This document shows positions 1-64,000 of a stretch of DNA of 64,000 bases, piece after piece. The notes below the pieces were generated by a model. It ran no database searches. It saw only the letters and a list, made by a program, of their open reading frames with translations, and was not told where the DNA came from. Each line of letters begins with the position of its first letter. The stretch's first letter is position 1. A program made the position numbers and the translations under genes. The stretch comes from an uncultured virus (IMG/VR IMGVR_UViG_3300021963_000039) (taxonomy: Duplodnaviria; Heunggongvirae; Uroviricota; Caudoviricetes), in IMG/VR virus record IMGVR_UViG_3300021963_000039. One strand, written 5' to 3'.

Positions 1-150
1 CCTTATTTCGCAATAAAGAGTTTTCATCCTCACCAGTTTCTTTCCAATTCTCATAATCCTCAATAATCTTCCAGAGGTCTTCCTCATTCATAGAATTGAC
101 GAAACTCTCAATTGTTAGGTATTTCATCAGGTCTTTGTGTGTATGAGTGC

Positions 151-207
151 ATTATAGGGCATCTGGTGCCCCTGTGGAGGGGTGTCTGTGCCGGTTCTTC
201 AAGTGTC
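151..207 (-). promoter_or_regulatory. Repeated early-promoter motif, copy 1
   Basis: Minus strand reads GACACTTGAAGAACCGGCACAG...GCCCTATAAT. The GGCAC box lies 36-37 nt from TATAAT in the five copies measured. Confidence 0.75.
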
Positions 208-300
208 TTCTGTTCTTCAAGGATTGTTTCAAAAATCATTCTGGTGTAGCTTTCTGTTGCTCCCCAGTGTCTTGCTAATCTTATAATGTCTTTATCTTTA

Positions 301-543
301 TTAGTCATCGTTCTTCACCCAGTTACAATCTAAAAATACTTTCATCCAGAACCTCACCCAAGCATTAGGAACTTTACCTTCTTCTGGTGTCCAAGTGATG
401 GAAGAAAATGAGGCATTACCACCAAAAAGGTAGCAGGTATAGTTAGATTGTTTTGGTTGGTGAATAAAAAGATAATCGTTGGGAATTGGGAATACACCAT
501 CTTCATTTGATTGTTTCATATCATGTGGTTTTGGGTCAGTCAT
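301..543 (-). CDS. Hypothetical early protein (start re-assigned to MTDPKP)
   Basis: ORF in a tightly packed, overlapping co-directional array. Confidence 0.55.
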   Translation of the reverse strand: MTDPKPHDMKQSNEDGVFPIPNDYLFIHQPKQSNYTCYLFGGNASFSSITWTPEEGKVPNAWVRFWMKVFLDCNWVKNDD

Positions 544-1015
544 AAGGAATCCATTCGGCAAAACTAAAGATATAAGCAAGTCCCCATTCTAATGTATGAG
601 GTGGTAGTTCGTCAATATGATTAAACGCAAGTCGTCTTGCTTCCAAGATGCGTTCTTTACCTACCGCAAGTAGATTTGCTTTAGAGCCTTTGAGAAACTC
701 ATTATAATCTGCCTGATTATTCTGTTTCGCACCAGAGATATACAATCGTCTCATTTCAGTCATAAGTTCTGCGGTTTCGGGCGAAAATGTAATCACTTCT
801 TCCCCCAAAGGGATTTCCATAGTTTTCATACATTTCATGGAAAACTTCATAGAATTTCTGGTTTCTTCTACTGATAAGGCATCTTCATCCTCATCACGAA
901 ACTTATACTGAATACACCCATTTGATGTTTCTATGACCCTCAACAGAGCAATCTTGTCCTTCTCTGCGTCAGGTAGTGCTTGAAATCTTGCGTCCCAGTC
1001 AATCATTGTTCCCAT
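536..1015 (-). CDS. Hypothetical protein
   Basis: 159-aa ORF with phage-like composition. Confidence 0.7.
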   Translation of the reverse strand: MGTMIDWDARFQALPDAEKDKIALLRVIETSNGCIQYKFRDEDEDALSVEETRNSMKFSMKCMKTMEIPLGEEVITFSPETAELMTEMRRLYISGAKQNNQADYNEFLKGSKANLLAVGKERILEARRLAFNHIDELPPHTLEWGLAYIFSFAEWIPYD

Positions 1016-1150
1016 ATAATTTGGTGCGATAATTTGTCTCTTAATGAATTAATTCTTTCGTCATCATACTGCTGAAAATTTCCTTTCTTCTCTATTTTTT
1101 TGTAATAATGTAGAGCATTTATAATTATGCCATAATCTTCCATCGTAATA

Positions 1151-1384
1151 TCAATTTTCATAACTCAATTGAATAATCTTTGATATATCTATTGTTGCGA
1201 AGAATGTCTGTAATCCTACAATATCCCAAGTTTTAATTTTAACACAAAACGGAACCATTGCCAATCCACCAATCAAACGAAAATAACACCCCAACTTTAC
1301 ATCCACATAAAGAAGAATGAAGTATCCAACTAATAAAAGAATACTACCAATAATACGAAGAGATGCTGATGTTAATTTAATCAC
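1151..1384 (-). CDS. Small membrane protein
   Basis: 77 aa with 2-3 hydrophobic segments. Confidence 0.6.
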   Translation of the reverse strand: MIKLTSASLRIIGSILLLVGYFILLYVDVKLGCYFRLIGGLAMVPFCVKIKTWDIVGLQTFFATIDISKIIQLSYEN

Positions 1385-1566
1385 ATTTTCATTTTTAATA
1401 CTTTTGCCGTTACTTCTTGTTGTTTCATATACAACTTTAGCATACCTTTGAGTGAAATCTGTAGTTCTTCTACATTCTCACAATTATCAATATTTCTTGC
1501 TAATTTTTCATACTCAAACATCTTTGAGGGATTTGTGAGTATAATATCATCTGGATGTCCCATCAT
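1381..1566 (-). CDS. Hypothetical protein
   Basis: Short helical ORF overlapping its neighbours. Confidence 0.55.
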   Translation of the reverse strand: MMGHPDDIILTNPSKMFEYEKLARNIDNCENVEELQISLKGMLKLYMKQQEVTAKVLKMKM

Positions 1567-1750
1567 TTTTCTTATAAAACTCTATTTTAAGTTGAGTAAT
1601 GAGTAAATCAACTTTATCTTCAATACGAGTAAGTCGTTCCTCAACAGTATCTATACGATACTCATCAATTGCTTCTTTTTTAACTGAATACGGGTCAATC
1701 GTTGCCATAGTTCCTTGTAGTGAATTGAGTAGTTGTTCGTTATTAGTCAT
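1547..1750 (-). CDS. Hypothetical coiled-coil protein
   Basis: ORF in packed array. Confidence 0.55.
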   Translation of the reverse strand: MTNNEQLLNSLQGTMATIDPYSVKKEAIDEYRIDTVEERLTRIEDKVDLLITQLKIEFYKKNDGTSR

Positions 1751-1913
1751 TATCGTATCCCAGTATCAAAGAGGTTTTTGAGTTCGTGATAGACAAGTTT
1801 CAGTTCTTTATCAACTCCAAGTTTATCATTCTTTCTTTCATAATCTAAAATCTGATAGAGTTCCCTTGCCTGTTCTTCTGTGAGTGTGAGCAAATAGTTT
1901 TTCTGGATTTCAA

Positions 1914-2117
1914 TCATTTTAGTTTCTCCATAAACTCATCATAAGACAAATCAACAAAATCTTCATAATACAATTTATTCACAATTTTATTCACCACTTC
2001 TAAATCAAAATATTTTTCTAATTGAGTTCTGGTTTCGCAGGATACTCTTCCGTGTCCGTCGTGAGTTGTTTTTAGTTTTTCAAAGGAACTCATATCAAAA
2101 ATATTAGTATCAGTCAT
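1914..2117 (-). CDS. Hypothetical protein
   Basis: ORF in packed array. Confidence 0.55.
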   Translation of the reverse strand: MTDTNIFDMSSFEKLKTTHDGHGRVSCETRTQLEKYFDLEVVNKIVNKLYYEDFVDLSYDEFMEKLK

Positions 2118-2273
2118 TCTTCATCTCCAAATCTAAAAGGATAAAGTTTTTTCACACCACCAGAAGCATACTTGATTTCATCTTCTAATTGACGAATATA
2201 GACAAAAATTGAGTATGAAACCTCAAAGTGCTCTAACTCTTTGGTCTCATTATTATAGCACGAAATGTAGGAT

Positions 2274-2507
2274 TTACTCATTATCTAACACTTCATCAAG
2301 TTCTTGAATATTACTCTCAAATTTTATAAAGTTCAAGTTATACAACATCTCAAAAAGTTCAGTTTTCTCATCCATTAATTCATTACGATAATTAACACTA
2401 AAACATAATTCAAGTTTTTCATCTGGATGATTTAACTCTTGTTTAATATCTTCATATCTTTTAGATAGTATGGTCTCACACCTTTCAATCGTTTCTATGA
2501 GTTTCAT
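2274..2507 (-). CDS. Hypothetical protein
   Basis: ATGA overlap with upstream ORF. Confidence 0.55.
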   Translation of the reverse strand: MKLIETIERCETILSKRYEDIKQELNHPDEKLELCFSVNYRNELMDEKTELFEMLYNLNFIKFESNIQELDEVLDNE

Positions 2508-2698
2508 TTCAGTTCCTCAATAATAGATTTGATTTGTTTGAGATTATCATAAAGTTCTTTTTGAAAATCATAACATTCAGTCAAATGGTCTATGTTGTTG
2601 TCCTCAAAGTTAGTTTCCTCACGGATTTCCCAAGACAAACCATCCATATCTGCTGCGGTTTCTGTGAGAAAGTATTCAAGTGTTTCAAGTAAAGTCAT
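2504..2698 (-). CDS. Hypothetical acidic protein
   Basis: ATGA-coupled ORF. Confidence 0.55.
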   Translation of the reverse strand: MTLLETLEYFLTETAADMDGLSWEIREETNFEDNNIDHLTECYDFQKELYDNLKQIKSIIEELK

Positions 2699-2892
2699 AA
2701 TACCTCATTATCAAAGTTGTTTAGATAGTTCCAAAACCACAACATATCATCATCACTCACATATTCCTCATACCTTTTACCATATTCACTATAATAAATG
2801 TGAGGATACATTACTCTAAACCACCAATCAAAACACCATCTCCACATCAATCTTCGCAACCAAAACTGTTTGAGATTATATGAAAGTTTCAT
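2695..2892 (-). CDS. Hypothetical Trp-rich protein
   Basis: ATGA-coupled ORF. Confidence 0.5.
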   Translation of the reverse strand: MKLSYNLKQFWLRRLMWRWCFDWWFRVMYPHIYYSEYGKRYEEYVSDDDMLWFWNYLNNFDNEVL

Positions 2893-3074
2893 TTCAATTT
2901 ACTCATACAAATAGAACAGAGACAATCATCAGTTTTAGGAACTCTAAACATTATGTGATTTCCAGAGCAACAATCTCTATCACCACAATTTCTACATTCA
3001 TCACAAATCCATTCTTTTTGATTACGACATTTGACGAAATCTTCAAGAGTGTATTGTTGGAGAATAGAAGTCAT
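2889..3074 (-). CDS. Small Cys-rich (Zn-binding?) protein
   Basis: CDECRNCGDRDCC and CLCSIC clusters. Confidence 0.55.
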   Translation of the reverse strand: MTSILQQYTLEDFVKCRNQKEWICDECRNCGDRDCCSGNHIMFRVPKTDDCLCSICMSKLK

Positions 3075-3256
3075 CGTCCCGAAAGATAAGAGGTTTTCAT
3101 TTTTTGAATGTTCTCCAAGTGCTTATGAAGTTCTTTGATTTTTAGGAGTGTTTCATTCTTTTGAGAAGGATGTGCCGTATCAAGCACTTTACAGAGTTCC
3201 CAATCAATCAGTTCTTCACAATACTCGTAGGTTTCTTTATGAGTAGGCATCACCAT
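3071..3256 (-). CDS. Hypothetical protein
   Basis: ATGA-coupled ORF. Confidence 0.5.
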   Translation of the reverse strand: MVMPTHKETYEYCEELIDWELCKVLDTAHPSQKNETLLKIKELHKHLENIQKMKTSYLSGR

Positions 3257-3432
3257 TCACCATCAAGAGTTCCACCATCGTATCCATTATCATAACCTTT
3301 ATCATAACCATCATCATAACCTTCCTCATAAAGTGCTCGGGCAAACTTCAAAAGGTTTTCTGGTTTGTTTTCATCAATAGGATGAATTGCGAGAAAATGA
3401 GAAGCAAGTTTTAGAAGTTCTTCGTCTTTCAT
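3250..3432 (-). CDS. Hypothetical protein (start MKDEELL)
   Basis: Directly downstream of an early-promoter copy; GYD repeats at the C-terminus. Confidence 0.55.
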   Translation of the reverse strand: MKDEELLKLASHFLAIHPIDENKPENLLKFARALYEEGYDDGYDKGYDNGYDGGTLDGEW

Positions 3433-3452
3433 CGGTTGGTTGCTTATGAGTG

Positions 3453-3510
3453 TATTATAGGGCATCTGGAGGGTCTTGTGGGTGCCTCTGTGCCGGTTTC
3501 TCAAGTGTTC
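3453..3510 (-). promoter_or_regulatory. Repeated early-promoter motif
   Basis: AACACTTGAGAAACCGGCACAG...GATGCCCTATAAT. Confidence 0.75.
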
Positions 3511-3689
3511 TTATAAGGCACTTGTCCGGATTTTTTCCACGGAGAAGTGAATACTAACCATTTCTCAATTCCTGATTTCATTTCTGCGACATAATGCTCC
3601 CCATCATCTGTAATTGCGTCCAAAAAATGTTTCCCAGTAAAAGGGCAAATGGTTCTTGTGATACTTACAAACTTTACTTTTTCAGTCAT
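3501..3689 (-). CDS. Hypothetical protein (start MTEKVKF)
   Basis: ORF ends inside the next promoter motif. Confidence 0.55.
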   Translation of the reverse strand: MTEKVKFVSITRTICPFTGKHFLDAITDDGEHYVAEMKSGIEKWLVFTSPWKKSGQVPYKNT

Positions 3690-3793
3690 TTTTAGAACCA
3701 GCAGAAATAAAACTACCAACAAATACTGCGACAGGAATACTCAAAATAAACCAGAGAATGATAAAGGTCATAGGAGTTTTGTATTTATGTAAG

Positions 3794-3845
3794 TATTATA
3801 GGGCATCAGGGCATCAAAATCAAGTGCCTTGTGCCAGTTCAGTCA
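3794..3845 (-). promoter_or_regulatory. Repeated early-promoter motif
   Basis: AACTGGCACAAG...GATGCCCTATAAT. Confidence 0.7.
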
Positions 3846-4186
3846 TTGGGTAGGGCCTCCAAGGCGCGGCGGATGGTGTTGGCACCGTGGTCGGTTTGAG
3901 AATGGCGAAGGATGTGCTCAAGGGCATTGAGTGCGGATTCCTTCAAACTTGGCGGTTTTGGGCGGCGGGCAGCGCGGAGACCAACTTCAGGGCGACTGCC
4001 GCCAACCAAGCAGCGCCATTGGCTCACCCACTCACAACACGCCTCTAGCTCCTGGTCGGCACCCCATTGGGCGGCTTGCTCTGCTATGTAGCTTTCGTAA
4101 AACCATGTATGTTCGCTGTACTCGGTGCGCTCCATCCATTGGCGCACCAGCTCAGGCGGTGGGGTAATTGGATGCGGGTTACTCAT
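3839..4186 (-). CDS. Hypothetical protein, GC-rich (recent acquisition)
   Basis: 115 aa; visibly more GC-rich than the flanks; lies between two promoter motifs. Confidence 0.7.
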   Translation of the reverse strand: MSNPHPITPPPELVRQWMERTEYSEHTWFYESYIAEQAAQWGADQELEACCEWVSQWRCLVGGSRPEVGLRAARRPKPPSLKESALNALEHILRHSQTDHGANTIRRALEALPND

Positions 4187-4208
4187 AATGTTTCTGTGTG
4201 TATGAGTG

Positions 4209-4266
4209 TATTATACAATAAAAAAGGGTCTCCGTAAAGACCCCTTGTGCCAGTTTCTCAAGTGGT
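4209..4266 (-). promoter_or_regulatory. Repeated early-promoter motif with internal hairpin (also terminator-like)
   Basis: ACCACTTGAGAAACTGGCACAA-GGGGTCT..AGACCC-TTTTTT..TATAAT. Confidence 0.7.
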
Positions 4267-4271
4267 TGTTG

Positions 4272-5186
4272 TCATCGTCTGTATGAAACCTTTTTTACTC
4301 CATGAAAAAAGGACTTTACTCCATTCATCATTCTTTTATAAAGTGGTATTCTTTTTCTTGACATTTCAATAAAAATATATGGAAGATTATACTTCTCAAG
4401 AACTTCTTTTGTCTGCCTACGCAATTCCTCTATCTCCATATTCACTTGGTCTTTATGATGTACTGATGGTTGGAATAATTTGGTTTTTCTTCCCTTCCAA
4501 TTTTTACCCATAGAACCCACAGAAAGACCTTCACTTTCCAAATGAATGACTACAATTTCGGGTAGAAGTTCTCTATCCTTACGGGCAAACTTTTTACACT
4601 GGAGAACATCGGTTCTATCACAATAATCGTGTTGAGTTGGATAGTTAAAAACATTAGAACCTTTTGGATTCCAAAGTTGAAAGTATCCAATCGGTTCATA
4701 TCCTTCATTCTTATTATTATACTCGGCAAGTCTAACTCCAATTGGAAAGGAGTTAAGATGAATATAAACCCATCCTTCCTGTATTTTCTGTGGGTCATTA
4801 ATGAACTCAGCCCATTTCTCATAAGAAGGGCACATCAATCTATCGGCACCATAAATCTTATGAGGTTCTAATGGGATGTTTTCAAGTATGTTTCTTGTAA
4901 GTGGAGGAAGATAGATGTCAGCATCCAAGTGCATTACCCATCCCTTCTTTTCTAATTGAGACAATCCATAGTTGATGGCAGCGCCTTTATTAAAACTGTC
5001 TCCGTTCTCATAAAAAATGTCAGTTTGAATACATCTAACGTGATAATACTCACAAAGTTCTTTGGTTTTTTCGTCTTTTGTATCGGTTATAACAATTAGA
5101 TTATCAAAATGAGTTTTGTTATGTGGCAGAGTGTGTGCTAGAAAATCGCTGTAATTTACGCATACTATAATGCCTTCCAGATACAT
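4272..5186 (-). CDS. GT-A fold (family 2-like) glycosyltransferase
   Basis: N-terminal IIVCVNYSDFL, FNKGAAIN and DxD motif (HLDADIYL). Confidence 0.75.
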   Translation of the reverse strand: MYLEGIIVCVNYSDFLAHTLPHNKTHFDNLIVITDTKDEKTKELCEYYHVRCIQTDIFYENGDSFNKGAAINYGLSQLEKKGWVMHLDADIYLPPLTRNILENIPLEPHKIYGADRLMCPSYEKWAEFINDPQKIQEGWVYIHLNSFPIGVRLAEYNNKNEGYEPIGYFQLWNPKGSNVFNYPTQHDYCDRTDVLQCKKFARKDRELLPEIVVIHLESEGLSVGSMGKNWKGRKTKLFQPSVHHKDQVNMEIEELRRQTKEVLEKYNLPYIFIEMSRKRIPLYKRMMNGVKSFFHGVKKVSYRR

Positions 5187-5449
5187 TGGAACATCTACTA
5201 TAGCGGGTCAAAACTATTTAGATTTTTGTGGTTTCAGTTCACTTTTCTGTTTGGACTTTTGAGTAATCCCCGGATAGAATTATCATTCTTGGTGAAATTC
5301 TTCCTTCGGCAGCAGGAGGTTCCATAATTACATAATTATCGCCAATATAGACGATGTATCCCTCCATTTCACGATAAACCACAGACTGATTAAGCACGAA
5401 CATCTTTAATATACTCCAAAATATTCAATCAAAATGATTTAATCTTTAC

Positions 5450-5740
5450 TCACACAAAGCATTTCTCCAGTATTGTTTGGTGAATTGGCATAGCAGTATA
5501 ATTTCGTGTGTCCTCATACCGAACCTCTTTGCCGATTGTAATGCTGTTTACTGGGGAAAAATACTTTCTTTTTTTAGAAGAGTAAAATCCCCAGACACTT
5601 CTTGTCGGTTTTCCGTTATTATAATCAAACTTGCGAGTACAATTTAACCAAATGCGAATTACTCCCGACTTATAATCCTCAAAAGAATAAAAATACTGCT
5701 CTGGAGCAATATGGTCGAATGGAATATCAAGATTTTTCAT
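5450..5740 (-). CDS. Conserved cyanophage hypothetical protein
   Basis: SVWGFY..K..KYFSP.NS motif I associate with cyanomyovirus ORFs. Confidence 0.65.
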   Translation of the reverse strand: MKNLDIPFDHIAPEQYFYSFEDYKSGVIRIWLNCTRKFDYNNGKPTRSVWGFYSSKKRKYFSPVNSITIGKEVRYEDTRNYTAMPIHQTILEKCFV

Positions 5741-5994
5741 CAGGTCGTGAATGCTTCTACTACTCGTGAGGTTTCGTCTTCGACAAGAGCAAACTTTCGG
5801 GAATTGACTACTTCTTTCATAATCAAACTATCATAATTATTGAGATATTCATCCCTCCAGTTCAGTAGAATATCGTGAACTTCGTTATCATCCTTACCAA
5901 TAACTGCGATAAGTCCAGAGTACTCACTTGCGGGAAAAGGAACCCAAAAATCTACCAGATACAGATACTTCATCGTGTGTTGTGAATTACTCAT
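5740..5994 (-). CDS. Conserved cyanophage hypothetical protein
   Basis: YLVDFWVPFP.SEY.GL motif. Confidence 0.65.
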   Translation of the reverse strand: MSNSQHTMKYLYLVDFWVPFPASEYSGLIAVIGKDDNEVHDILLNWRDEYLNNYDSLIMKEVVNSRKFALVEDETSRVVEAFTT

Positions 5995-6153
5995 TAATTT
6001 TAGACTGAAATTGCTGATTTGTCAACTGCCTTTGTAGTTCATACTGAAGTAAAACCAAATGAAAATGGAGAAATTGCTCGCACTCATTTCCCTCAAGTAA
6101 GGACATTAGATTATGAACTTGTTCTAATGCGAGAATTAGTCGAATTGATGAGT

Positions 6154-6336
6154 TCATTTGGCAGGTGGCGGTAGTTGTGGTTTTGCCATCTCAATTGTGG
6201 TCTTCTGTAGATTTACCATTCCTCCATTTAGAACATCAGCGATTGGTCCAAATCCAACTGTAGCGGCGATAATACCAAAGACTGTTCCAGCGATAAAGTT
6301 AATCATTTTAAAGAAACTCCTCAACAAAGTAATCAA
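6154..6336 (-). CDS. Small membrane protein
   Basis: Hydrophobic N-terminal half; true start probably MINFIAG. Confidence 0.5.
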   Translation of the reverse strand: MITLLRSFFKMINFIAGTVFGIIAATVGFGPIADVLNGGMVNLQKTTIEMAKPQLPPPAK

Positions 6337-6441
6337 CCGTCAATTCCATTTTGGCGGCGGTGTTTTCAATAAACTCATCCAGAATTTCCGGAGAATCTTC
6401 CTGAATGATACGGTAATAAGAATACCAAAGGTCAGTAGGAA

Positions 6442-6906
6442 TCATAGTGTGTTTAGAAGGCGATTGGGAAAGTATTTAATTGTTTTTGGATATTTTTCTG
6501 CGATGTATTCATCATACAGAACTTTTTCTTGAGAGTGTGCCTCTATTTCGTGTTTTTGATCCATATACTCATAATCCTCCATACACTCACCATTAAAGTA
6601 TCTTTTGGATGATTTGAATTTGAGTTCTCCTTTTACCCACTGCTGAAGATGTACCAACTCGTGGAGTAAAACTGTAATATAAGTATCCCGATTCATATGA
6701 GTATTCATCTCAATCAAAAAACTGCGAGGTCTATAGGTTTTATCCGCAACATCACAATATCCTAGTGCTCCTTCGCGGTTTAATCCACGATGAAGAACCT
6801 CGATTTCCAATTTATGTCGTGGAAAATACTTGGATACAAACCAGCATACCACATCCTTACATAGACGCTTTGAGTACCCATAACCCGTAGTTTCAAGAAA
6901 AATCAT
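6442..6906 (-). CDS. Zn metallopeptidase-like protein (HExxH)
   Basis: LLHELVHLQQW plus downstream EIEA motif. Confidence 0.7.
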   Translation of the reverse strand: MIFLETTGYGYSKRLCKDVVCWFVSKYFPRHKLEIEVLHRGLNREGALGYCDVADKTYRPRSFLIEMNTHMNRDTYITVLLHELVHLQQWVKGELKFKSSKRYFNGECMEDYEYMDQKHEIEAHSQEKVLYDEYIAEKYPKTIKYFPNRLLNTL

Positions 6907-7012
6907 TAGAATAAGGAGTTTAGAGTGACATTACAAATACGAACTCCCCAGTTCATAAAAATACAAAATGAGGAGACAAAGACAAGACGATCAAAATTAC
7001 TCATTTTCATAA

Positions 7013-7444
7013 TTAACAGGCGAAAGAAAGACCTCCAAGACCCACACCAAGTGCGGTTGCCCATCCACGATTATTGCGATTGTTATTGGTACTAGTCATC
7101 GAGCGACCGATTGCTCCACCAATTACAGCACCTAATAGAGTACGAGTGGGATTACAATTTGGATTGCTGCGGCGACCATAATATCCTCCATTATTGTACC
7201 CATTATACCCATTATAACCGTTGTATCCACGATTATAGTAGGCACCACTATTGATTTGATTACATGGAACATTAAAAGACTGAACGCTTACACCACCAGA
7301 ATAGTAGTTTCCATACCTGTCGTATCCTCCGGGTTGGTATACCTCCTGATATTGAGTACAGACACCAAACTGATTAACCTGTTGTGCCTGTGCCGGAACA
7401 GCAGAGAAGAGTGTGAGAGGAAGTAGTAGAAGAAGTTGTTTCAT
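7013..7444 (-). CDS. Signal-peptide protein with C-terminal glycine zipper
   Basis: MKQLLLLL..AQA signal; LLGAVIGGAIG / ALGVGLGG zipper; GYN repeats. Confidence 0.65.
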   Translation of the reverse strand: MKQLLLLLPLTLFSAVPAQAQQVNQFGVCTQYQEVYQPGGYDRYGNYYSGGVSVQSFNVPCNQINSGAYYNRGYNGYNGYNGYNNGGYYGRRSNPNCNPTRTLLGAVIGGAIGRSMTSTNNNRNNRGWATALGVGLGGLSFAC

Positions 7445-7734
7445 GGAACAGCGTAAATTGTATCTAGAGGAGTTTTAATGATAATTCTAGATGCTTTTGC
7501 CTTTCTAACTGCCATTCGGACTGCGGTTTTCTCTGCTTTTGATTCTGCCCCAAGAACATCATACAAATCATCATGAAGGCGAATGTATTTTGCTCCTTTT
7601 TTAATAAGAGAGTTGATAATCAAGGTTGTGGCAACATCAAAAGCGGCAACATAGTCACCAGAGGCAGAAGGTTTGAATGAATACATGATAAAATTCTCAA
7701 CGAAGGTAAAGGTATGAAGATGCCCAGTCGGCAT
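7441..7734 (-). CDS. Hypothetical protein
   Basis: ORF; start probably internal (MYSFKP). Confidence 0.5.
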   Translation of the reverse strand: MPTGHLHTFTFVENFIMYSFKPSASGDYVAAFDVATTLIINSLIKKGAKYIRLHDDLYDVLGAESKAEKTAVRMAVRKAKASRIIIKTPLDTIYAVP

Positions 7735-8161
7735 TTTGTAGTAACCACTCCCGGTCTTTAATTAGAAGAAGGTTATACCTTTCTCCCGCTGCCGGTGCCT
7801 TCCATGAACTTGACTTAAAAACTCCACCAGACTTCTTATTTATGAAAGCATGACAAGAACGGGAAGGAGAACGATCCGGACCATTATCAATCACCATCAC
7901 AATCTTATGATACTTACGACCACTCTCAATCACAAAGTCATAGTTGGATTTGCCATCCTTCAGGTCGGCAATACATTTCTCATGATATTCGGCACTTTCA
8001 TCGGGATGCCTTTCCAGATTACCCCGATGACTGCGAATGGAGTAGTCAATAAAGTTCTGCCGTAGTGCCTCACAAAGTGCCAGAGTGTGCTTCAGGACAT
8101 TCTCTGTGATTTGCTCTCTGGCGGGGGCAGAAGCGGCATAGTCAGCGAAGGTGGTCGTCAT
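7697..8161 (-). CDS. Conserved phage hypothetical early protein (start MTTTFAD)
   Basis: GRKYHKIV...HAFI.KK.G.V.K..SWKAPA motif; follows promoter motif. Confidence 0.7.
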   Translation of the reverse strand: MTTTFADYAASAPAREQITENVLKHTLALCEALRQNFIDYSIRSHRGNLERHPDESAEYHEKCIADLKDGKSNYDFVIESGRKYHKIVMVIDNGPDRSPSRSCHAFINKKSGGVFKSSSWKAPAAGERYNLLLIKDREWLLQNADWASSYLYLR

Positions 8162-8182
8162 CGGTGTTCCGTTGTATGAACC

Positions 8183-8240
8183 TATTATAGGGCATCCAGA
8201 GGGGTCGGGAGTGCCATGTGTGCCAGTTCTTCTTCTGCAC
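8183..8240 (-). promoter_or_regulatory. Repeated early-promoter motif
   Basis: CAGAAGAAGAACTGGCACACA...GATGCCCTATAAT. Confidence 0.7.
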
Positions 8241-9063
8241 ATCGTCTGGTTGCGATTTCTGTGTAGTGAGAACTGAGATCAATACCAACAAAGTTTCTAT
8301 TTTCCTGAATAGCAGCAACTCCAGTTGTTCCACTACCACAGAACGGATCTAGAACTGTAGAAGTAATAGGAGAATATATTTTAATCAAATAATTCATCAA
8401 ACTGACTGGTTTTACAGTAGGATGATCATTATCATTTCCCTTTTCTTTGCGTGTGGCACGGGGAGCATAGAAATACTTTTGTTCTTCTGGTTTTACCTCG
8501 CCAATAATATTGGAAGGATATCGTCCAGAAGGATTTGCGTCTACTGTACCATACTCAGTACCAGTTCCCTTAGTATTACCTTCTTTACCAAAGGTACGAC
8601 GCTTAGCTCCTTGTGCCACCCAACCTGTAGGCGGTTTCTTATCCCACGGTACACGAGTATTCTCGGTATCAATCAAACCGCAACCCCACTGCTCAAAGTT
8701 AGATTTCAGTGTACCCTTATATGGTTTTTGTGCTACTACTATTGGTTCATGTGCTGGTTTCAGACGATTGTACTTTGGCATCTTGGTAGTAGTCATCCAC
8801 ATAATCTGATCTTTAATCTGAAATCCGGCATCTTCTACATTACACGCTAGACGATGGTACAATTCAGGAGAACAAAATGCCAAGCAAAAAGCACCTGGAC
8901 GAAGTGTACGATACACTTCGCGCCAGATGTCTACACTAGGTACAGAATGGTCCCAATGATCCATTCCCATACCGTAGGGGGAATCTGTAATACAGGAATG
9001 AAAAAAGTTCTCGCCATAAGAGGAGAGAATATCTTGACAATCACCAGTTAAAATTGAGTACAT
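8185..9063 (-). CDS. DNA N6-adenine/N4-cytosine methyltransferase (beta class)
   Basis: Motif IV-like TDSPY, HPTVKP, then motif I VLDPFCGSGTTG; start re-assigned to MYSILTGD. Confidence 0.9.
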   Translation of the reverse strand: MYSILTGDCQDILSSYGENFFHSCITDSPYGMGMDHWDHSVPSVDIWREVYRTLRPGAFCLAFCSPELYHRLACNVEDAGFQIKDQIMWMTTTKMPKYNRLKPAHEPIVVAQKPYKGTLKSNFEQWGCGLIDTENTRVPWDKKPPTGWVAQGAKRRTFGKEGNTKGTGTEYGTVDANPSGRYPSNIIGEVKPEEQKYFYAPRATRKEKGNDNDHPTVKPVSLMNYLIKIYSPITSTVLDPFCGSGTTGVAAIQENRNFVGIDLSSHYTEIATRRCAEEELAHMALPTPLDAL

Positions 9064-9574
9064 TTTGTTCACAGAGTTGACGGTCTTTATGCTTGAAGTA
9101 ATTAGTGCGGCGCCACCCACCGTTTTGAACGAACATGTTACGGATGTAGAAATCAAATCCACGATCATCATCTTGCCATTCGGGTAAGGATTGATATTTA
9201 AGAAGTACTTTATTCAGTTCCTCGATGAGACAAGAAAACAGTTCACGCTTACGTTTATTGACTACATCACCAGAAAAAAAGATGGTAGTCTCATTATACT
9301 TTTTACTACTGAAAATGTAAACTACTTCATGTTTAGGAAGACCGCCGTTATATGTTGGATATGCTTGCTTACTAGACTTACACTCGATATCAACTACACG
9401 ACCATTTGGTAGTGTTACGCGAAAATCTGGAGATGCTTGGGACCCATTGGGTTGATAAACATATTTATATCCACATTTGTCAAGCAATTCCATAACTTGA
9501 AATTCGTGAAGTGGATTGTCTTGACTATTTGATTTATAAGGAAGAATGAGAACGTCTTGCCAGAATTGTTTCAT
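9041..9574 (-). CDS. PD-(D/E)XK nuclease, putative type II restriction endonuclease
   Basis: QPNGSQASPDFRV...DIECKS catalytic motif; overlaps the MTase start. Confidence 0.7.
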   Translation of the reverse strand: MKQFWQDVLILPYKSNSQDNPLHEFQVMELLDKCGYKYVYQPNGSQASPDFRVTLPNGRVVDIECKSSKQAYPTYNGGLPKHEVVYIFSSKKYNETTIFFSGDVVNKRKRELFSCLIEELNKVLLKYQSLPEWQDDDRGFDFYIRNMFVQNGGWRRTNYFKHKDRQLCEQNVLNFNW

Positions 9575-9898
9575 GGTTATCTCGGACTTTATTGCCCGTT
9601 GATTTATTACCAACCAAGTATACCTTCTCTTAGATTTAATGCTATGTTGTGTGTGCCAGTTCTTCTTCTGTCACATAATAGTCATCATACGCTAGACAAC
9701 CCATCCAGTTTTGGGGATTATTACCATAGATTTCAATCTCTCGGATTTCGTCAAGAAGTTCTGATAGTTCATTCGAAAACATTGGAAGACCCTCAATTAC
9801 TTTTTTATTATAGCAGAAAAATCGTCTATTGGCTCAGTTTTATTTTGGGATAATATTTAATCAAATTGATTGAGTTATATATGTTAGTATAAGGAATA

Positions 9899-9923
9899 AA
9901 AAAAGAGGGTTATAAACCCTCTT
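9899..9923 (-). terminator. Intrinsic terminator after cp12
   Basis: AAGAGGGTT-tat-AACCCTCTT stem followed by T-run. Confidence 0.7.
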
Positions 9924-9927
9924 CTAA

Positions 9928-10140
9928 TCAATCATCATAAACTCTACATTCCAGAGCATCAGGATGTGAGTCACAATAAAGTTCTAATGGCGTTGGGTCA
10001 TAAGAATCTTCCGGATGTCTCTGTTGGTATTTTTCTAGTGCTTGAAGTTCTTCTTCCGTATGACGACGCATTTGTGGGGAGATGGTTGGGTCTTCTATAA
10101 GTTTTCTATCTTTATCGATATGTTGTTGAATATCATTCAT
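9928..10140 (-). CDS. cp12: Calvin cycle inhibitor CP12 (phage type)
   Basis: C-terminal DPTPLELYCDSHPDALECRVYDD; TAAATA late promoter at 10162-10167. Confidence 0.92.
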   Translation of the reverse strand: MNDIQQHIDKDRKLIEDPTISPQMRRHTEEELQALEKYQQRHPEDSYDPTPLELYCDSHPDALECRVYDD

Positions 10141-10167
10141 TGGGATATTTTTAATATCATATATTTA

Positions 10168-10332
10168 TCAACCACCTCTTTCCTGAAGAGACCTTACAAG
10201 TAGTTCACTAAATCGTTCCATATGAGTATAATGAACTGATGCTGGTGAGTCATTAATTGCGTTTTTAAGAGCGGAAAGTTCCTTCCACTCCTCTTCGGTG
10301 AGAGTTTTAATTTTTGGTTGTGTAAGGTTCAT
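10168..10332 (-). CDS. Small hypothetical protein (54 aa, not in ORF track)
   Basis: Manual translation MNLTQPKIKTLTEEEWKELSALKNAINDSPASVH...RGG. Confidence 0.55.
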   Translation of the reverse strand: MNLTQPKIKTLTEEEWKELSALKNAINDSPASVHYTHMERFSELLVRSLQERGG

Positions 10333-10431
10333 AATTCCTTCATTTTTCAGAAACTATTATACTATTATCTATGTAGATGTGTTGATTTCCTAACAATCTC
10401 TTAAGAGTGTTGTTATAAAACTTTACATAAC

Positions 10432-10662
10432 TCATCCAAACATATTCCCGAACATTCCGCTGTCTCCAAACTTACGATTTTCCAGTTTATCCAATAGATT
10501 TTCCGTGTGTTCTAAAGTATCAAGTGAGTGAATAATCTCAGCGATGTGCTTACATACAAAAGGTTTTTCATTCACGGCGGCATCCCGAAGGGCAGCACGA
10601 AGATGTCCCTGCGCCTCAAGTAGTTCTTCTTTGACTTTGGGTGAAATCATTTTAATCTCCAA
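10432..10662 (-). CDS. Conserved cyanophage hypothetical protein
   Basis: LLEAQGHLRAAL..AA.NEKP helical motif. Confidence 0.6.
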   Translation of the reverse strand: MEIKMISPKVKEELLEAQGHLRAALRDAAVNEKPFVCKHIAEIIHSLDTLEHTENLLDKLENRKFGDSGMFGNMFG

Positions 10663-10671
10663 GTAATAATG

Positions 10672-10869
10672 TTAATTTAGTTTAAGTAAGGTGTCGTAAT
10701 CCTCCTCTGGAAGCATACAAAGAGCACAAGACGCAATCTCATAAATGTCCTCTTTTGTGAGACCATCAAGTGTCATACAAGGTCCCTCACCAAAGGCAAT
10801 AGAGAAACTATAACCATCTTCGGGATGTGATGAACCACAGGTTTGGATGGTTCTCATTCCTTCACCCAA
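10672..10869 (-). CDS. Hypothetical protein
   Basis: ORF overlapping the upstream gene. Confidence 0.5.
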   Translation of the reverse strand: MGEGMRTIQTCGSSHPEDGYSFSIAFGEGPCMTLDGLTKEDIYEIASCALCMLPEEDYDTLLKLN

Positions 10870-11399
10870 AATCCATCATCGGTCATAGTCCAACCAGCGG
10901 CAATTGCCTCATCGTGATTGAGTTGTTTCACAGATTTTTTAAGAATAAAAGTTCCGTCATCATTATCAATCCACTCAACATCATCTCCTTCCTTAAGATT
11001 TGCTGCTTCTAATAGGTCATCAGGAAATGTGATGAAATATTCACCATTCACAGTATCTTCTTCTACGGGAAGTTGCCACTTGACTACCTTATCTTCTTTA
11101 TATTGAGAAAGTTCTTCCATATCACTATGCCCCCAAGGACGCATATAATCATCCGCCTCTTCTTGTTTGAGTTTGGTTACAGTTTCATCCCAAGCATCCT
11201 TAAACTTTCGGTCAAACTCCTCAAGGTAATACTGTAGATACTCATCCACAGCGTACATAAGAGTTTCTGTTTTCTCACGATTTCCGGATTCTAGTGAGAC
11301 AATCGCACTATCCAGAATCGCACGGGCACTACAGATTTTTGATGATACAGATTCTAGTTCATTCAGCGTTTTCCACACGCGATCATAATTAAGTGTCAT
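10854..11399 (-). CDS. Protein with C-terminal AbrB/MazE-like domain
   Basis: GEYFITFPDDLLEAANLKEGDDVEWIDNDDGTFILKK fits the swapped-hairpin AbrB pattern. Confidence 0.65.
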   Translation of the reverse strand: MTLNYDRVWKTLNELESVSSKICSARAILDSAIVSLESGNREKTETLMYAVDEYLQYYLEEFDRKFKDAWDETVTKLKQEEADDYMRPWGHSDMEELSQYKEDKVVKWQLPVEEDTVNGEYFITFPDDLLEAANLKEGDDVEWIDNDDGTFILKKSVKQLNHDEAIAAGWTMTDDGFWVKE

Positions 11400-11431
11400 T
11401 TGTGTTTTTACTCTCTTGAATTGCTTGTTGT

Positions 11432-11460
11432 ATTATAATCTGTATTTCTTTGCTTGTCAA
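11432..11460 (-). promoter_or_regulatory. Consensus sigma70 promoter
   Basis: TTGACA-17 nt-TATAAT upstream of the AbrB-domain gene. Confidence 0.85.
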
Positions 11461-11676
11461 TCCATTTAACCAACTCCACATAGGATCCTCTTTGTCCCAT
11501 TCTGCCGTATAAGAATCGTCTTTATTTTTTATAATTTTTAGTGAGTCACTCATCAGTCTCTTTTCTTGGGAGCATTACAAACATTACAATAATATGAGAA
11601 ACCACTCTTAAAACCCTTAACGACCTGATAGTGGTCTTTATCGAGTGGTTTCTCTTCACCACAGTTGGCACACACT

Positions 11677-11895
11677 CTAGTTTGGGGTTTCCCAATCTGA
11701 TTTTTCTTGTTTACGGAGGCTCTTAAGTTCTCTGTAAAGTTCCTTGATTTGTTGATAAGCGTCTTCTGGCGAGATCTTATCCGCGATTTCAAGTCCGGCA
11801 ATGAGACCGACTTTATCTCCAAAACGAGCCAGTGCTCGTTCAAAAATTGAAAGATCCTCATACATCTTGATTAACTCCACAATGTTCAGCAACAA
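11677..11895 (-). CDS. Conserved cyanophage hypothetical protein
   Basis: FERALARFGDKV..I.GLE..DKIS.EDAYQ.IK motif; start probably MYEDL. Confidence 0.6.
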   Translation of the reverse strand: MLLNIVELIKMYEDLSIFERALARFGDKVGLIAGLEIADKISPEDAYQQIKELYRELKSLRKQEKSDWETPN

Positions 11896-12094
11896 TATCT
11901 ATGCGGGCATCGACAGCACGGATATTTTCCATCAATTCATAAAATAAATTCGAGGTCTCAATATTTTCTTCTTCTAATCTTCTAATATCCTCAAGAGCAC
12001 CATAATATTTCTGTTCTAATCCCGCAAGACGATCATAAACATCATCAATCGGTACTTGATCCGCATATCCCCAGTTGTGTAACCATCCCATCAT
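11858..12094 (-). CDS. Hypothetical coiled-coil protein
   Basis: Packed array. Confidence 0.55.
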   Translation of the reverse strand: MMGWLHNWGYADQVPIDDVYDRLAGLEQKYYGALEDIRRLEEENIETSNLFYELMENIRAVDARIDIVAEHCGVNQDV

Positions 12095-12273
12095 TTAATC
12101 ACTCCTATAGATTTCAAATAAAGATTGTATCTCATAAAACGCTGAACCGATGGTTTAATATCCAAACTCCTACAACACTCACAATATGATAAAAACTCAA
12201 AGAATGGTGTTGTGGGGTCTAGTGCCGGATACTTTGGATCATAATACCCGATAATCCCGCGAAAGTCAAGCAT
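12091..12273 (-). CDS. Hypothetical protein
   Basis: Packed array. Confidence 0.55.
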   Translation of the reverse strand: MLDFRGIIGYYDPKYPALDPTTPFFEFLSYCECCRSLDIKPSVQRFMRYNLYLKSIGVIK

Positions 12274-12460
12274 TTAGTTCTTCGGCAAGGGATAGAAGGT
12301 CATTTTTATCCAAAACAATCAAATCGTTTTGTGCCGTATAAGACCTTATATTCTCTGCGGCAGTAAAAAGAATGGCGGCAACTAACTTTTCTTCTGTATC
12401 GGCACCATTATTGCGGTGTTCCCATACTGCGTTCATAAACTCCTGTGCTCTTTCGGTCAT
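12266..12460 (-). CDS. Hypothetical protein
   Basis: Packed array. Confidence 0.55.
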   Translation of the reverse strand: MTERAQEFMNAVWEHRNNGADTEEKLVAAILFTAAENIRSYTAQNDLIVLDKNDLLSLAEELNA

Positions 12461-12645
12461 TTTTGGTATAGTTGGTAATCTTTTTTGGTGAAATTACTTT
12501 TGGTTATGTATTTTTGAGCGTTCATTAAAGAGTCAAAATAACAGGTTTTAATATCGGCAAGTTCTTTGCCTTCCCTATGAACGACGATGACGGGAAACCC
12601 CTCATACTTAAACTCCGGAACCACATCAAGTTTTTTCTTTGGCAT
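12457..12645 (-). CDS. Hypothetical protein
   Basis: Packed array. Confidence 0.55.
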   Translation of the reverse strand: MPKKKLDVVPEFKYEGFPVIVVHREGKELADIKTCYFDSLMNAQKYITKSNFTKKDYQLYQK

Positions 12646-12814
12646 TTTCCTTCAGGATTGTTCTGGTATTATAGCACGACTTTGGAGTTTCTGCTCGCAA
12701 TATTCTTTGATTTCACGAATAAAATCCTCCTCGGTCCAAGTACTCAACATATTTTCGATGGGGTCATTCTCATCCCAACTAATCGTATATGTCCCGTCTC
12801 GTTCTTTTTTTACG

Positions 12815-13003
12815 TCAATCATTTATTTTTTCCCCCCATAACCATTTAGTTTCTCCTGTTGGATTTGGTTGTAGTTCATAATACTCTTCGTCATCTAATC
12901 GTCTATACACATAATGAGTTCCGTCCTCTCTCTCACAAATAAATTCACATTTATGAGGAGAATACAATCGTGCCTCAATTATTTTGTCCTTTAGATTTAA
13001 CAT
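12815..13003 (-). CDS. Hypothetical protein
   Basis: Packed array. Confidence 0.5.
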   Translation of the reverse strand: MLNLKDKIIEARLYSPHKCEFICEREDGTHYVYRRLDDEEYYELQPNPTGETKWLWGEKIND

Positions 13004-13334
13004 CGTATTTGATTATAATTTTCTTATGACTGGTATAATTGTCGGAGCACGAATAATGTTCTACCACACCATCAAGTTCTTTAGCAATTTCATTTATATC
13101 CTTTCCACATTTATATCCTTCCTCATAAGCAGCGAGTAACCACTTATACATCAACTCTTTTCTTTGTTGCGGATCTTCTGTTTCCGCATCACCATAAAAA
13201 TATTCACTCAAGAATGTATATGGTGATACATTACTATCTATCCAATTTAAGAAATGTTCCTCAATCATTTTTGGCAGTCCAAGAAATAGTGATAGTTTGC
13301 TCCATTTGGAGGAGAATATCTCACGACCGCACAT
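12975..13334 (-). CDS. Hypothetical protein (true start likely MIEEHFL)
   Basis: Packed array. Confidence 0.5.
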   Translation of the reverse strand: MCGREIFSSKWSKLSLFLGLPKMIEEHFLNWIDSNVSPYTFLSEYFYGDAETEDPQQRKELMYKWLLAAYEEGYKCGKDINEIAKELDGVVEHYSCSDNYTSHKKIIIKYDVKSKGQNN

Positions 13335-13471
13335 CCATTATAAGTATCAATGACCTCAAACTTACTTTCATATTGGAGTGCTTCTGCTGGTTGATTAGGT
13401 TTTATCATATAAAATACTAGAAGAAGTGATAATACCACAACCGTAGTACCAAAAATTACTGGTTTATTCAT
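13265..13471 (-). CDS. Small membrane-anchored protein
   Basis: N-terminal TM helix; FEVIDTYNGC.VVRY. Confidence 0.55.
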   Translation of the reverse strand: MNKPVIFGTTVVVLSLLLVFYMIKPNQPAEALQYESKFEVIDTYNGCAVVRYSPPNGANYHYFLDCQK

Positions 13472-13676
13472 CCCAAGGAGACCTCCTTTCTAAAAGTTGT
13501 TTGAGTTTTTCGATTGTTTTTGGGTCTGGTGGTTCGGCAAGTCGTTTTTGGAGTTCCTCAAAGTCTTCTCTGGAGATACAGATTGTTTCTGGTTTTGCTC
13601 CAAAGTATTTAAGGCATCTGCGTTCATACCTCCAGTGCTTATAATCACGCCATAAGGATACAAAAAAGTTTTTCAT
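13464..13676 (-). CDS. Hypothetical protein
   Basis: Packed array. Confidence 0.55.
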   Translation of the reverse strand: MKNFFVSLWRDYKHWRYERRCLKYFGAKPETICISREDFEELQKRLAEPPDPKTIEKLKQLLERRSPWDE

Positions 13677-13942
13677 AATTCTCTGGTGTGTGAAAGATTA
13701 TAAGGTGCCCCATATGATATAAACTCCATACTAAATGAGAACGACCAGATATTAAAGTCTATGGAGAATATACTACCACACAAAAATCCCAAAGTCAATC
13801 TCATACGAGGGTTCCAAGACCAATATTCGCTTGTATGTATCTCTACATCAAGAATATTAAAGTTCTTAAACTGACCTATGGTTGCGTAGGCGTCCCTCCC
13901 ATAATCATAATCTGTATAAAAATCAAAGAGTTTCATCGTCAA
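13673..13942 (-). CDS. Hypothetical protein
   Basis: Packed array. Confidence 0.5.
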   Translation of the reverse strand: MTMKLFDFYTDYDYGRDAYATIGQFKNFNILDVEIHTSEYWSWNPRMRLTLGFLCGSIFSIDFNIWSFSFSMEFISYGAPYNLSHTREL

Positions 13943-14271
13943 AAGAGAAGTATTCGTAGATTTCGGACATTACACACTCTTCTATATTGTCACGAATGGT
14001 TCCCTCATTTGGGTTCTCAATATGTTTGTGTGCTCTGTGCCAACCACGCTTGACACCTGCGTTAATTGCCATTTCTAAAATGACAAGAGTTTTAGCTTTC
14101 ATTCTTCATCCTCCTCATAAGGAAACATTTTATCATACGTTTCATCAGTAATAGCAAGATACTGAACGTCAGCATCACGGTGCTCCTCCGCATACACTAA
14201 CTGGTAGTGTGCGAAAGAAGCAGGGTCAGTACTAGCGTATTCTACCAGACCATCAACCAAACATAAGTAGT

Positions 14272-14475
14272 TCATACAATCTCCCAGTCACATTCCCAGT
14301 GACAATCTTCACTTATATTTACCCAGAAGAAGTATTTTTGATTTTGACTGGCAAGAAACAACATACCATCTCCTTTATCCTGTTCCACAATACAGACAGA
14401 ATTATTTTCCATACTATTGATAAGGCGGTTTTTTGCCTTACTAGATTTAGGTTTTACAGTAACTTTGCGGGTCAT
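14272..14475 (-). CDS. Conserved cyanophage hypothetical protein
   Basis: V.PKS.KAKNRL.N.M...C.VEQ....LFL.S.N..YFFWV. Confidence 0.65.
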   Translation of the reverse strand: MTRKVTVKPKSSKAKNRLINSMENNSVCIVEQDKGDGMLFLASQNQKYFFWVNISEDCHWECDWEIV

Positions 14476-14732
14476 TTGAAAAATCCAGTAGCAACAGCGA
14501 TAATTAAAACAATAGCAAGAATAGTAAGACCAATCAGAGCACTAATCCACAAAGGAGATAGTACCCACCACCAACTCCAAGTAATGTGACCGGTAAGTTT
14601 TAGACCAATAAACAATACAGTAAGCAAACTAGGGAAAATACCACTAGAGGAAGATGAAGTGTTGTTAGACATAATGTTAGAATTGGAGTTTTTGATTGCG
14701 TTTTTTTCGATTAAATCAAGAAATTTACTCAA
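14472..14732 (-). CDS. Small two-TM membrane protein
   Basis: LLTVLFIGLKLTGHITWSWWWVLSPLWI motif. Confidence 0.65.
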   Translation of the reverse strand: MSKFLDLIEKNAIKNSNSNIMSNNTSSSSSGIFPSLLTVLFIGLKLTGHITWSWWWVLSPLWISALIGLTILAIVLIIAVATGFFK

Positions 14733-14764
14733 GAGGTGTGTGTCGTTTTTTTTATTTACCTAGT

Positions 14765-14823
14765 CATTATAAGGCAAAAATGGGGTCCCGTAAAGACCCC
14801 TTGTGACGGTTTGTCGGGTGTCC
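14765..14823 (-). promoter_or_regulatory. Repeated early-promoter motif
   Basis: GGACACCCGACAAACCGTCACAA-hairpin-TATAAT; abuts the endonuclease stop codon. Confidence 0.65.
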
Positions 14824-15537
14824 TTATGATATTCTGCGTCTATTGTTCTTGGATGTATCTATACCTCTTGCTTTTTGATATTTTGATAATCCTCCAGAGT
14901 TAGAAACATAACCAGTTTCAAGGCACATCCATTTTTGTGCGTTTGTTGTTCTTGAACCTATTTTTCCACCTTTTTTACCTGCTTCCTTTCCAATTTCTCT
15001 TCTTTGCTCCGTATTTAGTGAAAACAATCCCAGTCCTAATTTTCTTTGTGTTTCTGCTCCCCTTTTACCTCCTATTTTACCACACTCACTCAATTGTTCC
15101 TTTGTTAGACTGAATATCCCAACACCAAAGTCTCTATTATTAATTCCGGATATTCTACTATTTTCTTTAATTTGTTCTTCACTTAAAGAAAAAATACCAG
15201 TTTTAAGTTCTTTCGCTCTTTTCCCTGTTTTTCTTTTTATTTCTAATGAAGGAGTGCCGCCACAATTTTCATTTAAACACCACCTATCAGCATTATAAAA
15301 TTGCTTTATTATTCTCTTTTCAACTTTATTTGCTTCTTTCCAACCTTCGTCCGTATAAGGAAAAACTTCTAATATTTGTTTTTGTGGAGTATAAAGTTCC
15401 CAACACCATTTATTTGTATATGGAGAACCCCAATATTCTTCGTTTAAATATTTTTCCTTCTTTACCCCATAGTAATAGTAAGGAACTTCCTCAAAGGTAA
15501 TTTTGTATATGTAAATTCTTGGACTTTGTGAAGTCAT
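14824..15537 (-). CDS. Free-standing GIY-YIG/Seg-like endonuclease A (MTSQ family)
   Basis: IYIYKIT..YYYYG, YWGS, conserved E and LNEN.GG; 3 GIFSL repeats; WMCLETG C-terminal domain. Confidence 0.75.
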   Translation of the reverse strand: MTSQSPRIYIYKITFEEVPYYYYGVKKEKYLNEEYWGSPYTNKWCWELYTPQKQILEVFPYTDEGWKEANKVEKRIIKQFYNADRWCLNENCGGTPSLEIKRKTGKRAKELKTGIFSLSEEQIKENSRISGINNRDFGVGIFSLTKEQLSECGKIGGKRGAETQRKLGLGLFSLNTEQRREIGKEAGKKGGKIGSRTTNAQKWMCLETGYVSNSGGLSKYQKARGIDTSKNNRRRIS

Positions 15538-15651
15538 TTCTATTCTATCAAACCCGCATTATTATTTATAAGAGTTTATAATGGAAAAGGTGCCCGAAAG
15601 CACCTAATCTGTCCGTAGAGATTGCGGGTTCAACAGACATTTATATTTATA
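15538..15651 (-). ncRNA. Putative antisense sRNA/leader cassette A
   Basis: TATAAATA (15644-51), X UCUGUUGAACCCGCA (15623-37), terminator (15585-605), TATAAATA (15563-70), X' UGCGGGUUUGAUAGA (15544-58); 15 bp with 3 G-U pairs. Confidence 0.65.
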
Positions 15652-16447
15652 TTTCAACTTCAAAGTTTGGATTGAAGTTCAAATTAAGTCCAGAATTGTT
15701 ATATGAATTGTAGTATCCACGAGGATTACATACAACTCTACAATTACCAATCATATAATCCATGTTCTCATGCGTATGTCCGTGTGAGAAGTATTTGATT
15801 TGAGGATGATCCAAAATCAAATCCTCCAAGTTACTCGCATATGCCCCATTCGCAATACCAGCAGTTCGGTATTTTGGATGAACCGATTGATAAGAGGGGG
15901 CATGATGTGTAAGAACCCAAGTTTTAGTATCCTTAAACTCCTCCAATTTTTGCTGAAGAAATAGTTTGGACTTCTTATGAAACTTGAGAGTATCATCCGG
16001 GTTCATCTTACGATAGTTGGAACCAATACGAATAACCTTATAATCATTCATACACTGTGCCGCTTCCATCATCTCCAGAGCATTCTCATTACGAAAATCA
16101 GTCCATAATGTTGCTCCAAGAAATACCCAGTCCTTGATTTTTACATAATCGTTCTCAAGGTAATGGATTTCTTTTGGTAGATGTTCTGCGAGGACATCAA
16201 AAGTTCCTTCGTAGTTGTAACCATATGCTTCATGATTTCCATTTAGATAAAGAACCTCATCAAAGTTCTTTACACACTTCTGTAGGAAGTCATCATAAAC
16301 TTTCTTAAGAGGTCCATTCTTCTTAAAGTGCCGGGCACATAGAATGTCTCCACCAAGAATAAGAACATCTCCTGCTCCAAGGTCAGGAACTCCGTGCCCG
16401 TGTTCGCAACATTCCAAATGTAAATCGCTGACGACTTTGATTTTCAT
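15647..16447 (-). CDS. Calcineurin-like metallophosphoesterase
   Basis: SDLH, GD, GNHE, THH, HGHTH and NPRGY motifs. Confidence 0.9.
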   Translation of the reverse strand: MKIKVVSDLHLECCEHGHGVPDLGAGDVLILGGDILCARHFKKNGPLKKVYDDFLQKCVKNFDEVLYLNGNHEAYGYNYEGTFDVLAEHLPKEIHYLENDYVKIKDWVFLGATLWTDFRNENALEMMEAAQCMNDYKVIRIGSNYRKMNPDDTLKFHKKSKLFLQQKLEEFKDTKTWVLTHHAPSYQSVHPKYRTAGIANGAYASNLEDLILDHPQIKYFSHGHTHENMDYMIGNCRVVCNPRGYYNSYNNSGLNLNFNPNFEVEI

Positions 16448-16512
16448 AATTCTTTTACCTATGAGAACACTATAACCGATTGTGAGTTCGTTTGGGGTTG
16501 TCTTGTGCCACT

Positions 16513-16968
16513 TTAGAAATTGCCCCTACCCTGTCCTACATCAAACACAAATACACCACGATTTATCCACATATCAATTACCCTTTTCCTATCATCAAAA
16601 ACAGCAAAGATATTATAATCCTTCTCAATCTGGTCGGCAAGTTCTCCCTTTACAATCGCATCATCCCGATGGTCTTCATACTTTCGCATTAGAAGACCAT
16701 TATAATCGTGTTCGCAAATACCATACTTCTCAAACCATTTCAGGGTCACATCACGATAGTCATCACTTCTTCCACTTACAAAGAAGATTGGAAATCTATC
16801 TTTGAGTGCGTTAAGAACCTCAAGAACCTGTGGAATTGGTCGGTCGTTTATAATTCCAGCATTCCAGGCATTCCAATTGCGAGGTTTAGTTGCGACATAC
16901 TGACGACGACGAGACACATCACATAATGTCCCATCCAAATCCACAACTATACAATTAGGTTTAGTCAT
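16513..16968 (-). CDS. HAD-family polynucleotide 3'-phosphatase (T4 Pnk C-terminal domain-like)
   Basis: DLDGT, SGR, LLMR, VFDDR..V..MW motifs. Confidence 0.88.
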   Translation of the reverse strand: MTKPNCIVVDLDGTLCDVSRRRQYVATKPRNWNAWNAGIINDRPIPQVLEVLNALKDRFPIFFVSGRSDDYRDVTLKWFEKYGICEHDYNGLLMRKYEDHRDDAIVKGELADQIEKDYNIFAVFDDRKRVIDMWINRGVFVFDVGQGRGNF

Positions 16969-17437
16969 TTACACACTCCACATAATCAAAGTCCTCGTTT
17001 TTAGTGGGAATTTCTAGTTGATGATACATTCTTTTGAGAATGCTTTCGGGAATAAACTTACCTTCACGATGATTGTTTCGTTCTAGTGCCTCCTCTAGTG
17101 ATATCTCAAAGTATATCACACCTCTTGCGTAAAAGGAAGGGATTTTAAGAAGTTTTTTCCTTCGGGATTTGACTGATAAGTTTGTTTGATCCCAGATAAT
17201 GTTCTTGCCCTTGTCCTTCGCCATATTCAGTTGAAGTTCAAGTTCTCGGGTCGCATCACCAATCACATCATCGAAGATTTGATTGTAGGTAAGACCCATT
17301 CTTTGTGCTTGCTTTTCAATATAAGCATCTGTGGATAAGATTACAGCATTAGACCAATAAGGAATTGTTTTCAATTTTTCAGCGTATGTAGATTTCCCGC
17401 AACAAGGGATACCACACAAAAAGACGCATTCGGGCAT
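16961..17437 (-). CDS. P-loop kinase (polynucleotide 5'-kinase-like)
   Basis: GIPCCGKST Walker A, WDQTN, ERN..R. Confidence 0.85.
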   Translation of the reverse strand: MPECVFLCGIPCCGKSTYAEKLKTIPYWSNAVILSTDAYIEKQAQRMGLTYNQIFDDVIGDATRELELQLNMAKDKGKNIIWDQTNLSVKSRRKKLLKIPSFYARGVIYFEISLEEALERNNHREGKFIPESILKRMYHQLEIPTKNEDFDYVECVND

Positions 17438-17441
17438 AATA

Positions 17442-17735
17442 TCAAATGGAATGAGGAGAACTTATTTCAGTCCAAGGAAGAGTTTTCAGTTCTTCATCGG
17501 TAAATTGAATATACTCGTGATGTCGTGGTTCTTCTTTATAAGACTTATAAAGATAAAACTGTTTAAAATTAACAACAGTTCCTCTCAAATCTCCATCTCC
17601 ATCCACTTGATAAACAAGCACATCACAATACTTATTTCTATCGTAGGTCAAGATTGTTGCTCTACGAATAGGTGCTTTTTTTCCTTCAATATCACCATAA
17701 GATGGAATGGGATAATCAGTGAAAGCATCAAGCAT
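17442..17735 (-). CDS. Hypothetical protein
   Basis: First gene after the promoter motif at ~17760-17817. Confidence 0.6.
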   Translation of the reverse strand: MLDAFTDYPIPSYGDIEGKKAPIRRATILTYDRNKYCDVLVYQVDGDGDLRGTVVNFKQFYLYKSYKEEPRHHEYIQFTDEELKTLPWTEISSPHSI

Positions 17736-17817
17736 TTGGAGTTCCTTTGCGTATGGAAGTATTCTACAACAGAAAAAAGTTTTGGTAAAGACCCGTTGTG
17801 ACAGTTTGAGAAGTGGT

Positions 17818-18519
17818 CTATGATATTCTGCGTCTATTGTTTTTGGATGTATCTATACCTCTTGCTTTTTGATATTTTGTAAGATTTCCAGCATTTGTTA
17901 TAAAACCAGTTTCAAGACATTCCCATCTTTGGAGAGCATTTTTCTTATTTCTTTCTTGAACTTTTTCTGGTGGAATAGCAAAAATACCAACACCAAGTTC
18001 TTTTTGTTTTTTACCACTTACTTTACCACCATTAGATCTATATTTCCTCATCTCTTCTTTTGAAAGAGCAAAAAATCCTCTATTAAGTTCAACATTAATT
18101 TTTCCATTTATTTTTCCACTCTTAACACCACCTTTCCTACCGTCTTCGCGCATTTTTTCTTTACTTCTACCACATACGCCAGTTTTATTTTTTGCGTTTA
18201 TTTTTCCACCTTTTTTACCTGCTCTACTACAAGTATCTAATGAAAAAAGTCCTCCACAGTTTTCATTTAAACACCATTTATCGGTATTATAAACTGGTTT
18301 TATCAATCTTCTCTCAACTTCATCCGCATCCTCCCGACTGTTGAAGGTTTCCAATATCTGTTTCTTTGGAGTATAAAGTTCCCAACACCATTTGTGTGTT
18401 TTTGGAGAACCCCAATATTCCTCATCATATACTTTTTCTGCTTTCATTCCATAATAGTAATATGGAACTTCTTCAAAGGTAATTTTGTATGTGTAAATTC
18501 TTGGACTTTGTGAAGTCAT
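17818..18519 (-). CDS. Free-standing GIY-YIG/Seg-like endonuclease B (MTSQ family)
   Basis: Paralogue of A; start re-assigned to MTSQSPRIY. Confidence 0.75.
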   Translation of the reverse strand: MTSQSPRIYTYKITFEEVPYYYYGMKAEKVYDEEYWGSPKTHKWCWELYTPKKQILETFNSREDADEVERRLIKPVYNTDKWCLNENCGGLFSLDTCSRAGKKGGKINAKNKTGVCGRSKEKMREDGRKGGVKSGKINGKINVELNRGFFALSKEEMRKYRSNGGKVSGKKQKELGVGIFAIPPEKVQERNKKNALQRWECLETGFITNAGNLTKYQKARGIDTSKNNRRRIS

Positions 18520-18620
18520 AGTTCTGCTTTTGATTTGGTCTTTACTATTTATACAAGAAAAGGAGCATTTCTGCTCCCGTTCTCTGCTTTTAGCGACCAA
18601 ACCAAAGCACCATTATTTAT
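18520..18620 (-). ncRNA. Putative antisense sRNA/leader cassette B
   Basis: ATAAATA, X UGCUUUGGUUUGGUC, GGAGCAGAAATGCTCC-TTTT, TATAAATA, X' GACCAAAUCAAAAGCA, ATG. Confidence 0.65.
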
Positions 18621-19097
18621 CTACGAATAAACATACTCTTTCCAGTCCAAGACATTAGAAGTATTGATAGTCAGGTGAAGTTTATTATAAGGTCTCTTGA
18701 CTTGTTTCAATAAAATCATTCCTGCCTCTTCTGGTGTTCGGTTTCCTTTCTTTACATTACAAGAACCACAACACGAACATAGGTTCTCCCAACTATCAAT
18801 TCCTCCACGAGACGCAGGATGAATATGGTCTATTGTAAGATTTTCGGTTGCTCCGCAGTATAAACATTTGTATCCATCCCTCTTCATAACTAGACTTCTG
18901 GTGGGACGATTTTCCATTAACTTCTTATAAGGTAATCTAATATAATTCAGCAACCGAATGACTTTTTCGGTAATCATATGTGCCTTTTCTTTAAGAAGTA
19001 GAACAATTGCCCGACGACCATCACAAATATTGATAGGACTATAATCACTATTCAGTACCAGAATATTCTGTGTGATTTTGATTTTTTGATAATCCAT
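18621..19097 (-). CDS. HNH endonuclease (McrA-like)
   Basis: RDGYKCLYCG, LTIDHIHP.SRGG, WENL..CC..CN..KG; start MDYQK after the promoter motif at 19119-19177. Confidence 0.88.
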   Translation of the reverse strand: MDYQKIKITQNILVLNSDYSPINICDGRRAIVLLLKEKAHMITEKVIRLLNYIRLPYKKLMENRPTRSLVMKRDGYKCLYCGATENLTIDHIHPASRGGIDSWENLCSCCGSCNVKKGNRTPEEAGMILLKQVKRPYNKLHLTINTSNVLDWKEYVYS

Positions 19098-19177
19098 AAG
19101 GTCTATGGTTCTTTTGGGTATTATAGAACAATTTACCCATAAAGTCCAGTTCTTATGTGCCAATTTATCAAGTGTCC

Positions 19178-19951
19178 TTATTCTATTCGTGTTCTTTTTG
19201 TAGTGTCTATTCCTCTTTTTCTTTGATATGCCGTTAGTGGTCCAGAAGTTGTAATATATCCGGTTTCGGTACACATCCATTTTTGTGAGTTAGTTACTTT
19301 AGAACCCAATTTTCCTGCTTCACCCAACTCCTTTTTTGACTGACTAAAATACCCACGCTTCAACTCCTTATTCATTTTTCCGCTTATTTTACCACCTTTT
19401 TTCCCATTCTCTTTCATTTCTTCTGTAGTTAATCTAAATATTCCTACTTTATTTTCTTTAGTGAATTTTCCGCCTATTTTTCCCCCTATTTTACCACCTT
19501 TGGCACAATTTTCTTTTTTTTCATTTTCAGTTAATCCAAATATACCATTTTTATTTTCTTGAAGTTTTTTGACATTTGCTCTTCTTTGTTCTGTGGAGAG
19601 AGTAAAAAATCCTAAACCAAGTTCTTTACATTTTTTACCACTATTTCTACAAACATTTAACGAAATAACACCGCCACAATTAGCATTCAGGCACCACTTG
19701 TCCTCATTATAAACAGGTTTAATCAATCTTGTTTCAACTTCTTGTGCTTCGAACCAACCTTCATCAGTAAAAGGAAAAACTTCTAATATTTGTTTCTTTG
19801 GAGTATAAAGTTCCCAACACCATTTGTTTGTTTTTGGAGAACCGATATAGTATTCTCCAAACTTTTTCTCTTTATGAACTCCATAGTAATAATACAAAAC
19901 TTCCTCAAAGGTAATCTTGTAGATGTATATTCTTGGACTTTGTGAAGTCAT
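19178..19951 (-). CDS. Free-standing GIY-YIG/Seg-like endonuclease C (MTSQ family)
   Basis: Paralogue of A, B and D; 4 repeats. Confidence 0.75.
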   Translation of the reverse strand: MTSQSPRIYIYKITFEEVLYYYYGVHKEKKFGEYYIGSPKTNKWCWELYTPKKQILEVFPFTDEGWFEAQEVETRLIKPVYNEDKWCLNANCGGVISLNVCRNSGKKCKELGLGFFTLSTEQRRANVKKLQENKNGIFGLTENEKKENCAKGGKIGGKIGGKFTKENKVGIFRLTTEEMKENGKKGGKISGKMNKELKRGYFSQSKKELGEAGKLGSKVTNSQKWMCTETGYITTSGPLTAYQRKRGIDTTKRTRIE

Positions 19952-20063
19952 TTCTATTCTATCAAACCCGCATTACTATTTATAAGAGTTTATAGTAGAA
20001 AAGGTGCCCGAAAGCACCCAATCTGTCCGTAGAGATTGCGGGTTCAACAGACATTCTTATTTA
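19952..20063 (-). ncRNA. Putative antisense sRNA/leader cassette C (near-identical to A)
   Basis: Same X/X' and terminator as 15538-15651; upstream ATAAATA overlaps the RNA ligase stop. Confidence 0.65.
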
Positions 20064-21226
20064 TCTTGGTAATTCCAATCCAAGTTTCCCCATAACCATC
20101 TTGCGGCATCAATTTTTGGCTGGGAACCCAAAGATTTACGGATTTGTTCTATCACAAGGTTTCTCACAGGAACACCCTTGCGTAATTTATACATAAATGG
20201 TTGATATTGAGGAAGAATAGAAGGAACCGCAACTGTAGCAAACTCCTTCTGGTCCTGCCCCTTATCAATTTGTTTGTAGAGGTCGTGGATGTCCGTACAG
20301 ACATCCTCCAGACCTGCGAGAAACGCCTTCTGGAAGCGTTGGATGCGGTCTGCGTCCTCTGGGGTCAAGAGCGGCACCAAATCATCCACAGCGTCTCCCA
20401 GAACACACTCAAGGACATTCTTCTCCTGACTGATGCTGTCTTTGGAGCGGTGGCGGAGCACATAATCATCCGCTTTCACCTTCACCATATGACCGGTATC
20501 AAAGCGAAGAACAATACCTTCACCATCATCCCATTCACGAACTTGTTTCACGAATAAATCAATATTCTGTAAGGAAAGACCATCAACTGCTTTTACAACA
20601 GGAATATTCCACGAGGTCGCATAAGACTTCATCACCACATAAGGTAAATAAGACCCAGTATGATTATAACGCATTCCGGTGAGAATGAGATTGTCTTCGG
20701 GATAATCCACCACAATTCGGTTCTTACGGGAAACCCACTCAAAGATAGGAGTGGTTCCTTTTTGTATGGATTTGCGAATGAAAGTATTATAGTGAGATTT
20801 ATCGGCAACAAACACTTCTGCGTTCATAGACACAGAAGTTATGCCGGATTTAGTACATAAGCGAAATCCATAAGAAGTTGGTTGAGCGGAAATTAATGAA
20901 CCATCTAACTTCTCAAGAACAATATGAGGTTCATAGAGATTGATTTTATTCAGTTGTGTTTCTTCTTTTTCGCCAACATTAAAGAACTTATGATATTTTC
21001 TACAAATCAGGTCTCCGTTCTCATTAAAAGTAATTCCCCTACATTCTCGTCTTACAGCAGAACCCACAGGGTCATTATCATCCCACTTAAAGGTTTCCTC
21101 AAGTGCGACCATATACTTGATTACGGTGTAACCTTCTTTCTCAATTACACGAAACTCTTTACGACCCTCAATATGGGGAAGAACATCATCAATATGCGTG
21201 ATGTGTGGGAAGTCGTAGGTAATCAT
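20057..21226 (-). CDS. rnlA: RNA ligase 1 (T4 RnlA-like)
   Basis: RECRG, KFFN, EKLDGS adenylation motif, EGIV, VKVK; start MITYDF after the promoter motif at 21248-21304. Confidence 0.9.
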   Translation of the reverse strand: MITYDFPHITHIDDVLPHIEGRKEFRVIEKEGYTVIKYMVALEETFKWDDNDPVGSAVRRECRGITFNENGDLICRKYHKFFNVGEKEETQLNKINLYEPHIVLEKLDGSLISAQPTSYGFRLCTKSGITSVSMNAEVFVADKSHYNTFIRKSIQKGTTPIFEWVSRKNRIVVDYPEDNLILTGMRYNHTGSYLPYVVMKSYATSWNIPVVKAVDGLSLQNIDLFVKQVREWDDGEGIVLRFDTGHMVKVKADDYVLRHRSKDSISQEKNVLECVLGDAVDDLVPLLTPEDADRIQRFQKAFLAGLEDVCTDIHDLYKQIDKGQDQKEFATVAVPSILPQYQPFMYKLRKGVPVRNLVIEQIRKSLGSQPKIDAARWLWGNLDWNYQDK

Positions 21227-21307
21227 AGTTTTTTTTATTATACAATCATTATAATACAAGTTTTCCAAAAATCAAGTTATATTGTGCCAGTTTAATGAGT
21301 GTCCCTC

Positions 21308-22213
21308 CTAAAACATTCTTTTTCTATTAGACACATCTATACCCCTAGATTTTTGGTATCTACTTAATGCCCCCGGTGAGGTAATAAAACCAGTTTCGGT
21401 ACAAATCCATCTTTGTAAGTTTGTTTTTCTCCCACATTCTTGGCGTTTTTCTTTAGGTATTGAATATATCCCACTTCCATTTTCTTTATTTTTAATAGCA
21501 CCTTTTCTCCCATTTTCTCTTATTTGTTCTGGAGATAATGAATATAATCCTGTACCATTTTCTTTGTGTTTTACTAAACTTTTTTTGCTATTTTCTTTCC
21601 GTTGTTCTTTAGTCAAAGAAAATATTCCGCTTTGATTGAGTTTAGTTTGTTCTCCACCTTTTCTAGCATTTTCTTTTATTTTTTCTTCATCATAAGAAAA
21701 TATTCCTTTTTTATTATTTTTACAAGAGTTTCCTCCTTTTATGCCGTGCTGCGACATTTCTTCTTTTGTGCGAGAAAATACTCCCTTTTTTTCTTCTTTA
21801 CTTTTGAGACCCGCTTTTTTACAATTGTCAATTCTTTCTTCTTCAGTTAATGAGAAAAAACCTGTACTATTATTTTTATTATTTGTTCCAACTTTTTTCC
21901 CATTTTTTCTCCTAATTTCTAATGATATTGAACCGCCACAATTTTCATTAAGGCACCATTTATCACTTTGATATACTGGACCAATCAATCTTTGTTCTAT
22001 CTCGTTTGCTTCTAACCAACCTTCATCTGTAAAATCAAAGAACTGAAGTATTTGTTTCTTTGGACTATAGAGTTCCCAACACCATTTGTGTGTTTTTGGA
22101 GAACCAATATAATATTCCCCAAACTTTTTCTCTTTATGAACTCCATAATAGTAATACAAAACTTCCTCAAAAGTAATTTTGTATATGTAAATTCTTGGAC
22201 TTTGTGAAGTCAT
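21308..22213 (-). CDS. Free-standing GIY-YIG/Seg-like endonuclease D (MTSQ family)
   Basis: Paralogue with six 26-aa repeats. Confidence 0.75.
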   Translation of the reverse strand: MTSQSPRIYIYKITFEEVLYYYYGVHKEKKFGEYYIGSPKTHKWCWELYSPKKQILQFFDFTDEGWLEANEIEQRLIGPVYQSDKWCLNENCGGSISLEIRRKNGKKVGTNNKNNSTGFFSLTEEERIDNCKKAGLKSKEEKKGVFSRTKEEMSQHGIKGGNSCKNNKKGIFSYDEEKIKENARKGGEQTKLNQSGIFSLTKEQRKENSKKSLVKHKENGTGLYSLSPEQIRENGRKGAIKNKENGSGIYSIPKEKRQECGRKTNLQRWICTETGFITSPGALSRYQKSRGIDVSNRKRMF

Positions 22214-22311
22214 AGTTCTACTCTGTAATTCGCATTACTATTTATACAAGAAAAGGAGCAGAAATGCTCCTTTTCTACCTTAAGTGCGAACTACAGGTAA
22301 TGTTATTTATA
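22214..22311 (-). ncRNA. Putative antisense sRNA/leader cassette D
   Basis: TATAAATA, X UACCUGUAGUUCGCA, terminator, TATAAATA, X' UGCGAAUUACAGAGUA. Confidence 0.65.
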
Positions 22312-22361
22312 ATACCTCTTAACAGAAAAGTCAAGAGGTAATGGACGGTTTATGAACTGGT

Positions 22362-22631
22362 TCAGGGATTGATTTCTTCCATCATTTCCTTCGCTATTCT
22401 ATCATACTTGCGGTTCTGTATCCAAGTGGTAATGAAGTTATTGGGATGAAATCTTATCATCCATAAAAGTCTTACCACATTTAATTTCATCATCTTAAAG
22501 ACCAATAAAAAATAATCGGCAACATTTTGGTCTATAATCATTATATACAGAGCAATTCCAAATACAAGAAGTAATCCGTAATTAAGTGAAAACATAGAGT
22601 TGTTTATGATGTGAGAATATTTATTAATCAC
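22362..22631 (-). CDS. Small membrane protein
   Basis: N-terminal TM segment. Confidence 0.55.
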   Translation of the reverse strand: MINKYSHIINNSMFSLNYGLLLVFGIALYIMIIDQNVADYFLLVFKMMKLNVVRLLWMIRFHPNNFITTWIQNRKYDRIAKEMMEEINP

Positions 22632-22665
22632 ATTCTATCATAAATTTACAATAATTTTGTATTAT

Positions 22666-23571
22666 CTAATCCAATCTTTTTCTTTTAGATGTATCTATTC
22701 CTCTTCTTCTTTGATATTGACTTAAATTTCCCGGATTGGATATAAATCCAGTTTCAAGACACATCCACTTTTGTGCGTTAGTTTTTTTACATCCTTCACT
22801 TTTACCTTTAGGATTTCCCAATTTTCCACCTATTTTGCCATTTTCTCTTCTTTGCTCTGTAGTAAGTCCGTGAATTCCCAACCCAAGTTCTTTTGCTTTT
22901 TTACCTGCGTTTTTACTATTAATAATCCTTTGACTTTTAGTAATGCCATATAATCCAATTTTTAGTTTTTTCTGCGTTTTTGCGCCTTTTTTACCATTTT
23001 CAATCAGTTTTTCTTTACTTTGTCCGCATACTCCAGTTTTATTTTCTTTATTTTTGTTTCCTATTTTTCTACTATTATTACTTTTTTCTTCTGGGGTCAT
23101 TCCAAATATACCAATTCCAAGTTCTTTTGCTTTCATTCCTCCAAGTTTTCCCCCAATTTTTCCATTTATTTTAGCATTTTCTTTCCTTTGTTCTGGGGTT
23201 AGAGAAAATATACCAGTTCCATTTTTTTTATGGTTGTCACCAACTTTCTTTCCATTTTTAGACGCCCATTCTTTTGACGGAAAATAACAAAATCCAGTAG
23301 AAGATGCCTTTGCTCTATTTGCGAAATGTGGATTATTTCCTACATCATAGTAGTCGTGTAAGATAATCTCATCAGCATTTGCCTCTACCCTTGTAATATA
23401 ATCACTTTTTAAGATTATTTTTTGAGTTGGTTTAAAAGTTTTATCCTTATAAGTTCCAAAATATCTTACATCTTCTTCAGGGAGACAATCACAACTTCTT
23501 ACCCCAAAATATCCTCTACCCCATTCTTCATAAGAATAATAGGTATAATGATACTCTTTTTGAGTTTTCAT
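22666..23571 (-). CDS. Free-standing GIY-YIG/Seg-like endonuclease E
   Basis: YTYYSYEEWGRGYFG N-domain (shared with G), five repeats and WMCLETG C-domain (shared with A-D). Confidence 0.75.
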   Translation of the reverse strand: MKTQKEYHYTYYSYEEWGRGYFGVRSCDCLPEEDVRYFGTYKDKTFKPTQKIILKSDYITRVEANADEIILHDYYDVGNNPHFANRAKASSTGFCYFPSKEWASKNGKKVGDNHKKNGTGIFSLTPEQRKENAKINGKIGGKLGGMKAKELGIGIFGMTPEEKSNNSRKIGNKNKENKTGVCGQSKEKLIENGKKGAKTQKKLKIGLYGITKSQRIINSKNAGKKAKELGLGIHGLTTEQRRENGKIGGKLGNPKGKSEGCKKTNAQKWMCLETGFISNPGNLSQYQRRRGIDTSKRKRLD

Positions 23572-23668
23572 AGTTCTTCTCTGTAAGTCGCAATACTATT
23601 TATACAAGAAAAGGAGCATTTCTGCTCCCTCTCTACCTATAATGCGACCTACAGGCATTACTATTTAT
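23572..23668 (-). ncRNA. Putative antisense sRNA/leader cassette E
   Basis: ATAAATA, X CUGUAGGUCGCA, terminator, TATAAATA, X' UGCGACUUACAG. Confidence 0.65.
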
Positions 23669-24240
23669 CAATCCCAAAAAAATTCTAACGCACGGAGGCA
23701 TCCAAAAAATTGATTATAATCACAGGAAATACCATAACTCTTACCTTCCTTGAGTTCGTCTATGAAGTTTAGAATACCGGTGGTTGCGGGATTATGTTGA
23801 AGATATTCGTGAAATCTAAACACATCAAACTTCTCATTATAAGAAAGAAAGGAACAATAATTGTCGGTGTATCCGGTCACAAATAAACTACTTCGGTCAA
23901 TACCAGAATTGTTTATAGTGTTCCATTTATAGGTGGGTTCTCCATTATATTCACCACATTCTTCACTAAAGTCGTGTTCCAGTCCGTCAATATACTCATC
24001 ATACTTTTCTGGGTCAATACAGAATTTAGTTTCTTTCCATTTTTTGGTTTCGTCCAGACACATTCCCCGGAAATCACCGGATGCCCTGAAGACAAGATTT
24101 AGAACATAATATTGCCAATCAGGAAACTCATCTCCTTCTTCAAAAATACCAATCTTTTCAGCGAACTTTTCCCCCGATGCCCATCTGGAACGATAGGAGT
24201 GATGTAGTATCTCAAATTGGCGGTCTTCGGTCTCATTCAT
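23668..24240 (-). CDS. Hypothetical protein
   Basis: 190-aa ORF. Confidence 0.7.
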   Translation of the reverse strand: MNETEDRQFEILHHSYRSRWASGEKFAEKIGIFEEGDEFPDWQYYVLNLVFRASGDFRGMCLDETKKWKETKFCIDPEKYDEYIDGLEHDFSEECGEYNGEPTYKWNTINNSGIDRSSLFVTGYTDNYCSFLSYNEKFDVFRFHEYLQHNPATTGILNFIDELKEGKSYGISCDYNQFFGCLRALEFFWD

Positions 24241-24409
24241 TTGTGTTTTCTCTCATCAGTATAAGTTTTCCCCAAATTATATCATAATAATTTTGACTAT
24301 CAATATCGTGTTCGTATACCTCATTTAGTTTAATTTTTGATTTAACCAAACTAATCAAATCTTCAATTTCTTGTTTGGTTAAGTTCTCAAATACTGGGTC
24401 GGTTGTCAT

Positions 24410-24739
24410 TTAATCTCGTCTCCTCCATGTATCATTTTCGTTCGTTAAATCATCTCTCTTAAACCAATCTACGATTTCATCAGGACTATTAAATCCGGTG
24501 CGATGATTTTGTGGGTCTGGGTCTCCTAAATCCATAGCATTTAGAAATCCATCCAAACTATCTTCTGTCATATCAGGATTTGATGCCTTGCGTCTTGCCT
24601 TTCTTAAGATTGAGGCAGCACTTTGATTTGATTTGGCGAGTTTCTCACACCATATCATATCACCAAGTTCTACTGCCTCTCCATTCACAATCTTAAGACA
24701 AATACCTTCTAATCTTAAACGATATTGAGTTGATAACAT
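24410..24739 (-). CDS. Conserved cyanophage hypothetical protein
   Basis: MLSTQYRLRLE.IC..I..GE.V.L.DMIW..KLAK; TAAATA upstream. Confidence 0.75.
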   Translation of the reverse strand: MLSTQYRLRLEGICLKIVNGEAVELGDMIWCEKLAKSNQSAASILRKARRKASNPDMTEDSLDGFLNAMDLGDPDPQNHRTGFNSPDEIVDWFKRDDLTNENDTWRRRD

Positions 24740-24777
24740 TTGATTATGATAATGAGAATGGATATTGAGAGTATTTA

Positions 24778-24978
24778 TTACCCAAATCCTTTTGATTTAC
24801 TTTTGGGTTTATCCAGAACCTCAAAGTATTTTAAGTAATCCGGAACCTGATTAAGAGAGAACCAGTGTGCCTGTGCGTTCTCATAATCATCAAAATCTAT
24901 TGTTCTTTCATCACAAAGATGAAGACGATAGATATGACGATTATAAGGTTTATGAGATGTTTGAGAGAAGATTTCCAT
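24778..24978 (-). CDS. Hypothetical protein
   Basis: C-terminal KGFG typical of cyanophage small ORFs. Confidence 0.6.
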   Translation of the reverse strand: MEIFSQTSHKPYNRHIYRLHLCDERTIDFDDYENAQAHWFSLNQVPDYLKYFEVLDKPKSKSKGFG

Positions 24979-25181
24979 TACTCAATCCCATCAAACTGAC
25001 GAATGTATGCGACACACTTCTTCCACTTCTCAAATTCCTTATCGCTAAAGTTGTCACTTGCGTATGGGATATTCACAATAGAAGCGCAAACACGATTTAC
25101 ATTTACGCGGATCATCATATCATTCGCAAATGCTGGAGATGAGAAAGGAAGAATGGCAAGTAGTGGAATGAGTTTCTTCAT
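24978..25181 (-). CDS. Small secreted protein
   Basis: Signal peptide MKKLIPLLAIL..AFA. Confidence 0.6.
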   Translation of the reverse strand: MKKLIPLLAILPFSSPAFANDMMIRVNVNRVCASIVNIPYASDNFSDKEFEKWKKCVAYIRQFDGIE

Positions 25182-25423
25182 AGATATTCTTCAAGAGTAG
25201 AAGATGATTTACGGTTTCGTGGAGTTTGCTTTACTTTTTTGAGAATGTATTCTTTTGCGAGATAAAAGGAACTTGAGGTATGAACCTGTTCCCCATTACA
25301 AATGATTACATACTTTTTGCCCCAAGGAACGGCAGCCCATTTTCCATCGCTGGTGACATATCCTTCCGGATGAGGTTCTTCGGCATTAAGAATGCGAATG
25401 TTTGGTATATTAGGAGTCAGCAT
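25178..25423 (-). CDS. Hypothetical protein
   Basis: GYVT.DG.WAAVPW motif. Confidence 0.6.
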   Translation of the reverse strand: MLTPNIPNIRILNAEEPHPEGYVTSDGKWAAVPWGKKYVIICNGEQVHTSSSFYLAKEYILKKVKQTPRNRKSSSTLEEYL

Positions 25424-25551
25424 GTGACATTCACAACCCTGGCGTTAGGATTCCGTGCCAAAATAACTCTTTGTGCCTCAGCGGGATTGTTAGCATAGAC
25501 TTCTTCTGTTTGGCGTTGATTGCCAGCGATAAAAATGACCCGATACTTCAT
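25417..25551 (-). CDS. Small hypothetical protein (44 aa, not in ORF track)
   Basis: MKYRVIFIAGNQRQTEEVYANNPAEAQRVILARNPNARVVNVTC after a promoter motif. Confidence 0.55.
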   Translation of the reverse strand: MKYRVIFIAGNQRQTEEVYANNPAEAQRVILARNPNARVVNVTC

Positions 25552-25577
25552 TTGAGTTTCCTCTGTTGGTTACTTGT

Positions 25578-25640
25578 GTATTATAGTAGAAAGGAGGTCC
25601 TTTGGGAACCCCCTGTGTGCCAGTTCAGCGATTGTTCCGG
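25578..25640 (-). promoter_or_regulatory. Repeated early-promoter motif
   Basis: CAATCGCTGAACTGGCACACAGGGGG...TATAAT; upstream box also present at ~25889-25914. Confidence 0.7.
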
Positions 25641-25834
25641 AAGCAGTTCTGGTTGATCCACTCGCCCACGCTGAAAGGGGGAATGAAGGCAGCGTATAGG
25701 ATGGCACGACGGGAAATGCCCTCGAAGCGATAAACTTTATCGCTGCTAGTAAAGGTCACCATAACCGTGCCGGTGATGGGGTTGCCGATGATCTTTCGGG
25801 CGCAACTACTGTACTTGGAATCGATTGGAAGCAT
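25625..25834 (-). CDS. Hypothetical protein
   Basis: 69-aa ORF between two promoter motifs. Confidence 0.55.
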   Translation of the reverse strand: MLPIDSKYSSCARKIIGNPITGTVMVTFTSSDKVYRFEGISRRAILYAAFIPPFSVGEWINQNCFRNNR

Positions 25835-25904
25835 TTGGTCTTGGTTTGTTTGATGATTTAGTCTAAGGGGTCAGGAGAGCATCTCTACCCCCCTGTGTGC
25901 CAGT

Positions 25905-26078
25905 TCAGCGATTGATTGTGCTGATGGCAACGTCCCCCTTCTGGAAGATAATATCCACCACACTCTGGACCTTCTGTGCGGTGCCCTTGGATACCTTGTC
26001 AAAGGTCGGGCAAATCACCAGACCATAGGATTTGGTGTAGGTCTCCAGAGCGCCTGCCTGAAGGGCACCAGAGCGGGT
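25905..26078 (-). pseudogene. Orphaned 3' end (57 codons) of a helicase allele
   Basis: TRSGALQAGALETYTKSYGLVICPTFDKVSKGTAQKVQSVVDIIFQKGDVAISTINR* aligns without gaps to the C-terminus of the 26824-28062 helicase; no start codon. Confidence 0.85.
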
Positions 26079-26079
26079 T

Positions 26080-26730
26080 TTACGGTGCTTTAGTGTATCC
26101 TTTGTATGATCTACAGTGCCCGTTATGTAAGTTTATCATACAGATATGATTTAGATTATTTTTTTCACAATATTCTCGTAAATTATCTATTTTTATTTTA
26201 TCACCATTTGGAGTTATATACCATCTTGTTTTAAGATTTTTTCCTCTTGTTGCGGCACTTATTTTTTTAAGAGTTTCTGGTGAATGTTTTTTACCATAGT
26301 TTGGATTTCCTTCACCCGAATATATCTCACTATAATGTTTTTTAAGATAATCAGGCATTTTTTTACCCATATGAGATTCACTTATTTTTCTTCTTGTTTC
26401 TTCATTATAAACTTTTCCTTTATGCGCTTTGCTAATTAATTCCCTTGTTCTTTGTGAAACATTAGAAGAACCTTCACCGCCATCGCTGATGTTGATGAGA
26501 ATACCTGTCCCTAAATCTTTTCTGCCAAGAACAGCGATCATATACATTTCGTGTTTATATGCTTCTATTTCATCAACAAAGTATTTTAATATTATAATTC
26601 TGTCCTTATCTTTTGGAGTAAAACTTCCGTTTCCCCTCCAATGTTCGGCAAACATTCTTCTTTTTTGTCCCTTTCCAATATAATAGGGAGTTTTATCCGT
26701 CTTACGAAGGTAAGCATAAGTGTAATACAT
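26080..26730 (-). CDS. Free-standing GIY-YIG endonuclease F with NUMOD3-like repeats
   Basis: YYTYAYLR..TPYYIGKG, E..MI, L.N..DGGEG; EETRRKISESH / HSPETLKKIS repeats. Confidence 0.8.
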   Translation of the reverse strand: MYYTYAYLRKTDKTPYYIGKGQKRRMFAEHWRGNGSFTPKDKDRIIILKYFVDEIEAYKHEMYMIAVLGRKDLGTGILINISDGGEGSSNVSQRTRELISKAHKGKVYNEETRRKISESHMGKKMPDYLKKHYSEIYSGEGNPNYGKKHSPETLKKISAATRGKNLKTRWYITPNGDKIKIDNLREYCEKNNLNHICMINLHNGHCRSYKGYTKAP

Positions 26731-26823
26731 TTGTGTCTTGGCGTGACTATTACTATTTATAATAGAATAGGTGTGGGACTTACGCAACTACAATCCGCCA
26801 AGACACAAGTTGCCGCCCACATA
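26731..26823 (-). ncRNA. Variant leader cassette F
   Basis: X UUGUGUCUUGGCG in the loop of a GUGGG/CCCAC + GCAAC/GUUGC stem; TATAAATA; X' CGCCAAGACACAA directly before ATG (13 bp perfect). Confidence 0.6.
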
Positions 26824-28062
26824 TTACTTTCTGATTACACTATCCACCAATTCTCCACGATTAAAAACAGTATCCAAACAATTATTAATTTTGGTTGCGG
26901 TATTGATACCAACTTTGTCAAATACGGGGGTAACAACAAGACCGAACTTCTTATTGTATGTATTCACACTACCGGGAGTAATTGTTCCATTTTTCATACC
27001 TTCAACATCCCTGGGATCCAAACGAATGGCACGACCAACGGTTTGTAAGATTTTAATGTAATCAGTATTGCGCTGAAAAACCACTCCATTCAGGCAAGAA
27101 ATATTCAATCCCTCAGAAAGAATATCAAAATGTAATACAACAAACTTTTTTTCTACATCTTTACCATAAGAATTAAGAGTATTAAAAAACACTTCCCGAT
27201 TGACTTTTTGGTTGTTAATGAACGCACCATATTTGCTGGAAATGTGGAGGACATCATATCCCATTTCTTCCATTTGTAGTTGAAAGTCAGTCTGTGTAGT
27301 AAGACCCACAATATCCTTGGTTTTTTTGGATACAATCAAAACTTTATCCATACCATAGGTATTGATAATATCGATAAGATTATGCTTATCGCGCTCATAC
27401 GGGCATCCGCCACATTCATCCGTAGTTTTGGACTTATGAGAATAGACTTTAGGAGGAACAATAAATCCACCGGCAATTAGTTCAGGTGCGGAAACACTAC
27501 AAATAATATTCCCATAAACATCAACATCATTCATTCCCGGTTTATCAATAGTAGCAGAAGTCTTTCTGGTAGCAGTAAAGAAGAATGAACGACCTGCTTC
27601 TGCGCTAAAATACTCTACCGCAGGGAAGAAATCACGACGCACAGAATTATGCGCTTCGTCGAAGTAAATAGTATCTACGGAGATATCTGCCCGCTGAAGT
27701 TGATGAAGAGAATGATAGGTCGTGAAAATCAGTTTGTGACCTTTTGTTGCCTCATACCAACCCCGAATGACATTAGGACGGGTAGAAGAGAAATGATGAG
27801 TTTCTCCCGTGTGAATATGAAGCACAGAAGCGTTGGTGATAAACTCCAGATACTCGCTAGAGAGTTGCTCTGCCAGCAAAATTCTTGGAGCAACAACTAC
27901 AATTGTCTTTGAGATGTTAGACTGGAATTGACGAACGGCATCAAAGATACCCACGTTAGTTTTGCCGCCTCCTGTTGGAAATATGCAGACACCTTTAGAA
28001 TGCTGTGAGAGAGCATCCAGAGCAGTTTGTTGGTGAGAGCGAAGTTGGATCACGGGTCTCAT
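26824..28062 (-). CDS. Superfamily 2 (DEAH, Res-like) helicase
   Basis: PTGGGKT, FDEAH, TAT, LSEGLN and QTVGRAIR motifs; follows the promoter motif at 28075-28134. Confidence 0.9.
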   Translation of the reverse strand: MRPVIQLRSHQQTALDALSQHSKGVCIFPTGGGKTNVGIFDAVRQFQSNISKTIVVVAPRILLAEQLSSEYLEFITNASVLHIHTGETHHFSSTRPNVIRGWYEATKGHKLIFTTYHSLHQLQRADISVDTIYFDEAHNSVRRDFFPAVEYFSAEAGRSFFFTATRKTSATIDKPGMNDVDVYGNIICSVSAPELIAGGFIVPPKVYSHKSKTTDECGGCPYERDKHNLIDIINTYGMDKVLIVSKKTKDIVGLTTQTDFQLQMEEMGYDVLHISSKYGAFINNQKVNREVFFNTLNSYGKDVEKKFVVLHFDILSEGLNISCLNGVVFQRNTDYIKILQTVGRAIRLDPRDVEGMKNGTITPGSVNTYNKKFGLVVTPVFDKVGINTATKINNCLDTVFNRGELVDSVIRK

Positions 28063-28329
28063 TTCGTATGAATACATAATAACCCCTCTGCGGGAAAACC
28101 ACAAGAGGGGGTTGTGCCAGTTTCTTAAGTGTTCTTTAAGGGCTTAGAGTATTATCTTCAACGGAGACAAAGGTAGTCTAGCAGTATTTGGGAGTTATGT
28201 CAAGCCTATCGATCTTAATGTGAATTATTCGTACATGATGTTGATGGTGCCTTGGTCAAAGGTGTCGGGTCCGTTTAGGTGGACCGGGAACGTGATCCAC
28301 CTTTTGATGGGACTTTGGTTTGCCCATGA

Positions 28330-31300
28330 TTATTTAGCAACCCAACCAGTGTTTCCAGTGCCTGATTGTTTGACATATAGAGTGGTTGAAGCTCCTCCAT
28401 CACGTCTAGTTGCAATTGCGCCAACAGGGGCGGTAACTACACCTTCAGGAGAACCATTAATACCAAGCAAAGCATAAGGGGCAAGCGCATCAGTATTTCT
28501 GCCATAAAGAACAGTGGTTGCATTTACCCAGTTTGCATCTTGAGGAGTAGATCGAATCGCTGCTACATCTTTTGTGGTAGCTGTTGTATCCTTACCTTTG
28601 ATTCCAAAGCCTGCTTGCTTAGTAGTGTTATTGGCTGAAGACTTATTTTCAATAAAAACTTCAGAAAGACCGGACGTTGATGTGCGGGAAAATTCACCAA
28701 AACCACCAATAAAATTGTTTGTGCCGGAATCAAGAACACCAACCGAGCAAGAAATAAATTTATTATCTTGAACGGTAGCGTTAGATGTGCCAGCAGATAA
28801 AATTATAGCCGAATCAAAAAGCCTAAACAAATTATTGGCAACAATACTTTCGGTTGTGGCAGTATTTATGCTGTTTAAGAAAACACCATTTGCAGAAATA
28901 CCAGTGGTAAGATTTTGAAAGATGTTATCTACAATAATACTCTCAAAGGGATTAGCACCGCTAGTTAAATCAAGCCCGGTATAGCCGGTGACGTTAGCCT
29001 CCACTCCACCTTGAGCGTAAAACAAGTTGCCTTGGATTATCTGTTGCAGATAATTGACAGAGTTTACTCCTCTAAGATCTGTATTAAAGTGCGACGCGGT
29101 AATGCAAATTAGTGGTTCAAGAGTTGAGCTAGTGGCAGAAACACCAGTATTGCAAGCAATGACAGTACAATTTGTTATATAAACACCTTCAGTTGGACCC
29201 TGAATATCTACTCCAGTTGTGCAGAAATACACTTGAACTTTATCAAGCATAATTTCAACAGGGTCACTACTACCGTAAATAGCAACACCTGTTCCGCTAA
29301 GAATTGGTGATGCATCACGGTCCCCAAGAATACGGACATTTTCAATGGTAACGTTTCGTGCATTAGTTAGTTTAATGCCTTCAACAAATCCACCGGCTGA
29401 GTTTGTACCTGTGATTTCGCAGTCACGAATAATTAGTGTTTTGGATGTACCGCCAGATCCTCCTGTCCAAGAAGCATCAACAACTGCTTTTGCTGCATAG
29501 GTAGGGCATTCAAAAGACAGGCGTTCAATATGTAGTTGGCTAGTATTGTACTCATCTCCGGCAGTACCACCAGTATATACAAAACTAGATGTCCCTTCCA
29601 TCTGTAGAATGGAGGAGGTCATGGTTTCGCCGTATAGGTAAGTATGACCTGAACGGGTTAAGTTGCTGGTTACACGATACCTACCAGCGGGAAAAAAGAT
29701 GGACGTGGTGCTAGATGTAAGTGCTGCCTGAATCGCAGATGTATCATCCGCCACCCCATTTCCAACCGCTCCGAAGTCCTTAACGGACACTACATCCTGG
29801 AGCTTGCTGTCAACGCTCCGAGATACAGCACCAGTACCAGACTGAAGGAAATTTATTGATGCAGTTAATATACCAGAGACTGATACATCTCCATAAAACT
29901 CACTATTTCCAACTACATAAAGAGTGGTATCGTCATCCTGAATATTTGTGGTTCCTATGCCAATATTACCAAAAATAGCACCAGATTCCAAAGCGTCTAA
30001 TCCACTTCTAGCAGTACCAGTTCCAATACCAATTGAGCTAACTAATATATCATTAAAAGTTGATATTCCCGAAGTAATATTTAAATTACTACCGACATCT
30101 TCCGGTGGGAATATTTGAGATCCATCTGAGTTTAATATTTGAGATTTTCCTCCATAAACATAAAGAATATTAGCACTAACACTAGTTCCAGCTCCAGTAG
30201 CAGTAATATTTCCGGTGGCAGTAATATTTCCAGATAATGACAACGAAGAAGCACTTATACTTCCAGAAACCTGAAGTTTATTTGTAGGATTTGTAACTCC
30301 AATTCCAAGATTTCCTGCGTGGGTTAGAGTCATTAGATTACTAGCTGACGGACCATGGAACCAATTAAAGGACCCTGTTGTTCCGGTAGAATTGAGTTGT
30401 AAATAATTATTAATATTTCCAGTATCATAATTAACAATATCTAATGTTTTTGAATTACTATATGGATATAACCCAGAGGTATTTCCATATATAAGAGCAC
30501 CATTACTTCCAATAAGTGTAGTACTTCTACCTACAGCAATTATTGCCTCTGCGGTATCACTTGTAACTTGTAATCTAGATTGCCCCGGTCTTCTAATGTG
30601 AATATTGCCAGAGGGAAAATTAGTTCCAACTCCAATAGATTCGGCATAAAGTCTTGTAGATACTGTTGATACTCCAATTGAAGAAGTTTGTGATTGAATA
30701 TCTGCAATATTTACTCTGGCGTTAGAGGTTAAATCTCTCGCTGTGCTGGCAATACCAACTAGACCTCCAACAAATGTAGGTGCGGTTATAATACCAGTGG
30801 GGGCAAAAATACCAGCAGAAGTAATAGTAATCGCACTACCAACAGTAAGATTTGAGTTAATAGTAACTCCACCACCAACAGTAAGATTTGATATTGATGT
30901 AATGCCGAGAGTGGCAACTCCTGTATTGTTTAGGTTGGTACTTGTTAATGAAGTGATAATTCCAGAAGATGCCGTGAGTATTCCAGTAATACTGATACTT
31001 TGTGGTAATCTAGAATTACTTAAAGTACCATTAGTGATATTCGTAGCATTAATTCCTTGTATATTTGTTCCAAATCCACTAAATGAATATGCCGTGACTA
31101 CTCCGGTCGTCGCACTAATTCCAGCAAGAGTGGTGATTTGATATGGGGTATTTACAATATTAGAATTAAATTGTGCCGCATTACCCATATATGCGCTACT
31201 TAATGACTGATAGTGTAAAACTACTGGTGTTGTGTCCGTAACTATAATTTGAGTATGTGAACCAGAAGTTCCGGGAACTTCGGCAGATGTAGTTACATTT

Positions 31301-31998
31301 GTGGTATATAAAGTTGTTTTATCTGCTTCGAGATAGAAACGAAGTGGATGTCCACTATTAGAAGCATCACTTTGATCAAAACGGTATGTTTTTCCAGGAA
31401 GAAGTGTCAAAAATGGAGATTCGATACCATCAATAAAATACGCATTTGCAGATCCAGATCCAGTATAGCGATGATTTGATGTTTTGGACGCAACCTTAAC
31501 GCTAAAAGTTTTAATCGCAGAACTTTCTGTTCCAACTAGAACTTGATGCCCACCAAAACCCAATGCGGTTACGATACCAGAAACTTTAACATCACCAACA
31601 ACATCTAATTGTGATCTTGGAAGTGTGGTTCCAATACCAACTTTATAAGTGGTAGAAATATTTCCGGCATTAACAATCCATCCATCAACCGCAACTTGCT
31701 CAACATTAAGCAAGTTACTACCGTCACCATAAAATGCCGTGGCACTTACGATTCCTGTAGAGGAATAAAGAGCAACCCCAGAACCAATCTTTACATCGCT
31801 ATAAAAAGTAGAAACTCCGGTGACTGCCAGATTTCTAGCTGTGACTAGTCCGGTAATTTTTGCGGTTCCGTGAACATCAAGAAACTCTGTGGGAATTGAT
31901 GTTCCAATTCCAACAAGACCATTTGGATTTACAATAAAGTTGTCATCATCAACCTGAACTCCATTACGGAAATTAAATGACTTATTATAACTTGGCAT
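28330..31998 (-). CDS. Tail fibre/tailspike with C-terminal beta-helix (depolymerase-like)
   Basis: GIGT-rich cyanophage fibre shaft, then VSVKDFGAVGNGVADDTSAIQAAL (pectate-lyase-like start) and C-terminal GSPEGVVTAPVG...GTGNTGWVAK. Confidence 0.85.
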   Translation of the reverse strand: MPSYNKSFNFRNGVQVDDDNFIVNPNGLVGIGTSIPTEFLDVHGTAKITGLVTARNLAVTGVSTFYSDVKIGSGVALYSSTGIVSATAFYGDGSNLLNVEQVAVDGWIVNAGNISTTYKVGIGTTLPRSQLDVVGDVKVSGIVTALGFGGHQVLVGTESSAIKTFSVKVASKTSNHRYTGSGSANAYFIDGIESPFLTLLPGKTYRFDQSDASNSGHPLRFYLEADKTTLYTTNVTTSAEVPGTSGSHTQIIVTDTTPVVLHYQSLSSAYMGNAAQFNSNIVNTPYQITTLAGISATTGVVTAYSFSGFGTNIQGINATNITNGTLSNSRLPQSISITGILTASSGIITSLTSTNLNNTGVATLGITSISNLTVGGGVTINSNLTVGSAITITSAGIFAPTGIITAPTFVGGLVGIASTARDLTSNARVNIADIQSQTSSIGVSTVSTRLYAESIGVGTNFPSGNIHIRRPGQSRLQVTSDTAEAIIAVGRSTTLIGSNGALIYGNTSGLYPYSNSKTLDIVNYDTGNINNYLQLNSTGTTGSFNWFHGPSASNLMTLTHAGNLGIGVTNPTNKLQVSGSISASSLSLSGNITATGNITATGAGTSVSANILYVYGGKSQILNSDGSQIFPPEDVGSNLNITSGISTFNDILVSSIGIGTGTARSGLDALESGAIFGNIGIGTTNIQDDDTTLYVVGNSEFYGDVSVSGILTASINFLQSGTGAVSRSVDSKLQDVVSVKDFGAVGNGVADDTSAIQAALTSSTTSIFFPAGRYRVTSNLTRSGHTYLYGETMTSSILQMEGTSSFVYTGGTAGDEYNTSQLHIERLSFECPTYAAKAVVDASWTGGSGGTSKTLIIRDCEITGTNSAGGFVEGIKLTNARNVTIENVRILGDRDASPILSGTGVAIYGSSDPVEIMLDKVQVYFCTTGVDIQGPTEGVYITNCTVIACNTGVSATSSTLEPLICITASHFNTDLRGVNSVNYLQQIIQGNLFYAQGGVEANVTGYTGLDLTSGANPFESIIVDNIFQNLTTGISANGVFLNSINTATTESIVANNLFRLFDSAIILSAGTSNATVQDNKFISCSVGVLDSGTNNFIGGFGEFSRTSTSGLSEVFIENKSSANNTTKQAGFGIKGKDTTATTKDVAAIRSTPQDANWVNATTVLYGRNTDALAPYALLGINGSPEGVVTAPVGAIATRRDGGASTTLYVKQSGTGNTGWVAK

Positions 31999-32071
31999 CT
32001 TCCGGGTACATTTTTAGTTATTTATTAGTATAGTGAAGTTAGAAATTTAATAAGATCAACAGTTGATCTTA

Positions 32072-32689
32072 TTAAGGACAATAAAATATAAACTGAGACA
32101 TTGAATATCTACCATTTCCAATAAAAGTATTATTATCACAAAAAACATCATCTACTGAGTGGTTTACAAACGAAGGAAATATAATAGTCATATTATTCTT
32201 TATTTTTATTTTGTAGTCATAATCAGAAAAATGAAAATCACCACCAATAAAACATTTTGGTTCCTTAAAAAACCAAGTAATTGTAGTGTATATTGCATTA
32301 TCTGTATGAGGTTTATAATATGAATTATTCTCATAGTAACTTATAAGAGTTCTATCTTCATTTGTATGTTTTATTCCTTGGTATCCAAATGAAAGATCTG
32401 AAAAAGAATCAATTATTTCTGGAGAAAATAATTTTCTATTAATGGATAAAATATTTGATATTTCTCTTTTTGTATATATTTCTTCTAGAAATACTCCAGA
32501 ATTATTTTTTAAAATTATATTATTATTATTCGTAGCAGATCCAGTTTCTTCTGGAGAATTCAATTTGATTGGATGGGTTAAAAAATCTAATTCTTGCCAT
32601 ATTAGTTTCAATTCATTTTCATTGTACATATTTTCAATTTCCAAAAATGGAAATGGATTATAATTTTTAATTATAATTTGTTCTTTCAT
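32072..32689 (-). CDS. 2OG-Fe(II) oxygenase
   Basis: YYKPHTD (HxD), GGDF, FPS..NHSV and GRYS motifs. Confidence 0.88.
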   Translation of the reverse strand: MKEQIIIKNYNPFPFLEIENMYNENELKLIWQELDFLTHPIKLNSPEETGSATNNNNIILKNNSGVFLEEIYTKREISNILSINRKLFSPEIIDSFSDLSFGYQGIKHTNEDRTLISYYENNSYYKPHTDNAIYTTITWFFKEPKCFIGGDFHFSDYDYKIKIKNNMTIIFPSFVNHSVDDVFCDNNTFIGNGRYSMSQFIFYCP

Positions 32690-32729
32690 AATTATTCACA
32701 AGTATAGTTTATATTTAAAATAATCCTTA

Positions 32730-32799
32730 CACAAACTTCATTCTTGAAATTTAATGACTTATTGTAACTTGTCATCTTCCTGGTACATTTTTAGTTATT
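32730..32799 (-). repeat. Degenerate duplicate of the tail-fibre gene 5' end (partner ~31953-32022)
   Basis: AATAACTAAAAATGTACC(A/C)GGAAGATG identical apart from one base; encodes MTSYNKSLNFKNEV vs MPSYNKSFNFRNGV. Confidence 0.85.
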
Positions 32800-32815
32800 C
32801 GTTCAGTTTGATGTA

Positions 32816-33847
32816 TTAAGATATTTTGGTGTTATATTCTGGAGTACCACTATATCCATCAATTGTAACTCCAGTACCATCGTTTGTGATAATGATTCCA
32901 AATCCATTGGCACCAGGATCTCCACCTCTGGCGGCAGACTCATTACCAGTTCCACCACCCCCAGCCTGCTGATGATTTCCTCCTCCACCACCAGAACATT
33001 TATCAGGTACTAGTCCTCCTGCTCTACCACTACCACCAGAATTAATTCCTCCAGATGTACCAGCAGTGCCATCCGATTGAGTTCCTGATGTCCATCCGGT
33101 GGTATTTATATCACCTCCAGAGCCGCCGCCGCCGCCCGGAGAACCTTTACCGCCGCCACCGCCGCCACCCCCAGCTCGAAAAAAGCTAGATTGTCCCTTA
33201 CGGTTTCTATTGCGGGTGCTGGCGGATCCGCCGCCGCCGCCTCCACCAGTTCCACCTTGAATTGTTCCTCGATTTCTAATCGTAATTGGTTGATGATTTA
33301 CACCAATCGCGCTCGTTCCAAACGATCCATTACCACCGGGAACTCCTCCTCCTCCACCTCCACCATCCCCACCCTTACCGCCGGCACCACTTACAACACC
33401 ACTGGTTCCAATATCAAGTCTTAAATCAGTATTATCATCCCATCCTCCAGTTATTAACGAACAATATCGACGATTTGGAGCAGAACTGGCGGCAATATTA
33501 GATCCTATAGTTTCATTTGTATGAATCCAAACTTTAGATCCAAAACTCGATTCCGGACGAGTTTTATATCCTCCAATCACAGTCACATTATTATTCTCAT
33601 TATAAAGAGAACGAGCGGTGACTCTATTTCCACTACAATATACTACAATATTTAAACGTTTAGAATAAAAATTACTAAATCGAATAGTTCCTGATATTGG
33701 AATACCATCATCAAGAGCGTCTATAGTTAAATTGCCAATAGTTACGGGAGCAATTCGATAAGCACCCAAATTTCTGCCGGGAGGTACTCCAAACTCCTTT
33801 GTAATATCTGAGAAACGAATAGGATTGGGGGATGGGTCGATTGCCAT
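32816..33847 (-). CDS. Glycine-rich tail-fibre adhesin (T2/T6 gp38-like)
   Basis: Polyglycine motifs (GVVSGAGGKGGDGG, NRGTIQGGTGGGGGGG); follows a chaperone-bearing fibre. Confidence 0.65.
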   Translation of the reverse strand: MAIDPSPNPIRFSDITKEFGVPPGRNLGAYRIAPVTIGNLTIDALDDGIPISGTIRFSNFYSKRLNIVVYCSGNRVTARSLYNENNNVTVIGGYKTRPESSFGSKVWIHTNETIGSNIAASSAPNRRYCSLITGGWDDNTDLRLDIGTSGVVSGAGGKGGDGGGGGGGVPGGNGSFGTSAIGVNHQPITIRNRGTIQGGTGGGGGGGSASTRNRNRKGQSSFFRAGGGGGGGGKGSPGGGGGSGGDINTTGWTSGTQSDGTAGTSGGINSGGSGRAGGLVPDKCSGGGGGNHQQAGGGGTGNESAARGGDPGANGFGIIITNDGTGVTIDGYSGTPEYNTKIS

Positions 33848-33849
33848 TT

Positions 33850-36800
33850 TTACTTAATTCCTTTGAGTTCGTTAATTTCTGCTTTGAGTTCTTTAATCGC
33901 TTCAATTAGTAGTGGTACGAGTTTCTCATACTGAACTGTAATGTATTTAGAATCAACAGGAGCAGGTTTGACTGCTTCTGGAAGAACTGCCTGAACTTGT
34001 TGTGCCGATACACCAACATAAGTTATTTTGCCATCAAATCCAAGTGATTGACCGATTTCATTAAAATTATAAGTAAATCCATTTAGGGCAAGAACTTTAT
34101 CGAGTGCTTTTTCAAGAGGTTGGATATTTTCCTTTAACCTCTCATCAGAAACAAATGCAATAATATCACTTCCAACAGATAAATTATTACCATCAAAGGT
34201 TAAATTGGGAGAACCTGTCAAGGCATTATTAATATCTCGATATATAACTTGATTTGACGATCCGCCTATTACCGGCATGGTAATATTAACATTAGATGCT
34301 GATGTTATTCTTCCTTTGGAATCTACAGTAACAATACCAACTGTAGTAGAAGAACCATAAGTTCCTGCTATGACTCCAGTAGTGCTAAGTGTAGTGTCGA
34401 TAGTAACATTTTTACTTCCATCAAATGTGGTTCCAATACCAACACCAATTACATCACCACTAATATCAATCTCTCTTGGAGTTGCCAATTTAGTAGCAGT
34501 ATCCGCATTACCAGTAACAGCACCATTAAGAGCACCAACAAAAGTATTGGCATAAACATTATTCCATTCTCTAATAGTAGAACCTAGATTATAAGTTTCA
34601 GTTGTAGAAGGTAAAATATTAGAATTAACTCCGGCAGTAAAGGTTACTGTATCAGTATTAGCATCACCTAATGTTACATTACCATCAAATGTGGTTGCTC
34701 CAGTAACACCCAAAGTACTGGAAAGTGTAGTGGCACCAGTAACATTAAGTGTACCGCCAACATTTAAGTTCTTGGCAACTCCAACACCACCGGATACGAC
34801 TAGTGCCCCATTTGCGGTAGATGTTGAGTCTTGTTGATTACTAACTTTTAATTGATTCTTGGCGTTTACCGTATCATTAAACTTAATTTGCTTATTAAAT
34901 GTTACTGGACCATCAAACTGCGAAAGAACAGCACCAGAATTACCACCCTCAACAACAAGTCGTTCTTTAACCGTGACCTCATCAAATATGGCACTCAATC
35001 TCGAAGGATCTTCGCCGGTAACCGTTGGAATCGGATTATCATATGTGATTTCTTCACCGGTTGAAGATGATGTCTTGCGGTTGCCAATAAAGGAGTCTCC
35101 ATTATTATTCATACCAGTATAAACGACAATACCACCGGACCTTTCTTGAGACTGTACCAAGAACTCTTCTCTTTCTGTCAGAGTTATACTCTGAACTTGA
35201 GGTAGTCCGGTGGAATAGTTTCCGGGACCATATCCAAGATACTCAAAGGTATGCCCTGATGCTCTAACGATTGAGGGTCTTCTAAACTCAATTGGAATTG
35301 GTTTAATCTTTCGAACAAGTGACCCACTATCATGAGCGACTTGTTTTGTTGCGAGAACACCACGAATAACCGAGATTCCAACAGTACCACTAGATGGAGG
35401 AGTAGGATTACTACTCGAAACTCTCATAATCTCTTCGTCAATCTGAATATAAGACCCGAGTGGAAATCTCTTTGTAAGCGCCACATAAGTATTTGATACA
35501 GGAACTGTGGTGGTAGTAGTGCCAATTCCACTATTAGTAACAAGTGTTTCTTTATCAAAGAATGTAACACTTCTCGTTCCAAGATTTTCGGCATCAGAAT
35601 CAGAACTGGCACCATTTGCCGATAATCCGTGCTTCAGAATATATCCACCATTCACACTACCTATATCAGGTGTGAGTGCCGTAAATGAATCAATATCTAT
35701 TTTATCACTTACAACATAATCACCACGATTATTATTTGAGGAATCGATGACTCTAAACTTATTACCGGCGACCAATCCGTGAGGTGCGGAACAATTAAAG
35801 GTTCTTATTCCAACTGAAGAATCAATTGAAGAATAAGTGGTATTTGTAATTAGAACCGAAGGTCCGAGAACAAAGGCATATTGTGAATTTGTAACAACTG
35901 GGTCTCCTGTGGTCTTGGCAATAGAAATCTGATTATCTGCCGAAACTGCCGTAATTCTGTGATAAGTGTCAGAGGTTGTTCCGTCACCGGTAAACTGAAC
36001 CACATTACCAATCGCCGTTGTAATGCCGGATGTGGAAATTATATATCTGGCATTACTATCACCGTTACCCAGTTGAGTGCCAGTGCTTGATAATGCGGCA
36101 GACTCAAAGAATAGCGATTCTCCATTAGTATATCCAGAACCAGAAGAAACAATATCCGCCGAAATAATCCCACCTCCAGACACAACAACTCTTGCGGTTG
36201 CTCCTTTCCACGTTCCAGATGCCGAAACATTCAGAAGTTTAACATTTTGAAATGTTCCTTGATTTCCAGAACTAGAAGCATAATTTGCACCGCCGGTTAA
36301 AGTACTAAAAGTTACAATACCGGCAAGACCGTGCCTTCTAGCAAAAGTAATTGTCGCACTTGTTGTGGAATTAGAAACTCCAGAAATATCAAGACCAACA
36401 CCAAAAGATGTGAGTACAGTATTGATGGATTCTCTTGTAATACTCTTCTTAAGGTCGTTTGTGACTACTTCACCCAGAGGTGCTCGCTTGGCAAATGACT
36501 TAGCGGAAGGTGGATTGTCGTGAATATTATCTCTATCCAGTTGAGGATATAAATCAACGACATTTTGACTATATTTAATATTTGTAAACTCAGTTGGTAC
36601 TGCCCTATCAGAGATTAGAGCATAAATGTGATAAACACCATCCTGAATGCCCTCAATATATGGAGTAATTAATTCATTTCTGTAACTGTAAATATTAGAT
36701 TGTAAATTATTTCTTTCAAATCTTGGTGATGTAATTGTTCTGCTGGTTGTATTATTTGTAAATACAAGATTACTTCCATATGAATCTGGTGTTGTATATC

Positions 36801-39480
36801 CAAATGTCATATCATCAGGAACAGATGATACCACAAAGGTTCCGTTAGATCCTCGATTATCTTCGGCAGAAGTATATGTGCTGTCTGTTATATTTTTAAC
36901 AATAATAATATCACCAACCTGAAGATTATGAGGAAGTTCTGAGATGATCGTTACGGTATTTGCAGTTCTGGTACACTTCGCAATTAAACTTAAGTTTTTA
37001 TTATACTCATAATCAGATTTTGTAATCGATGAAGAAGTAGGATCGTTATTATTACGATATCCCGTAGAACTAGTTTGCTGAATTACAAATCCGTCTTCTG
37101 GATTTTTAGCACCTACGAGTTCTTTGGGAATTACGACTCTAATCTTATAAAGTTTTTCATCCAAACTTCTACTATCGGCAGTTCTCTTGATATAAGAAGG
37201 TTCGGTTCTGTTATCCTCAAATGTGTTTAATGGATTAGTAATTGTGGTATAAATGTCACTACCGGCATTTGTTTTGATGTACCACCGGGACTGAGTTGCG
37301 TCCCATTGAACTGGATGCCCGATATCTCCGGAAATTTTGTCCGATACACGACTTAAAATTCTAAGATTAGTTCCCCCATAAACGGCAATTTCGGTTCCAT
37401 TTAGTGCGGCAGTTGCAGACGATGCAAGTTTAATTGTAGTAGATGAAGACTTAATCGCATAATAAACAGTATTTTCTACAATATGTTCTGGTAGGTCTCC
37501 AACATCACTCAAGATAATAACTTTTTCCCCCGTCACAATATTATGAGTTCCTAAAGTAAATTCATTTGATGATGGAACAGAAGAGACATATTCCTTAACA
37601 GAACTTGAGATACCATCGGACATTAAGATATTTGCCGAGTATGGAGTTCCGTTTGCATCAAAATATAATTTATCATTTAATTTTGCGCCAATTCTATATC
37701 CTTGAGTGAGAATTGGAGGAACATCATCTTGAGAAGTAAATCCAAATAGATATAATCTGGTGTTATTTGCCGCAGATATTGTCTTGGTAACATCGAATTG
37801 AAGCCAATCAATATTATCTTCTTCTCCTACAATTGTTCTTGGATTGATAATTGAGGTAATGAACGCTTTATTATCTTTGGCGAATGCTTCTTTCTTAAAT
37901 CCAGAAGAATTAAGTGAAATCTGCCCGAAGTTGGAGTTTGAGTTGGTGATACTCAAGTCAGCACCAGTTTCGGCATCGAAGTGCTTATTAAAACCAATCG
38001 CAAAGACGGATACAACCTGAATAAAGGCATCATTAGTTGCTTTTATGTGACTTGTTTCCCATCCACTTCTATAAATTGAAAGTGGTTCTAAATGATATGC
38101 TATGTTGGTCGAAGATGAATTACCAGATAAAGATGCTCCTGTTTCTCTGGTTATGGCAATACTATCAGAATAATTACGATTTGTGGGATTATATCTTACA
38201 AATGAGCGATCATCTTTTTGTAGGGATACTCCGGTGAACTGTGCCACAACCATCGAACGAAAACCCGATGCCTTACTGCCATCAGCAAGCATTCCATTCA
38301 TACCATAAACAGAACGCAAGGAAATATTAAAGATGTATGGAGATGCTCCGGTTACGGTATCAGTCTCAATTGTTACAAATGCACTTGATGCATTTCCGGG
38401 TGTGGTTAGATTAAGAGGAAAGTTTGGAAGAAGATATGTAAAAACAGTTGGGTCAGTTTCGCTGATACTCTGAACTTTTGTTGAGATATTATAATTTGCC
38501 GGCGAAACACCACTAATTCTAATTGGTGTTCCTGCGGTGAGTTCGTGAGGTACTGCAGTTTTAACCGTAACCTGACTGTTTGGAGTTCCACCAGATCCAG
38601 ACTCAATAGTGGAAATCTGAATAGGATCAGTAGCAAAGGCACCCACAATCTCCCATTCAGGTCTCTGCTTCTCAAAACCACCGGGATTTTGTGGATACTT
38701 TTGATCGATGTCCCTACTCGACGCAAGATTAAATGCGTTCGAGAGTTTCGCATAGTACATATCAAGGTCAGTAAGACCATAAGAACCTACTTCATTCACA
38801 CCATCGGCATACTCAAAACAGGTGAGTTTGTGGTGAGAAAATGTTGGTATTGATTGATTATTAACTGAAAAATCAGCAGGGTCAGTATATACTGTGCCTT
38901 CTAGGTTTCCATCAAAAATACAGAACTGCCAGAAATAACAGGCACCCGTAATTCTAAAAATTGCCGAGTTTGGAACAGAGGAATCGGTTGGGTTCGGAAC
39001 ATATTTTGGACGGAGTTTAGTCTTTCTTAAATCAAGACCGACAATCGAAGTTCCTCTGGGTACAACAACTCCACCGTGAATACTATTAAACTTATAAAGA
39101 ATATTATCTTCTTGCGTAAGGTCGAATACAGAATTGAGTGTGAGTGATAACGTATTTGAAGCCTGTGATGTTGCTCCGCTTGGTGATATTGCTCTCGCAA
39201 CTCCCCCATCATTAAATACGGAAAAACCTGGACGATTATCAACTGTATGTGCTCCGGGCATCAGGAGAATTGTGGTTTTCTCCACATCATCATTACTATT
39301 TCCTTTCTGATAGGAAAATCTTGCCGCTTCTAGTAAAGAACGTTGAAGTGTTTTGAAGGGCTGCGCCAAAGAATTTCCTTGATTCGAGATTGAATCAGTT
39401 GCATCAAGGTCACTTGGGCTTACATATAAAATTCTCCCTTCCGTGTTTTTTATGAAATTATCAAGTTTATTTAATGGCAC
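33850..39480 (-). CDS. Large tail fibre/structural protein with C-terminal intramolecular chaperone (peptidase S74)
   Basis: SDERLKENI...GVSAQQV..VLPEAV..VQYEKLVPLLIEAIKEL; cyanophage-type N-terminus. Confidence 0.88.
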   Translation of the reverse strand: MPLNKLDNFIKNTEGRILYVSPSDLDATDSISNQGNSLAQPFKTLQRSLLEAARFSYQKGNSNDDVEKTTILLMPGAHTVDNRPGFSVFNDGGVARAISPSGATSQASNTLSLTLNSVFDLTQEDNILYKFNSIHGGVVVPRGTSIVGLDLRKTKLRPKYVPNPTDSSVPNSAIFRITGACYFWQFCIFDGNLEGTVYTDPADFSVNNQSIPTFSHHKLTCFEYADGVNEVGSYGLTDLDMYYAKLSNAFNLASSRDIDQKYPQNPGGFEKQRPEWEIVGAFATDPIQISTIESGSGGTPNSQVTVKTAVPHELTAGTPIRISGVSPANYNISTKVQSISETDPTVFTYLLPNFPLNLTTPGNASSAFVTIETDTVTGASPYIFNISLRSVYGMNGMLADGSKASGFRSMVVAQFTGVSLQKDDRSFVRYNPTNRNYSDSIAITRETGASLSGNSSSTNIAYHLEPLSIYRSGWETSHIKATNDAFIQVVSVFAIGFNKHFDAETGADLSITNSNSNFGQISLNSSGFKKEAFAKDNKAFITSIINPRTIVGEEDNIDWLQFDVTKTISAANNTRLYLFGFTSQDDVPPILTQGYRIGAKLNDKLYFDANGTPYSANILMSDGISSSVKEYVSSVPSSNEFTLGTHNIVTGEKVIILSDVGDLPEHIVENTVYYAIKSSSTTIKLASSATAALNGTEIAVYGGTNLRILSRVSDKISGDIGHPVQWDATQSRWYIKTNAGSDIYTTITNPLNTFEDNRTEPSYIKRTADSRSLDEKLYKIRVVIPKELVGAKNPEDGFVIQQTSSTGYRNNNDPTSSSITKSDYEYNKNLSLIAKCTRTANTVTIISELPHNLQVGDIIIVKNITDSTYTSAEDNRGSNGTFVVSSVPDDMTFGYTTPDSYGSNLVFTNNTTSRTITSPRFERNNLQSNIYSYRNELITPYIEGIQDGVYHIYALISDRAVPTEFTNIKYSQNVVDLYPQLDRDNIHDNPPSAKSFAKRAPLGEVVTNDLKKSITRESINTVLTSFGVGLDISGVSNSTTSATITFARRHGLAGIVTFSTLTGGANYASSSGNQGTFQNVKLLNVSASGTWKGATARVVVSGGGIISADIVSSGSGYTNGESLFFESAALSSTGTQLGNGDSNARYIISTSGITTAIGNVVQFTGDGTTSDTYHRITAVSADNQISIAKTTGDPVVTNSQYAFVLGPSVLITNTTYSSIDSSVGIRTFNCSAPHGLVAGNKFRVIDSSNNNRGDYVVSDKIDIDSFTALTPDIGSVNGGYILKHGLSANGASSDSDAENLGTRSVTFFDKETLVTNSGIGTTTTTVPVSNTYVALTKRFPLGSYIQIDEEIMRVSSSNPTPPSSGTVGISVIRGVLATKQVAHDSGSLVRKIKPIPIEFRRPSIVRASGHTFEYLGYGPGNYSTGLPQVQSITLTEREEFLVQSQERSGGIVVYTGMNNNGDSFIGNRKTSSSTGEEITYDNPIPTVTGEDPSRLSAIFDEVTVKERLVVEGGNSGAVLSQFDGPVTFNKQIKFNDTVNAKNQLKVSNQQDSTSTANGALVVSGGVGVAKNLNVGGTLNVTGATTLSSTLGVTGATTFDGNVTLGDANTDTVTFTAGVNSNILPSTTETYNLGSTIREWNNVYANTFVGALNGAVTGNADTATKLATPREIDISGDVIGVGIGTTFDGSKNVTIDTTLSTTGVIAGTYGSSTTVGIVTVDSKGRITSASNVNITMPVIGGSSNQVIYRDINNALTGSPNLTFDGNNLSVGSDIIAFVSDERLKENIQPLEKALDKVLALNGFTYNFNEIGQSLGFDGKITYVGVSAQQVQAVLPEAVKPAPVDSKYITVQYEKLVPLLIEAIKELKAEINELKGIK

Positions 39481-39519
39481 AGTATTTTAACTCCTACAAC
39501 TATCTGTCTTATCTTTTAT

Positions 39520-39828
39520 TTATGAAGATAAATCCTGCTGTAGAAACTGATAATCCTCATCCGGAAGGTCTTGAGGATTTTCTAAATCCATCTCAAAGAG
39601 TAGTGGATGGGCTTCCTCGTCGATTAAGTAGAATGATTTTTGATATAATATTTCTGGTGATAATGTAAGTTGCTCTTCTGCCATCTTGATTATTTCTGGG
39701 TCATCCTGTACGATTGCTGGCAACTCGTCGAAGGTAAATGGAATACTATTGATATGATAAGTCTTGATAAGAAATCTATCTTCTGGAGTTTTATACCAGT
39801 TGTACGAGTGGGTGATCTTATAAGACAT
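39520..39828 (-). CDS. Conserved cyanophage hypothetical protein
   Basis: Y.IN.IPFTFDEL...YL.DEE.HP.LF motif; late promoter upstream. Confidence 0.7.
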   Translation of the reverse strand: MSYKITHSYNWYKTPEDRFLIKTYHINSIPFTFDELPAIVQDDPEIIKMAEEQLTLSPEILYQKSFYLIDEEAHPLLFEMDLENPQDLPDEDYQFLQQDLSS

Positions 39829-39854
39829 TATTATTGGGCGGTTATGTCTTATAT

Positions 39855-40322
39855 TTATTTTTTGTTTTTACCCCTATAAGTATCAGTCTGTGCGTGACAG
39901 TTGGGGCATAGGATACGAAGGTTTTCTAAACGATTATCGTGATGGTTGCCATTTATATGGTCTAATTCTATGGGCGCTGGTTTCTCATTCCATTCAGTTA
40001 TACCACAAAACTCGCACTTATGTTCTTTGAGACCTTCTGCTAATAAACGATTTTTAAGTTTATGAGATAGAATTGGAAATTCATTAGATAGATATTCTTT
40101 TATATTTCTTTTTGGTCCAAATACCTTTCCTTTATTCCACCCTTTTGGATCAATAAAATGATCTATTGATATGTTAAGTTCTTTTATCCTATTGTGAAAA
40201 CATTTGTAATTTCCACCCGCTGCCTTTAAATTTAATTTTAATAGAACTTCTCTAATTGATTGAGAGGTTTTAATTGCCTCAACAAACTCATTATCTGTTG
40301 ATTTATATCCGTTTTTTAACAT
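39855..40322 (-). CDS. HNH endonuclease next to the tRNA genes
   Basis: KCEFCG, ELDHINGNHHDNRLENLRILCPNCH. Confidence 0.9.
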   Translation of the reverse strand: MLKNGYKSTDNEFVEAIKTSQSIREVLLKLNLKAAGGNYKCFHNRIKELNISIDHFIDPKGWNKGKVFGPKRNIKEYLSNEFPILSHKLKNRLLAEGLKEHKCEFCGITEWNEKPAPIELDHINGNHHDNRLENLRILCPNCHAQTDTYRGKNKK

Positions 40323-40324
40323 TT

Positions 40325-40363
40325 AAGTAAACATAACTATTATTATTTATAATATGTTTACTT
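40325..40363 (-). promoter_or_regulatory. Late promoter inside a start-sequestering hairpin
   Basis: AAGTAAACATA...TATAAATA...TATGTTTACTT-aa-ATG; 11-bp inverted repeat. Confidence 0.7.
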
Positions 40364-40367
40364 TTTA

Positions 40368-40442
40368 TAGCGGTGATGGGATTCGAACCCATACTGTCGA
40401 AATTTTAAGTTTCGTGCCTGCTGCCAGTTGGGCTACACCGCC
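40368..40442 (-). tRNA. tRNA-Leu(UAA), short variable loop
   Basis: GGCGGTG/CACCGCT acceptor, CGAAA-CT TAA AA-TTTCG anticodon arm, GGTTCGAATCC T arm. Confidence 0.85.
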
Positions 40443-40481
40443 GATAAGACCATAATAACTCAAAGAGTCCTTATAGTCAAG

Positions 40482-40554
40482 TGCTCGTTACTGGGATCGA
40501 ACCAGTCTTACAGATCTTATGAGGATCGAGCTTTCACCAGAGAGCTAAACGAGC
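40482..40554 (-). tRNA. tRNA with CAU anticodon (elongator Met or Ile2)
   Basis: GCTCGTT/AACGAGC acceptor, GATC-CT CAT AA-GATC, GGTTCGATCCC. Confidence 0.8.
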
Positions 40555-40557
40555 AAA

Positions 40558-40645
40558 TACGAGTGGATGGTTACGATCCATCTCAAAGGCCCTAATCTGG
40601 GGCAAAGAGTTTATAAGACTCCCCTGACTACCAAGTCTCACTCGC
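40558..40645 (-). tRNA. Atypical tRNA-like RNA, anticodon UAU, long variable arm
   Basis: GCGAGTG/CACTCGT acceptor, GACT-TGGT-AGTC D arm, GGAGT-CT TAT AA-ACTCT, ~22-nt variable arm, GATGG-ATCGTAA-CCATC T arm. Confidence 0.65.
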
Positions 40646-40683
40646 ATAAAAGTTGCCTTAAAGCAACTTATAAGACTCATAGG

Positions 40684-40866
40684 TCAACAACCTTCTTCGT
40701 GATCGGTGTGTATTCGTACAAGGTCGTCTTCTTCCTTGTACTCACCATAAGGAATTAACATAGCATCTCCGTTGTCGCTTTTAATCAAGAAGGACTCGCC
40801 ATTCTCTACTCTTTCTAGTAGATTATCGAAGTCTTCTTGAAATTCTTCTACCGTAAACATTTCCAT
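40684..40866 (-). CDS. Phd/YefM antitoxin-like small protein
   Basis: TVEEFQEDFDNLLERVENGESFLI....G.AMLIPY fits the Phd/YefM pattern. Confidence 0.55.
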   Translation of the reverse strand: MEMFTVEEFQEDFDNLLERVENGESFLIKSDNGDAMLIPYGEYKEEDDLVRIHTDHEEGC

Positions 40867-40869
40867 TTG

Positions 40870-41055
40870 TCAAAGAGGACTAGTATATGCGAGGCAATCA
40901 TCACTTACCTGATTGCGAACAACTTCCAGTACATTCATAAACTGGTTCATACTTTGACACTCAACGGTTCGTTCGCCACCTTCACTTGAGTAAAGATAAA
41001 ACTTACGAGCGAGAGTATCAACGACACAGCGGGTCAGGACTTCTTCAGCGGGCAT
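40870..41055 (-). CDS. Conserved cyanophage hypothetical protein
   Basis: First gene after a sigma70 promoter. Confidence 0.65.
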   Translation of the reverse strand: MPAEEVLTRCVVDTLARKFYLYSSEGGERTVECQSMNQFMNVLEVVRNQVSDDCLAYTSPL

Positions 41056-41083
41056 CAGGAGCGGTTCTTTTGATTACCTTCGT

Positions 41084-41112
41084 ATTATAGGGCATTATGG
41101 GGCAGGTGTCAA
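41084..41112 (-). promoter_or_regulatory. Consensus sigma70 promoter for the small-ORF/tRNA operon
   Basis: TTGACA-17 nt-TATAAT. Confidence 0.85.
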
Positions 41113-41546
41113 GGGGATGGGATGCTTAAACTGTAAATATCATCAAGATGCCCAGCTGTCAATAAATTATTAAACTCTTCCACATCATCATTAGTGAAAG
41201 TTCCAGTGCCGAAAATGGCACTCATACTGGATTGGATGGCAAAAGTATTGGGGCGACCTGCTTTTGCATCACCAATCAAAGCGATAAACTCGGTGGCAAG
41301 AGTATTCATCGGCAAACTGGTGAAACTCTGTGTGCGAATGGAGGCATATACATTACTGGTTAAAAGAGCATTCCAGAAGGCGATGTAATTGGGAGGAGAC
41401 GGCGGTGGGGCAGGAGCGGGTAAAGGAGTGTTGCCCTCATCGAGCCAGTCTAAATATTCCCTGTAGTCTCGATTGCGGGGGTCATTAGGGATGAACGCAC
41501 AATCAGAGAGGCGCTTGATATTGGTGCTTGTGGTTAGTTGATACAT
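41109..41546 (-). CDS. Tail-fibre-associated protein
   Basis: FIPNDPRNRDYREYL.WL.EGNTP motif seen downstream of fibre genes. Confidence 0.6.
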   Translation of the reverse strand: MYQLTTSTNIKRLSDCAFIPNDPRNRDYREYLDWLDEGNTPLPAPAPPPSPPNYIAFWNALLTSNVYASIRTQSFTSLPMNTLATEFIALIGDAKAGRPNTFAIQSSMSAIFGTGTFTNDDVEEFNNLLTAGHLDDIYSLSIPSP

Positions 41547-41552
41547 GGATGA

Positions 41553-42812
41553 TTACAGTTCGGCGGTGGCAGTAAGACTCTGAAGTTGAGCAGCAAGATT
41601 TCCCCAACTTTGCAAAGCTATAGTTACTCCATCTGTAGTAACTGAGTCAAAAGTTACAGAAGGAGTTCCACTACTACTTACAGTTGCCGTGCATGTAGGA
41701 ACTATCCGCATAGATTGCTTGAACATAACGTTACATTTTCCATTTGGATCGTTCGTGGATGCCGGAAAGAACCAATACCCCTGTCCAGACGCCGAATAAT
41801 AATACCTTTCACATAATTTACGTTCTATTGTTCTTGGACGCAGTTCAAAAGATGACGCAACCGGACCCGGCTCCAATTGTATTTGAGCGATGTCATAATA
41901 CCCATTCGCAATAAAACTATTATTCATATTTTGCATTTCCGTCAAGGTCTGTTCCGTACCTTCAAATCCTGAAGGACGAGAACCTGAATAAGCATTACCA
42001 TGTCTTCTCCATTCACTCAAAGACCATGCTGGTTTTATATCAATTTGGAAGAGCCAATCAACTAATGGAAGAGTTGCAGACTCTCCGATTGGAGTATATG
42101 TTGGATTAGTTAAACTTACATCAACTGTACTAGGATTATATCCGGCAGCAATCACCTGCGAATATGTTGGCATAGTATAAGTATGAGTGAACTTTTGCCA
42201 AGTCGTCGTAAGATCAAATGTTTTACATATCGTAGGAGTCCAAACTGGAGATGTTAAAGAGTGTATTTGTTGTTCTGAAAGTATTTTTGTAGAAGTCGAT
42301 GCCCGGGCCCAGAATGAAAGAGTTAATGTTTTCCCTAGCACAGAAAACGCATTTTCAATTCCTTGAATTGCCAATACTGAAGATGCACTATCATTCACTA
42401 AAGTATTGAGATTTGTACCAAAATTAACATTAGTATGAGTTAATCTTTGATAGAAACTTGCGTTAAAATAAGAAAATTCAGTTGAAGTACAATTTCGTTG
42501 TGAGACTGTGAATGATCCAGATGGTGAGTATGATGGTGCTGATGGATTTATACCTGACGCCCATCTATCAGATACACGGAAGGGTCCAACTACTCCCACA
42601 GTGCCAGTATTTGTAGTACCTCGTTGCCAGATATCAAAGTTTCCGTTTATGGCTAAGTTACGAAATCCTGCTAATGGTCCGCCATTAAGAGAAATCGAAT
42701 CAATACTAGTTGTTGCTCCAATACCAAATCTTGCGGATTCATTCGCAATTGCCAATAAAGTGTTTGGTCCCTGAGCGGTAGCGTCATCAATATAATAATA
42801 ATTTTTTGCCAT
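41553..42812 (-). CDS. Tail fibre / carbohydrate-binding structural protein
   Basis: GFRNLAINGNFDIWQRG, TLSFWA, QLE.G.VA.SFE.R...E...C.RYY motifs. Confidence 0.7.
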   Translation of the reverse strand: MAKNYYYIDDATAQGPNTLLAIANESARFGIGATTSIDSISLNGGPLAGFRNLAINGNFDIWQRGTTNTGTVGVVGPFRVSDRWASGINPSAPSYSPSGSFTVSQRNCTSTEFSYFNASFYQRLTHTNVNFGTNLNTLVNDSASSVLAIQGIENAFSVLGKTLTLSFWARASTSTKILSEQQIHSLTSPVWTPTICKTFDLTTTWQKFTHTYTMPTYSQVIAAGYNPSTVDVSLTNPTYTPIGESATLPLVDWLFQIDIKPAWSLSEWRRHGNAYSGSRPSGFEGTEQTLTEMQNMNNSFIANGYYDIAQIQLEPGPVASSFELRPRTIERKLCERYYYSASGQGYWFFPASTNDPNGKCNVMFKQSMRIVPTCTATVSSSGTPSVTFDSVTTDGVTIALQSWGNLAAQLQSLTATAEL

Positions 42813-42824
42813 TAAAATTTCCTC

Positions 42825-43538
42825 CTACTTATTAATACTGTAAATTGTATTATCGCCTGGATAATCATTAATTGAAGTTCCCTCATATTCAACGATTAAT
42901 TTTTCACCGTCTATTCTTTCGGCACAAATGTAATAAAAACAGTCAATTGGCAAACCTTCTTTAGACTGTAAATATACTTTATCTTCATTCCATGTATTTA
43001 CAATCACATCTTGATGAGATCCTATAGAAGTTAAATTTACAGTAATACTATCAATATCCACAAGATCTTTCCAATAATTAGGCAAATCAATTTCAGTTTT
43101 ATTTTTGATTCTTCCTCTAAAGTAAACTCCAGATTCGGGACCCTCTAAGCAAACATGGCGAAGTCTCCATCCTTTTTTATTTGGATGAGGAATATCAAAA
43201 GGTTTTCTTGAGGTTAGAGTAGTACCACTAGCTGTAACTTGTGTTTGCGAAACAATTTGCCCGTCTGCGTTAATATTTCCATCCACACTAATATCACCAC
43301 TTACATTAGTATCCCCCTCTACATTAACATCTATTTTAACATTCACACTCTTCTTAACATTCACATTACCATCAGTATTAATATCAGGAGTAATGAGTTC
43401 TTTTGGATTTTTGATTACATTCAGAGTTCCATAAAGATTAGAAGCGGCACCATTTCCGGGATAAACTTCAAGACCCTGCCAGCAAACTGGAGGTTGATTA
43501 AAGTTTATTGAATTATCTAGATATGTCTTGTCTGCCAT
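42825..43538 (-). CDS. Baseplate spike-region structural protein
   Basis: Beta-repeat segment then KPFDIPHP.KKGWRLRHVCLEGPE.GVY.RG; downstream of gp5. Confidence 0.65.
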   Translation of the reverse strand: MADKTYLDNSINFNQPPVCWQGLEVYPGNGAASNLYGTLNVIKNPKELITPDINTDGNVNVKKSVNVKIDVNVEGDTNVSGDISVDGNINADGQIVSQTQVTASGTTLTSRKPFDIPHPNKKGWRLRHVCLEGPESGVYFRGRIKNKTEIDLPNYWKDLVDIDSITVNLTSIGSHQDVIVNTWNEDKVYLQSKEGLPIDCFYYICAERIDGEKLIVEYEGTSINDYPGDNTIYSINK

Positions 43539-43542
43539 ATGA

Positions 43543-44106
43543 CTATGCTATCGCCCCGTATTGAACCGTACCACCGGCATGGAAAGTGTTTGCAATATTA
43601 TCGGCACCGCAGGGAGAATTGGCAGGAAATATTTTTTCTCCGGTAGAGGTTCCTTTAGGAGCAAGATTACCAGTCTTTGCTACACAATCTGCCTGATTTG
43701 ATTGAATTACAAAACGAGAACCGGCCTTAATATTTACATTTCTACCTGCGGTCAAATTAATATTTTCATCGGCATCAATAATGATATTTTTTCCTCGGAT
43801 TTTGATATTACCATTTTTTTCTGCCGTGATTGTTATATCGCCATTCTTACCGGTAATTAGAATATCCACTCCTCCACCAGAATTTTTTTGCCCTGCAGTA
43901 ATTTGAATTGAGCGATCATTAGAAATCTTAAACGTTCCACTGCCATCACTTAAACTCTGTATATTAATATCCTTGTCGGTGGTAACACAGTATGTAGTAT
44001 AAACATCAGGACCATCCAATCCTAACTGTGGATTTTTAACATCTGTTCCGTAGTCAGGTCCCCGTTTCCAATAAGTTCTTCCTTCCCAATTTGCTTCTCT
44101 AGTCAT
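43543..44106 (-). CDS. gp5 C-terminal (beta-helix)-like baseplate spike protein
   Basis: Repetitive beta pattern GDITITAEKNGNIKIRGKNIIIDADENINL; adjacent to gp5. Confidence 0.55.
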   Translation of the reverse strand: MTREANWEGRTYWKRGPDYGTDVKNPQLGLDGPDVYTTYCVTTDKDINIQSLSDGSGTFKISNDRSIQITAGQKNSGGGVDILITGKNGDITITAEKNGNIKIRGKNIIIDADENINLTAGRNVNIKAGSRFVIQSNQADCVAKTGNLAPKGTSTGEKIFPANSPCGADNIANTFHAGGTVQYGAIA

Positions 44107-44108
44107 TT

Positions 44109-46166
44109 TTATACCACACAATCAATAACTTGTTTTATTTCACCCTGGAATGAAGTTCTAAATCCAAATACTGGTTTTAATTTTGCTCCAGAACCAGTTT
44201 TACTTACCACTCTAAGTATTGGTAAATCTGTAATGTCACTAATATTTATTGGAGTAATGCTAACAATTGATCCATTATCAATTACAACATCATATTCATT
44301 TCCAAAGTTGTCAGTTATGGTATCTCCTGATTGATAATTGTATCCGGGATTTAGAATTAAAACATTAGAAATCGTGATATTCTGTTGGTCTGGGGTTGTA
44401 GTATCAGTACCACCAGTACCACCATCAGTACCAATAATATCACCAACTTGTGGTTGGTTTCCTAATGTATAACCTTCACCATCAGAATTCATTACAATTG
44501 CCACAACCTGCCCGTTCTCGATGATAGATTGAGCCACGGCACCATATCCTTTTCCACAATTATCAGTAATTGATACGAATGGTGGATAGTTATAACCAGA
44601 ACCGCCGGATGTAAGAATTGCTCCAATAATACTTCCGGTATCTCCACTAATTGATCCAAAGATTGGAAGTGCCGATGCCCCAATACCACCGCCACCAAAA
44701 ATATTAATCGATGGAGGATTACATACTGTTGGTATTCCACCAAAACAATTACTCAATCCACTACCAATAAAGTTCGGGTCACTAATTGCGGGATTTAAGA
44801 AATCGAGAGGTCCTATGATACTTTCAAGGGGTGATAATGGATTTTCGGTCACCGTATCTACAATTGATTTAGCATTATTTGCAAGATCCAAAATAGCATT
44901 TATATCAAACGATGAGGATTGAATTGGTCCATAACCAATCATCCATTTCTCAACACCAAGATCCGGTTCTTCTTCTCCACAATTGAGTGACGTTGGAATA
45001 CCAAGAAGACCTCCGGCAAGTTCTCTTATAGAATCTTCAAGATTAAAATTACTAAAACTTAAGATAAAAGAAAGTGCTCCAAGAACAGCGGACATTCCTG
45101 CTATGATTAAATCAATAATTCCGTTGAGTAATCCTCCAAGAAATTGGTCGATGACGCAAGACACAACATTCGCAACATTCTTCAACAAGGCACAGACCAT
45201 ATCACTTATAAGTCCACCAAGACTTTCTATAATACTCGCAATTAAACAGGGAATTAGTTTTTGTAATTGTTTTATGGGTTCAATTGTTGCCTTCTGCGCT
45301 TCTACTCCCACTAAATGTGACGTAGATTCACCTTGCGATTGTGCCGCCGCTTTTGCTGTGTCATATACTTGTGCCACACCTTGTTGTAAAGCTGGTTCTA
45401 ATTTCTCATAAGTACCATTCACAACTCCTGAAACTATTTCCGTGCTAATCCCCTGTATTTTTTGAGAGATCTGTTCGCATAATTCTTCGACTCTAGCATC
45501 AATCCATTCTTGTGCCAGATTTGGAAATGATTTTAGGTCCTGTAGATACTTAATCGCATTTTCCAGTTCTGTGGAAATTTTTTCCATCTTGGAACCGGGT
45601 TTTGTTGTCGCAAATTGGATTATATCTCCATCTCCACCAAACTGAGGAAGTGCGCCAATACTATTTGCAATTTGTGGTGGTAGAGGACTAGGAGTTGTTT
45701 GTGCCGTTCTTGTCTGTTCGTTTGTTTGGTCCGGTACTATTCTAGAACCATCATTTGCAATTCGTGTGGTGTATCCGGTAAAAGGAACGAATGGAAATTT
45801 ATATTCTTCATCTGTGTATTGACTTGTTCTTCCAAAACACCCTGCGATCACGGGGATTTGAGCGTTATCTCCGTCTAGAAAAAATCCAAATACAACATCA
45901 CTCGGTCTTACTGTATGACTTGTTGCATATTGAGATGCGCCAGATCCAGCAGATGTGGATAAAAGAATTTGAGCCCAGGGAAGATCTTCATTTGGTAATT
46001 CATTTACGTCTTCTGGGTGGTATCCTAGAATACGAACCTTAACTCTATTTCCCCATCCATCTTTATTGAGTTGCTCCTGAACTTCTTTCGGCGCAACCTG
46101 CCCTATCCACCAACGGAATCCGTCTCTACCAATAAAATGACTTTGAAGTAGTGATTGATCTAACAT
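44109..46166 (-). CDS. gp5: Baseplate hub subunit gp5 (OB-fold N-terminus)
   Basis: FRWWIGQV, RVKVRILGYH, LPWA, VFGFFLDG..AQ.PVI.G. Confidence 0.85.
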   Translation of the reverse strand: MLDQSLLQSHFIGRDGFRWWIGQVAPKEVQEQLNKDGWGNRVKVRILGYHPEDVNELPNEDLPWAQILLSTSAGSGASQYATSHTVRPSDVVFGFFLDGDNAQIPVIAGCFGRTSQYTDEEYKFPFVPFTGYTTRIANDGSRIVPDQTNEQTRTAQTTPSPLPPQIANSIGALPQFGGDGDIIQFATTKPGSKMEKISTELENAIKYLQDLKSFPNLAQEWIDARVEELCEQISQKIQGISTEIVSGVVNGTYEKLEPALQQGVAQVYDTAKAAAQSQGESTSHLVGVEAQKATIEPIKQLQKLIPCLIASIIESLGGLISDMVCALLKNVANVVSCVIDQFLGGLLNGIIDLIIAGMSAVLGALSFILSFSNFNLEDSIRELAGGLLGIPTSLNCGEEEPDLGVEKWMIGYGPIQSSSFDINAILDLANNAKSIVDTVTENPLSPLESIIGPLDFLNPAISDPNFIGSGLSNCFGGIPTVCNPPSINIFGGGGIGASALPIFGSISGDTGSIIGAILTSGGSGYNYPPFVSITDNCGKGYGAVAQSIIENGQVVAIVMNSDGEGYTLGNQPQVGDIIGTDGGTGGTDTTTPDQQNITISNVLILNPGYNYQSGDTITDNFGNEYDVVIDNGSIVSITPINISDITDLPILRVVSKTGSGAKLKPVFGFRTSFQGEIKQVIDCVV

Positions 46167-47522
46167 TTATTTTTTAATTCCAAAAGTGTCTCTTATTAAT
46201 TTTAATGATGTATATGAGTTATTAGCATCAAAATGATGACAAAGTTCTTTAATCATATATAGACCACTTGTTTCAGTATCATATTCCGTAGCAGAACCTC
46301 TTGTGATTCTAGGGAACAAACATTCAATCTTATCACCTGCCCTTAAATTTGTATTAGATGGAATCATCACATTTAATGATTGGGTGAATAAAAAATTATA
46401 TCTCATTAATGCCTGAGATTGGTGCTCCATAGGGTCAGCGTTTGCTGCTGTTGAAACTCCAACTTCTACAGTACCAATATCCAATATTCCGGTAATAATT
46501 CTGGATGGAATATCTCCAAGATTTACTGAAGAATTATCATCAATATTTGGCAATTTAAGTTCTTCTTGTCCTAGATTTATCGTTTTATTTTTATACTGCG
46601 ATAGTTTAAAATCTGTTTTTCCCGGAGACGTAATTGTTCCATAAAGAGGATTAAAGAATACTCTATGACAGGCATAAGAACCTAGTCTTAATTTTTCAAT
46701 TAAATTTTGATTTCTTTCTGTGTTATAATTGAGAATTTTAAAATTATTTTGATCGGCAGATCTTTCACCATCAACACCATAAGATACAGTTGCTTCACTA
46801 TAAGTAATTGTTGTTTTTTTGGGTTGTGAACTTAGAAAATCAATCGATCTAAATTGAAATCCATCTACAGTTTGGTAAAAGAAAAATCCAGCAGTTCCTT
46901 GCCCCGAAACTGAACTTGTTTTATCATCAGAAGAGGAAGGAACACTTTTTGCCGCCAACCAAGTTAATACTGTAAAGGGTTTTCTCATATTTCCAATAAA
47001 ATTATAACGATTTGATGTTTTATCAATTGTACCAATTTTATTTGCCTTTAGAACGTCATTTAGAATTTTAGATACCGATTCATTTATGGGTAATGAATAT
47101 TTTTTTGCCACTCTTGTAGTTTCATTTGTAATCGCCTCCCTTGATACTAAGTGTAATGTAAAACTTTCCGTATTATTTTCAGAAATTACATCAGAAATAC
47201 TGGATACATAAAGATAAGTTTTTGAATCTGTAGAAAAATCTAATCCAGGATTCGTTGAAGAATTACCAGCAATTTTTATAGAAACTCTTTCTCCACCTCT
47301 TAGAGGAAGTCCGTTGTAAATGGATTGTTTTTGTGTGTCTTTACTATTTGGTGCTACAACAGTATTTCCGGTATTTACAACTCTTATTTTAGCGGTAATA
47401 GTTGGTGAAAAAATATCTTCATAATAATCAATCATCACAGATCCCAGAGCGATATCAACTCTTCGGGACCTATCATTAGATTCTATAACTATTTCTTGAA
47501 ATACAGATTGCTTTATTGACAT
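46167..47522 (-). CDS. Baseplate hub protein (gp27-like)
   Basis: YYEDIFSP, FFFYQT.DGFQFRSID, SGLYMI..L.H..T.LKL.RD; precedes gp5. Confidence 0.65.
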   Translation of the reverse strand: MSIKQSVFQEIVIESNDRSRRVDIALGSVMIDYYEDIFSPTITAKIRVVNTGNTVVAPNSKDTQKQSIYNGLPLRGGERVSIKIAGNSSTNPGLDFSTDSKTYLYVSSISDVISENNTESFTLHLVSREAITNETTRVAKKYSLPINESVSKILNDVLKANKIGTIDKTSNRYNFIGNMRKPFTVLTWLAAKSVPSSSDDKTSSVSGQGTAGFFFYQTVDGFQFRSIDFLSSQPKKTTITYSEATVSYGVDGERSADQNNFKILNYNTERNQNLIEKLRLGSYACHRVFFNPLYGTITSPGKTDFKLSQYKNKTINLGQEELKLPNIDDNSSVNLGDIPSRIITGILDIGTVEVGVSTAANADPMEHQSQALMRYNFLFTQSLNVMIPSNTNLRAGDKIECLFPRITRGSATEYDTETSGLYMIKELCHHFDANNSYTSLKLIRDTFGIKK

Positions 47523-49589
47523 TTATAAGTAAGTTAAATCTAATAAGAGTTTGTTTTTCATAAAGGTATTTAACATAGAATATTCAGAACTCATTTGTAT
47601 ATAACTTCCACCACCCCCACCAGAGGATATCATTTGCTGCCCGGTTGATGAACGATCATCAATAACAACTATTTTCCTACCTTGTCTTTCTTGAACTATT
47701 CCTTGTAAAAGATTCATAGTATAATCATTATTTTGCATTTCAATTGACTGTTCTTGATTAGGAATAGAAGGTTGTTGAGTACTGGGAACTAAAGGAGTAG
47801 AAGGTTTTGGAGGATTTGGTGATGGTGCAGTTGGTGTATTAGCAGGTGAGAATTTTCCATTATTTGGATTTTTAGTAAGCAATAATAAACGAACATATTG
47901 ATCTAACATAGCGGCATAATTTGAATTATCATTTCTTGCTCCACCGTATCTAGTTTCACCTTTTTTTATATCATATTCTAGGTGAATATGGGGTCCTCTA
48001 GAAGTTCCAGTATTCCCAACTCTAGCAAAAGACGTTCCAGCTGGTATTTTACCAGATTTAATGATTACGCCACTCAAATGCGCCATTCTTAATTGTATTC
48101 CATATTCGGGAACCCAAATATCCATTCTTATTCCATATCCTCCACCAGTATCACCTTGTCTTACAACTTCACAATCTACCCTCAAAGCAATATAAGTTCC
48201 AGAAGGAGCGGCAACATCAATTCCACCATGAGATCCATGTTTTCTCCAATCTCCAACAATACTTGTAATTTCAATATAATCAACTCCCTTGCCAAGAGAT
48301 TTTGTAAAGACATCTCCTGTTCCTAGGCGTCGTTGTCCTGATGGTGATTGTACTGGCGGTCTAGAAGGTGCTGTTGTATTGGGTGACTGATTTTGCTTAA
48401 AGGAAGAAGGAACAGGTGCCGGTTGACCTTTGTATTGTGTTCCAGAGGTTCTAGACCCCGAACCAACAAAAGTCCCAAATTTATTATCATCAGGATTTCT
48501 TTGTACTATACCTGTCGTAGATGGGCCAGCCGGAGTACTGGGAATAATATTCTTCCCCACAAAGTCAGTTCTGTTTTCAATAAATTCAGCTGCTTTTTTT
48601 TGTAAAGAAGGATTCATTATATTTCGAGCAACATTTTGTATTTCAGAAACTTTTAATCCGGTTGCTTTTGCCGCAGACTCGGCATCTTTAATCTGAAACC
48701 ACTCGGGATTTGTATCTCTAGATGGATTTGGTTTTGGATATCTGCGAGTTGGTTCATATTGTGTGCGATACAATATTATATTTCTAATACTTGTTCCTCC
48801 CGGAAACTTACCAGATCTCGCACGATTATAAATTGATTGAGCTACATCTGCCTGCCCCTGAGCATCACCATCTTCTCTAGATGCAACTGCTACTAAGGTC
48901 CAAAAATCAGAGTTCTTGCCGTCTATAGGAGATTGCTGTGAAGGTTGCTGTGGTGGATCAGTATATGCATCAGGTTCTTGAGTAATTTCACCGATTGGAG
49001 GAACATCTTTAAACGGAGCAAATAAGACATCAAGAGCGGATGATAGTCCATCTCCCAAATCATCGAGAGATTTTGTCAATTCACCGATAGAACTTTCCAT
49101 CAATCCAGAATTGTCACTAAAATCAAATGCAGAAAGATTTTTTAAAGCTGAATCAAAAATGCCTGTTATACTTTTCATCACATTAAATGTTTCGTCACCA
49201 TAATTTTTTAAAATAGATCCAACAGTTCCAAGTCTTCCAACAAATTGCCCTCCTAGACTAATCCAGGTTGGAAGATTTCCCAATATCCATCCGGCAGTAA
49301 GATACTTAACAAATCCAAATAATCTATCTGTAATGTTTAAACCTCCATCAGATAAGGATAAAGATCTAGCACCACCAGATTTAGTAAGAAAAGCAGGACT
49401 AGTAATTACATTTTTTTGGATTTCTCTTCTCTCAAAATCACGGCGTCTATTCTTAAAAATTTTAACACTAGATAATAAATTTTTCTTTTTGGATATTCCT
49501 ACGGTTAATGTATTTTGAATTGATTTTGTTGTCTTTGTAGTTTGTGAGGTAGTCGATCTTAACAAAGAAATTGGTGATGATATTGCCAT
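47523..49589 (-). CDS. Tail/hub protein with cell-wall hydrolase and M23 peptidase domains
   Basis: RE....GQADVAQSIYNR...QYEP (SleB-like); HGGID, HLS, GPHIHLE (M23). Confidence 0.75.
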   Translation of the reverse strand: MAISSPISLLRSTTSQTTKTTKSIQNTLTVGISKKKNLLSSVKIFKNRRRDFERREIQKNVITSPAFLTKSGGARSLSLSDGGLNITDRLFGFVKYLTAGWILGNLPTWISLGGQFVGRLGTVGSILKNYGDETFNVMKSITGIFDSALKNLSAFDFSDNSGLMESSIGELTKSLDDLGDGLSSALDVLFAPFKDVPPIGEITQEPDAYTDPPQQPSQQSPIDGKNSDFWTLVAVASREDGDAQGQADVAQSIYNRARSGKFPGGTSIRNIILYRTQYEPTRRYPKPNPSRDTNPEWFQIKDAESAAKATGLKVSEIQNVARNIMNPSLQKKAAEFIENRTDFVGKNIIPSTPAGPSTTGIVQRNPDDNKFGTFVGSGSRTSGTQYKGQPAPVPSSFKQNQSPNTTAPSRPPVQSPSGQRRLGTGDVFTKSLGKGVDYIEITSIVGDWRKHGSHGGIDVAAPSGTYIALRVDCEVVRQGDTGGGYGIRMDIWVPEYGIQLRMAHLSGVIIKSGKIPAGTSFARVGNTGTSRGPHIHLEYDIKKGETRYGGARNDNSNYAAMLDQYVRLLLLTKNPNNGKFSPANTPTAPSPNPPKPSTPLVPSTQQPSIPNQEQSIEMQNNDYTMNLLQGIVQERQGRKIVVIDDRSSTGQQMISSGGGGGSYIQMSSEYSMLNTFMKNKLLLDLTYL

Positions 49590-49590
49590 T

Positions 49591-51102
49591 TTAGAACACT
49601 ACATTATAATTAACCTGAGAATATAATGTATAAAAATTATCAGGATTTCCAGAAGGAATGAGAGGAACATCCGTAATTGTTTGTGAATCACTTGCGATCA
49701 CAGATGATGGTTGCTCCTTATTATTTCCAAGTACTACTACATCTGCTGGTGGTTCTGGCAAATTTCCAAGATTCGGTTTTGGTGGTGATTGTGGGTTAAA
49801 TGGAAGTACTTCAAGACTAACTGGTCCAGATGGAGATTGTATTGGAATTGGATTTGGTTCCGGCAATTTCATTACGCTCCAAGAATGTCCTTTAGATTCT
49901 ACCCATCGTTTTGCTTGATGTTGTTCTACCGGACTCATATTTTTCCAAGCAGATTCAATTCTGCCTCTTGCAAAAGATTTATCTCTATTGTCAAAAGCCA
50001 TTTGGAATTTATTTACCATTTCAGGAGTTGGTGGAGGAATTGCCGGTGATTGTGGTTCTGCTGCCGGTGATGGTTTTGGAGCAGCAGAAGGAATCATAGG
50101 ACTTTGTGGTTGGACTGATGGTTGCGGAGATCCTTCCTCTACAGTACCTTTTACTTCTGGTGCCGGATTATTTAAAAAACCAAGATCTAATCCAGATCCA
50201 GACAAAAAATCTGACCCGGATTTCATAAGTCCAGAAAATCCAGAACTTACCGATTCGACAATTCCAGAAGGATTAAAATTAGAAAGATCTAATTCATTTC
50301 CTGTCGCTTTCATTCCACCAAGAATATAAGCTGGTAATGGAATAGGAGCAAAGGTTGCTGCAGCATTTACAGCACCCGTAGCGTAATCTCCTTCTTGAAT
50401 ATTTGTAAAAGCATCCGTTGCGGTGGAAATTCTAGCACCAATACCAAGTGCTTTAGTTAAAAACGATAATATACCAGATGCACCAGCGCCAACAGCAGCA
50501 ACAGGAGCGGCAATTCTAAGTCCTGATAATAATGAGGTGACTAAACCTGCGATTGCCTTAAATGGAGATGCAGCAAGTGCTGATAAAGATTTAATAACTT
50601 TTCCAGTAATTCCTCCAATTCCTGATAGTACAGAGGTAAAACCTTTACTTAATGTTCCTAATGTGGAAGTAATAAATCCAAAAGATCCTTTTAGAAGATT
50701 TCCAATTCCAGTAAGTGCTCCGATTCCAAGTTTAGCACTCAATTTAAATCCTTGTAGGATTTTATTGCCAAAAAATCCAAATAATGCTCCAAGAGCAGTA
50801 GTTATTTTACTAAAAATTGAATTTAGATTTTTTTCGGTGGAACTTAATGGTGATTGAAGAGAGGCAGAAACTTTTTTTTCTAGTTCGTTTTCTGCCCCTT
50901 GTCTAATTTTTGATTCTAAAAGTTTTTTTTCTTCATCTCTTTCTTCTAAAAGATACCTTTGATCTAGTGATCTATCAGATTCTAGTATCTTTCCAATACC
51001 TTGAAGATTAACATTTGTTGTAAAAATTTCCGAACGAATGGTATTGAGTTGATCCTGAAGACCAACCAAAGAAGTTGATGGTACGGAATTTTCTTTATCC
51101 AT
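49591..51102 (-). CDS. Tape-measure/hub-like structural protein
   Basis: Coiled-coil N-terminus, G/L/S/A amphipathic repeats, Pro-rich C-terminus. Confidence 0.55.
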   Translation of the reverse strand: MDKENSVPSTSLVGLQDQLNTIRSEIFTTNVNLQGIGKILESDRSLDQRYLLEERDEEKKLLESKIRQGAENELEKKVSASLQSPLSSTEKNLNSIFSKITTALGALFGFFGNKILQGFKLSAKLGIGALTGIGNLLKGSFGFITSTLGTLSKGFTSVLSGIGGITGKVIKSLSALAASPFKAIAGLVTSLLSGLRIAAPVAAVGAGASGILSFLTKALGIGARISTATDAFTNIQEGDYATGAVNAAATFAPIPLPAYILGGMKATGNELDLSNFNPSGIVESVSSGFSGLMKSGSDFLSGSGLDLGFLNNPAPEVKGTVEEGSPQPSVQPQSPMIPSAAPKPSPAAEPQSPAIPPPTPEMVNKFQMAFDNRDKSFARGRIESAWKNMSPVEQHQAKRWVESKGHSWSVMKLPEPNPIPIQSPSGPVSLEVLPFNPQSPPKPNLGNLPEPPADVVVLGNNKEQPSSVIASDSQTITDVPLIPSGNPDNFYTLYSQVNYNVVF

Positions 51103-51268
51103 TAGATTGGTTCTTCATATTTTCTTCTTCAATATACTGATGAAGTAAATTGATATAAATTTCTCTCTCCCAAGGAATCATATTTTCTAACTCTTCTAAA
51201 GAGTATTTATGATGTTGAATTAGAGAAAAATTAGTTTTATAATATGACGCAAGATCCTCATGCGCCAA
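51095..51268 (-). CDS. gp51: Baseplate hub assembly catalyst gp51 (no upstream ATG; TTG start or frameshift product)
   Basis: Manual translation LAHEDLASYYKTNFSLIQHHKYSLEELENMIPWEREIYINLL. Confidence 0.85.
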   Translation of the reverse strand: MAHEDLASYYKTNFSLIQHHKYSLEELENMIPWEREIYINLLHQYIEEENMKNQSNG

Positions 51269-51270
51269 TC

Positions 51271-51990
51271 CTAGGCGAAAAAACTTGTTAGCCCTTCTAA
51301 TGTAATATCACTTTCCACACCAGTATTGGGATTTTTGATTGAAATTGTATGAGAAAGTTTAGGCATCGTATTGAAGAATTTTTCAATTTCTTTAAATTGT
51401 TGAGAAGTCAATTGCTCTAAAAATTCTTCTAGTTCTTTTTTGGTAGAATCTGATGCAGGCCAAGACTCTTCTTCTGAGTAAATTTGATCTATACAAGATA
51501 CAATCATCTCAAAAGTATCATCTACACCCATTCCCCCATCATTTGAGAAATTATTTTTAATAAACTCCTTCATAGAAGGATACTTCATTCTTAATTTCAA
51601 AGTATCATCAAGTTTAATATCTCTAGAATGTTCGGGTTTTACCACAACCGAAATATCATCAAGATTTATTGTTACCGGAACCTGAGTTGTTCCATCGTCA
51701 GGGCAAGTTAAAAGAACATCAACGTCTTCCCCGACAGATTTTCCCCGAACATTTAAGAAAATATATTCAATATCAAAAATTGATAATTGATCTACTTTAA
51801 TACCTCTGGTAATAATACAATTTGCAATTACGGTCTTAAGTGCTTCGGCAATTTGCTTTGGATCTTCACTCTCCATAGCAATAATTAAAATCTTTTCTTC
51901 TTTTACAAGAAAAGGTCTATATTTAATTTCTTTCTTAATAGATGGTATTTCTAAACTATATGTCGGCGTTACAATTTTTGGTAAAGGCAT
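51271..51990 (-). CDS. gp26: Baseplate hub subunit gp26
   Basis: MPLPKI..PTY, YRPFLVKEEKIL, FL..RGKSVGE, FF.TMPKL, LEGL.SFF. Confidence 0.9.
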   Translation of the reverse strand: MPLPKIVTPTYSLEIPSIKKEIKYRPFLVKEEKILIIAMESEDPKQIAEALKTVIANCIITRGIKVDQLSIFDIEYIFLNVRGKSVGEDVDVLLTCPDDGTTQVPVTINLDDISVVVKPEHSRDIKLDDTLKLRMKYPSMKEFIKNNFSNDGGMGVDDTFEMIVSCIDQIYSEEESWPASDSTKKELEEFLEQLTSQQFKEIEKFFNTMPKLSHTISIKNPNTGVESDITLEGLTSFFA

Positions 51991-52020
51991 TTTTTTTAAT
52001 TCAAATCATATTAAATATAT

Positions 52021-52836
52021 TTAGTTAATAATTGGATCACCATAAGAATTGAAAAATCTTCTATTTACTTCTGCGGTAGTTTTTGTATCAATACTTCGAT
52101 CATAAAAAACAACACCACTCGTTCCTCTAACTGGGACTAAAGTTCCAGTAGAATTACTATTGACAGTACTTTCCTGATTATTATCATTACCAATAAATCT
52201 ATTCAAACTTAATGCCCTACCAGCAATATAACGATCATATTTAAAAGTTGCCGAAATCTTTAAAACATCTGATTGATTATAAGCAACTGCCGGAGGACTT
52301 ATACTCACAGGCCAAAGTCCAACAAAAGTGTATTCTATTTGCTTAAAATATTCATAATTTCGGTCAAACTTAATAATTTTAGTAAAACTTGTCTTGTAAG
52401 TTTCCGGATACTGCATTCTTACGAAATAATTTGATTCTCCTTGATGTACGGGACCTGCAAATTGATTTCCTATGGGATTATGAGACCCACTCGAAATAAA
52501 CTCCATCCAAGACTCTAAAAATTTTATCATTAAGTAGTTTGAATCAACATAAAAATCAAGAGTTATTTCTCCATATGTTCTGGCAACGGCAAAGTTTTCA
52601 GAAACTCCGGTAAAATTTCCATCAACAGTTTTCGTAGTAAGATTAGACGCAGGTAATGATGCGTTATAACACAAAAGACCAGCAGATTCACCAATAAAAA
52701 ATGGAGAAACTCCTCTTTTTATAAGATAACTTTGTAGATCCGATGGGAGACCGCCAAATATTAACTGATAATGGGAAGTTTGTGCTAAATTGGTAAATAG
52801 TGGTTTAAAGTCGGATATTCTGCGGATACTAGGCAC
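52021..52836 (-). CDS. Tail tube/baseplate initiator protein (gp54/gp19-like)
   Basis: ASLP, R.YG.I.LDFYVD, F.E.WM, F.G.WP, ATF.Y; divergent from gp4. Confidence 0.6.
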   Translation of the reverse strand: MPSIRRISDFKPLFTNLAQTSHYQLIFGGLPSDLQSYLIKRGVSPFFIGESAGLLCYNASLPASNLTTKTVDGNFTGVSENFAVARTYGEITLDFYVDSNYLMIKFLESWMEFISSGSHNPIGNQFAGPVHQGESNYFVRMQYPETYKTSFTKIIKFDRNYEYFKQIEYTFVGLWPVSISPPAVAYNQSDVLKISATFKYDRYIAGRALSLNRFIGNDNNQESTVNSNSTGTLVPVRGTSGVVFYDRSIDTKTTAEVNRRFFNSYGDPIIN

Positions 52837-52877
52837 TCTAAATACCTTTTATGAGTCTTAATAGTATAAGTATTTAG

Positions 52878-53315
52878 ATGTCTTATAAGGGAAAGTTTAA
52901 ACCATCATTTCCGGAAAAGTATGTTGGAGACCCGACAAATATTATCTATAGGTCCTTATGGGAATTGAAGTTTCTTAAATATTGTGATACGAATGAAAAT
53001 ATTTTAGAATATGCCTCTGAAGAACTTGCCATTCCTTATCGTTCTCCGGTAGATGGTAAAGTTCATAGATATTTTCCCGATGCTTATATAAAAGTCAAAG
53101 AACCAGATGGAAGCATTAAAAAATATTTGATTGAGATTAAACCTTATAAGCAAACGATGCCGCCACCAAAACCAAAAAGGCAGACCAAAGGATATATCTA
53201 TGAAGCATATGAGTACGCTAAGAACCAATCAAAATGGGAAGCAGCAAGAGAATATTGTAAGGACAGGGGATGGACCTTTAGGGTAATTACAGAACACGAA
53301 CTTTATGGGAAATAG
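52878..53315 (+). CDS. gp4: Head completion nuclease gp4
   Basis: IIYRSLWE, SEE..IPY, HRYFPD, IEIKP, N..KW.AA; TAAATA at 52819-52824. Confidence 0.92.
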   Translation: MSYKGKFKPSFPEKYVGDPTNIIYRSLWELKFLKYCDTNENILEYASEELAIPYRSPVDGKVHRYFPDAYIKVKEPDGSIKKYLIEIKPYKQTMPPPKPKRQTKGYIYEAYEYAKNQSKWEAAREYCKDRGWTFRVITEHELYGK

Positions 53316-53364
53316 GCGAATCAATAAAACAAGTAAAATTAGAATAAATAACTAAAAAAGATAA

Positions 53365-54288
53365 ATGGCAATCGCTGCTGGTTTTAATTATAGATATCCG
53401 TACACAAAACTCACAACATCTGATGATTATTTAAAAATTACTTTTCTTCAGTATGTGGCACCAGGACTTATTCCGGGAGAAGGAACCTTTGCGCTACCTT
53501 CTTCTGATGATGTATATGCTAATGTAGGAGGCAAGGATGATAAGCAAAGGGAAAGGGGGACTGTTATATTGCCAATTCCCGATGATATAAAAGATAGTAA
53601 TAGCGTCAAATGGGGAGGAAATGAATTAGGACCTGGTGGTGCCGCTGCAGTTGGATTTGGAGCTGGGGCATTTGACACAAAAGGTATGGAAGACTTGAAA
53701 AATAAGTTACGAGCAACAGAAACTAAATTAAAAGATGCTGCTACGTCTGGAACAACACAAAAAATGCTTCAGGCAATAGGTATTGGATTGGCAGCAAATC
53801 TTCTTACTGGAAAGAATATTCCAATTTCACAAACTACTTCAAGATTTGCCGGAGCAGTATTTAACTCAAATATTGAATTACTTTTTGACGGAATTGCTTT
53901 AAGACAACCATTTACTTTTGCTTATGATATTGTTCCTCGTTCTGAACGTGAAGCAATAGAAGTCAAACAGATTATTAGAAAATTTAAAATACACAGTGCC
54001 GCAAAAAAAGGTACAGTAGCGGAGGGTGCCGCTGGATTGTTTCTTAAGGCACCCGAAGTTTTTAAAATAGAATATATGAGTGGAGGAAGCCCACATCCAT
54101 ATCTAAATAGATTTAAGATGTGCGCTCTTATGAATATAACGGTAAATTATACTGGTTCAGGAACTTATGCGACTTATTCAGATGCCACACCGGTTCATAT
54201 GACTATGGCATTAACATTTCAAGAGCTCACTCCAATTTACGCAGAAGATTACGAAACAGGTAAAGGAAGCGAAGGAACAGGATTCTAA
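53365..54288 (+). CDS. gp48: Baseplate tail-tube cap gp48
   Basis: N.N.ELLF.G...R.F.F...PRS..EA..V..II..FK, LTFQEL; synteny gp4-gp48-gp53. Confidence 0.8.
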   Translation: MAIAAGFNYRYPYTKLTTSDDYLKITFLQYVAPGLIPGEGTFALPSSDDVYANVGGKDDKQRERGTVILPIPDDIKDSNSVKWGGNELGPGGAAAVGFGAGAFDTKGMEDLKNKLRATETKLKDAATSGTTQKMLQAIGIGLAANLLTGKNIPISQTTSRFAGAVFNSNIELLFDGIALRQPFTFAYDIVPRSEREAIEVKQIIRKFKIHSAAKKGTVAEGAAGLFLKAPEVFKIEYMSGGSPHPYLNRFKMCALMNITVNYTGSGTYATYSDATPVHMTMALTFQELTPIYAEDYETGKGSEGTGF

Positions 54289-54290
54289 AG

Positions 54291-54938
54291 ATGTCATATT
54301 TCAGAGAATTACCAAACTTAGAATACCAATCATTCCTATCAAGCAGTAGGGGATCCGATGAATACTTATTGGTAAAAAATGTATTTCGTCGTGTTAAACT
54401 TCGTGATGATTTACAGAATGTTTTCACCATATTCAATAAGTATGAAATTGAAGAAGGAGCAAGACCTGATACAGTCGCAGAAGAACTTTATGGAAGTTCT
54501 CAATATGATTGGGTTGTATTGATTGGTGCCGGTATTATAAATGTCAGGGATGAATGGCCTCTTTCTAATAAGGACTTATACACATATGCGGAACAAGTTT
54601 ATGGAAATGATCTAAATGCCATACATCATTATGAAACCACAGAGGTCAAAGATTCTAATGGAAGATTGATACTTCCAGCGGGTAAGGTCGTAGATTCTAA
54701 CTTTACGATTCCAAAACCAAATGATTACTTGGCGACATTAAATCCGGTCACAGGAATCAGTAATTATGTGTATGAGACCAGAAAAAATAATGAAAAAAGA
54801 AATATCTATGTTCTTAGACCTTCATATCTTCAGCAAGTGATTAACGATACAAGAAAAGCGATGACTTATGATAAATCATCGCAGTATGTAAATGATAAGT
54901 TAATTCGCACCGAGAATACAAGAGTCACGATGCCATAA
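54291..54938 (+). CDS. gp53: Baseplate wedge subunit gp53
   Basis: YFRELP, RPD.VA..LYG...YDWVVL, WPL, HHYET, N..KR.I..L.P. Confidence 0.9.
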   Translation: MSYFRELPNLEYQSFLSSSRGSDEYLLVKNVFRRVKLRDDLQNVFTIFNKYEIEEGARPDTVAEELYGSSQYDWVVLIGAGIINVRDEWPLSNKDLYTYAEQVYGNDLNAIHHYETTEVKDSNGRLILPAGKVVDSNFTIPKPNDYLATLNPVTGISNYVYETRKNNEKRNIYVLRPSYLQQVINDTRKAMTYDKSSQYVNDKLIRTENTRVTMP

Positions 54939-54962
54939 AAAAGGGGAGAAAATCCCCCCTTA
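54937..54962. terminator. Hairpin between convergent gp53 and gp32
   Basis: AAAAAAGGGGA-gaaaa-TCCCC; T-run on the minus strand. Confidence 0.6.
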
Positions 54963-54967
54963 CTAAA

Positions 54968-55885
54968 CTATTCTGCTAATTTTGCGAAATAGGATAAGGA
55001 TTCATCATCCTCCTCATCATCAACCGCAACAGAGCGAGATGATTTCAGACTATTGAGTTCTCCACGAAGATCCTCGGTGAGTGATGGTGCCGAACCACGA
55101 TAGTCGTCCTCATCATTAACTTCTTCATCAGTACGACGAGAACCTTTAGTTCCAAGAACAGAATCAAGACGAGTCTTCAGTTCTTCATAAGACTTAAACT
55201 GACTTGGGGCAACAAGTTCAGCGAGAGAGTTCTGCTTCTTCCATAGTGCCTCCAGAGCATCATCGTCATCCAGAAGAGGTCCGGGAACAGCAAACTCACT
55301 CGAATCATAGTTACGATATCCGGCAACATTCTTTGCCTTCAGTTTAAAGTTAGCACCCTTCCAGAAATCAAATGGGTCAATTGATTCCTCATCCTCAAAC
55401 TCAGGTTGCATCGCCGCAGTAAGTTTGTCGAAGATTTTTTTGCCGAACTTATACAGAAAAACACCACCTTCGTTTTCTGGATTAGCGGGGTCTTTTACAA
55501 CATAAATGTTAGAAATATAAGTCAGTTTGCGCTTCTGTTTGCGGGCAATTTCTTTATTGGAATCTATACCAGAGTTCCAGAGACCCGAATTATGTTCGCA
55601 AACGGGGCACTTTTGATTCAGGGTAGTAGTGCAAGAGTCTATCAACCAACCAGATGGACCTTGAAAAGCGTGAGAATAAAGTTTTACAAAGGGTAGATCT
55701 TCTCCGTCAGGAGCAGGAAGAAAACGGATAACGGCATAACCATTTTGTGATTTATCTACGGTAAGAGACCAGAAGCGTTCATCTGTAGAACCTCCGGTAT
55801 TATTCATTTTTTCAACTTCTTTAACTAGTTTTTCAGTTAAAGAACCAAGTTTAGATTGTTTTTTAAGATTTGCGAAATTAGACAT
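54968..55885 (-). CDS. gp32: Single-stranded DNA-binding protein gp32
   Basis: NGYAVIRFLP, CPVCE, DPFDFW.GANFKLK, YRNYD.SEF, acidic tail. Confidence 0.95.
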   Translation of the reverse strand: MSNFANLKKQSKLGSLTEKLVKEVEKMNNTGGSTDERFWSLTVDKSQNGYAVIRFLPAPDGEDLPFVKLYSHAFQGPSGWLIDSCTTTLNQKCPVCEHNSGLWNSGIDSNKEIARKQKRKLTYISNIYVVKDPANPENEGGVFLYKFGKKIFDKLTAAMQPEFEDEESIDPFDFWKGANFKLKAKNVAGYRNYDSSEFAVPGPLLDDDDALEALWKKQNSLAELVAPSQFKSYEELKTRLDSVLGTKGSRRTDEEVNDEDDYRGSAPSLTEDLRGELNSLKSSRSVAVDDEEDDESLSYFAKLAE

Positions 55886-55927
55886 AGGATATGTTGGATA
55901 AATTGGATTTGTTTTTATGACAACTTT

Positions 55928-55956
55928 ATTATAGAAGATTTATAAAGGGATGTCAA
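55928..55956 (-). promoter_or_regulatory. Consensus sigma70 promoter of gp32
   Basis: TTGACA-17 nt-TATAAT; -35 overlaps the endonuclease G stop. Confidence 0.85.
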
Positions 55957-56648
55957 GCCCTCGTCCAACCTTTATGATGATTTCTTTTACCGCAAATTAC
56001 ATAATGCATAGCTGAACCGGTGAGATTATTTTGTTCGCAAAAATATTTGAGATTATTTGTGGTATGTATTTTTCCTTCCGGATCTTTCATTATCCAAGTT
56101 TTATTATCTCTTGCTACTTTTCTTTCTCTTATTTGCTCCTTCTGCTCTTCTGTAAGTTTTTTACCGAGCATTCCTTTTGGAGATATTCTTCCCATATGCG
56201 ATTTACTCATTTTTCTTTTGGTTTCTTCAGATGCTTTTCTATTTTTAGCAGCATCTGATATTTTCTTTCTAACTTCTAGTCTTTTTGCCGGATTATTTTC
56301 TCCAAGTTTTCCTGCTCTAATTTTCTCTTTAACATCATCTCTTTTTGATGGATTATCCTCACCAAATACCCGACAATAAAACTTTTTAGAAGTTTGCCTT
56401 GCTTTGTTGGCAAAATGAGGATTTTTATCTACTTCATAAAAGTCGTGAAGAACACATTCTGCCTCAAGTGCATCTTCTACGCTATCAAAAGTTTCTAAAA
56501 TGATTTTTTGAGTTGGTTTAAAAGTTTTGTCTCTAAAACTTCCAAAATAATTTATATCTTCTTCTGGAAGACATTTACATTCTCTTTTTCCAATATATCC
56601 ATTACCAAACTCTTCATAAGAGTAATAGACATAAAAATACTTTTTCAT
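55953..56648 (-). CDS. Free-standing GIY-YIG/Seg-like endonuclease G
   Basis: YVYYSYEEFGNGYIG, YFGS, E..LH, HFAN; NUMOD3-like SEETKRKMSKSH. Confidence 0.8.
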   Translation of the reverse strand: MKKYFYVYYSYEEFGNGYIGKRECKCLPEEDINYFGSFRDKTFKPTQKIILETFDSVEDALEAECVLHDFYEVDKNPHFANKARQTSKKFYCRVFGEDNPSKRDDVKEKIRAGKLGENNPAKRLEVRKKISDAAKNRKASEETKRKMSKSHMGRISPKGMLGKKLTEEQKEQIRERKVARDNKTWIMKDPEGKIHTTNNLKYFCEQNNLTGSAMHYVICGKRNHHKGWTRA

Positions 56649-56750
56649 TCTTCTCTAATCGGGTGACATAAGTATTTATACAAGAAAGGAGCACCGAAGC
56701 ACTCCAATCTAACCTGAAAAGTGTCACCCGATCAGGCATTTGTATTTATT
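56649..56750 (-). ncRNA. Putative antisense sRNA/leader cassette G
   Basis: ATAAATA, CCUGA[UCGGGUGACACUUU]UCAGG, terminator-like hairpin, TATAAATA, X' UGUCACCCGAUUAG. Confidence 0.65.
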
Positions 56751-56755
56751 ACCAA

Positions 56756-57085
56756 TCAGTCAAGATAATTTTTAAGGGATTCAATAGTTTGTTTCATATT
56801 ACCAAAGAGAATACTCATATCAGTATCTTGGGCGAATCCCATAATGACAACTGACTTCTTTAGATTTTCTCTGATTTCAATTGCTTCCGGATCATCAGAT
56901 AATGATATTCTCGTATACATAATCTGCTGTTTTTCGAGAAGTTCCGTCATTTTATTAATATGTTCTATTTTTTCTTCACGAGGACCCATAGTAAATGAAA
57001 ACAGACTCTCATAAAGAGTTTCTGAAAGTTCATTAATTTCTTTTAGTTCTTTCTGAACCAGTTCAGAATTAAAAAAATTACTCAT
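56756..57085 (-). CDS. DUF1825-like conserved cyanophage protein
   Basis: FF.SE.VQ.E, L.EKQ...Y.R..LSDDPEA; start MSNFF. Confidence 0.7.
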   Translation of the reverse strand: MSNFFNSELVQKELKEINELSETLYESLFSFTMGPREEKIEHINKMTELLEKQQIMYTRISLSDDPEAIEIRENLKKSVVIMGFAQDTDMSILFGNMKQTIESLKNYLD

Positions 57086-57674
57086 TAATAATGTCCCGCA
57101 ATAGTTTTTTATAATAGAATATATCAATATGTATAAAAGGTTTATATTTTTTAATTTTAAGAGATGTCATTTCCCATATAGGGTCTATAAGTTTTTTATC
57201 ATACTCTTTAGAAAATGAAAATATTGTATCATATATTACCATATTCTCAATTGATATATCATTTCTTAAGAATGTCTTTAGAATAATTGGATGACCCTTC
57301 GAGCAGTCGAAGACACTTTTTAATTCTTTCCCCGAGAATAATGCCGTTGATTGTTCTTTGAATAAGTAGGTTAAACTCTGCTGTCGGCGCATCCATTCTG
57401 CGTATGTTCTTTCGCCAGAATTGATAATGTGTCCGATCCATATGCTCTGGGGATTGTCTGCCGCTATAAAGTTTGATACTAAAAAATCTACAATTTCTTT
57501 GTCATTATATTTTCTTGATGTTTTCTCGAAAAAATAACGATCTTTTCTACGAAGAAAAGAACTTTCTGATGCCCTAACCTTTTTATTATACAAGAAGTAA
57601 TCGTAATTTACATTACTAAAATGTGATTTTTGGGAAAGGTATTCAACATAAACTTGATAGGGTGTCACCTTCAA
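57078..57674 (-). CDS. gp59: Helicase loader gp59
   Basis: Y..YL..K.HF...YDYF.Y, RKDRYFFEK.S, F.VSNF, KI.KY.PF. Confidence 0.88.
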   Translation of the reverse strand: MKVTPYQVYVEYLSQKSHFSNVNYDYFLYNKKVRASESSFLRRKDRYFFEKTSRKYNDKEIVDFLVSNFIAADNPQSIWIGHIINSGERTYAEWMRRQQSLTYLFKEQSTALFSGKELKSVFDCSKGHPIILKTFLRNDISIENMVIYDTIFSFSKEYDKKLIDPIWEMTSLKIKKYKPFIHIDIFYYKKLLRDIINE

Positions 57675-57697
57675 AGTGCTACATTATAACTCTATGT

Positions 57698-57726
57698 ATT
57701 ATAGCAGGAACTCTGGTTCTAGTCAA
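57698..57726 (-). promoter_or_regulatory. sigma70 promoter of gp59
   Basis: TTGACT-17 nt-TATAAT; -35 overlaps the endonuclease H stop. Confidence 0.75.
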
Positions 57727-58385
57727 GACTCCGGATCCAGAGGAGCATTCTCAAGGTTTTTCATTATGTCACGCTGTCTTTGATATTCTATTAATTTTTC
57801 TCTATTTTTTTGATAATACTGTCTATGATATTCTCTTAATTTTTCTTTATTTTTTATTCGATATTGTTTTTGAATTTCTTTTATTGTTTCTTTATTTTTT
57901 TCTCTATACTTTTTATTACATTCCTTTTTTGTTTTACTATTCCTCCCCTTTTCATTTAGTTTTTCTCTATTATTATCCGCATATTTTTTCTTATTTTTTA
58001 TCACTCTTTCTTTATTTCTTTCCACCCATTTTCTTTGTGTTTCTTTTCCTTTTTCGGACTGTTGATATTTTTTTAACGCTTCAATTCTTAATTTTTCTTT
58101 TTCTTCTTGAGTTCTTATTAAACTTGATCTATTTCTTCCACCAATACTTCTGTTAATAAGAATACCACCCTCACTTTTTCTTTTATATACGGATATTAAC
58201 CACTCTTCAAATAAATAACTTTCTTCTTCATTATCAAAATATTTAACTATTACTATTCTATCCTTTGGCGGAGGAGAAATCCATCTTTTTCCCCAAGTAT
58301 GTTTTACATATGCTCTATATTCTTTACCCTTACCAACATAATAAGGAGTTCTATTCTCTCTTACCCAGAGATAAACGTAATACAT
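57723..58385 (-). CDS. Free-standing GIY-YIG endonuclease H with helical K/R/E repeats
   Basis: YYVYLWVRENRTPYYVGKG, E..LI, L.N...GG; (K)YxxxNxE repeats; start MYYVY. Confidence 0.75.
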   Translation of the reverse strand: MYYVYLWVRENRTPYYVGKGKEYRAYVKHTWGKRWISPPPKDRIVIVKYFDNEEESYLFEEWLISVYKRKSEGGILINRSIGGRNRSSLIRTQEEKEKLRIEALKKYQQSEKGKETQRKWVERNKERVIKNKKKYADNNREKLNEKGRNSKTKKECNKKYREKNKETIKEIQKQYRIKNKEKLREYHRQYYQKNREKLIEYQRQRDIMKNLENAPLDPES

Positions 58386-58487
58386 TTCTACTCTTAACTT
58401 AGGTGACATAAGTATTTATACAAGAAAAGGGCAACAATTGCCCTCTTCTACCTGAAAAGTGTCACCTAAGTCAGGCACCATTATTTA
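58386..58487 (-). ncRNA. Putative antisense sRNA/leader cassette H
   Basis: TAAATA, CCUGA[CUUAGGUGACACUUU]UCAGG, GGGCAA/TTGCCC terminator, TATAAATA, X' UGUCACCUAAGUUA. Confidence 0.65.
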
Positions 58488-58494
58488 GTTGACA

Positions 58495-58824
58495 TCAGAT
58501 AGGCAATTTGGCTTTCGAAGTTTTCTTCATAAAATTAAGATTCATCGCATCATACTTTAATCTATCTTTTAATGGTTTTGAGATCAGTTTAGTTACTGAT
58601 TCGATTTCAATATTATTTTGTTCGCAAAACATAATAATCGCATCGATATAATTACATTTTTCCTCAACAACTATATTCTCAATTTCGAGTGAAAACTTGG
58701 ATGGAGAAAGAAACTTTTCATTAATTTGCTTTTCTAATTGCTCGTTATATTTTTCTAAATCTGGGGGATCTAATTTCATGTTTTCTATTTTAATCTCTAA
58801 AAGACTTTCCAAAATGTTTGGCAT
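58495..58824 (-). CDS. gp33: Late transcription coactivator gp33
   Basis: KF..EIE.IV....NYIDAI..FCE.N.IE.E...KLISKPLK..LK.DA..LNF. Confidence 0.9.
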   Translation of the reverse strand: MPNILESLLEIKIENMKLDPPDLEKYNEQLEKQINEKFLSPSKFSLEIENIVVEEKCNYIDAIIMFCEQNNIEIESVTKLISKPLKDRLKYDAMNLNFMKKTSKAKLPI

Positions 58825-58866
58825 AATTTAATGTATTTTATATTTAGTATAACTTAAAATAATGTA

Positions 58867-59547
58867 TTAGTCAACCCCCATGAGTTCAAGTTTATCATTC
58901 ACAAACTTTTTGATATACTTAACCACTAATTTCATATATTTTTTTAGGTCACTTTCTTCATAGACAACGGACTCACCATCTTCACATGCCATAATAATCA
59001 CAAGTTTCTTAATTGGAGTTCCCGTCATTTCATAATATGCCATACCATAAAACATCGCTTGGACGAAATAATTCTCAATCCACTCTCTTGGTTTTGGTTT
59101 TTTAGAAGTCTTAAAGTCAATTACAGCGAGTTCACCATCATATTCGGCAATACAATCCGTTGTTCCGGCAACTCCAAGTTGGAGACTATAAAGTGGTCCT
59201 TCGAGGCAGTGGATATTATTAATTTTATTCAGTTCCGCCTTCGCAATCTTAAAAAGAAAATCCGGCAAAGGCGGAACTGACGGCAGAGTTTTATTATAAA
59301 GGTAGTTTTCCACAAGAGAATGCATATCCGTGCCACGAGAAGTAGCCGCTTTAGTGATCTTTTGCGCCTCTTCCTCACCAACCCTTTTACGCCATTTGAC
59401 AAATATTTCACGATTAAAATGACTAGTAACAGAGGTGATTGAAACTAATTTTAGAACCTGATTTTCTTTAGGAATTGAATAATAACGAACTCCATCAATT
59501 GTTTCTCTTTCGAGTTTTGGCAATTCAACATCAAGATGATTAAACAT
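58867..59547 (-). CDS. PD-(D/E)XK exonuclease (cyanophage type)
   Basis: SITSV, RGT.MH, AGT.DCIAEYDG, IDFKTS, YFVQ. Confidence 0.88.
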   Translation of the reverse strand: MFNHLDVELPKLERETIDGVRYYSIPKENQVLKLVSITSVTSHFNREIFVKWRKRVGEEEAQKITKAATSRGTDMHSLVENYLYNKTLPSVPPLPDFLFKIAKAELNKINNIHCLEGPLYSLQLGVAGTTDCIAEYDGELAVIDFKTSKKPKPREWIENYFVQAMFYGMAYYEMTGTPIKKLVIIMACEDGESVVYEESDLKKYMKLVVKYIKKFVNDKLELMGVD

Positions 59548-59572
59548 TATAATTCTCGTTTTTTATATTATA

Positions 59573-60325
59573 TCACAGACCAAGTGATTTTTTCGCAATT
59601 ACAAACTCTTTAACTAAATTTGATCTTACAATATCATCAATACCAAACTCAAGTTTTTCAAAAGAAGGCATCGCCTCAATTACACGAATAAAATCAATAA
59701 TTCCGGTTTTTTCACTTGCTCTAGTTAAATCACTCTGTTCGATGTCTCCCGAAAACATAATTTTAGTATCCTCACCACATCTTGAAATTACAGAAAAGCT
59801 CTCGTGGGCTGAACAATTTTGTGCCTCATCTACAATAATGATTGAATTGTCTAAAGTAATTCCACGAATAAAAGAAGTACACCAGAATGAAATTGTATTC
59901 TGTGACTTTAGATTTCCATAAAGCATCTCAAAATCTACATCACTCGGCATCTGGAACATATATTTTACCATATTCTTATATGGTATTTCAAATAATGATT
60001 TCTTATCGTCCTCTCCGCCGGGCATAAATCCAATTTCTCTAGTTTGAACTAAAGAACGAACGATATAAATCTTTTCATAGGGAGTAGTTTCGTCAAGAAC
60101 ATCTTTAAGTGCCTTATAAAGAAGGCAAAAAGTTTTACCAGAACCAGGAACACCGTGAGCGAAAATATTTTTTCCCTCATCATAATACTTGAATAGAAGT
60201 TTTTGATTTTCTGTAAGAGGGTCAATATCAACCAGATAATCCAAACTAATCGGTTTTTTACGCTTCGCTTGTTTTGCTGTAAGACCAACACCGATTGGTT
60301 GATCTGATTTTCTTCTTCTTGCCAT
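59573..60325 (-). CDS. phoH: PhoH-family ATPase
   Basis: G.PGSGKT, EIGF.PG, SFIRG.T, IVDEAQN, GD..QSDL, DIVRS. Confidence 0.95.
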   Translation of the reverse strand: MARRRKSDQPIGVGLTAKQAKRKKPISLDYLVDIDPLTENQKLLFKYYDEGKNIFAHGVPGSGKTFCLLYKALKDVLDETTPYEKIYIVRSLVQTREIGFMPGGEDDKKSLFEIPYKNMVKYMFQMPSDVDFEMLYGNLKSQNTISFWCTSFIRGITLDNSIIIVDEAQNCSAHESFSVISRCGEDTKIMFSGDIEQSDLTRASEKTGIIDFIRVIEAMPSFEKLEFGIDDIVRSNLVKEFVIAKKSLGL

Positions 60326-60331
60326 AAGTGG

Positions 60332-60574
60332 TTAGAGTTTTTTTACAGTTGATCCGGGCATTTTCTGAGCACGACCAAGTACTTCATTCCACGAAGGGTG
60401 CTTGGCGGTTAATTTATCCCGCCAATCCCCCGCTTCTCCAACATTCATTTGTGTTGGAATAAGAGGTTTAATATAAGGATTTTCTTTGAGATATGGTTCT
60501 TTTTCTGCCATATACATCCATTTCTCGAAGATTTCTCCTGTTTCTGTATTCTCAAATCTATAAGTCGGGCACAT
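60332..60574 (-). CDS. Conserved small protein (PTY.F N-terminus, FmdB-like)
   Basis: PTYRFEN..TGE..E...; position next to phoH. Confidence 0.65.
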   Translation of the reverse strand: MCPTYRFENTETGEIFEKWMYMAEKEPYLKENPYIKPLIPTQMNVGEAGDWRDKLTAKHPSWNEVLGRAQKMPGSTVKKL

Positions 60575-60698
60575 AAGGTATAATAATTTACAAAATATTT
60601 AGGGATATATTAATTTATTTTTTTCCAAAGATATTTAATTTATTCCCCAAATAAGATATTCAATTGTACCATATCAATTTAATTAAAGCAAGGGAACT

Positions 60699-60799
60699 AA
60701 TAAATAACTATACCTGTGTGGTTCGCATCTATCAGGAGGAAGAGGTGCTTCGGCACCTTTTCTTGTATAAATAGTATTGCGAACCATAACAGAGTAGAA
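60699..60799 (+). ncRNA. Putative antisense sRNA/leader cassette I
   Basis: ATAAATA, CCUG[UGUGGUUCGCAUCUAU]CAGG, AGGTGC-TTCG-GCACCT-TTT, TATAAATA, X' UGCGAACCAUAACAG. Confidence 0.7.
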
Positions 60800-61489
60800 A
60801 TGTATTACTACACCTACGCATATTTGCGGAAAGATAGAACTCCCTATTATATTGGAAAAGGTAGTGGGAGAAGAATTTATGGGAATAAAGGAAGACCTTG
60901 CGAGAAACCAAAAGATAAATCAAGAATAATCTTTTTGAAGCAGAACCTAACAGAGGAAGAAGCATTTAAGCACGAAATCTATATGATTGCTGTGTTTGGA
61001 AGGAAAGATTTGGGAACTGGTATTCTCTATAATAAAAGTGATGGGGGTGAAGGAAATTCTGGTTATAAGCATACAGAAAAAAATAAAGAAAAATTCAAAG
61101 AGTATGGTAAAATATATGGCAAAATAGGTGGAAAAAAATGCTACGAATTAGGTTTAGGAACTTTTTCTAGAACAAAAGAACAAATGACTGAAGATGGTAA
61201 AAAAGGTGGAAGTATAGGGGGAACAAAATCTAAAAAACTTGGATTGGGTATTCACGGATTATCAAAACAAGAAATAATAGAAAATGGTAAAAAAGGTGGA
61301 AATATAACAGGAGAAAAAAATATGAAAGAATTTGTTGTTTTATCGCCATCAGGAGAAGTCATTAAAGGAAAAAATATTAAATTATTTTGTAAAGAAAACA
61401 ATTTAAATCAAGGAAACTTCAGTAATGTTATTCTCGGCAAAAGAAAGTCCCACAAAGGATATACTCTTTATGGAACTTCTTCGTCATAA
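60800..61489 (+). CDS. Free-standing GIY-YIG endonuclease I
   Basis: YTYAYLRKDRTPYYIGKG, HE.YMI, L.N.SDGGEG; two GLG repeats; start MYYYT. Confidence 0.8.
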   Translation: MYYYTYAYLRKDRTPYYIGKGSGRRIYGNKGRPCEKPKDKSRIIFLKQNLTEEEAFKHEIYMIAVFGRKDLGTGILYNKSDGGEGNSGYKHTEKNKEKFKEYGKIYGKIGGKKCYELGLGTFSRTKEQMTEDGKKGGSIGGTKSKKLGLGIHGLSKQEIIENGKKGGNITGEKNMKEFVVLSPSGEVIKGKNIKLFCKENNLNQGNFSNVILGKRKSHKGYTLYGTSSS

Positions 61490-61513
61490 CTATTTAAAAT
61501 ATTTAAATATATT

Positions 61514-62269
61514 TTAAGGTGAAAGTTTTGCTTTATACAATCTTTTTTCTTCATAGTAACTAAAGATTTCTGGAACCCATTCTTTCATTACAGGAGAAAT
61601 TCCGTGACATAATGCTTGGATTTCTACTTGAGCGTCTAACTTTGCTCTTAAGTCCAGAAAGTGTAGGGCAGAGCGAAGAGAGAATGTAACCACAAAGTTC
61701 TGGCGAATATTTTGAGGAAGATAGTCTCTCAAATGTTCTTCTGCCATACCCCGAGTATTATAACCCTCCGCATACCTCTCAGATGCCGCCAGACAGAACT
61801 TTAACTGCCTTTCGTAGTCATTCCTCGTCCATTCATACTTGTGCCCTTTACGGTCAAGGTAGAGACCTTCTGGACGCACATAGAAAACCTCTTCGGGTTT
61901 AAGTTCTCCTATAGCAACCTTCAGTACGCGACGACCGGTATATCTTTGCGATTGTACGTCAAAAGAAACTCCAATACGATGAGTTCTTGCCTGAACCATT
62001 ACATTATGAACAAACCCAACACAATCCAAAGTAATGGAAGGATGCTCTAGTGGTCCCCAGTGCCCTCTTTCGTTCGCAAGTAGTTGCTCCACCGCCCACT
62101 CACCACATTCCTTCTCATTTGGTGGAAACTTGGTGTGAATAGGGTCTTCACTATAATCATTTTTACCCGCCTGCCATACAAGAGTTTGTGGAAGTTGTGT
62201 CTGTCGGATCATCACAACCTGCATGCGATGATCCAGTTCCAGAAGGTCTTTTGCTTTAATCGGTTTCAT
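61514..62269 (-). CDS. thyX: Flavin-dependent thymidylate synthase
   Basis: GHWGPLEH, RTHR...SFDVQSQRY, E..R.YLP, FLDLR....AQ.EI. Confidence 0.93.
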   Translation of the reverse strand: MKPIKAKDLLELDHRMQVVMIRQTQLPQTLVWQAGKNDYSEDPIHTKFPPNEKECGEWAVEQLLANERGHWGPLEHPSITLDCVGFVHNVMVQARTHRIGVSFDVQSQRYTGRRVLKVAIGELKPEEVFYVRPEGLYLDRKGHKYEWTRNDYERQLKFCLAASERYAEGYNTRGMAEEHLRDYLPQNIRQNFVVTFSLRSALHFLDLRAKLDAQVEIQALCHGISPVMKEWVPEIFSYYEEKRLYKAKLSP

Positions 62270-62430
62270 TTTCCAAATCCTTTTGATGTTTTTGTCTCAA
62301 TAATTGCGAGTTCTTCCTTAATCACCCGCAATTGTGATTTCATTTGTTTCAGTTGTTCGTCACTATAAAGATGATCCTGTCTAATCAGTTTCTCTAAAAG
62401 TTTTACCAGTTGCCGTGCTCTCTTACTCAT
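62266..62430 (-). CDS. Small hypothetical protein (54 aa)
   Basis: Manual translation MSKRARQLVKLLEKLIRQDHLY...SKGFGK. Confidence 0.6.
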   Translation of the reverse strand: MSKRARQLVKLLEKLIRQDHLYSDEQLKQMKSQLRVIKEELAIIETKTSKGFGK

Positions 62431-62573
62431 TCTCCAAAAACCTCATCATAATCTTCTTCTAATGGAACAATATCAGATATTTTATATGTCTCGTCGGTTA
62501 AAATCTCTACCTTAAGGCTATCGAGAAGAAGTTCCATATTTCTCAAAATCAATTTAATTTTATCTCTATCCAT
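62427..62573 (-). CDS. Small hypothetical protein (48 aa)
   Basis: MDRDKIKLILRNMELLLDSLK.E...DYDEVF. Confidence 0.6.
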   Translation of the reverse strand: MDRDKIKLILRNMELLLDSLKVEILTDETYKISDIVPLEEDYDEVFGE

Positions 62574-62595
62574 TTAACGAGTTCATACTGTTCCT

Positions 62596-62633
62596 ATTAT
62601 ACAAAAAAAGAGAGAATTAGTCAATTCTCTCTT
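62596..62633 (-). promoter_or_regulatory. sigma70 promoter overlapping a terminator hairpin
   Basis: TTGACT-17 nt-TATAAT (62596-62624) within AAGAGAGAATT/AATTCTCTCTT. Confidence 0.7.
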
Positions 62634-62687
62634 AAAAAACCTTTTGGGGCAAAATTTTTGGGGAGATTTTTTCGCCCTTCTGGGAAA

Positions 62688-63056
62688 TCACTTTCGCCTT
62701 TTTCTTTCGGCTGGTTTATAACCCCACGATCTTGGATTTATTTTTCCACATCCAAAATCAATTTTTTTAATCACTCCGGCACCAAACTTATCATAATACA
62801 TATCAAAGATACTTACTCTCTTTCCTCTACATAAGTCCAGATGCTTTTTGCCATCAATTTCATAAAATACAATATAGGCATCACTTGGATAATTAGGAGA
62901 CCTCACATCATCAACCGAACCATCAGAAACTAATACCTCACAACTATATTGTGGTGGAAGTGATTTTTGTTCTTCAGGGGACCAGTTCATTAGTGTTTCC
63001 GTATTTTTTGCTCTCTCAACTACATCACGAAGCCTACTCACGAACGACCTCCCCAT
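62688..63056 (-). CDS. Conserved cyanophage hypothetical protein (start uncertain)
   Basis: P.DAY.V.Y, DL.RG, IFD.YYD motifs. Confidence 0.65.
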   Translation of the reverse strand: MGRSFVSRLRDVVERAKNTETLMNWSPEEQKSLPPQYSCEVLVSDGSVDDVRSPNYPSDAYIVFYEIDGKKHLDLCRGKRVSIFDMYYDKFGAGVIKKIDFGCGKINPRSWGYKPAERKRRK

Positions 63057-63634
63057 TTAATATCGGGATATGCCTGTGAGACAATCTCTTTTGTTATCTT
63101 ATATTTAGTTTCGAGTTTCTTATCTTTAACGAGAAAAAGGATTTCTGCCTCAAGAGGATGAAGACCTTCGAGAACATTAATAAACATCGTTTCTCTACGA
63201 AGAGAACTCAATCCATCATTTCCACCCTTGATGAAATTATAAAACTTTGTATATTCTTTGCGAATTGAAGAACGTCCCTGATCCTGTGATCCAAGTGATC
63301 GGGAATTAAGTTCTTCCATTTTACCAACGGCATCTTCAATTTTGCCGGATAGTGTTCCACTAAAAGAACCTTGTTCTCCAACACTGGAGTAAGGAACAAT
63401 TCCATCGGGAAGAGCTGATTTAATACTCTCATCAAAGTTCCAAATCAAAATGGACTTTAATGATGGGTCTTCATATCGCTGAAGAACCTCAACTTTCTTT
63501 AAGTTAGTTCTTTGTTTTGATACAAGAGTAAGAACTTCAAAGACAAATGGATTTGCCGGAAGACTATCAACCGCTGGTACGGATTGTGATACCTTTGGTT
63601 TTGTAACTGGTGTTTTTGCTTTTGTCGCGGTCAT
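63038..63634 (-). CDS. Conserved T4-like hypothetical protein
   Basis: WNFD....S.LP.G.VPY, RRETMFI..LEGLHP.EAEIL..VKD. Confidence 0.75.
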   Translation of the reverse strand: MTATKAKTPVTKPKVSQSVPAVDSLPANPFVFEVLTLVSKQRTNLKKVEVLQRYEDPSLKSILIWNFDESIKSALPDGIVPYSSVGEQGSFSGTLSGKIEDAVGKMEELNSRSLGSQDQGRSSIRKEYTKFYNFIKGGNDGLSSLRRETMFINVLEGLHPLEAEILFLVKDKKLETKYKITKEIVSQAYPDIKWGGRS

Positions 63635-63673
63635 AGTTATTTTATTAAATAATAAGTTGAAAATATTTAGTGA

Positions 63674-63943
63674 TTATTCTTCATCATCATCGTCGTCATC
63701 GTCGTCATCATTAAACAGACCTCCATATTCTTGTTGAAATCCTTCATAAAAATCTGGTGAAACACTTAAAGAAACCACTTCATCAGCGATCAAGTTTCCG
63801 TCTTTATCAAAGAGTTCTGGATGCTGTCTGGGTATCTCACGATAATTCATCATATATTCTCTGGAAACCCATCCAACCATTATTCCCACAACAAAAAACA
63901 TTATGATAATGAACGAACCGAAAACTAAACTTGTAGCTAACAT
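63674..63943 (-). CDS. Membrane protein with acidic tail
   Basis: TM helix, HPELFD.DGN, poly-Asp. Confidence 0.65.
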   Translation of the reverse strand: MLATSLVFGSFIIIMFFVVGIMVGWVSREYMMNYREIPRQHPELFDKDGNLIADEVVSLSVSPDFYEGFQQEYGGLFNDDDDDDDDDEE

Positions 63944-64000
63944 TTGTTTTCTCCGGTGAGGAAGTTATTCGATCTTACGAGTTTTGATCGATAATTCAAA

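Follow-up and report, generated by a model that had tools for sequence, protein, structure and literature searches.

How are the homing-endonuclease-like genes in this stretch of viral DNA controlled, and why do their leaders carry a promoter box and a terminator ahead of the late promoter nearest the gene? The whole stretch of 64,000 nucleotides, from an uncultured member of the Caudoviricetes, was analyzed and is here called the window. A preliminary description had claimed nine nuclease genes (A to I), each with its own antisense-RNA-like cassette upstream.

Eight cassettes share one layout

Direct reading of the regions confirmed eight cassettes of about 100 nt where they had been described, each ahead of a homing-endonuclease-like gene (Table 1). 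A covariance model was built on 49 relatives from outside the window plus cassette D, and a whole-window scan with filters off returned, for the gene strand, these eight and no others (E, 6.9e-15 to 1.7e-6). Beyond them, the scan gave just two weak echoes, opposite D (E = 0.032) and B (E = 0.81) on the other strand. Gene F had the variant leader already described for it, and a tenth nuclease gene (HNH; ORF 18621-19280) had no cassette.

The order on the gene strand was, 5′ to 3′ in all eight cassettes, P1, X, terminator, P2, X′, and ATG. We define P1 as the upstream box, which had the form [A/C/G/T][A/C]TAAATA and lay 4 nt before arm X in every copy. The 5′ end of X was also the closing strand of a small local stem-loop. 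Between X and P2 lay a GC hairpin, lengthened by an A-tract/U-tract helix, and a T run, together constituting the terminator; those of A and B were picked up by a simple terminator scan. P2 was TATAAATA, the consensus late promoter, with X′ 3 to 5 nt further on and a gap of 1 to 10 nt from X′ to the ATG. Only about 65 to 70 nt separated P1 from P2. The T run directly abutted P2 in cassettes B, D, E, G, H, and I (CTTTTCTTG-TATAAATA), and A and C had 10 to 12 additional nt there, which in A included a degenerate TATAAAC box, in an otherwise intact module. The described upstream TAAATA was present in all eight cassettes, but P1 matched TATAAATA in A and D alone. ATAAATA was not enriched across the window (32 sites versus 30.4 expected), and 15 of the 32 sites fell inside the eight cassettes.

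Table 1. Cassettes, leader F, and nuclease genes of the window (E values of cassettes are from the covariance model; pairs and energies, in kcal/mol, are those of the X:X′ duplex)
Feature	Coordinates	Strand	Parts or product	Evidence
Cassette A (type 1)	15535..15651	-	P1 TATAAATA 15651-15644; X about 15637-15623; terminator stem 15605-15588; P2 15570-15563; X′ about 15558-15544; ATG 15537-15535	E 1.7e-6; 15 pairs, -23.3
Gene A, nuclease	14824..15537	-	237 aa; N-terminus MTSQSPRIYIYKIT	phrog_314 homing endonuclease, E 8.6e-6
Cassette B (type 1)	18517..18621	-	P1 GATAAATA 18621-18614; X about 18609-18595; P2 18553-18546; X′ about 18540-18525; ATG 18519-18517	E 2.1e-14; 15 pairs, one bulge, -20.0
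Gene B, nuclease	17818..18519	-	233 aa; N-terminal family of A	phrog_314, E 5.8e-10
Cassette C (type 1)	19949..20065	-	P1 GATAAATA 20065-20058; P2 19984-19977; ATG 19951-19949; X/X′ as in A	E 6e-7; 15 pairs, -23.3
Gene C, nuclease	19178..19951	-	257 aa	phrog_314, E 1.8e-8
Cassette D (type 1)	22211..22311	-	P1 TATAAATA 22311-22304; X about 22299-22285; P2 22246-22239; X′ about 22234-22219; ATG 22213-22211	E 6.9e-15; 15 pairs, -20.4
Gene D, nuclease	21308..22213	-	301 aa; N-terminal family of A-C	first 100 aa 72% identical to A
Cassette E (type 1)	23569..23669	-	P1 GATAAATA 23669-23662; X about 23654-23643; P2 23604-23597; X′ about 23592-23581; ATG 23571-23569	E 1.3e-14; 12 pairs, -20.6
Gene E, nuclease-like	22666..23571	-	301 aa; N-terminus MKTQKEYHYTYYSYEE; NUMOD3-like repeats	translation
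Leader F (type 2)	26731..26823	-	large hairpin GGGCGGCAAC ... GUUGCGUAAGUCCCAC, X UUGUGUCUUGGCG in loop; P2 TATAAATA 26761-26754; X′ CGCCAAGACACAA; ATG at 26730	
Gene F, nuclease	26080..26730	-	216 aa; N-terminus MYYTYAYLR	NUMOD3, E 4.8e-16
Cassette G (type 1)	56646..56750	-	P1 AATAAATA 56750-56743; X about 56735-56722; P2 56680-56673; X′ about 56668-56655; ATG 56648-56646	E 1.5e-12; 14 pairs, -25.4
Gene G, nuclease	55953..56648	-	231 aa	phrog_314, E 9.3e-22; NUMOD3 + I-HmuI NUMOD-like domains
Cassette H (type 1)	58383..58489	-	P1 ACTAAATA 58489-58482; X about 58477-58460; P2 58420-58413; X′ about 58408-58389; ATG 58385-58383	E 4.4e-13; 18 pairs, -22.8
Gene H, nuclease-like	57723..58385	-	220 aa; N-terminus MYYVYLW..PYYVGKG	phrog_10829 (unknown function), E 9.8e-43
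Cassette I (type 1)	60699..60802	+	P1 AATAAATA 60699-60706; X about 60711-60727; P2 60766-60773; X′ about 60778-60796; ATG 60800-60802	E 5e-14; 17 pairs, -23.3
Gene I, nuclease	60800..61489	+	229 aa	phrog_15526, phrog_10829, phrog_314

Arms X and X′ covary as RNA

As had been claimed, each X paired with its own X′, by 12 to 18 pairs (-20.0 to -25.4 kcal/mol), and X generally differed between copies, except that it was identical in A and C. Covariation between the arms was strong, with 93% of cells paired versus 37 to 57% with slid partners. Across 109 aligned cassettes, the paired share of cells was 93.3%, versus 72.8% when shuffled (0 of 500 shuffles reached 93.3%) and 40 to 57% with slid partners, and both sides changed in 15 of the 16 X:X′ pairs. 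The result was replicated with 64 distinct cassettes found via the nuclease protein alone (93.0% paired; two-sided changes in 27 of 28 pairs), both alignments having been fitted to the model structure, which biases them toward pairing. In the parsed duplexes, G-U/U-G pairs numbered 68 and A-C 1x1 mismatches were absent; the model-fitted alignment contained 52 G-U/U-G and 12 A-C/C-A combinations. Because G-U was far commoner than A-C, we conclude that selection acts on the gene-strand RNA and not on the DNA, as the preliminary description had proposed.

Median duplex energies were -22.6 for cognate arms (n = 98) and -9.9 for noncognate X/X′ combinations (n = 970), of which 17.7% reached -15 because many cassettes are related. 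Six unrelated matches to the 17-mer used to find relatives served as a chance control, and their best duplexes were just -4.7 to -9.9. Naive duplex energies equal to the cognate ones nevertheless arose by chance elsewhere in the window, and thus specificity would rest on accessibility. In read-through RNA, the minimum free energy (MFE) structure contained X:X′ for all eight window cassettes. Mean unpaired probability over positions -14 to +3 was predicted to fall from 0.39 to 0.81 in P2 mRNA to 0.16 to 0.48 in read-through RNA; as the AUG lies outside the X:X′ helix, masking would be only partial.

P1 and the terminator are conserved and predict a short RNA

The TAAATA of P1 was kept in 96 of 98 cassettes found with the 17-mer. 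Among the 64 protein-anchored cassettes, TAAATA occurred at P1 in 63 and P2 was TATAAATA in 59. We conclude that P1 is conserved as well as P2. In 61 of the 64, exactly 4 nt lay between P1 and the first helix column, mirroring the distance from P2 to X′. The P1 variants ACT/AAT/GAT-AAATA match boxes found upstream of ordinary genes of the phage (including a 1222-aa pectate-lyase-like ORF and the genes for a baseplate protein and the homologue of gp33), and only 1 of 15 such ordinary-gene sites was a perfect TATAAATA. A terminator hairpin followed within 8 nt by 4 or more T was present in 62 of 64. Upstream box and internal terminator, which the preliminary description had singled out, are therefore conserved parts of the module.

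T4 late transcription starts at the 6th nucleotide after the box, and this position was used for the start of the P1 RNA. A review places the late start site only as "about one helical turn" away (PMC2988020). The predicted short RNAs of the window were 51 to 56 nt long and folded into two hairpins, the first of which exposed the 3′ part of X in its loop, consistent with the earlier prediction; the MFE was likewise two hairpins in 49 of 49 and 63 of 64 members of two sets. The local stem itself covaried (two-sided changes in 6 of 7 pairs), and its cognate arms paired at -5 kcal/mol or better in 39 of 49 cases, versus 35% of noncognates.

Pairing in trans with the P2 mRNA was also predicted to be favorable, with a net gain of -11.5 to -15.9 kcal/mol for the eight cognate pairs and of 0 to -5 for most noncognates. 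The proposed paralogue specificity is only partial: A and C share X, and cross-pairing of -5.7 to -9.9 kcal/mol was predicted for D/E, for B with E and I, and for I with D, E, and A. Cassette I is inserted on the strand opposite to that of its neighbors, so P1 is the sole recognizable source of X there; a simple scan of the + strand upstream of I found no sigma-70-like box.

A large family of cassettes not yet described

The cassette was present in 98 of 104 distinct IMG/VR matches to the 17-mer and in 68 of 80 loci picked solely by nuclease protein similarity. Synechococcus phage S-SRM01 carries six copies. The cassette had no match in Rfam, in keeping with the novelty suggested for it, and no description of it was found in the literature searched. 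We conclude that it is a large, undescribed family. It serves GIY-YIG (PF01541), HNH (PF01844), and NUMOD3-only proteins. Metatranscriptome data were available from four runs as contigs, which show neither RNA ends nor strand. Contig joints placed P1 within the unit that relatives lack: 19064-20095, around C, was missing from a relative's contig, with 94 other letters instead; 21226-22324, around D, was missing at a weak joint whose shorter side had only 28 letters; and 22630-23695 and 22630-23701, around E, were missing from relatives' contigs in two runs. P1 of E overlaps the stop codon (TGA) with which the preceding ORF ends.

Leader F lacked an upstream TAAATA box. Its hairpin was followed by a weak U-rich tail and then P2, X′ extended as far as the ATG, and the MFE fold of the read-through leader included X:X′. 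Six further leaders of this second type, with three different X/X′ pairs, occurred among the 80 protein-anchored loci. Type-2 leaders retained X, P2, and X′, with a P1 box in 1 of 7, indicating that the lock has no need of P1.

Proposed regulation in cis and in trans

The best explanation is that the cassette is an RNA control module, portable together with genes for free-standing homing endonucleases in T4-like cyanophages, this phage included. The T4 literature describes, for free-standing endonuclease genes, hairpins that mask the RBS and have a late promoter nested within them and, likewise, terminators that limit them (PMC2988022, PMC3014915, PMC2790892), and so covers more than the preliminary description allowed. 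Like the leaders of I-TevI, segB, and Aeh1 mobE, the cassette would be a translational lock, to which it adds its own promoter and terminator. At its core would be pairing of X with X′, the first 15 to 20 nt of the P2 mRNA. By analogy with T4, most transcripts from upstream genes would end at the terminator, and those reading through would hold both arms, fold X:X′, and mask the initiation region, so that early or middle read-through RNA would yield no nuclease. Because P2 sits between the arms, its mRNA would lack X and be translatable late.

The sequence also suggests that P1 would start an RNA exactly at X that stops at the terminator. Displaying the 3′ part of X, this RNA of about 54 nt could act in trans by pairing with the P2 mRNA at its 5′ end, throttling late nuclease translation to a degree that would follow gene dosage. 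We give about an even chance to this reading, a portable T4-type lock with its own promoter and terminator and a short RNA that probably acts in trans; the cassette would build on a device known from T4 and may, in addition, give off a small antisense RNA. Producing repressor and target from one promoter class at the same time seems wasteful, which counts against action in trans. Two features that define type I toxin-antitoxin systems are absent here, namely a cis-antisense RNA and a small membrane toxin as the regulated protein. The preliminary interpretation is therefore partly supported, and its wording "type-I-TA-like, paralogue-specific" only partly so.

A serious rival, which we regard as possible if tentative, is a lock confined to cis: the terminator would insulate against early and middle read-through, X:X′ would mask the remainder, P2 would give late-only expression, and the P1 transcript would be a nonregulatory by-product or P1 be retained for some other reason. 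The T4-family precedents studied by experiment are all cis-acting (PMC2988022, PMC3014915), and T4 endonuclease-gene terminators are leaky, with 30 to 50% termination (PMC2790892), so a second layer of control has value. A co-directional ORF able to supply read-through RNA precedes 78 of 93 cassettes, read-through RNAs fold X:X′, and type-2 leaders appear from their predicted folds to function without P1. A cis-only lock leaves unexplained, however, the near-invariant TAAATA at its fixed 4-nt spacing from X, the position of X before the terminator, so that most X-bearing RNAs lack X′, the upkeep of the local stem showing X in a loop, and the retention of the whole module in cassette I.

P1 might instead act on DNA or transcription, which we think unlikely: polymerases from P1 that stall or terminate at the T run would occlude and damp P2, or the P1-terminator unit would chiefly give upstream messages a stable 3′ end. 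The closeness of P1 to P2, the T run next to P2 in the sequences read, and the A-tract/U-tract helix fit this role, but the local stem and the fixed RNA start at X do not follow from it. Occlusion also fails to account for A and C, intact despite their additional nucleotides, or for the variable 9 nt before P2 in the protein-anchored set (CTTTTCTTG in only 16 of 64). Very doubtful is a short RNA with another partner, either the nuclease protein, as nuclease-bound RNA was among the alternatives listed earlier, or a host or phage RNA besides the adjacent leader. The operator bound by T4 I-TevI overlaps the late promoter of the I-TevI gene and serves its autorepression (PMC2988022), indicating that such nucleases can have regulatory nucleic-acid partners. 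X and the adjacent X′ nevertheless change together in every lineage, as a dedicated interaction predicts, one cassette serves unrelated nuclease families, which argues against a specific protein-RNA fit, and a window scan for alternative targets gave chance-level matches only. The same I-TevI precedent would apply if the X/X′ inverted repeat acted as DNA, whether as a nuclease operator or, flanking P2, as a site of recombination or cruciform formation. That role is disfavored, to the point of being scarcely credible, by the G-U bias on the gene strand (A-C on the other), by the model score at cassette D (96.7 bits on the gene strand versus 27.2 bits on the opposite), and by the tolerance of single-nucleotide bulges.

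Nuclease genes

Gene A had no Pfam match at E 0.01, and gene D had no PHROG match at 1e-3. The sole PHROG match of gene E was phrog_24910 (unknown function; E = 3.4e-5). The N-terminal family profile of gene H weakly matched a solved GIY-YIG protein (9u75_A; E = 0.0075), and the C terminus of gene I resembled the DNA-binding part of I-HmuI (1u3e_M; E = 2.7e-5). As a lead only, the N-terminal 100 aa of gene A were nearest to SegE_GIY-YIG/GIY-YIG clusters in the ESM Atlas (score, 0.95; TM, 0.75 to 0.88).

RESULTS

One cassette layout precedes eight nuclease genes

Direct reading of the gene strand upstream of nuclease genes A to E, G, H, and I indicated that all eight type-1 cassettes (8/8) share one order of elements. 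A late-promoter box of the form [N][A/C]TAAATA, which we define as P1, is followed after 4 nt by arm X, the 5′ end of which closes a local stem of 5 to 8 bp. Next come a GC-rich hairpin with a T run, the consensus late promoter TATAAATA (P2), a spacer of 3 to 5 nt, the complementary arm X′, a few nucleotides, and the ATG. P2 sat between X and X′ in 8/8 window cassettes, the X:X′ duplexes comprised 12 to 18 pairs (-20.0 to -25.4 kcal/mol), and the helix ended 1 to 10 nt before the ATG, leaving the AUG outside it. R1, a covariance model of the cassette, was trained on cassette D together with 48 cassettes from IMG/VR. An unfiltered search of the full window with R1 returned exactly the eight cassette sites (E 6.9e-15 to 1.7e-6) and, as its only other matches, two weak opposite-strand echoes. 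R2, a model of the short-RNA part alone, returned the same eight sites, one terminator-only echo, and no orphan copies in the window. Thus, the single layout of about 100 nt that the preliminary description had placed upstream of eight nuclease genes was borne out both by reading the eight regions and by R1. The sequence ATAAATA was not itself enriched window-wide (32 sites versus 30.4 expected), and 15 of the 32 sites were inside cassettes.

Cassettes A and C contain 10 to 12 extra nucleotides between the T run and P2 (15571-15587 and 19985-20001), and these hold a degenerate TATAAAC box that looks like the product of a partial P2 duplication. A small open reading frame starting at an ATG that often precedes X was rejected as a conserved element, as neither its length nor its frame was conserved when the window cassettes were compared by eye (24 codons in A, 20 in E, and 7 in B; in G, it is open into the gene in another frame).

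The cassette is widespread and accompanies several nuclease families

An exact scan of IMG/VR with a 17-mer spanning the T run and P2 found at least 125 stretches. Among the 104 distinct parsable sequences, 98 formed an X:X′ duplex at least as stable as -12 kcal/mol (median, -22.6), and the remaining six were chance matches (-4.7 to -9.9); non-cognate arm combinations had a median of -9.9 (n = 970). There were 49 different X′ cores among the 96 cassettes with a located P1 box. Because the 17-mer is itself a piece of the cassette, a second sample was chosen via the nuclease protein only, using a profile of the H/I-type N-terminal domain. From the 571 relatives that the profile recovered, the top 80 were retained. 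A full-length R1 match lay directly upstream of the gene in 68 of these best 80 of 571 relatives, and the other loci were split between F-type leaders (six) and genes without a cassette (six).

Among cultured phages, the nearest relative of the window was S-SRM01, which infects freshwater Synechococcus (81% identity across 8% of a 10.5-kb query). It contained six cassettes (MW015081; L128 in our set), at 17953-18055, 48433-48538, 51247-51350, 55959-56061, 62406-62517, and 192421-192522, and the nearest record, a 28.9-kb fragment (G001), contained two. Cassette-linked genes elsewhere encoded canonical GIY-YIG proteins (PF01541; L004 and L124), HNH proteins (PF01844; L125 and L086), and NUMOD3-only proteins. 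Behind one S-SRM01 cassette, the gene at 62515-63273 of L128 is annotated "translation initiation factor 2," apparently a misnomer for a nuclease-like protein rich in repeats, and the annotated start of the NUMOD3 protein at 51291-51992 falls inside the cassette at 51247-51350. In L046 and L104, the cassette directly follows an apparent tRNA-gene 3′ end (GGTTCGAGTCTCG...), and the downstream gene is HNH-like by motif.

The novelty claimed at the outset held up against Rfam, in which no existing family matched the cassette at the gathering score or at E values up to 5; only two tRNAs reached the gathering score window-wide. The best subthreshold matches over 15400-23800 scored 12.8 to 26.5 bits versus cutoffs of 55.8 to 86. 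No published description of the cassette was found in the titles, abstracts, and some passages of the literature covered. Endonuclease-flanked gene cassettes are mentioned in PMC3037559, phage small RNAs (sRNAs) are reviewed in PMC12197685, and viral structured RNAs were surveyed on a large scale in 2023 in PMC10690425, where an unnamed candidate in the tables could overlap the cassette.

Metatranscriptome contigs from four runs (shares of the runs found, 0.05 to 0.10), the source of which is other phages, were placed on the window at 90% likeness. Contig joins skipped 22630-23695 in one run (shorter side, 255 letters) and 22630-23701 in another (32 letters), another join skipped 19064-20095 (shorter side, 103 letters, with 94 other letters between), and a weak one skipped 21226-22324 (shorter side, 28 letters only). 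Each skipped stretch corresponds to one cassette, P1 included, plus its gene (E, C, or D). As the joins skip whole units, relatives therefore lack the cassette and nuclease gene of E, C, or D, a presence/absence polymorphism that says nothing on expression. The contigs are uninformative as to where RNAs start or end and on which strand, and a lack of coverage is without meaning. We conclude that the cassette is mobile as one unit and is used by unrelated nucleases. At the E joint, the final ~26 nt of the upstream ORF are replaced as well. At ~15609, between the local stem and the terminator of cassette A, summed contig depth reached 206 in run X2, with nearby bin means of at most 50; contig depth is not decisive here, and the peak could reflect either repeat collapse of a conserved element or an abundant short RNA.

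P1, P2, and the terminator are conserved

A TAAATA box was present upstream of X in 96 of 98 cassettes and in 63 of the 64 distinct cassettes of the protein-anchored set, in which P2 was TATAAATA in 59/64. P1 was separated from the first helix column by 4 nt in 61/64. The P2-to-X′ offset was 4 nt in 59 of 98 cassettes, 3 nt in 18, and 5 nt in 15 (3 to 5 nt in 92/98), such that the start offset of P1 to the helix equals that of P2 to X′. In T4, the late promoter is described as an 8-bp box, located roughly one helical turn before the start, in which A(-13) variants are frequent (PMC2988020). P1 variants are the forms found 20 to 40 nt upstream of the ordinary genes of this phage, where 15 TAAATA boxes preceded ORF starts, 1 being a perfect TATAAATA and 14 being N[A/C/T]TAAATA. 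Perfect TATAAATA sites in the window fell at the P2 boxes of the nine nuclease genes, at P1 in A and D, and at one further position, 40349. Because perfect sites are nearly confined to them, the nuclease promoters are, as judged by sequence, nearer the T4 consensus than are the phage's own promoters.

A hairpin with at least four T residues in the next 8 nt was found in 62/64 of the protein-anchored set. The implied short RNA, the predicted transcript from P1 to the terminator, would be 49 to 64 nt long in that set (median, 54). A simple terminator scan recognized 3/5 cassettes in 15000-27000. Most cassettes (78/93) come after a co-directional ORF, with the terminator between the arms. Cassette I is a reversed copy in which P1 is the only recognizable source of X.

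Selection on the X:X′ helix points to RNA

In an alignment of 109 cassettes (108 distinct), 93.3% of X:X′ cells were paired versus 72.8% in shuffles, none of which (0/500) reached the observed value, and sliding the partners gave 40 to 57%. Two-sided changes occurred at 15/16 pairs. The protein-anchored set gave similar values, with 93.0% paired, 37 to 55% for slid partners, and two-sided change at 27/28 pairs. Pairing is favored in both alignments by their fitting to the model structure, but duplex parses are independent of it. The parses contained 57 G-U pairs in which X supplied the G and 11 in which X′ did, and none of the fifteen 1×1 mismatches was A-C; likewise, the model alignment held 52 G-U/U-G cells versus 12 A-C/C-A cells. 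A DNA palindrome would not show such an asymmetry. Finally, at cassette D, R1 scored 96.7 bits on the gene strand versus 27.2 bits on the opposite strand, so the fold fits the gene strand. We conclude that, as had been suggested from G-U wobbles in the window copies, the substitution pattern (68 G-U versus 0 A-C in parses and 52 versus 12 in the alignment) indicates selection on gene-strand RNA rather than on DNA.

Predicted short RNA and leader pairing

The predicted short RNA folds as two hairpins in 49/49 and 63/64 sequences. Its local stem covaries, with 6/7 pairs changing on both sides and 69 to 77% of cells paired in what is a less certain alignment, and cognate local-stem energy was -5 kcal/mol or better in 39/49 cases versus 35% of non-cognate combinations. 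In the read-through RNA, the transcript with both arms, the minimum free energy structure included X:X′ in 8/8 window cassettes. The mean unpaired probability over positions -14 to +3 fell from a range of 0.39 to 0.81 in the P2 mRNA to a range of 0.16 to 0.48 in the read-through RNA. When the short RNA was co-folded with the P2 leader, cognate pairs gave a net gain of -11.5 to -15.9 kcal/mol and non-cognate pairs mostly gave 0 to -5 kcal/mol. The paralogue-specific pairing claimed in the preliminary description thus stood for most combinations but not for all, as the A and C arms were interchangeable and D/E, B with E and I, and I with D, E, and A cross-paired at -5.7 to -9.9 kcal/mol.

Type-2 leaders lack P1 in most copies

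The ninth nuclease gene, F, has the variant leader that had been noticed earlier, in which X lies in the loop of a large hairpin and no TAAATA box is found upstream. Counting F, seven copies of this type-2 leader were compared. The scaffold is a conserved hairpin, GGGCAGCAA ... UUGCGUAAGUCCC, with X in its loop and, after it, a short U-rich tail and then P2 and X′, and the seven copies contain three different X/X′ pairs. Only L138 has a TAAATA box upstream. In the nested form, X:X′ and the scaffold stem are either mutually exclusive or a pseudoknot.

Coordinates of gene F, type-2 leaders, and other window features
Feature	Sequence	Coordinates	Strand	Remarks
Gene F	window	26080-26730	-	NUMOD3; leader unlike the other eight
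Type-2 leader F	window	26731-26823	-	large hairpin with X in loop; weak U-rich tail; P2; X′ up to ATG
Type-2 leader	L138	292-394		among 80 protein-anchored loci
Type-2 leader	L154	304-406		among 80 protein-anchored loci
Type-2 leader	L157	298-400		among 80 protein-anchored loci
Type-2 leader	L161			among 80 protein-anchored loci
Type-2 leader	L205	292-394		among 80 protein-anchored loci
Type-2 leader	L214	292-394		among 80 protein-anchored loci
HNH endonuclease ORF	window	18621-19280	-	PF14279/PF01844; between nuclease gene C and cassette B; without cassette
N6/N4 DNA methylase	window	8188-9171	-	mobile/defense-flavored
MazE/AbrB-like domain protein	window	10857-11399	-	mobile/defense-flavored
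TnsA-like endonuclease N-terminal domain	window	52878-53312	+	mobile/defense-flavored

Nuclease genes of the window

Pfam matches place the window in a T4-like cyanomyovirus, with gp32, gp59, the late-transcription coactivator gp33, PhoH, ThyX, and RNA ligase 1, as well as a baseplate protein and UvsW-like helicase domains. None of the eight window cassette proteins matched PF01541 (GIY-YIG) at an E value of 0.01, and five of the eight matched the homing endonuclease family phrog_314. A profile of the H/I N-terminal family matched a solved GIY-YIG protein weakly (E 0.0075). The A-type N-terminal domain adjoins SegE_GIY-YIG/GIY-YIG clusters in the ESM Atlas, which serves as a lead only. Its profile gave no sequence link, either to PDB sequences (best E 0.74) or, in profile-profile comparison, to the H/I type (probability 0.2), and its AlphaFold model from a five-sequence alignment was too poor to use (mean pLDDT, 39.7; pTM, 0.33). 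The longest form of the HNH ORF runs ~100 nt into the end of gene C in another frame, and because of this overlap, its true start is probably further downstream.

DISCUSSION

At the core of the cassette is an RNA pairing that hides the nuclease mRNA leader, a function that has good support and belongs to a known kind. What is new is P1, the placement of the terminator, and the display of X in a loop, and the simplest explanation of all three is that the module also produces a separate RNA of ~54 nt. P1 and the terminator would yield this discrete RNA late in infection, its loop-displayed X would pair in trans with the very 5′ end of the neighboring endonuclease mRNA, and the pairing would throttle nuclease translation. 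On the sequence evidence, we give an even chance that the cassette is both a lock and the source of a ~54-nt RNA, made by P1 and the terminator, whose X would act in trans on the adjacent nuclease mRNA. The main competing explanation, a lock that acts solely in cis, is a serious one but somewhat less probable. As the F-type leaders demonstrate, a lock can do without P1, which keeps the cis-only lock alive, but the strict retention of P1 in type-1 cassettes argues that P1 does something.

Three further explanations carry smaller weight. P1 could act by promoter occlusion. The short RNA could have another partner, a question on which duplex energies were uninformative, as X had many chance matches of -16 to -23 kcal/mol in the rest of the window, equaling some cognate sites. 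Lastly, X and X′ could have a role at the level of DNA, against which stands the excess of G-U over A-C combinations.

Hairpins that mask the ribosome-binding site and nest a late promoter are described for I-TevI, I-TevII, I-TevIII, T4 segB, and Aeh1 mobE, and the same arrangement is described on T4 e, soc, and 49 (Edgell, Gibb, and Belfort 2010, PMC2988022; Uzan and Miller 2010, PMC3014915). Like these locks, the cassette places a stable helix over the initiation region of a homing endonuclease (PMC2988022, PMC3014915) and a late promoter between the arms, so that late mRNA lacks the 5′ arm, and its purpose would likewise be to keep the nuclease untranslated from read-through RNA. Unlike the T4 locks as described there, the cassette has its 5′ arm upstream of an intrinsic terminator, provides that arm with its own conserved late-promoter box, and displays it in its own small hairpin loop. 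Also unlike them, the cassette is a portable module that well over 100 phage contigs carry and that nucleases of unrelated families share, and its helix ends before the AUG. Of the T4-family precedents described in PMC2988022, PMC3014915, and PMC2790892, none combines a dedicated 5′-arm promoter with a terminator between the arms, and as of 2010, no trans-acting regulatory sRNA from T4 was reported as functionally characterized (PMC3014915). The cassette also resembles T4 mobE/segF, in which an intrinsic terminator cuts transcripts reaching a free-standing endonuclease gene (Wilson and Edgell 2009, PMC2790892), with mobE transcripts being limited by 30 to 50% termination (PMC2790892). There, however, the terminator lies in the 5′ coding region, and mobE lacks its own promoter (PMC2790892). 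By contrast, the cassette terminator precedes a dedicated late promoter and is enclosed by the X:X′ helix.

The antisense RNAs of IS10/Tn10 (RNA-OUT/RNA-IN) and of type I toxin-antitoxin (TA) systems come from the same DNA as their targets, read on the opposite strand. RNA-OUT-type RNAs are short and terminator ended, with a loop complementary to the mRNA 5′ end or initiation region of the enzyme of a mobile element. The predicted short RNA contains such loop-presented complementarity to the 5′ end/initiation region of its target mRNA, and like IS10 RNA-OUT and type I TA RNAs, it would limit enzyme expression as copy number rises. Unlike in those systems, X is on the same strand and upstream, the complementarity comes from an inverted repeat, and the RNA is a prediction. 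Moreover, the regulated product is a nuclease-like protein of 216 to 301 amino acids in the window rather than the small toxic membrane peptide of type I TA systems. The type-I-TA-like logic proposed at first reading is therefore weakened, as two defining features of such systems, a cis-antisense RNA and a small membrane toxin, are absent.

The 3′-UTR sRNAs of the DapZ and MicL class have an internal promoter and share a terminator with the upstream gene, and they are Hfq-dependent host chromosomal regulators with many targets. The cassette is like them in having a promoter close to where the upstream gene ends and a predicted short RNA that shares the terminator of that gene, and it is unlike them in being phage borne with a single adjacent target. 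The promoter-early-stem-loop (PeSL) elements of Arbiol et al. 2010 are reportedly mobile regulatory cassettes of T4-type phages with early promoters and a supposed role in gene shuffling, and pairing with a downstream leader is reportedly not described for them. The cassette shares with PeSLs the character of a short conserved promoter and stem-loop unit that moves with accessory genes in T4-type genomes; it differs in that PeSL promoters are said to be early and have no described pairing with a downstream leader.

Among the selfish elements of T4-like phages, homing endonucleases predominate, and the tolerance of many in one genome is only partly understood. If the cassette is both a lock and the source of a trans-acting RNA, it would be a portable, self-contained sRNA/target pair moving with homing endonuclease genes of several families and would be the first class of trans-acting regulatory sRNA in T4-like phages. 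One genome could then carry nine or more nucleases, with their dose capped as genome copies multiply. If the short RNA is real, the cassettes would also be naturally modular, orthogonal sRNA/leader pairs, with at least 49 different X′ cores as a possible parts list for synthetic translational control. The cassette is widespread, strongly covarying, and without an Rfam family, and S-SRM01, with its six copies, is a cultured test system.
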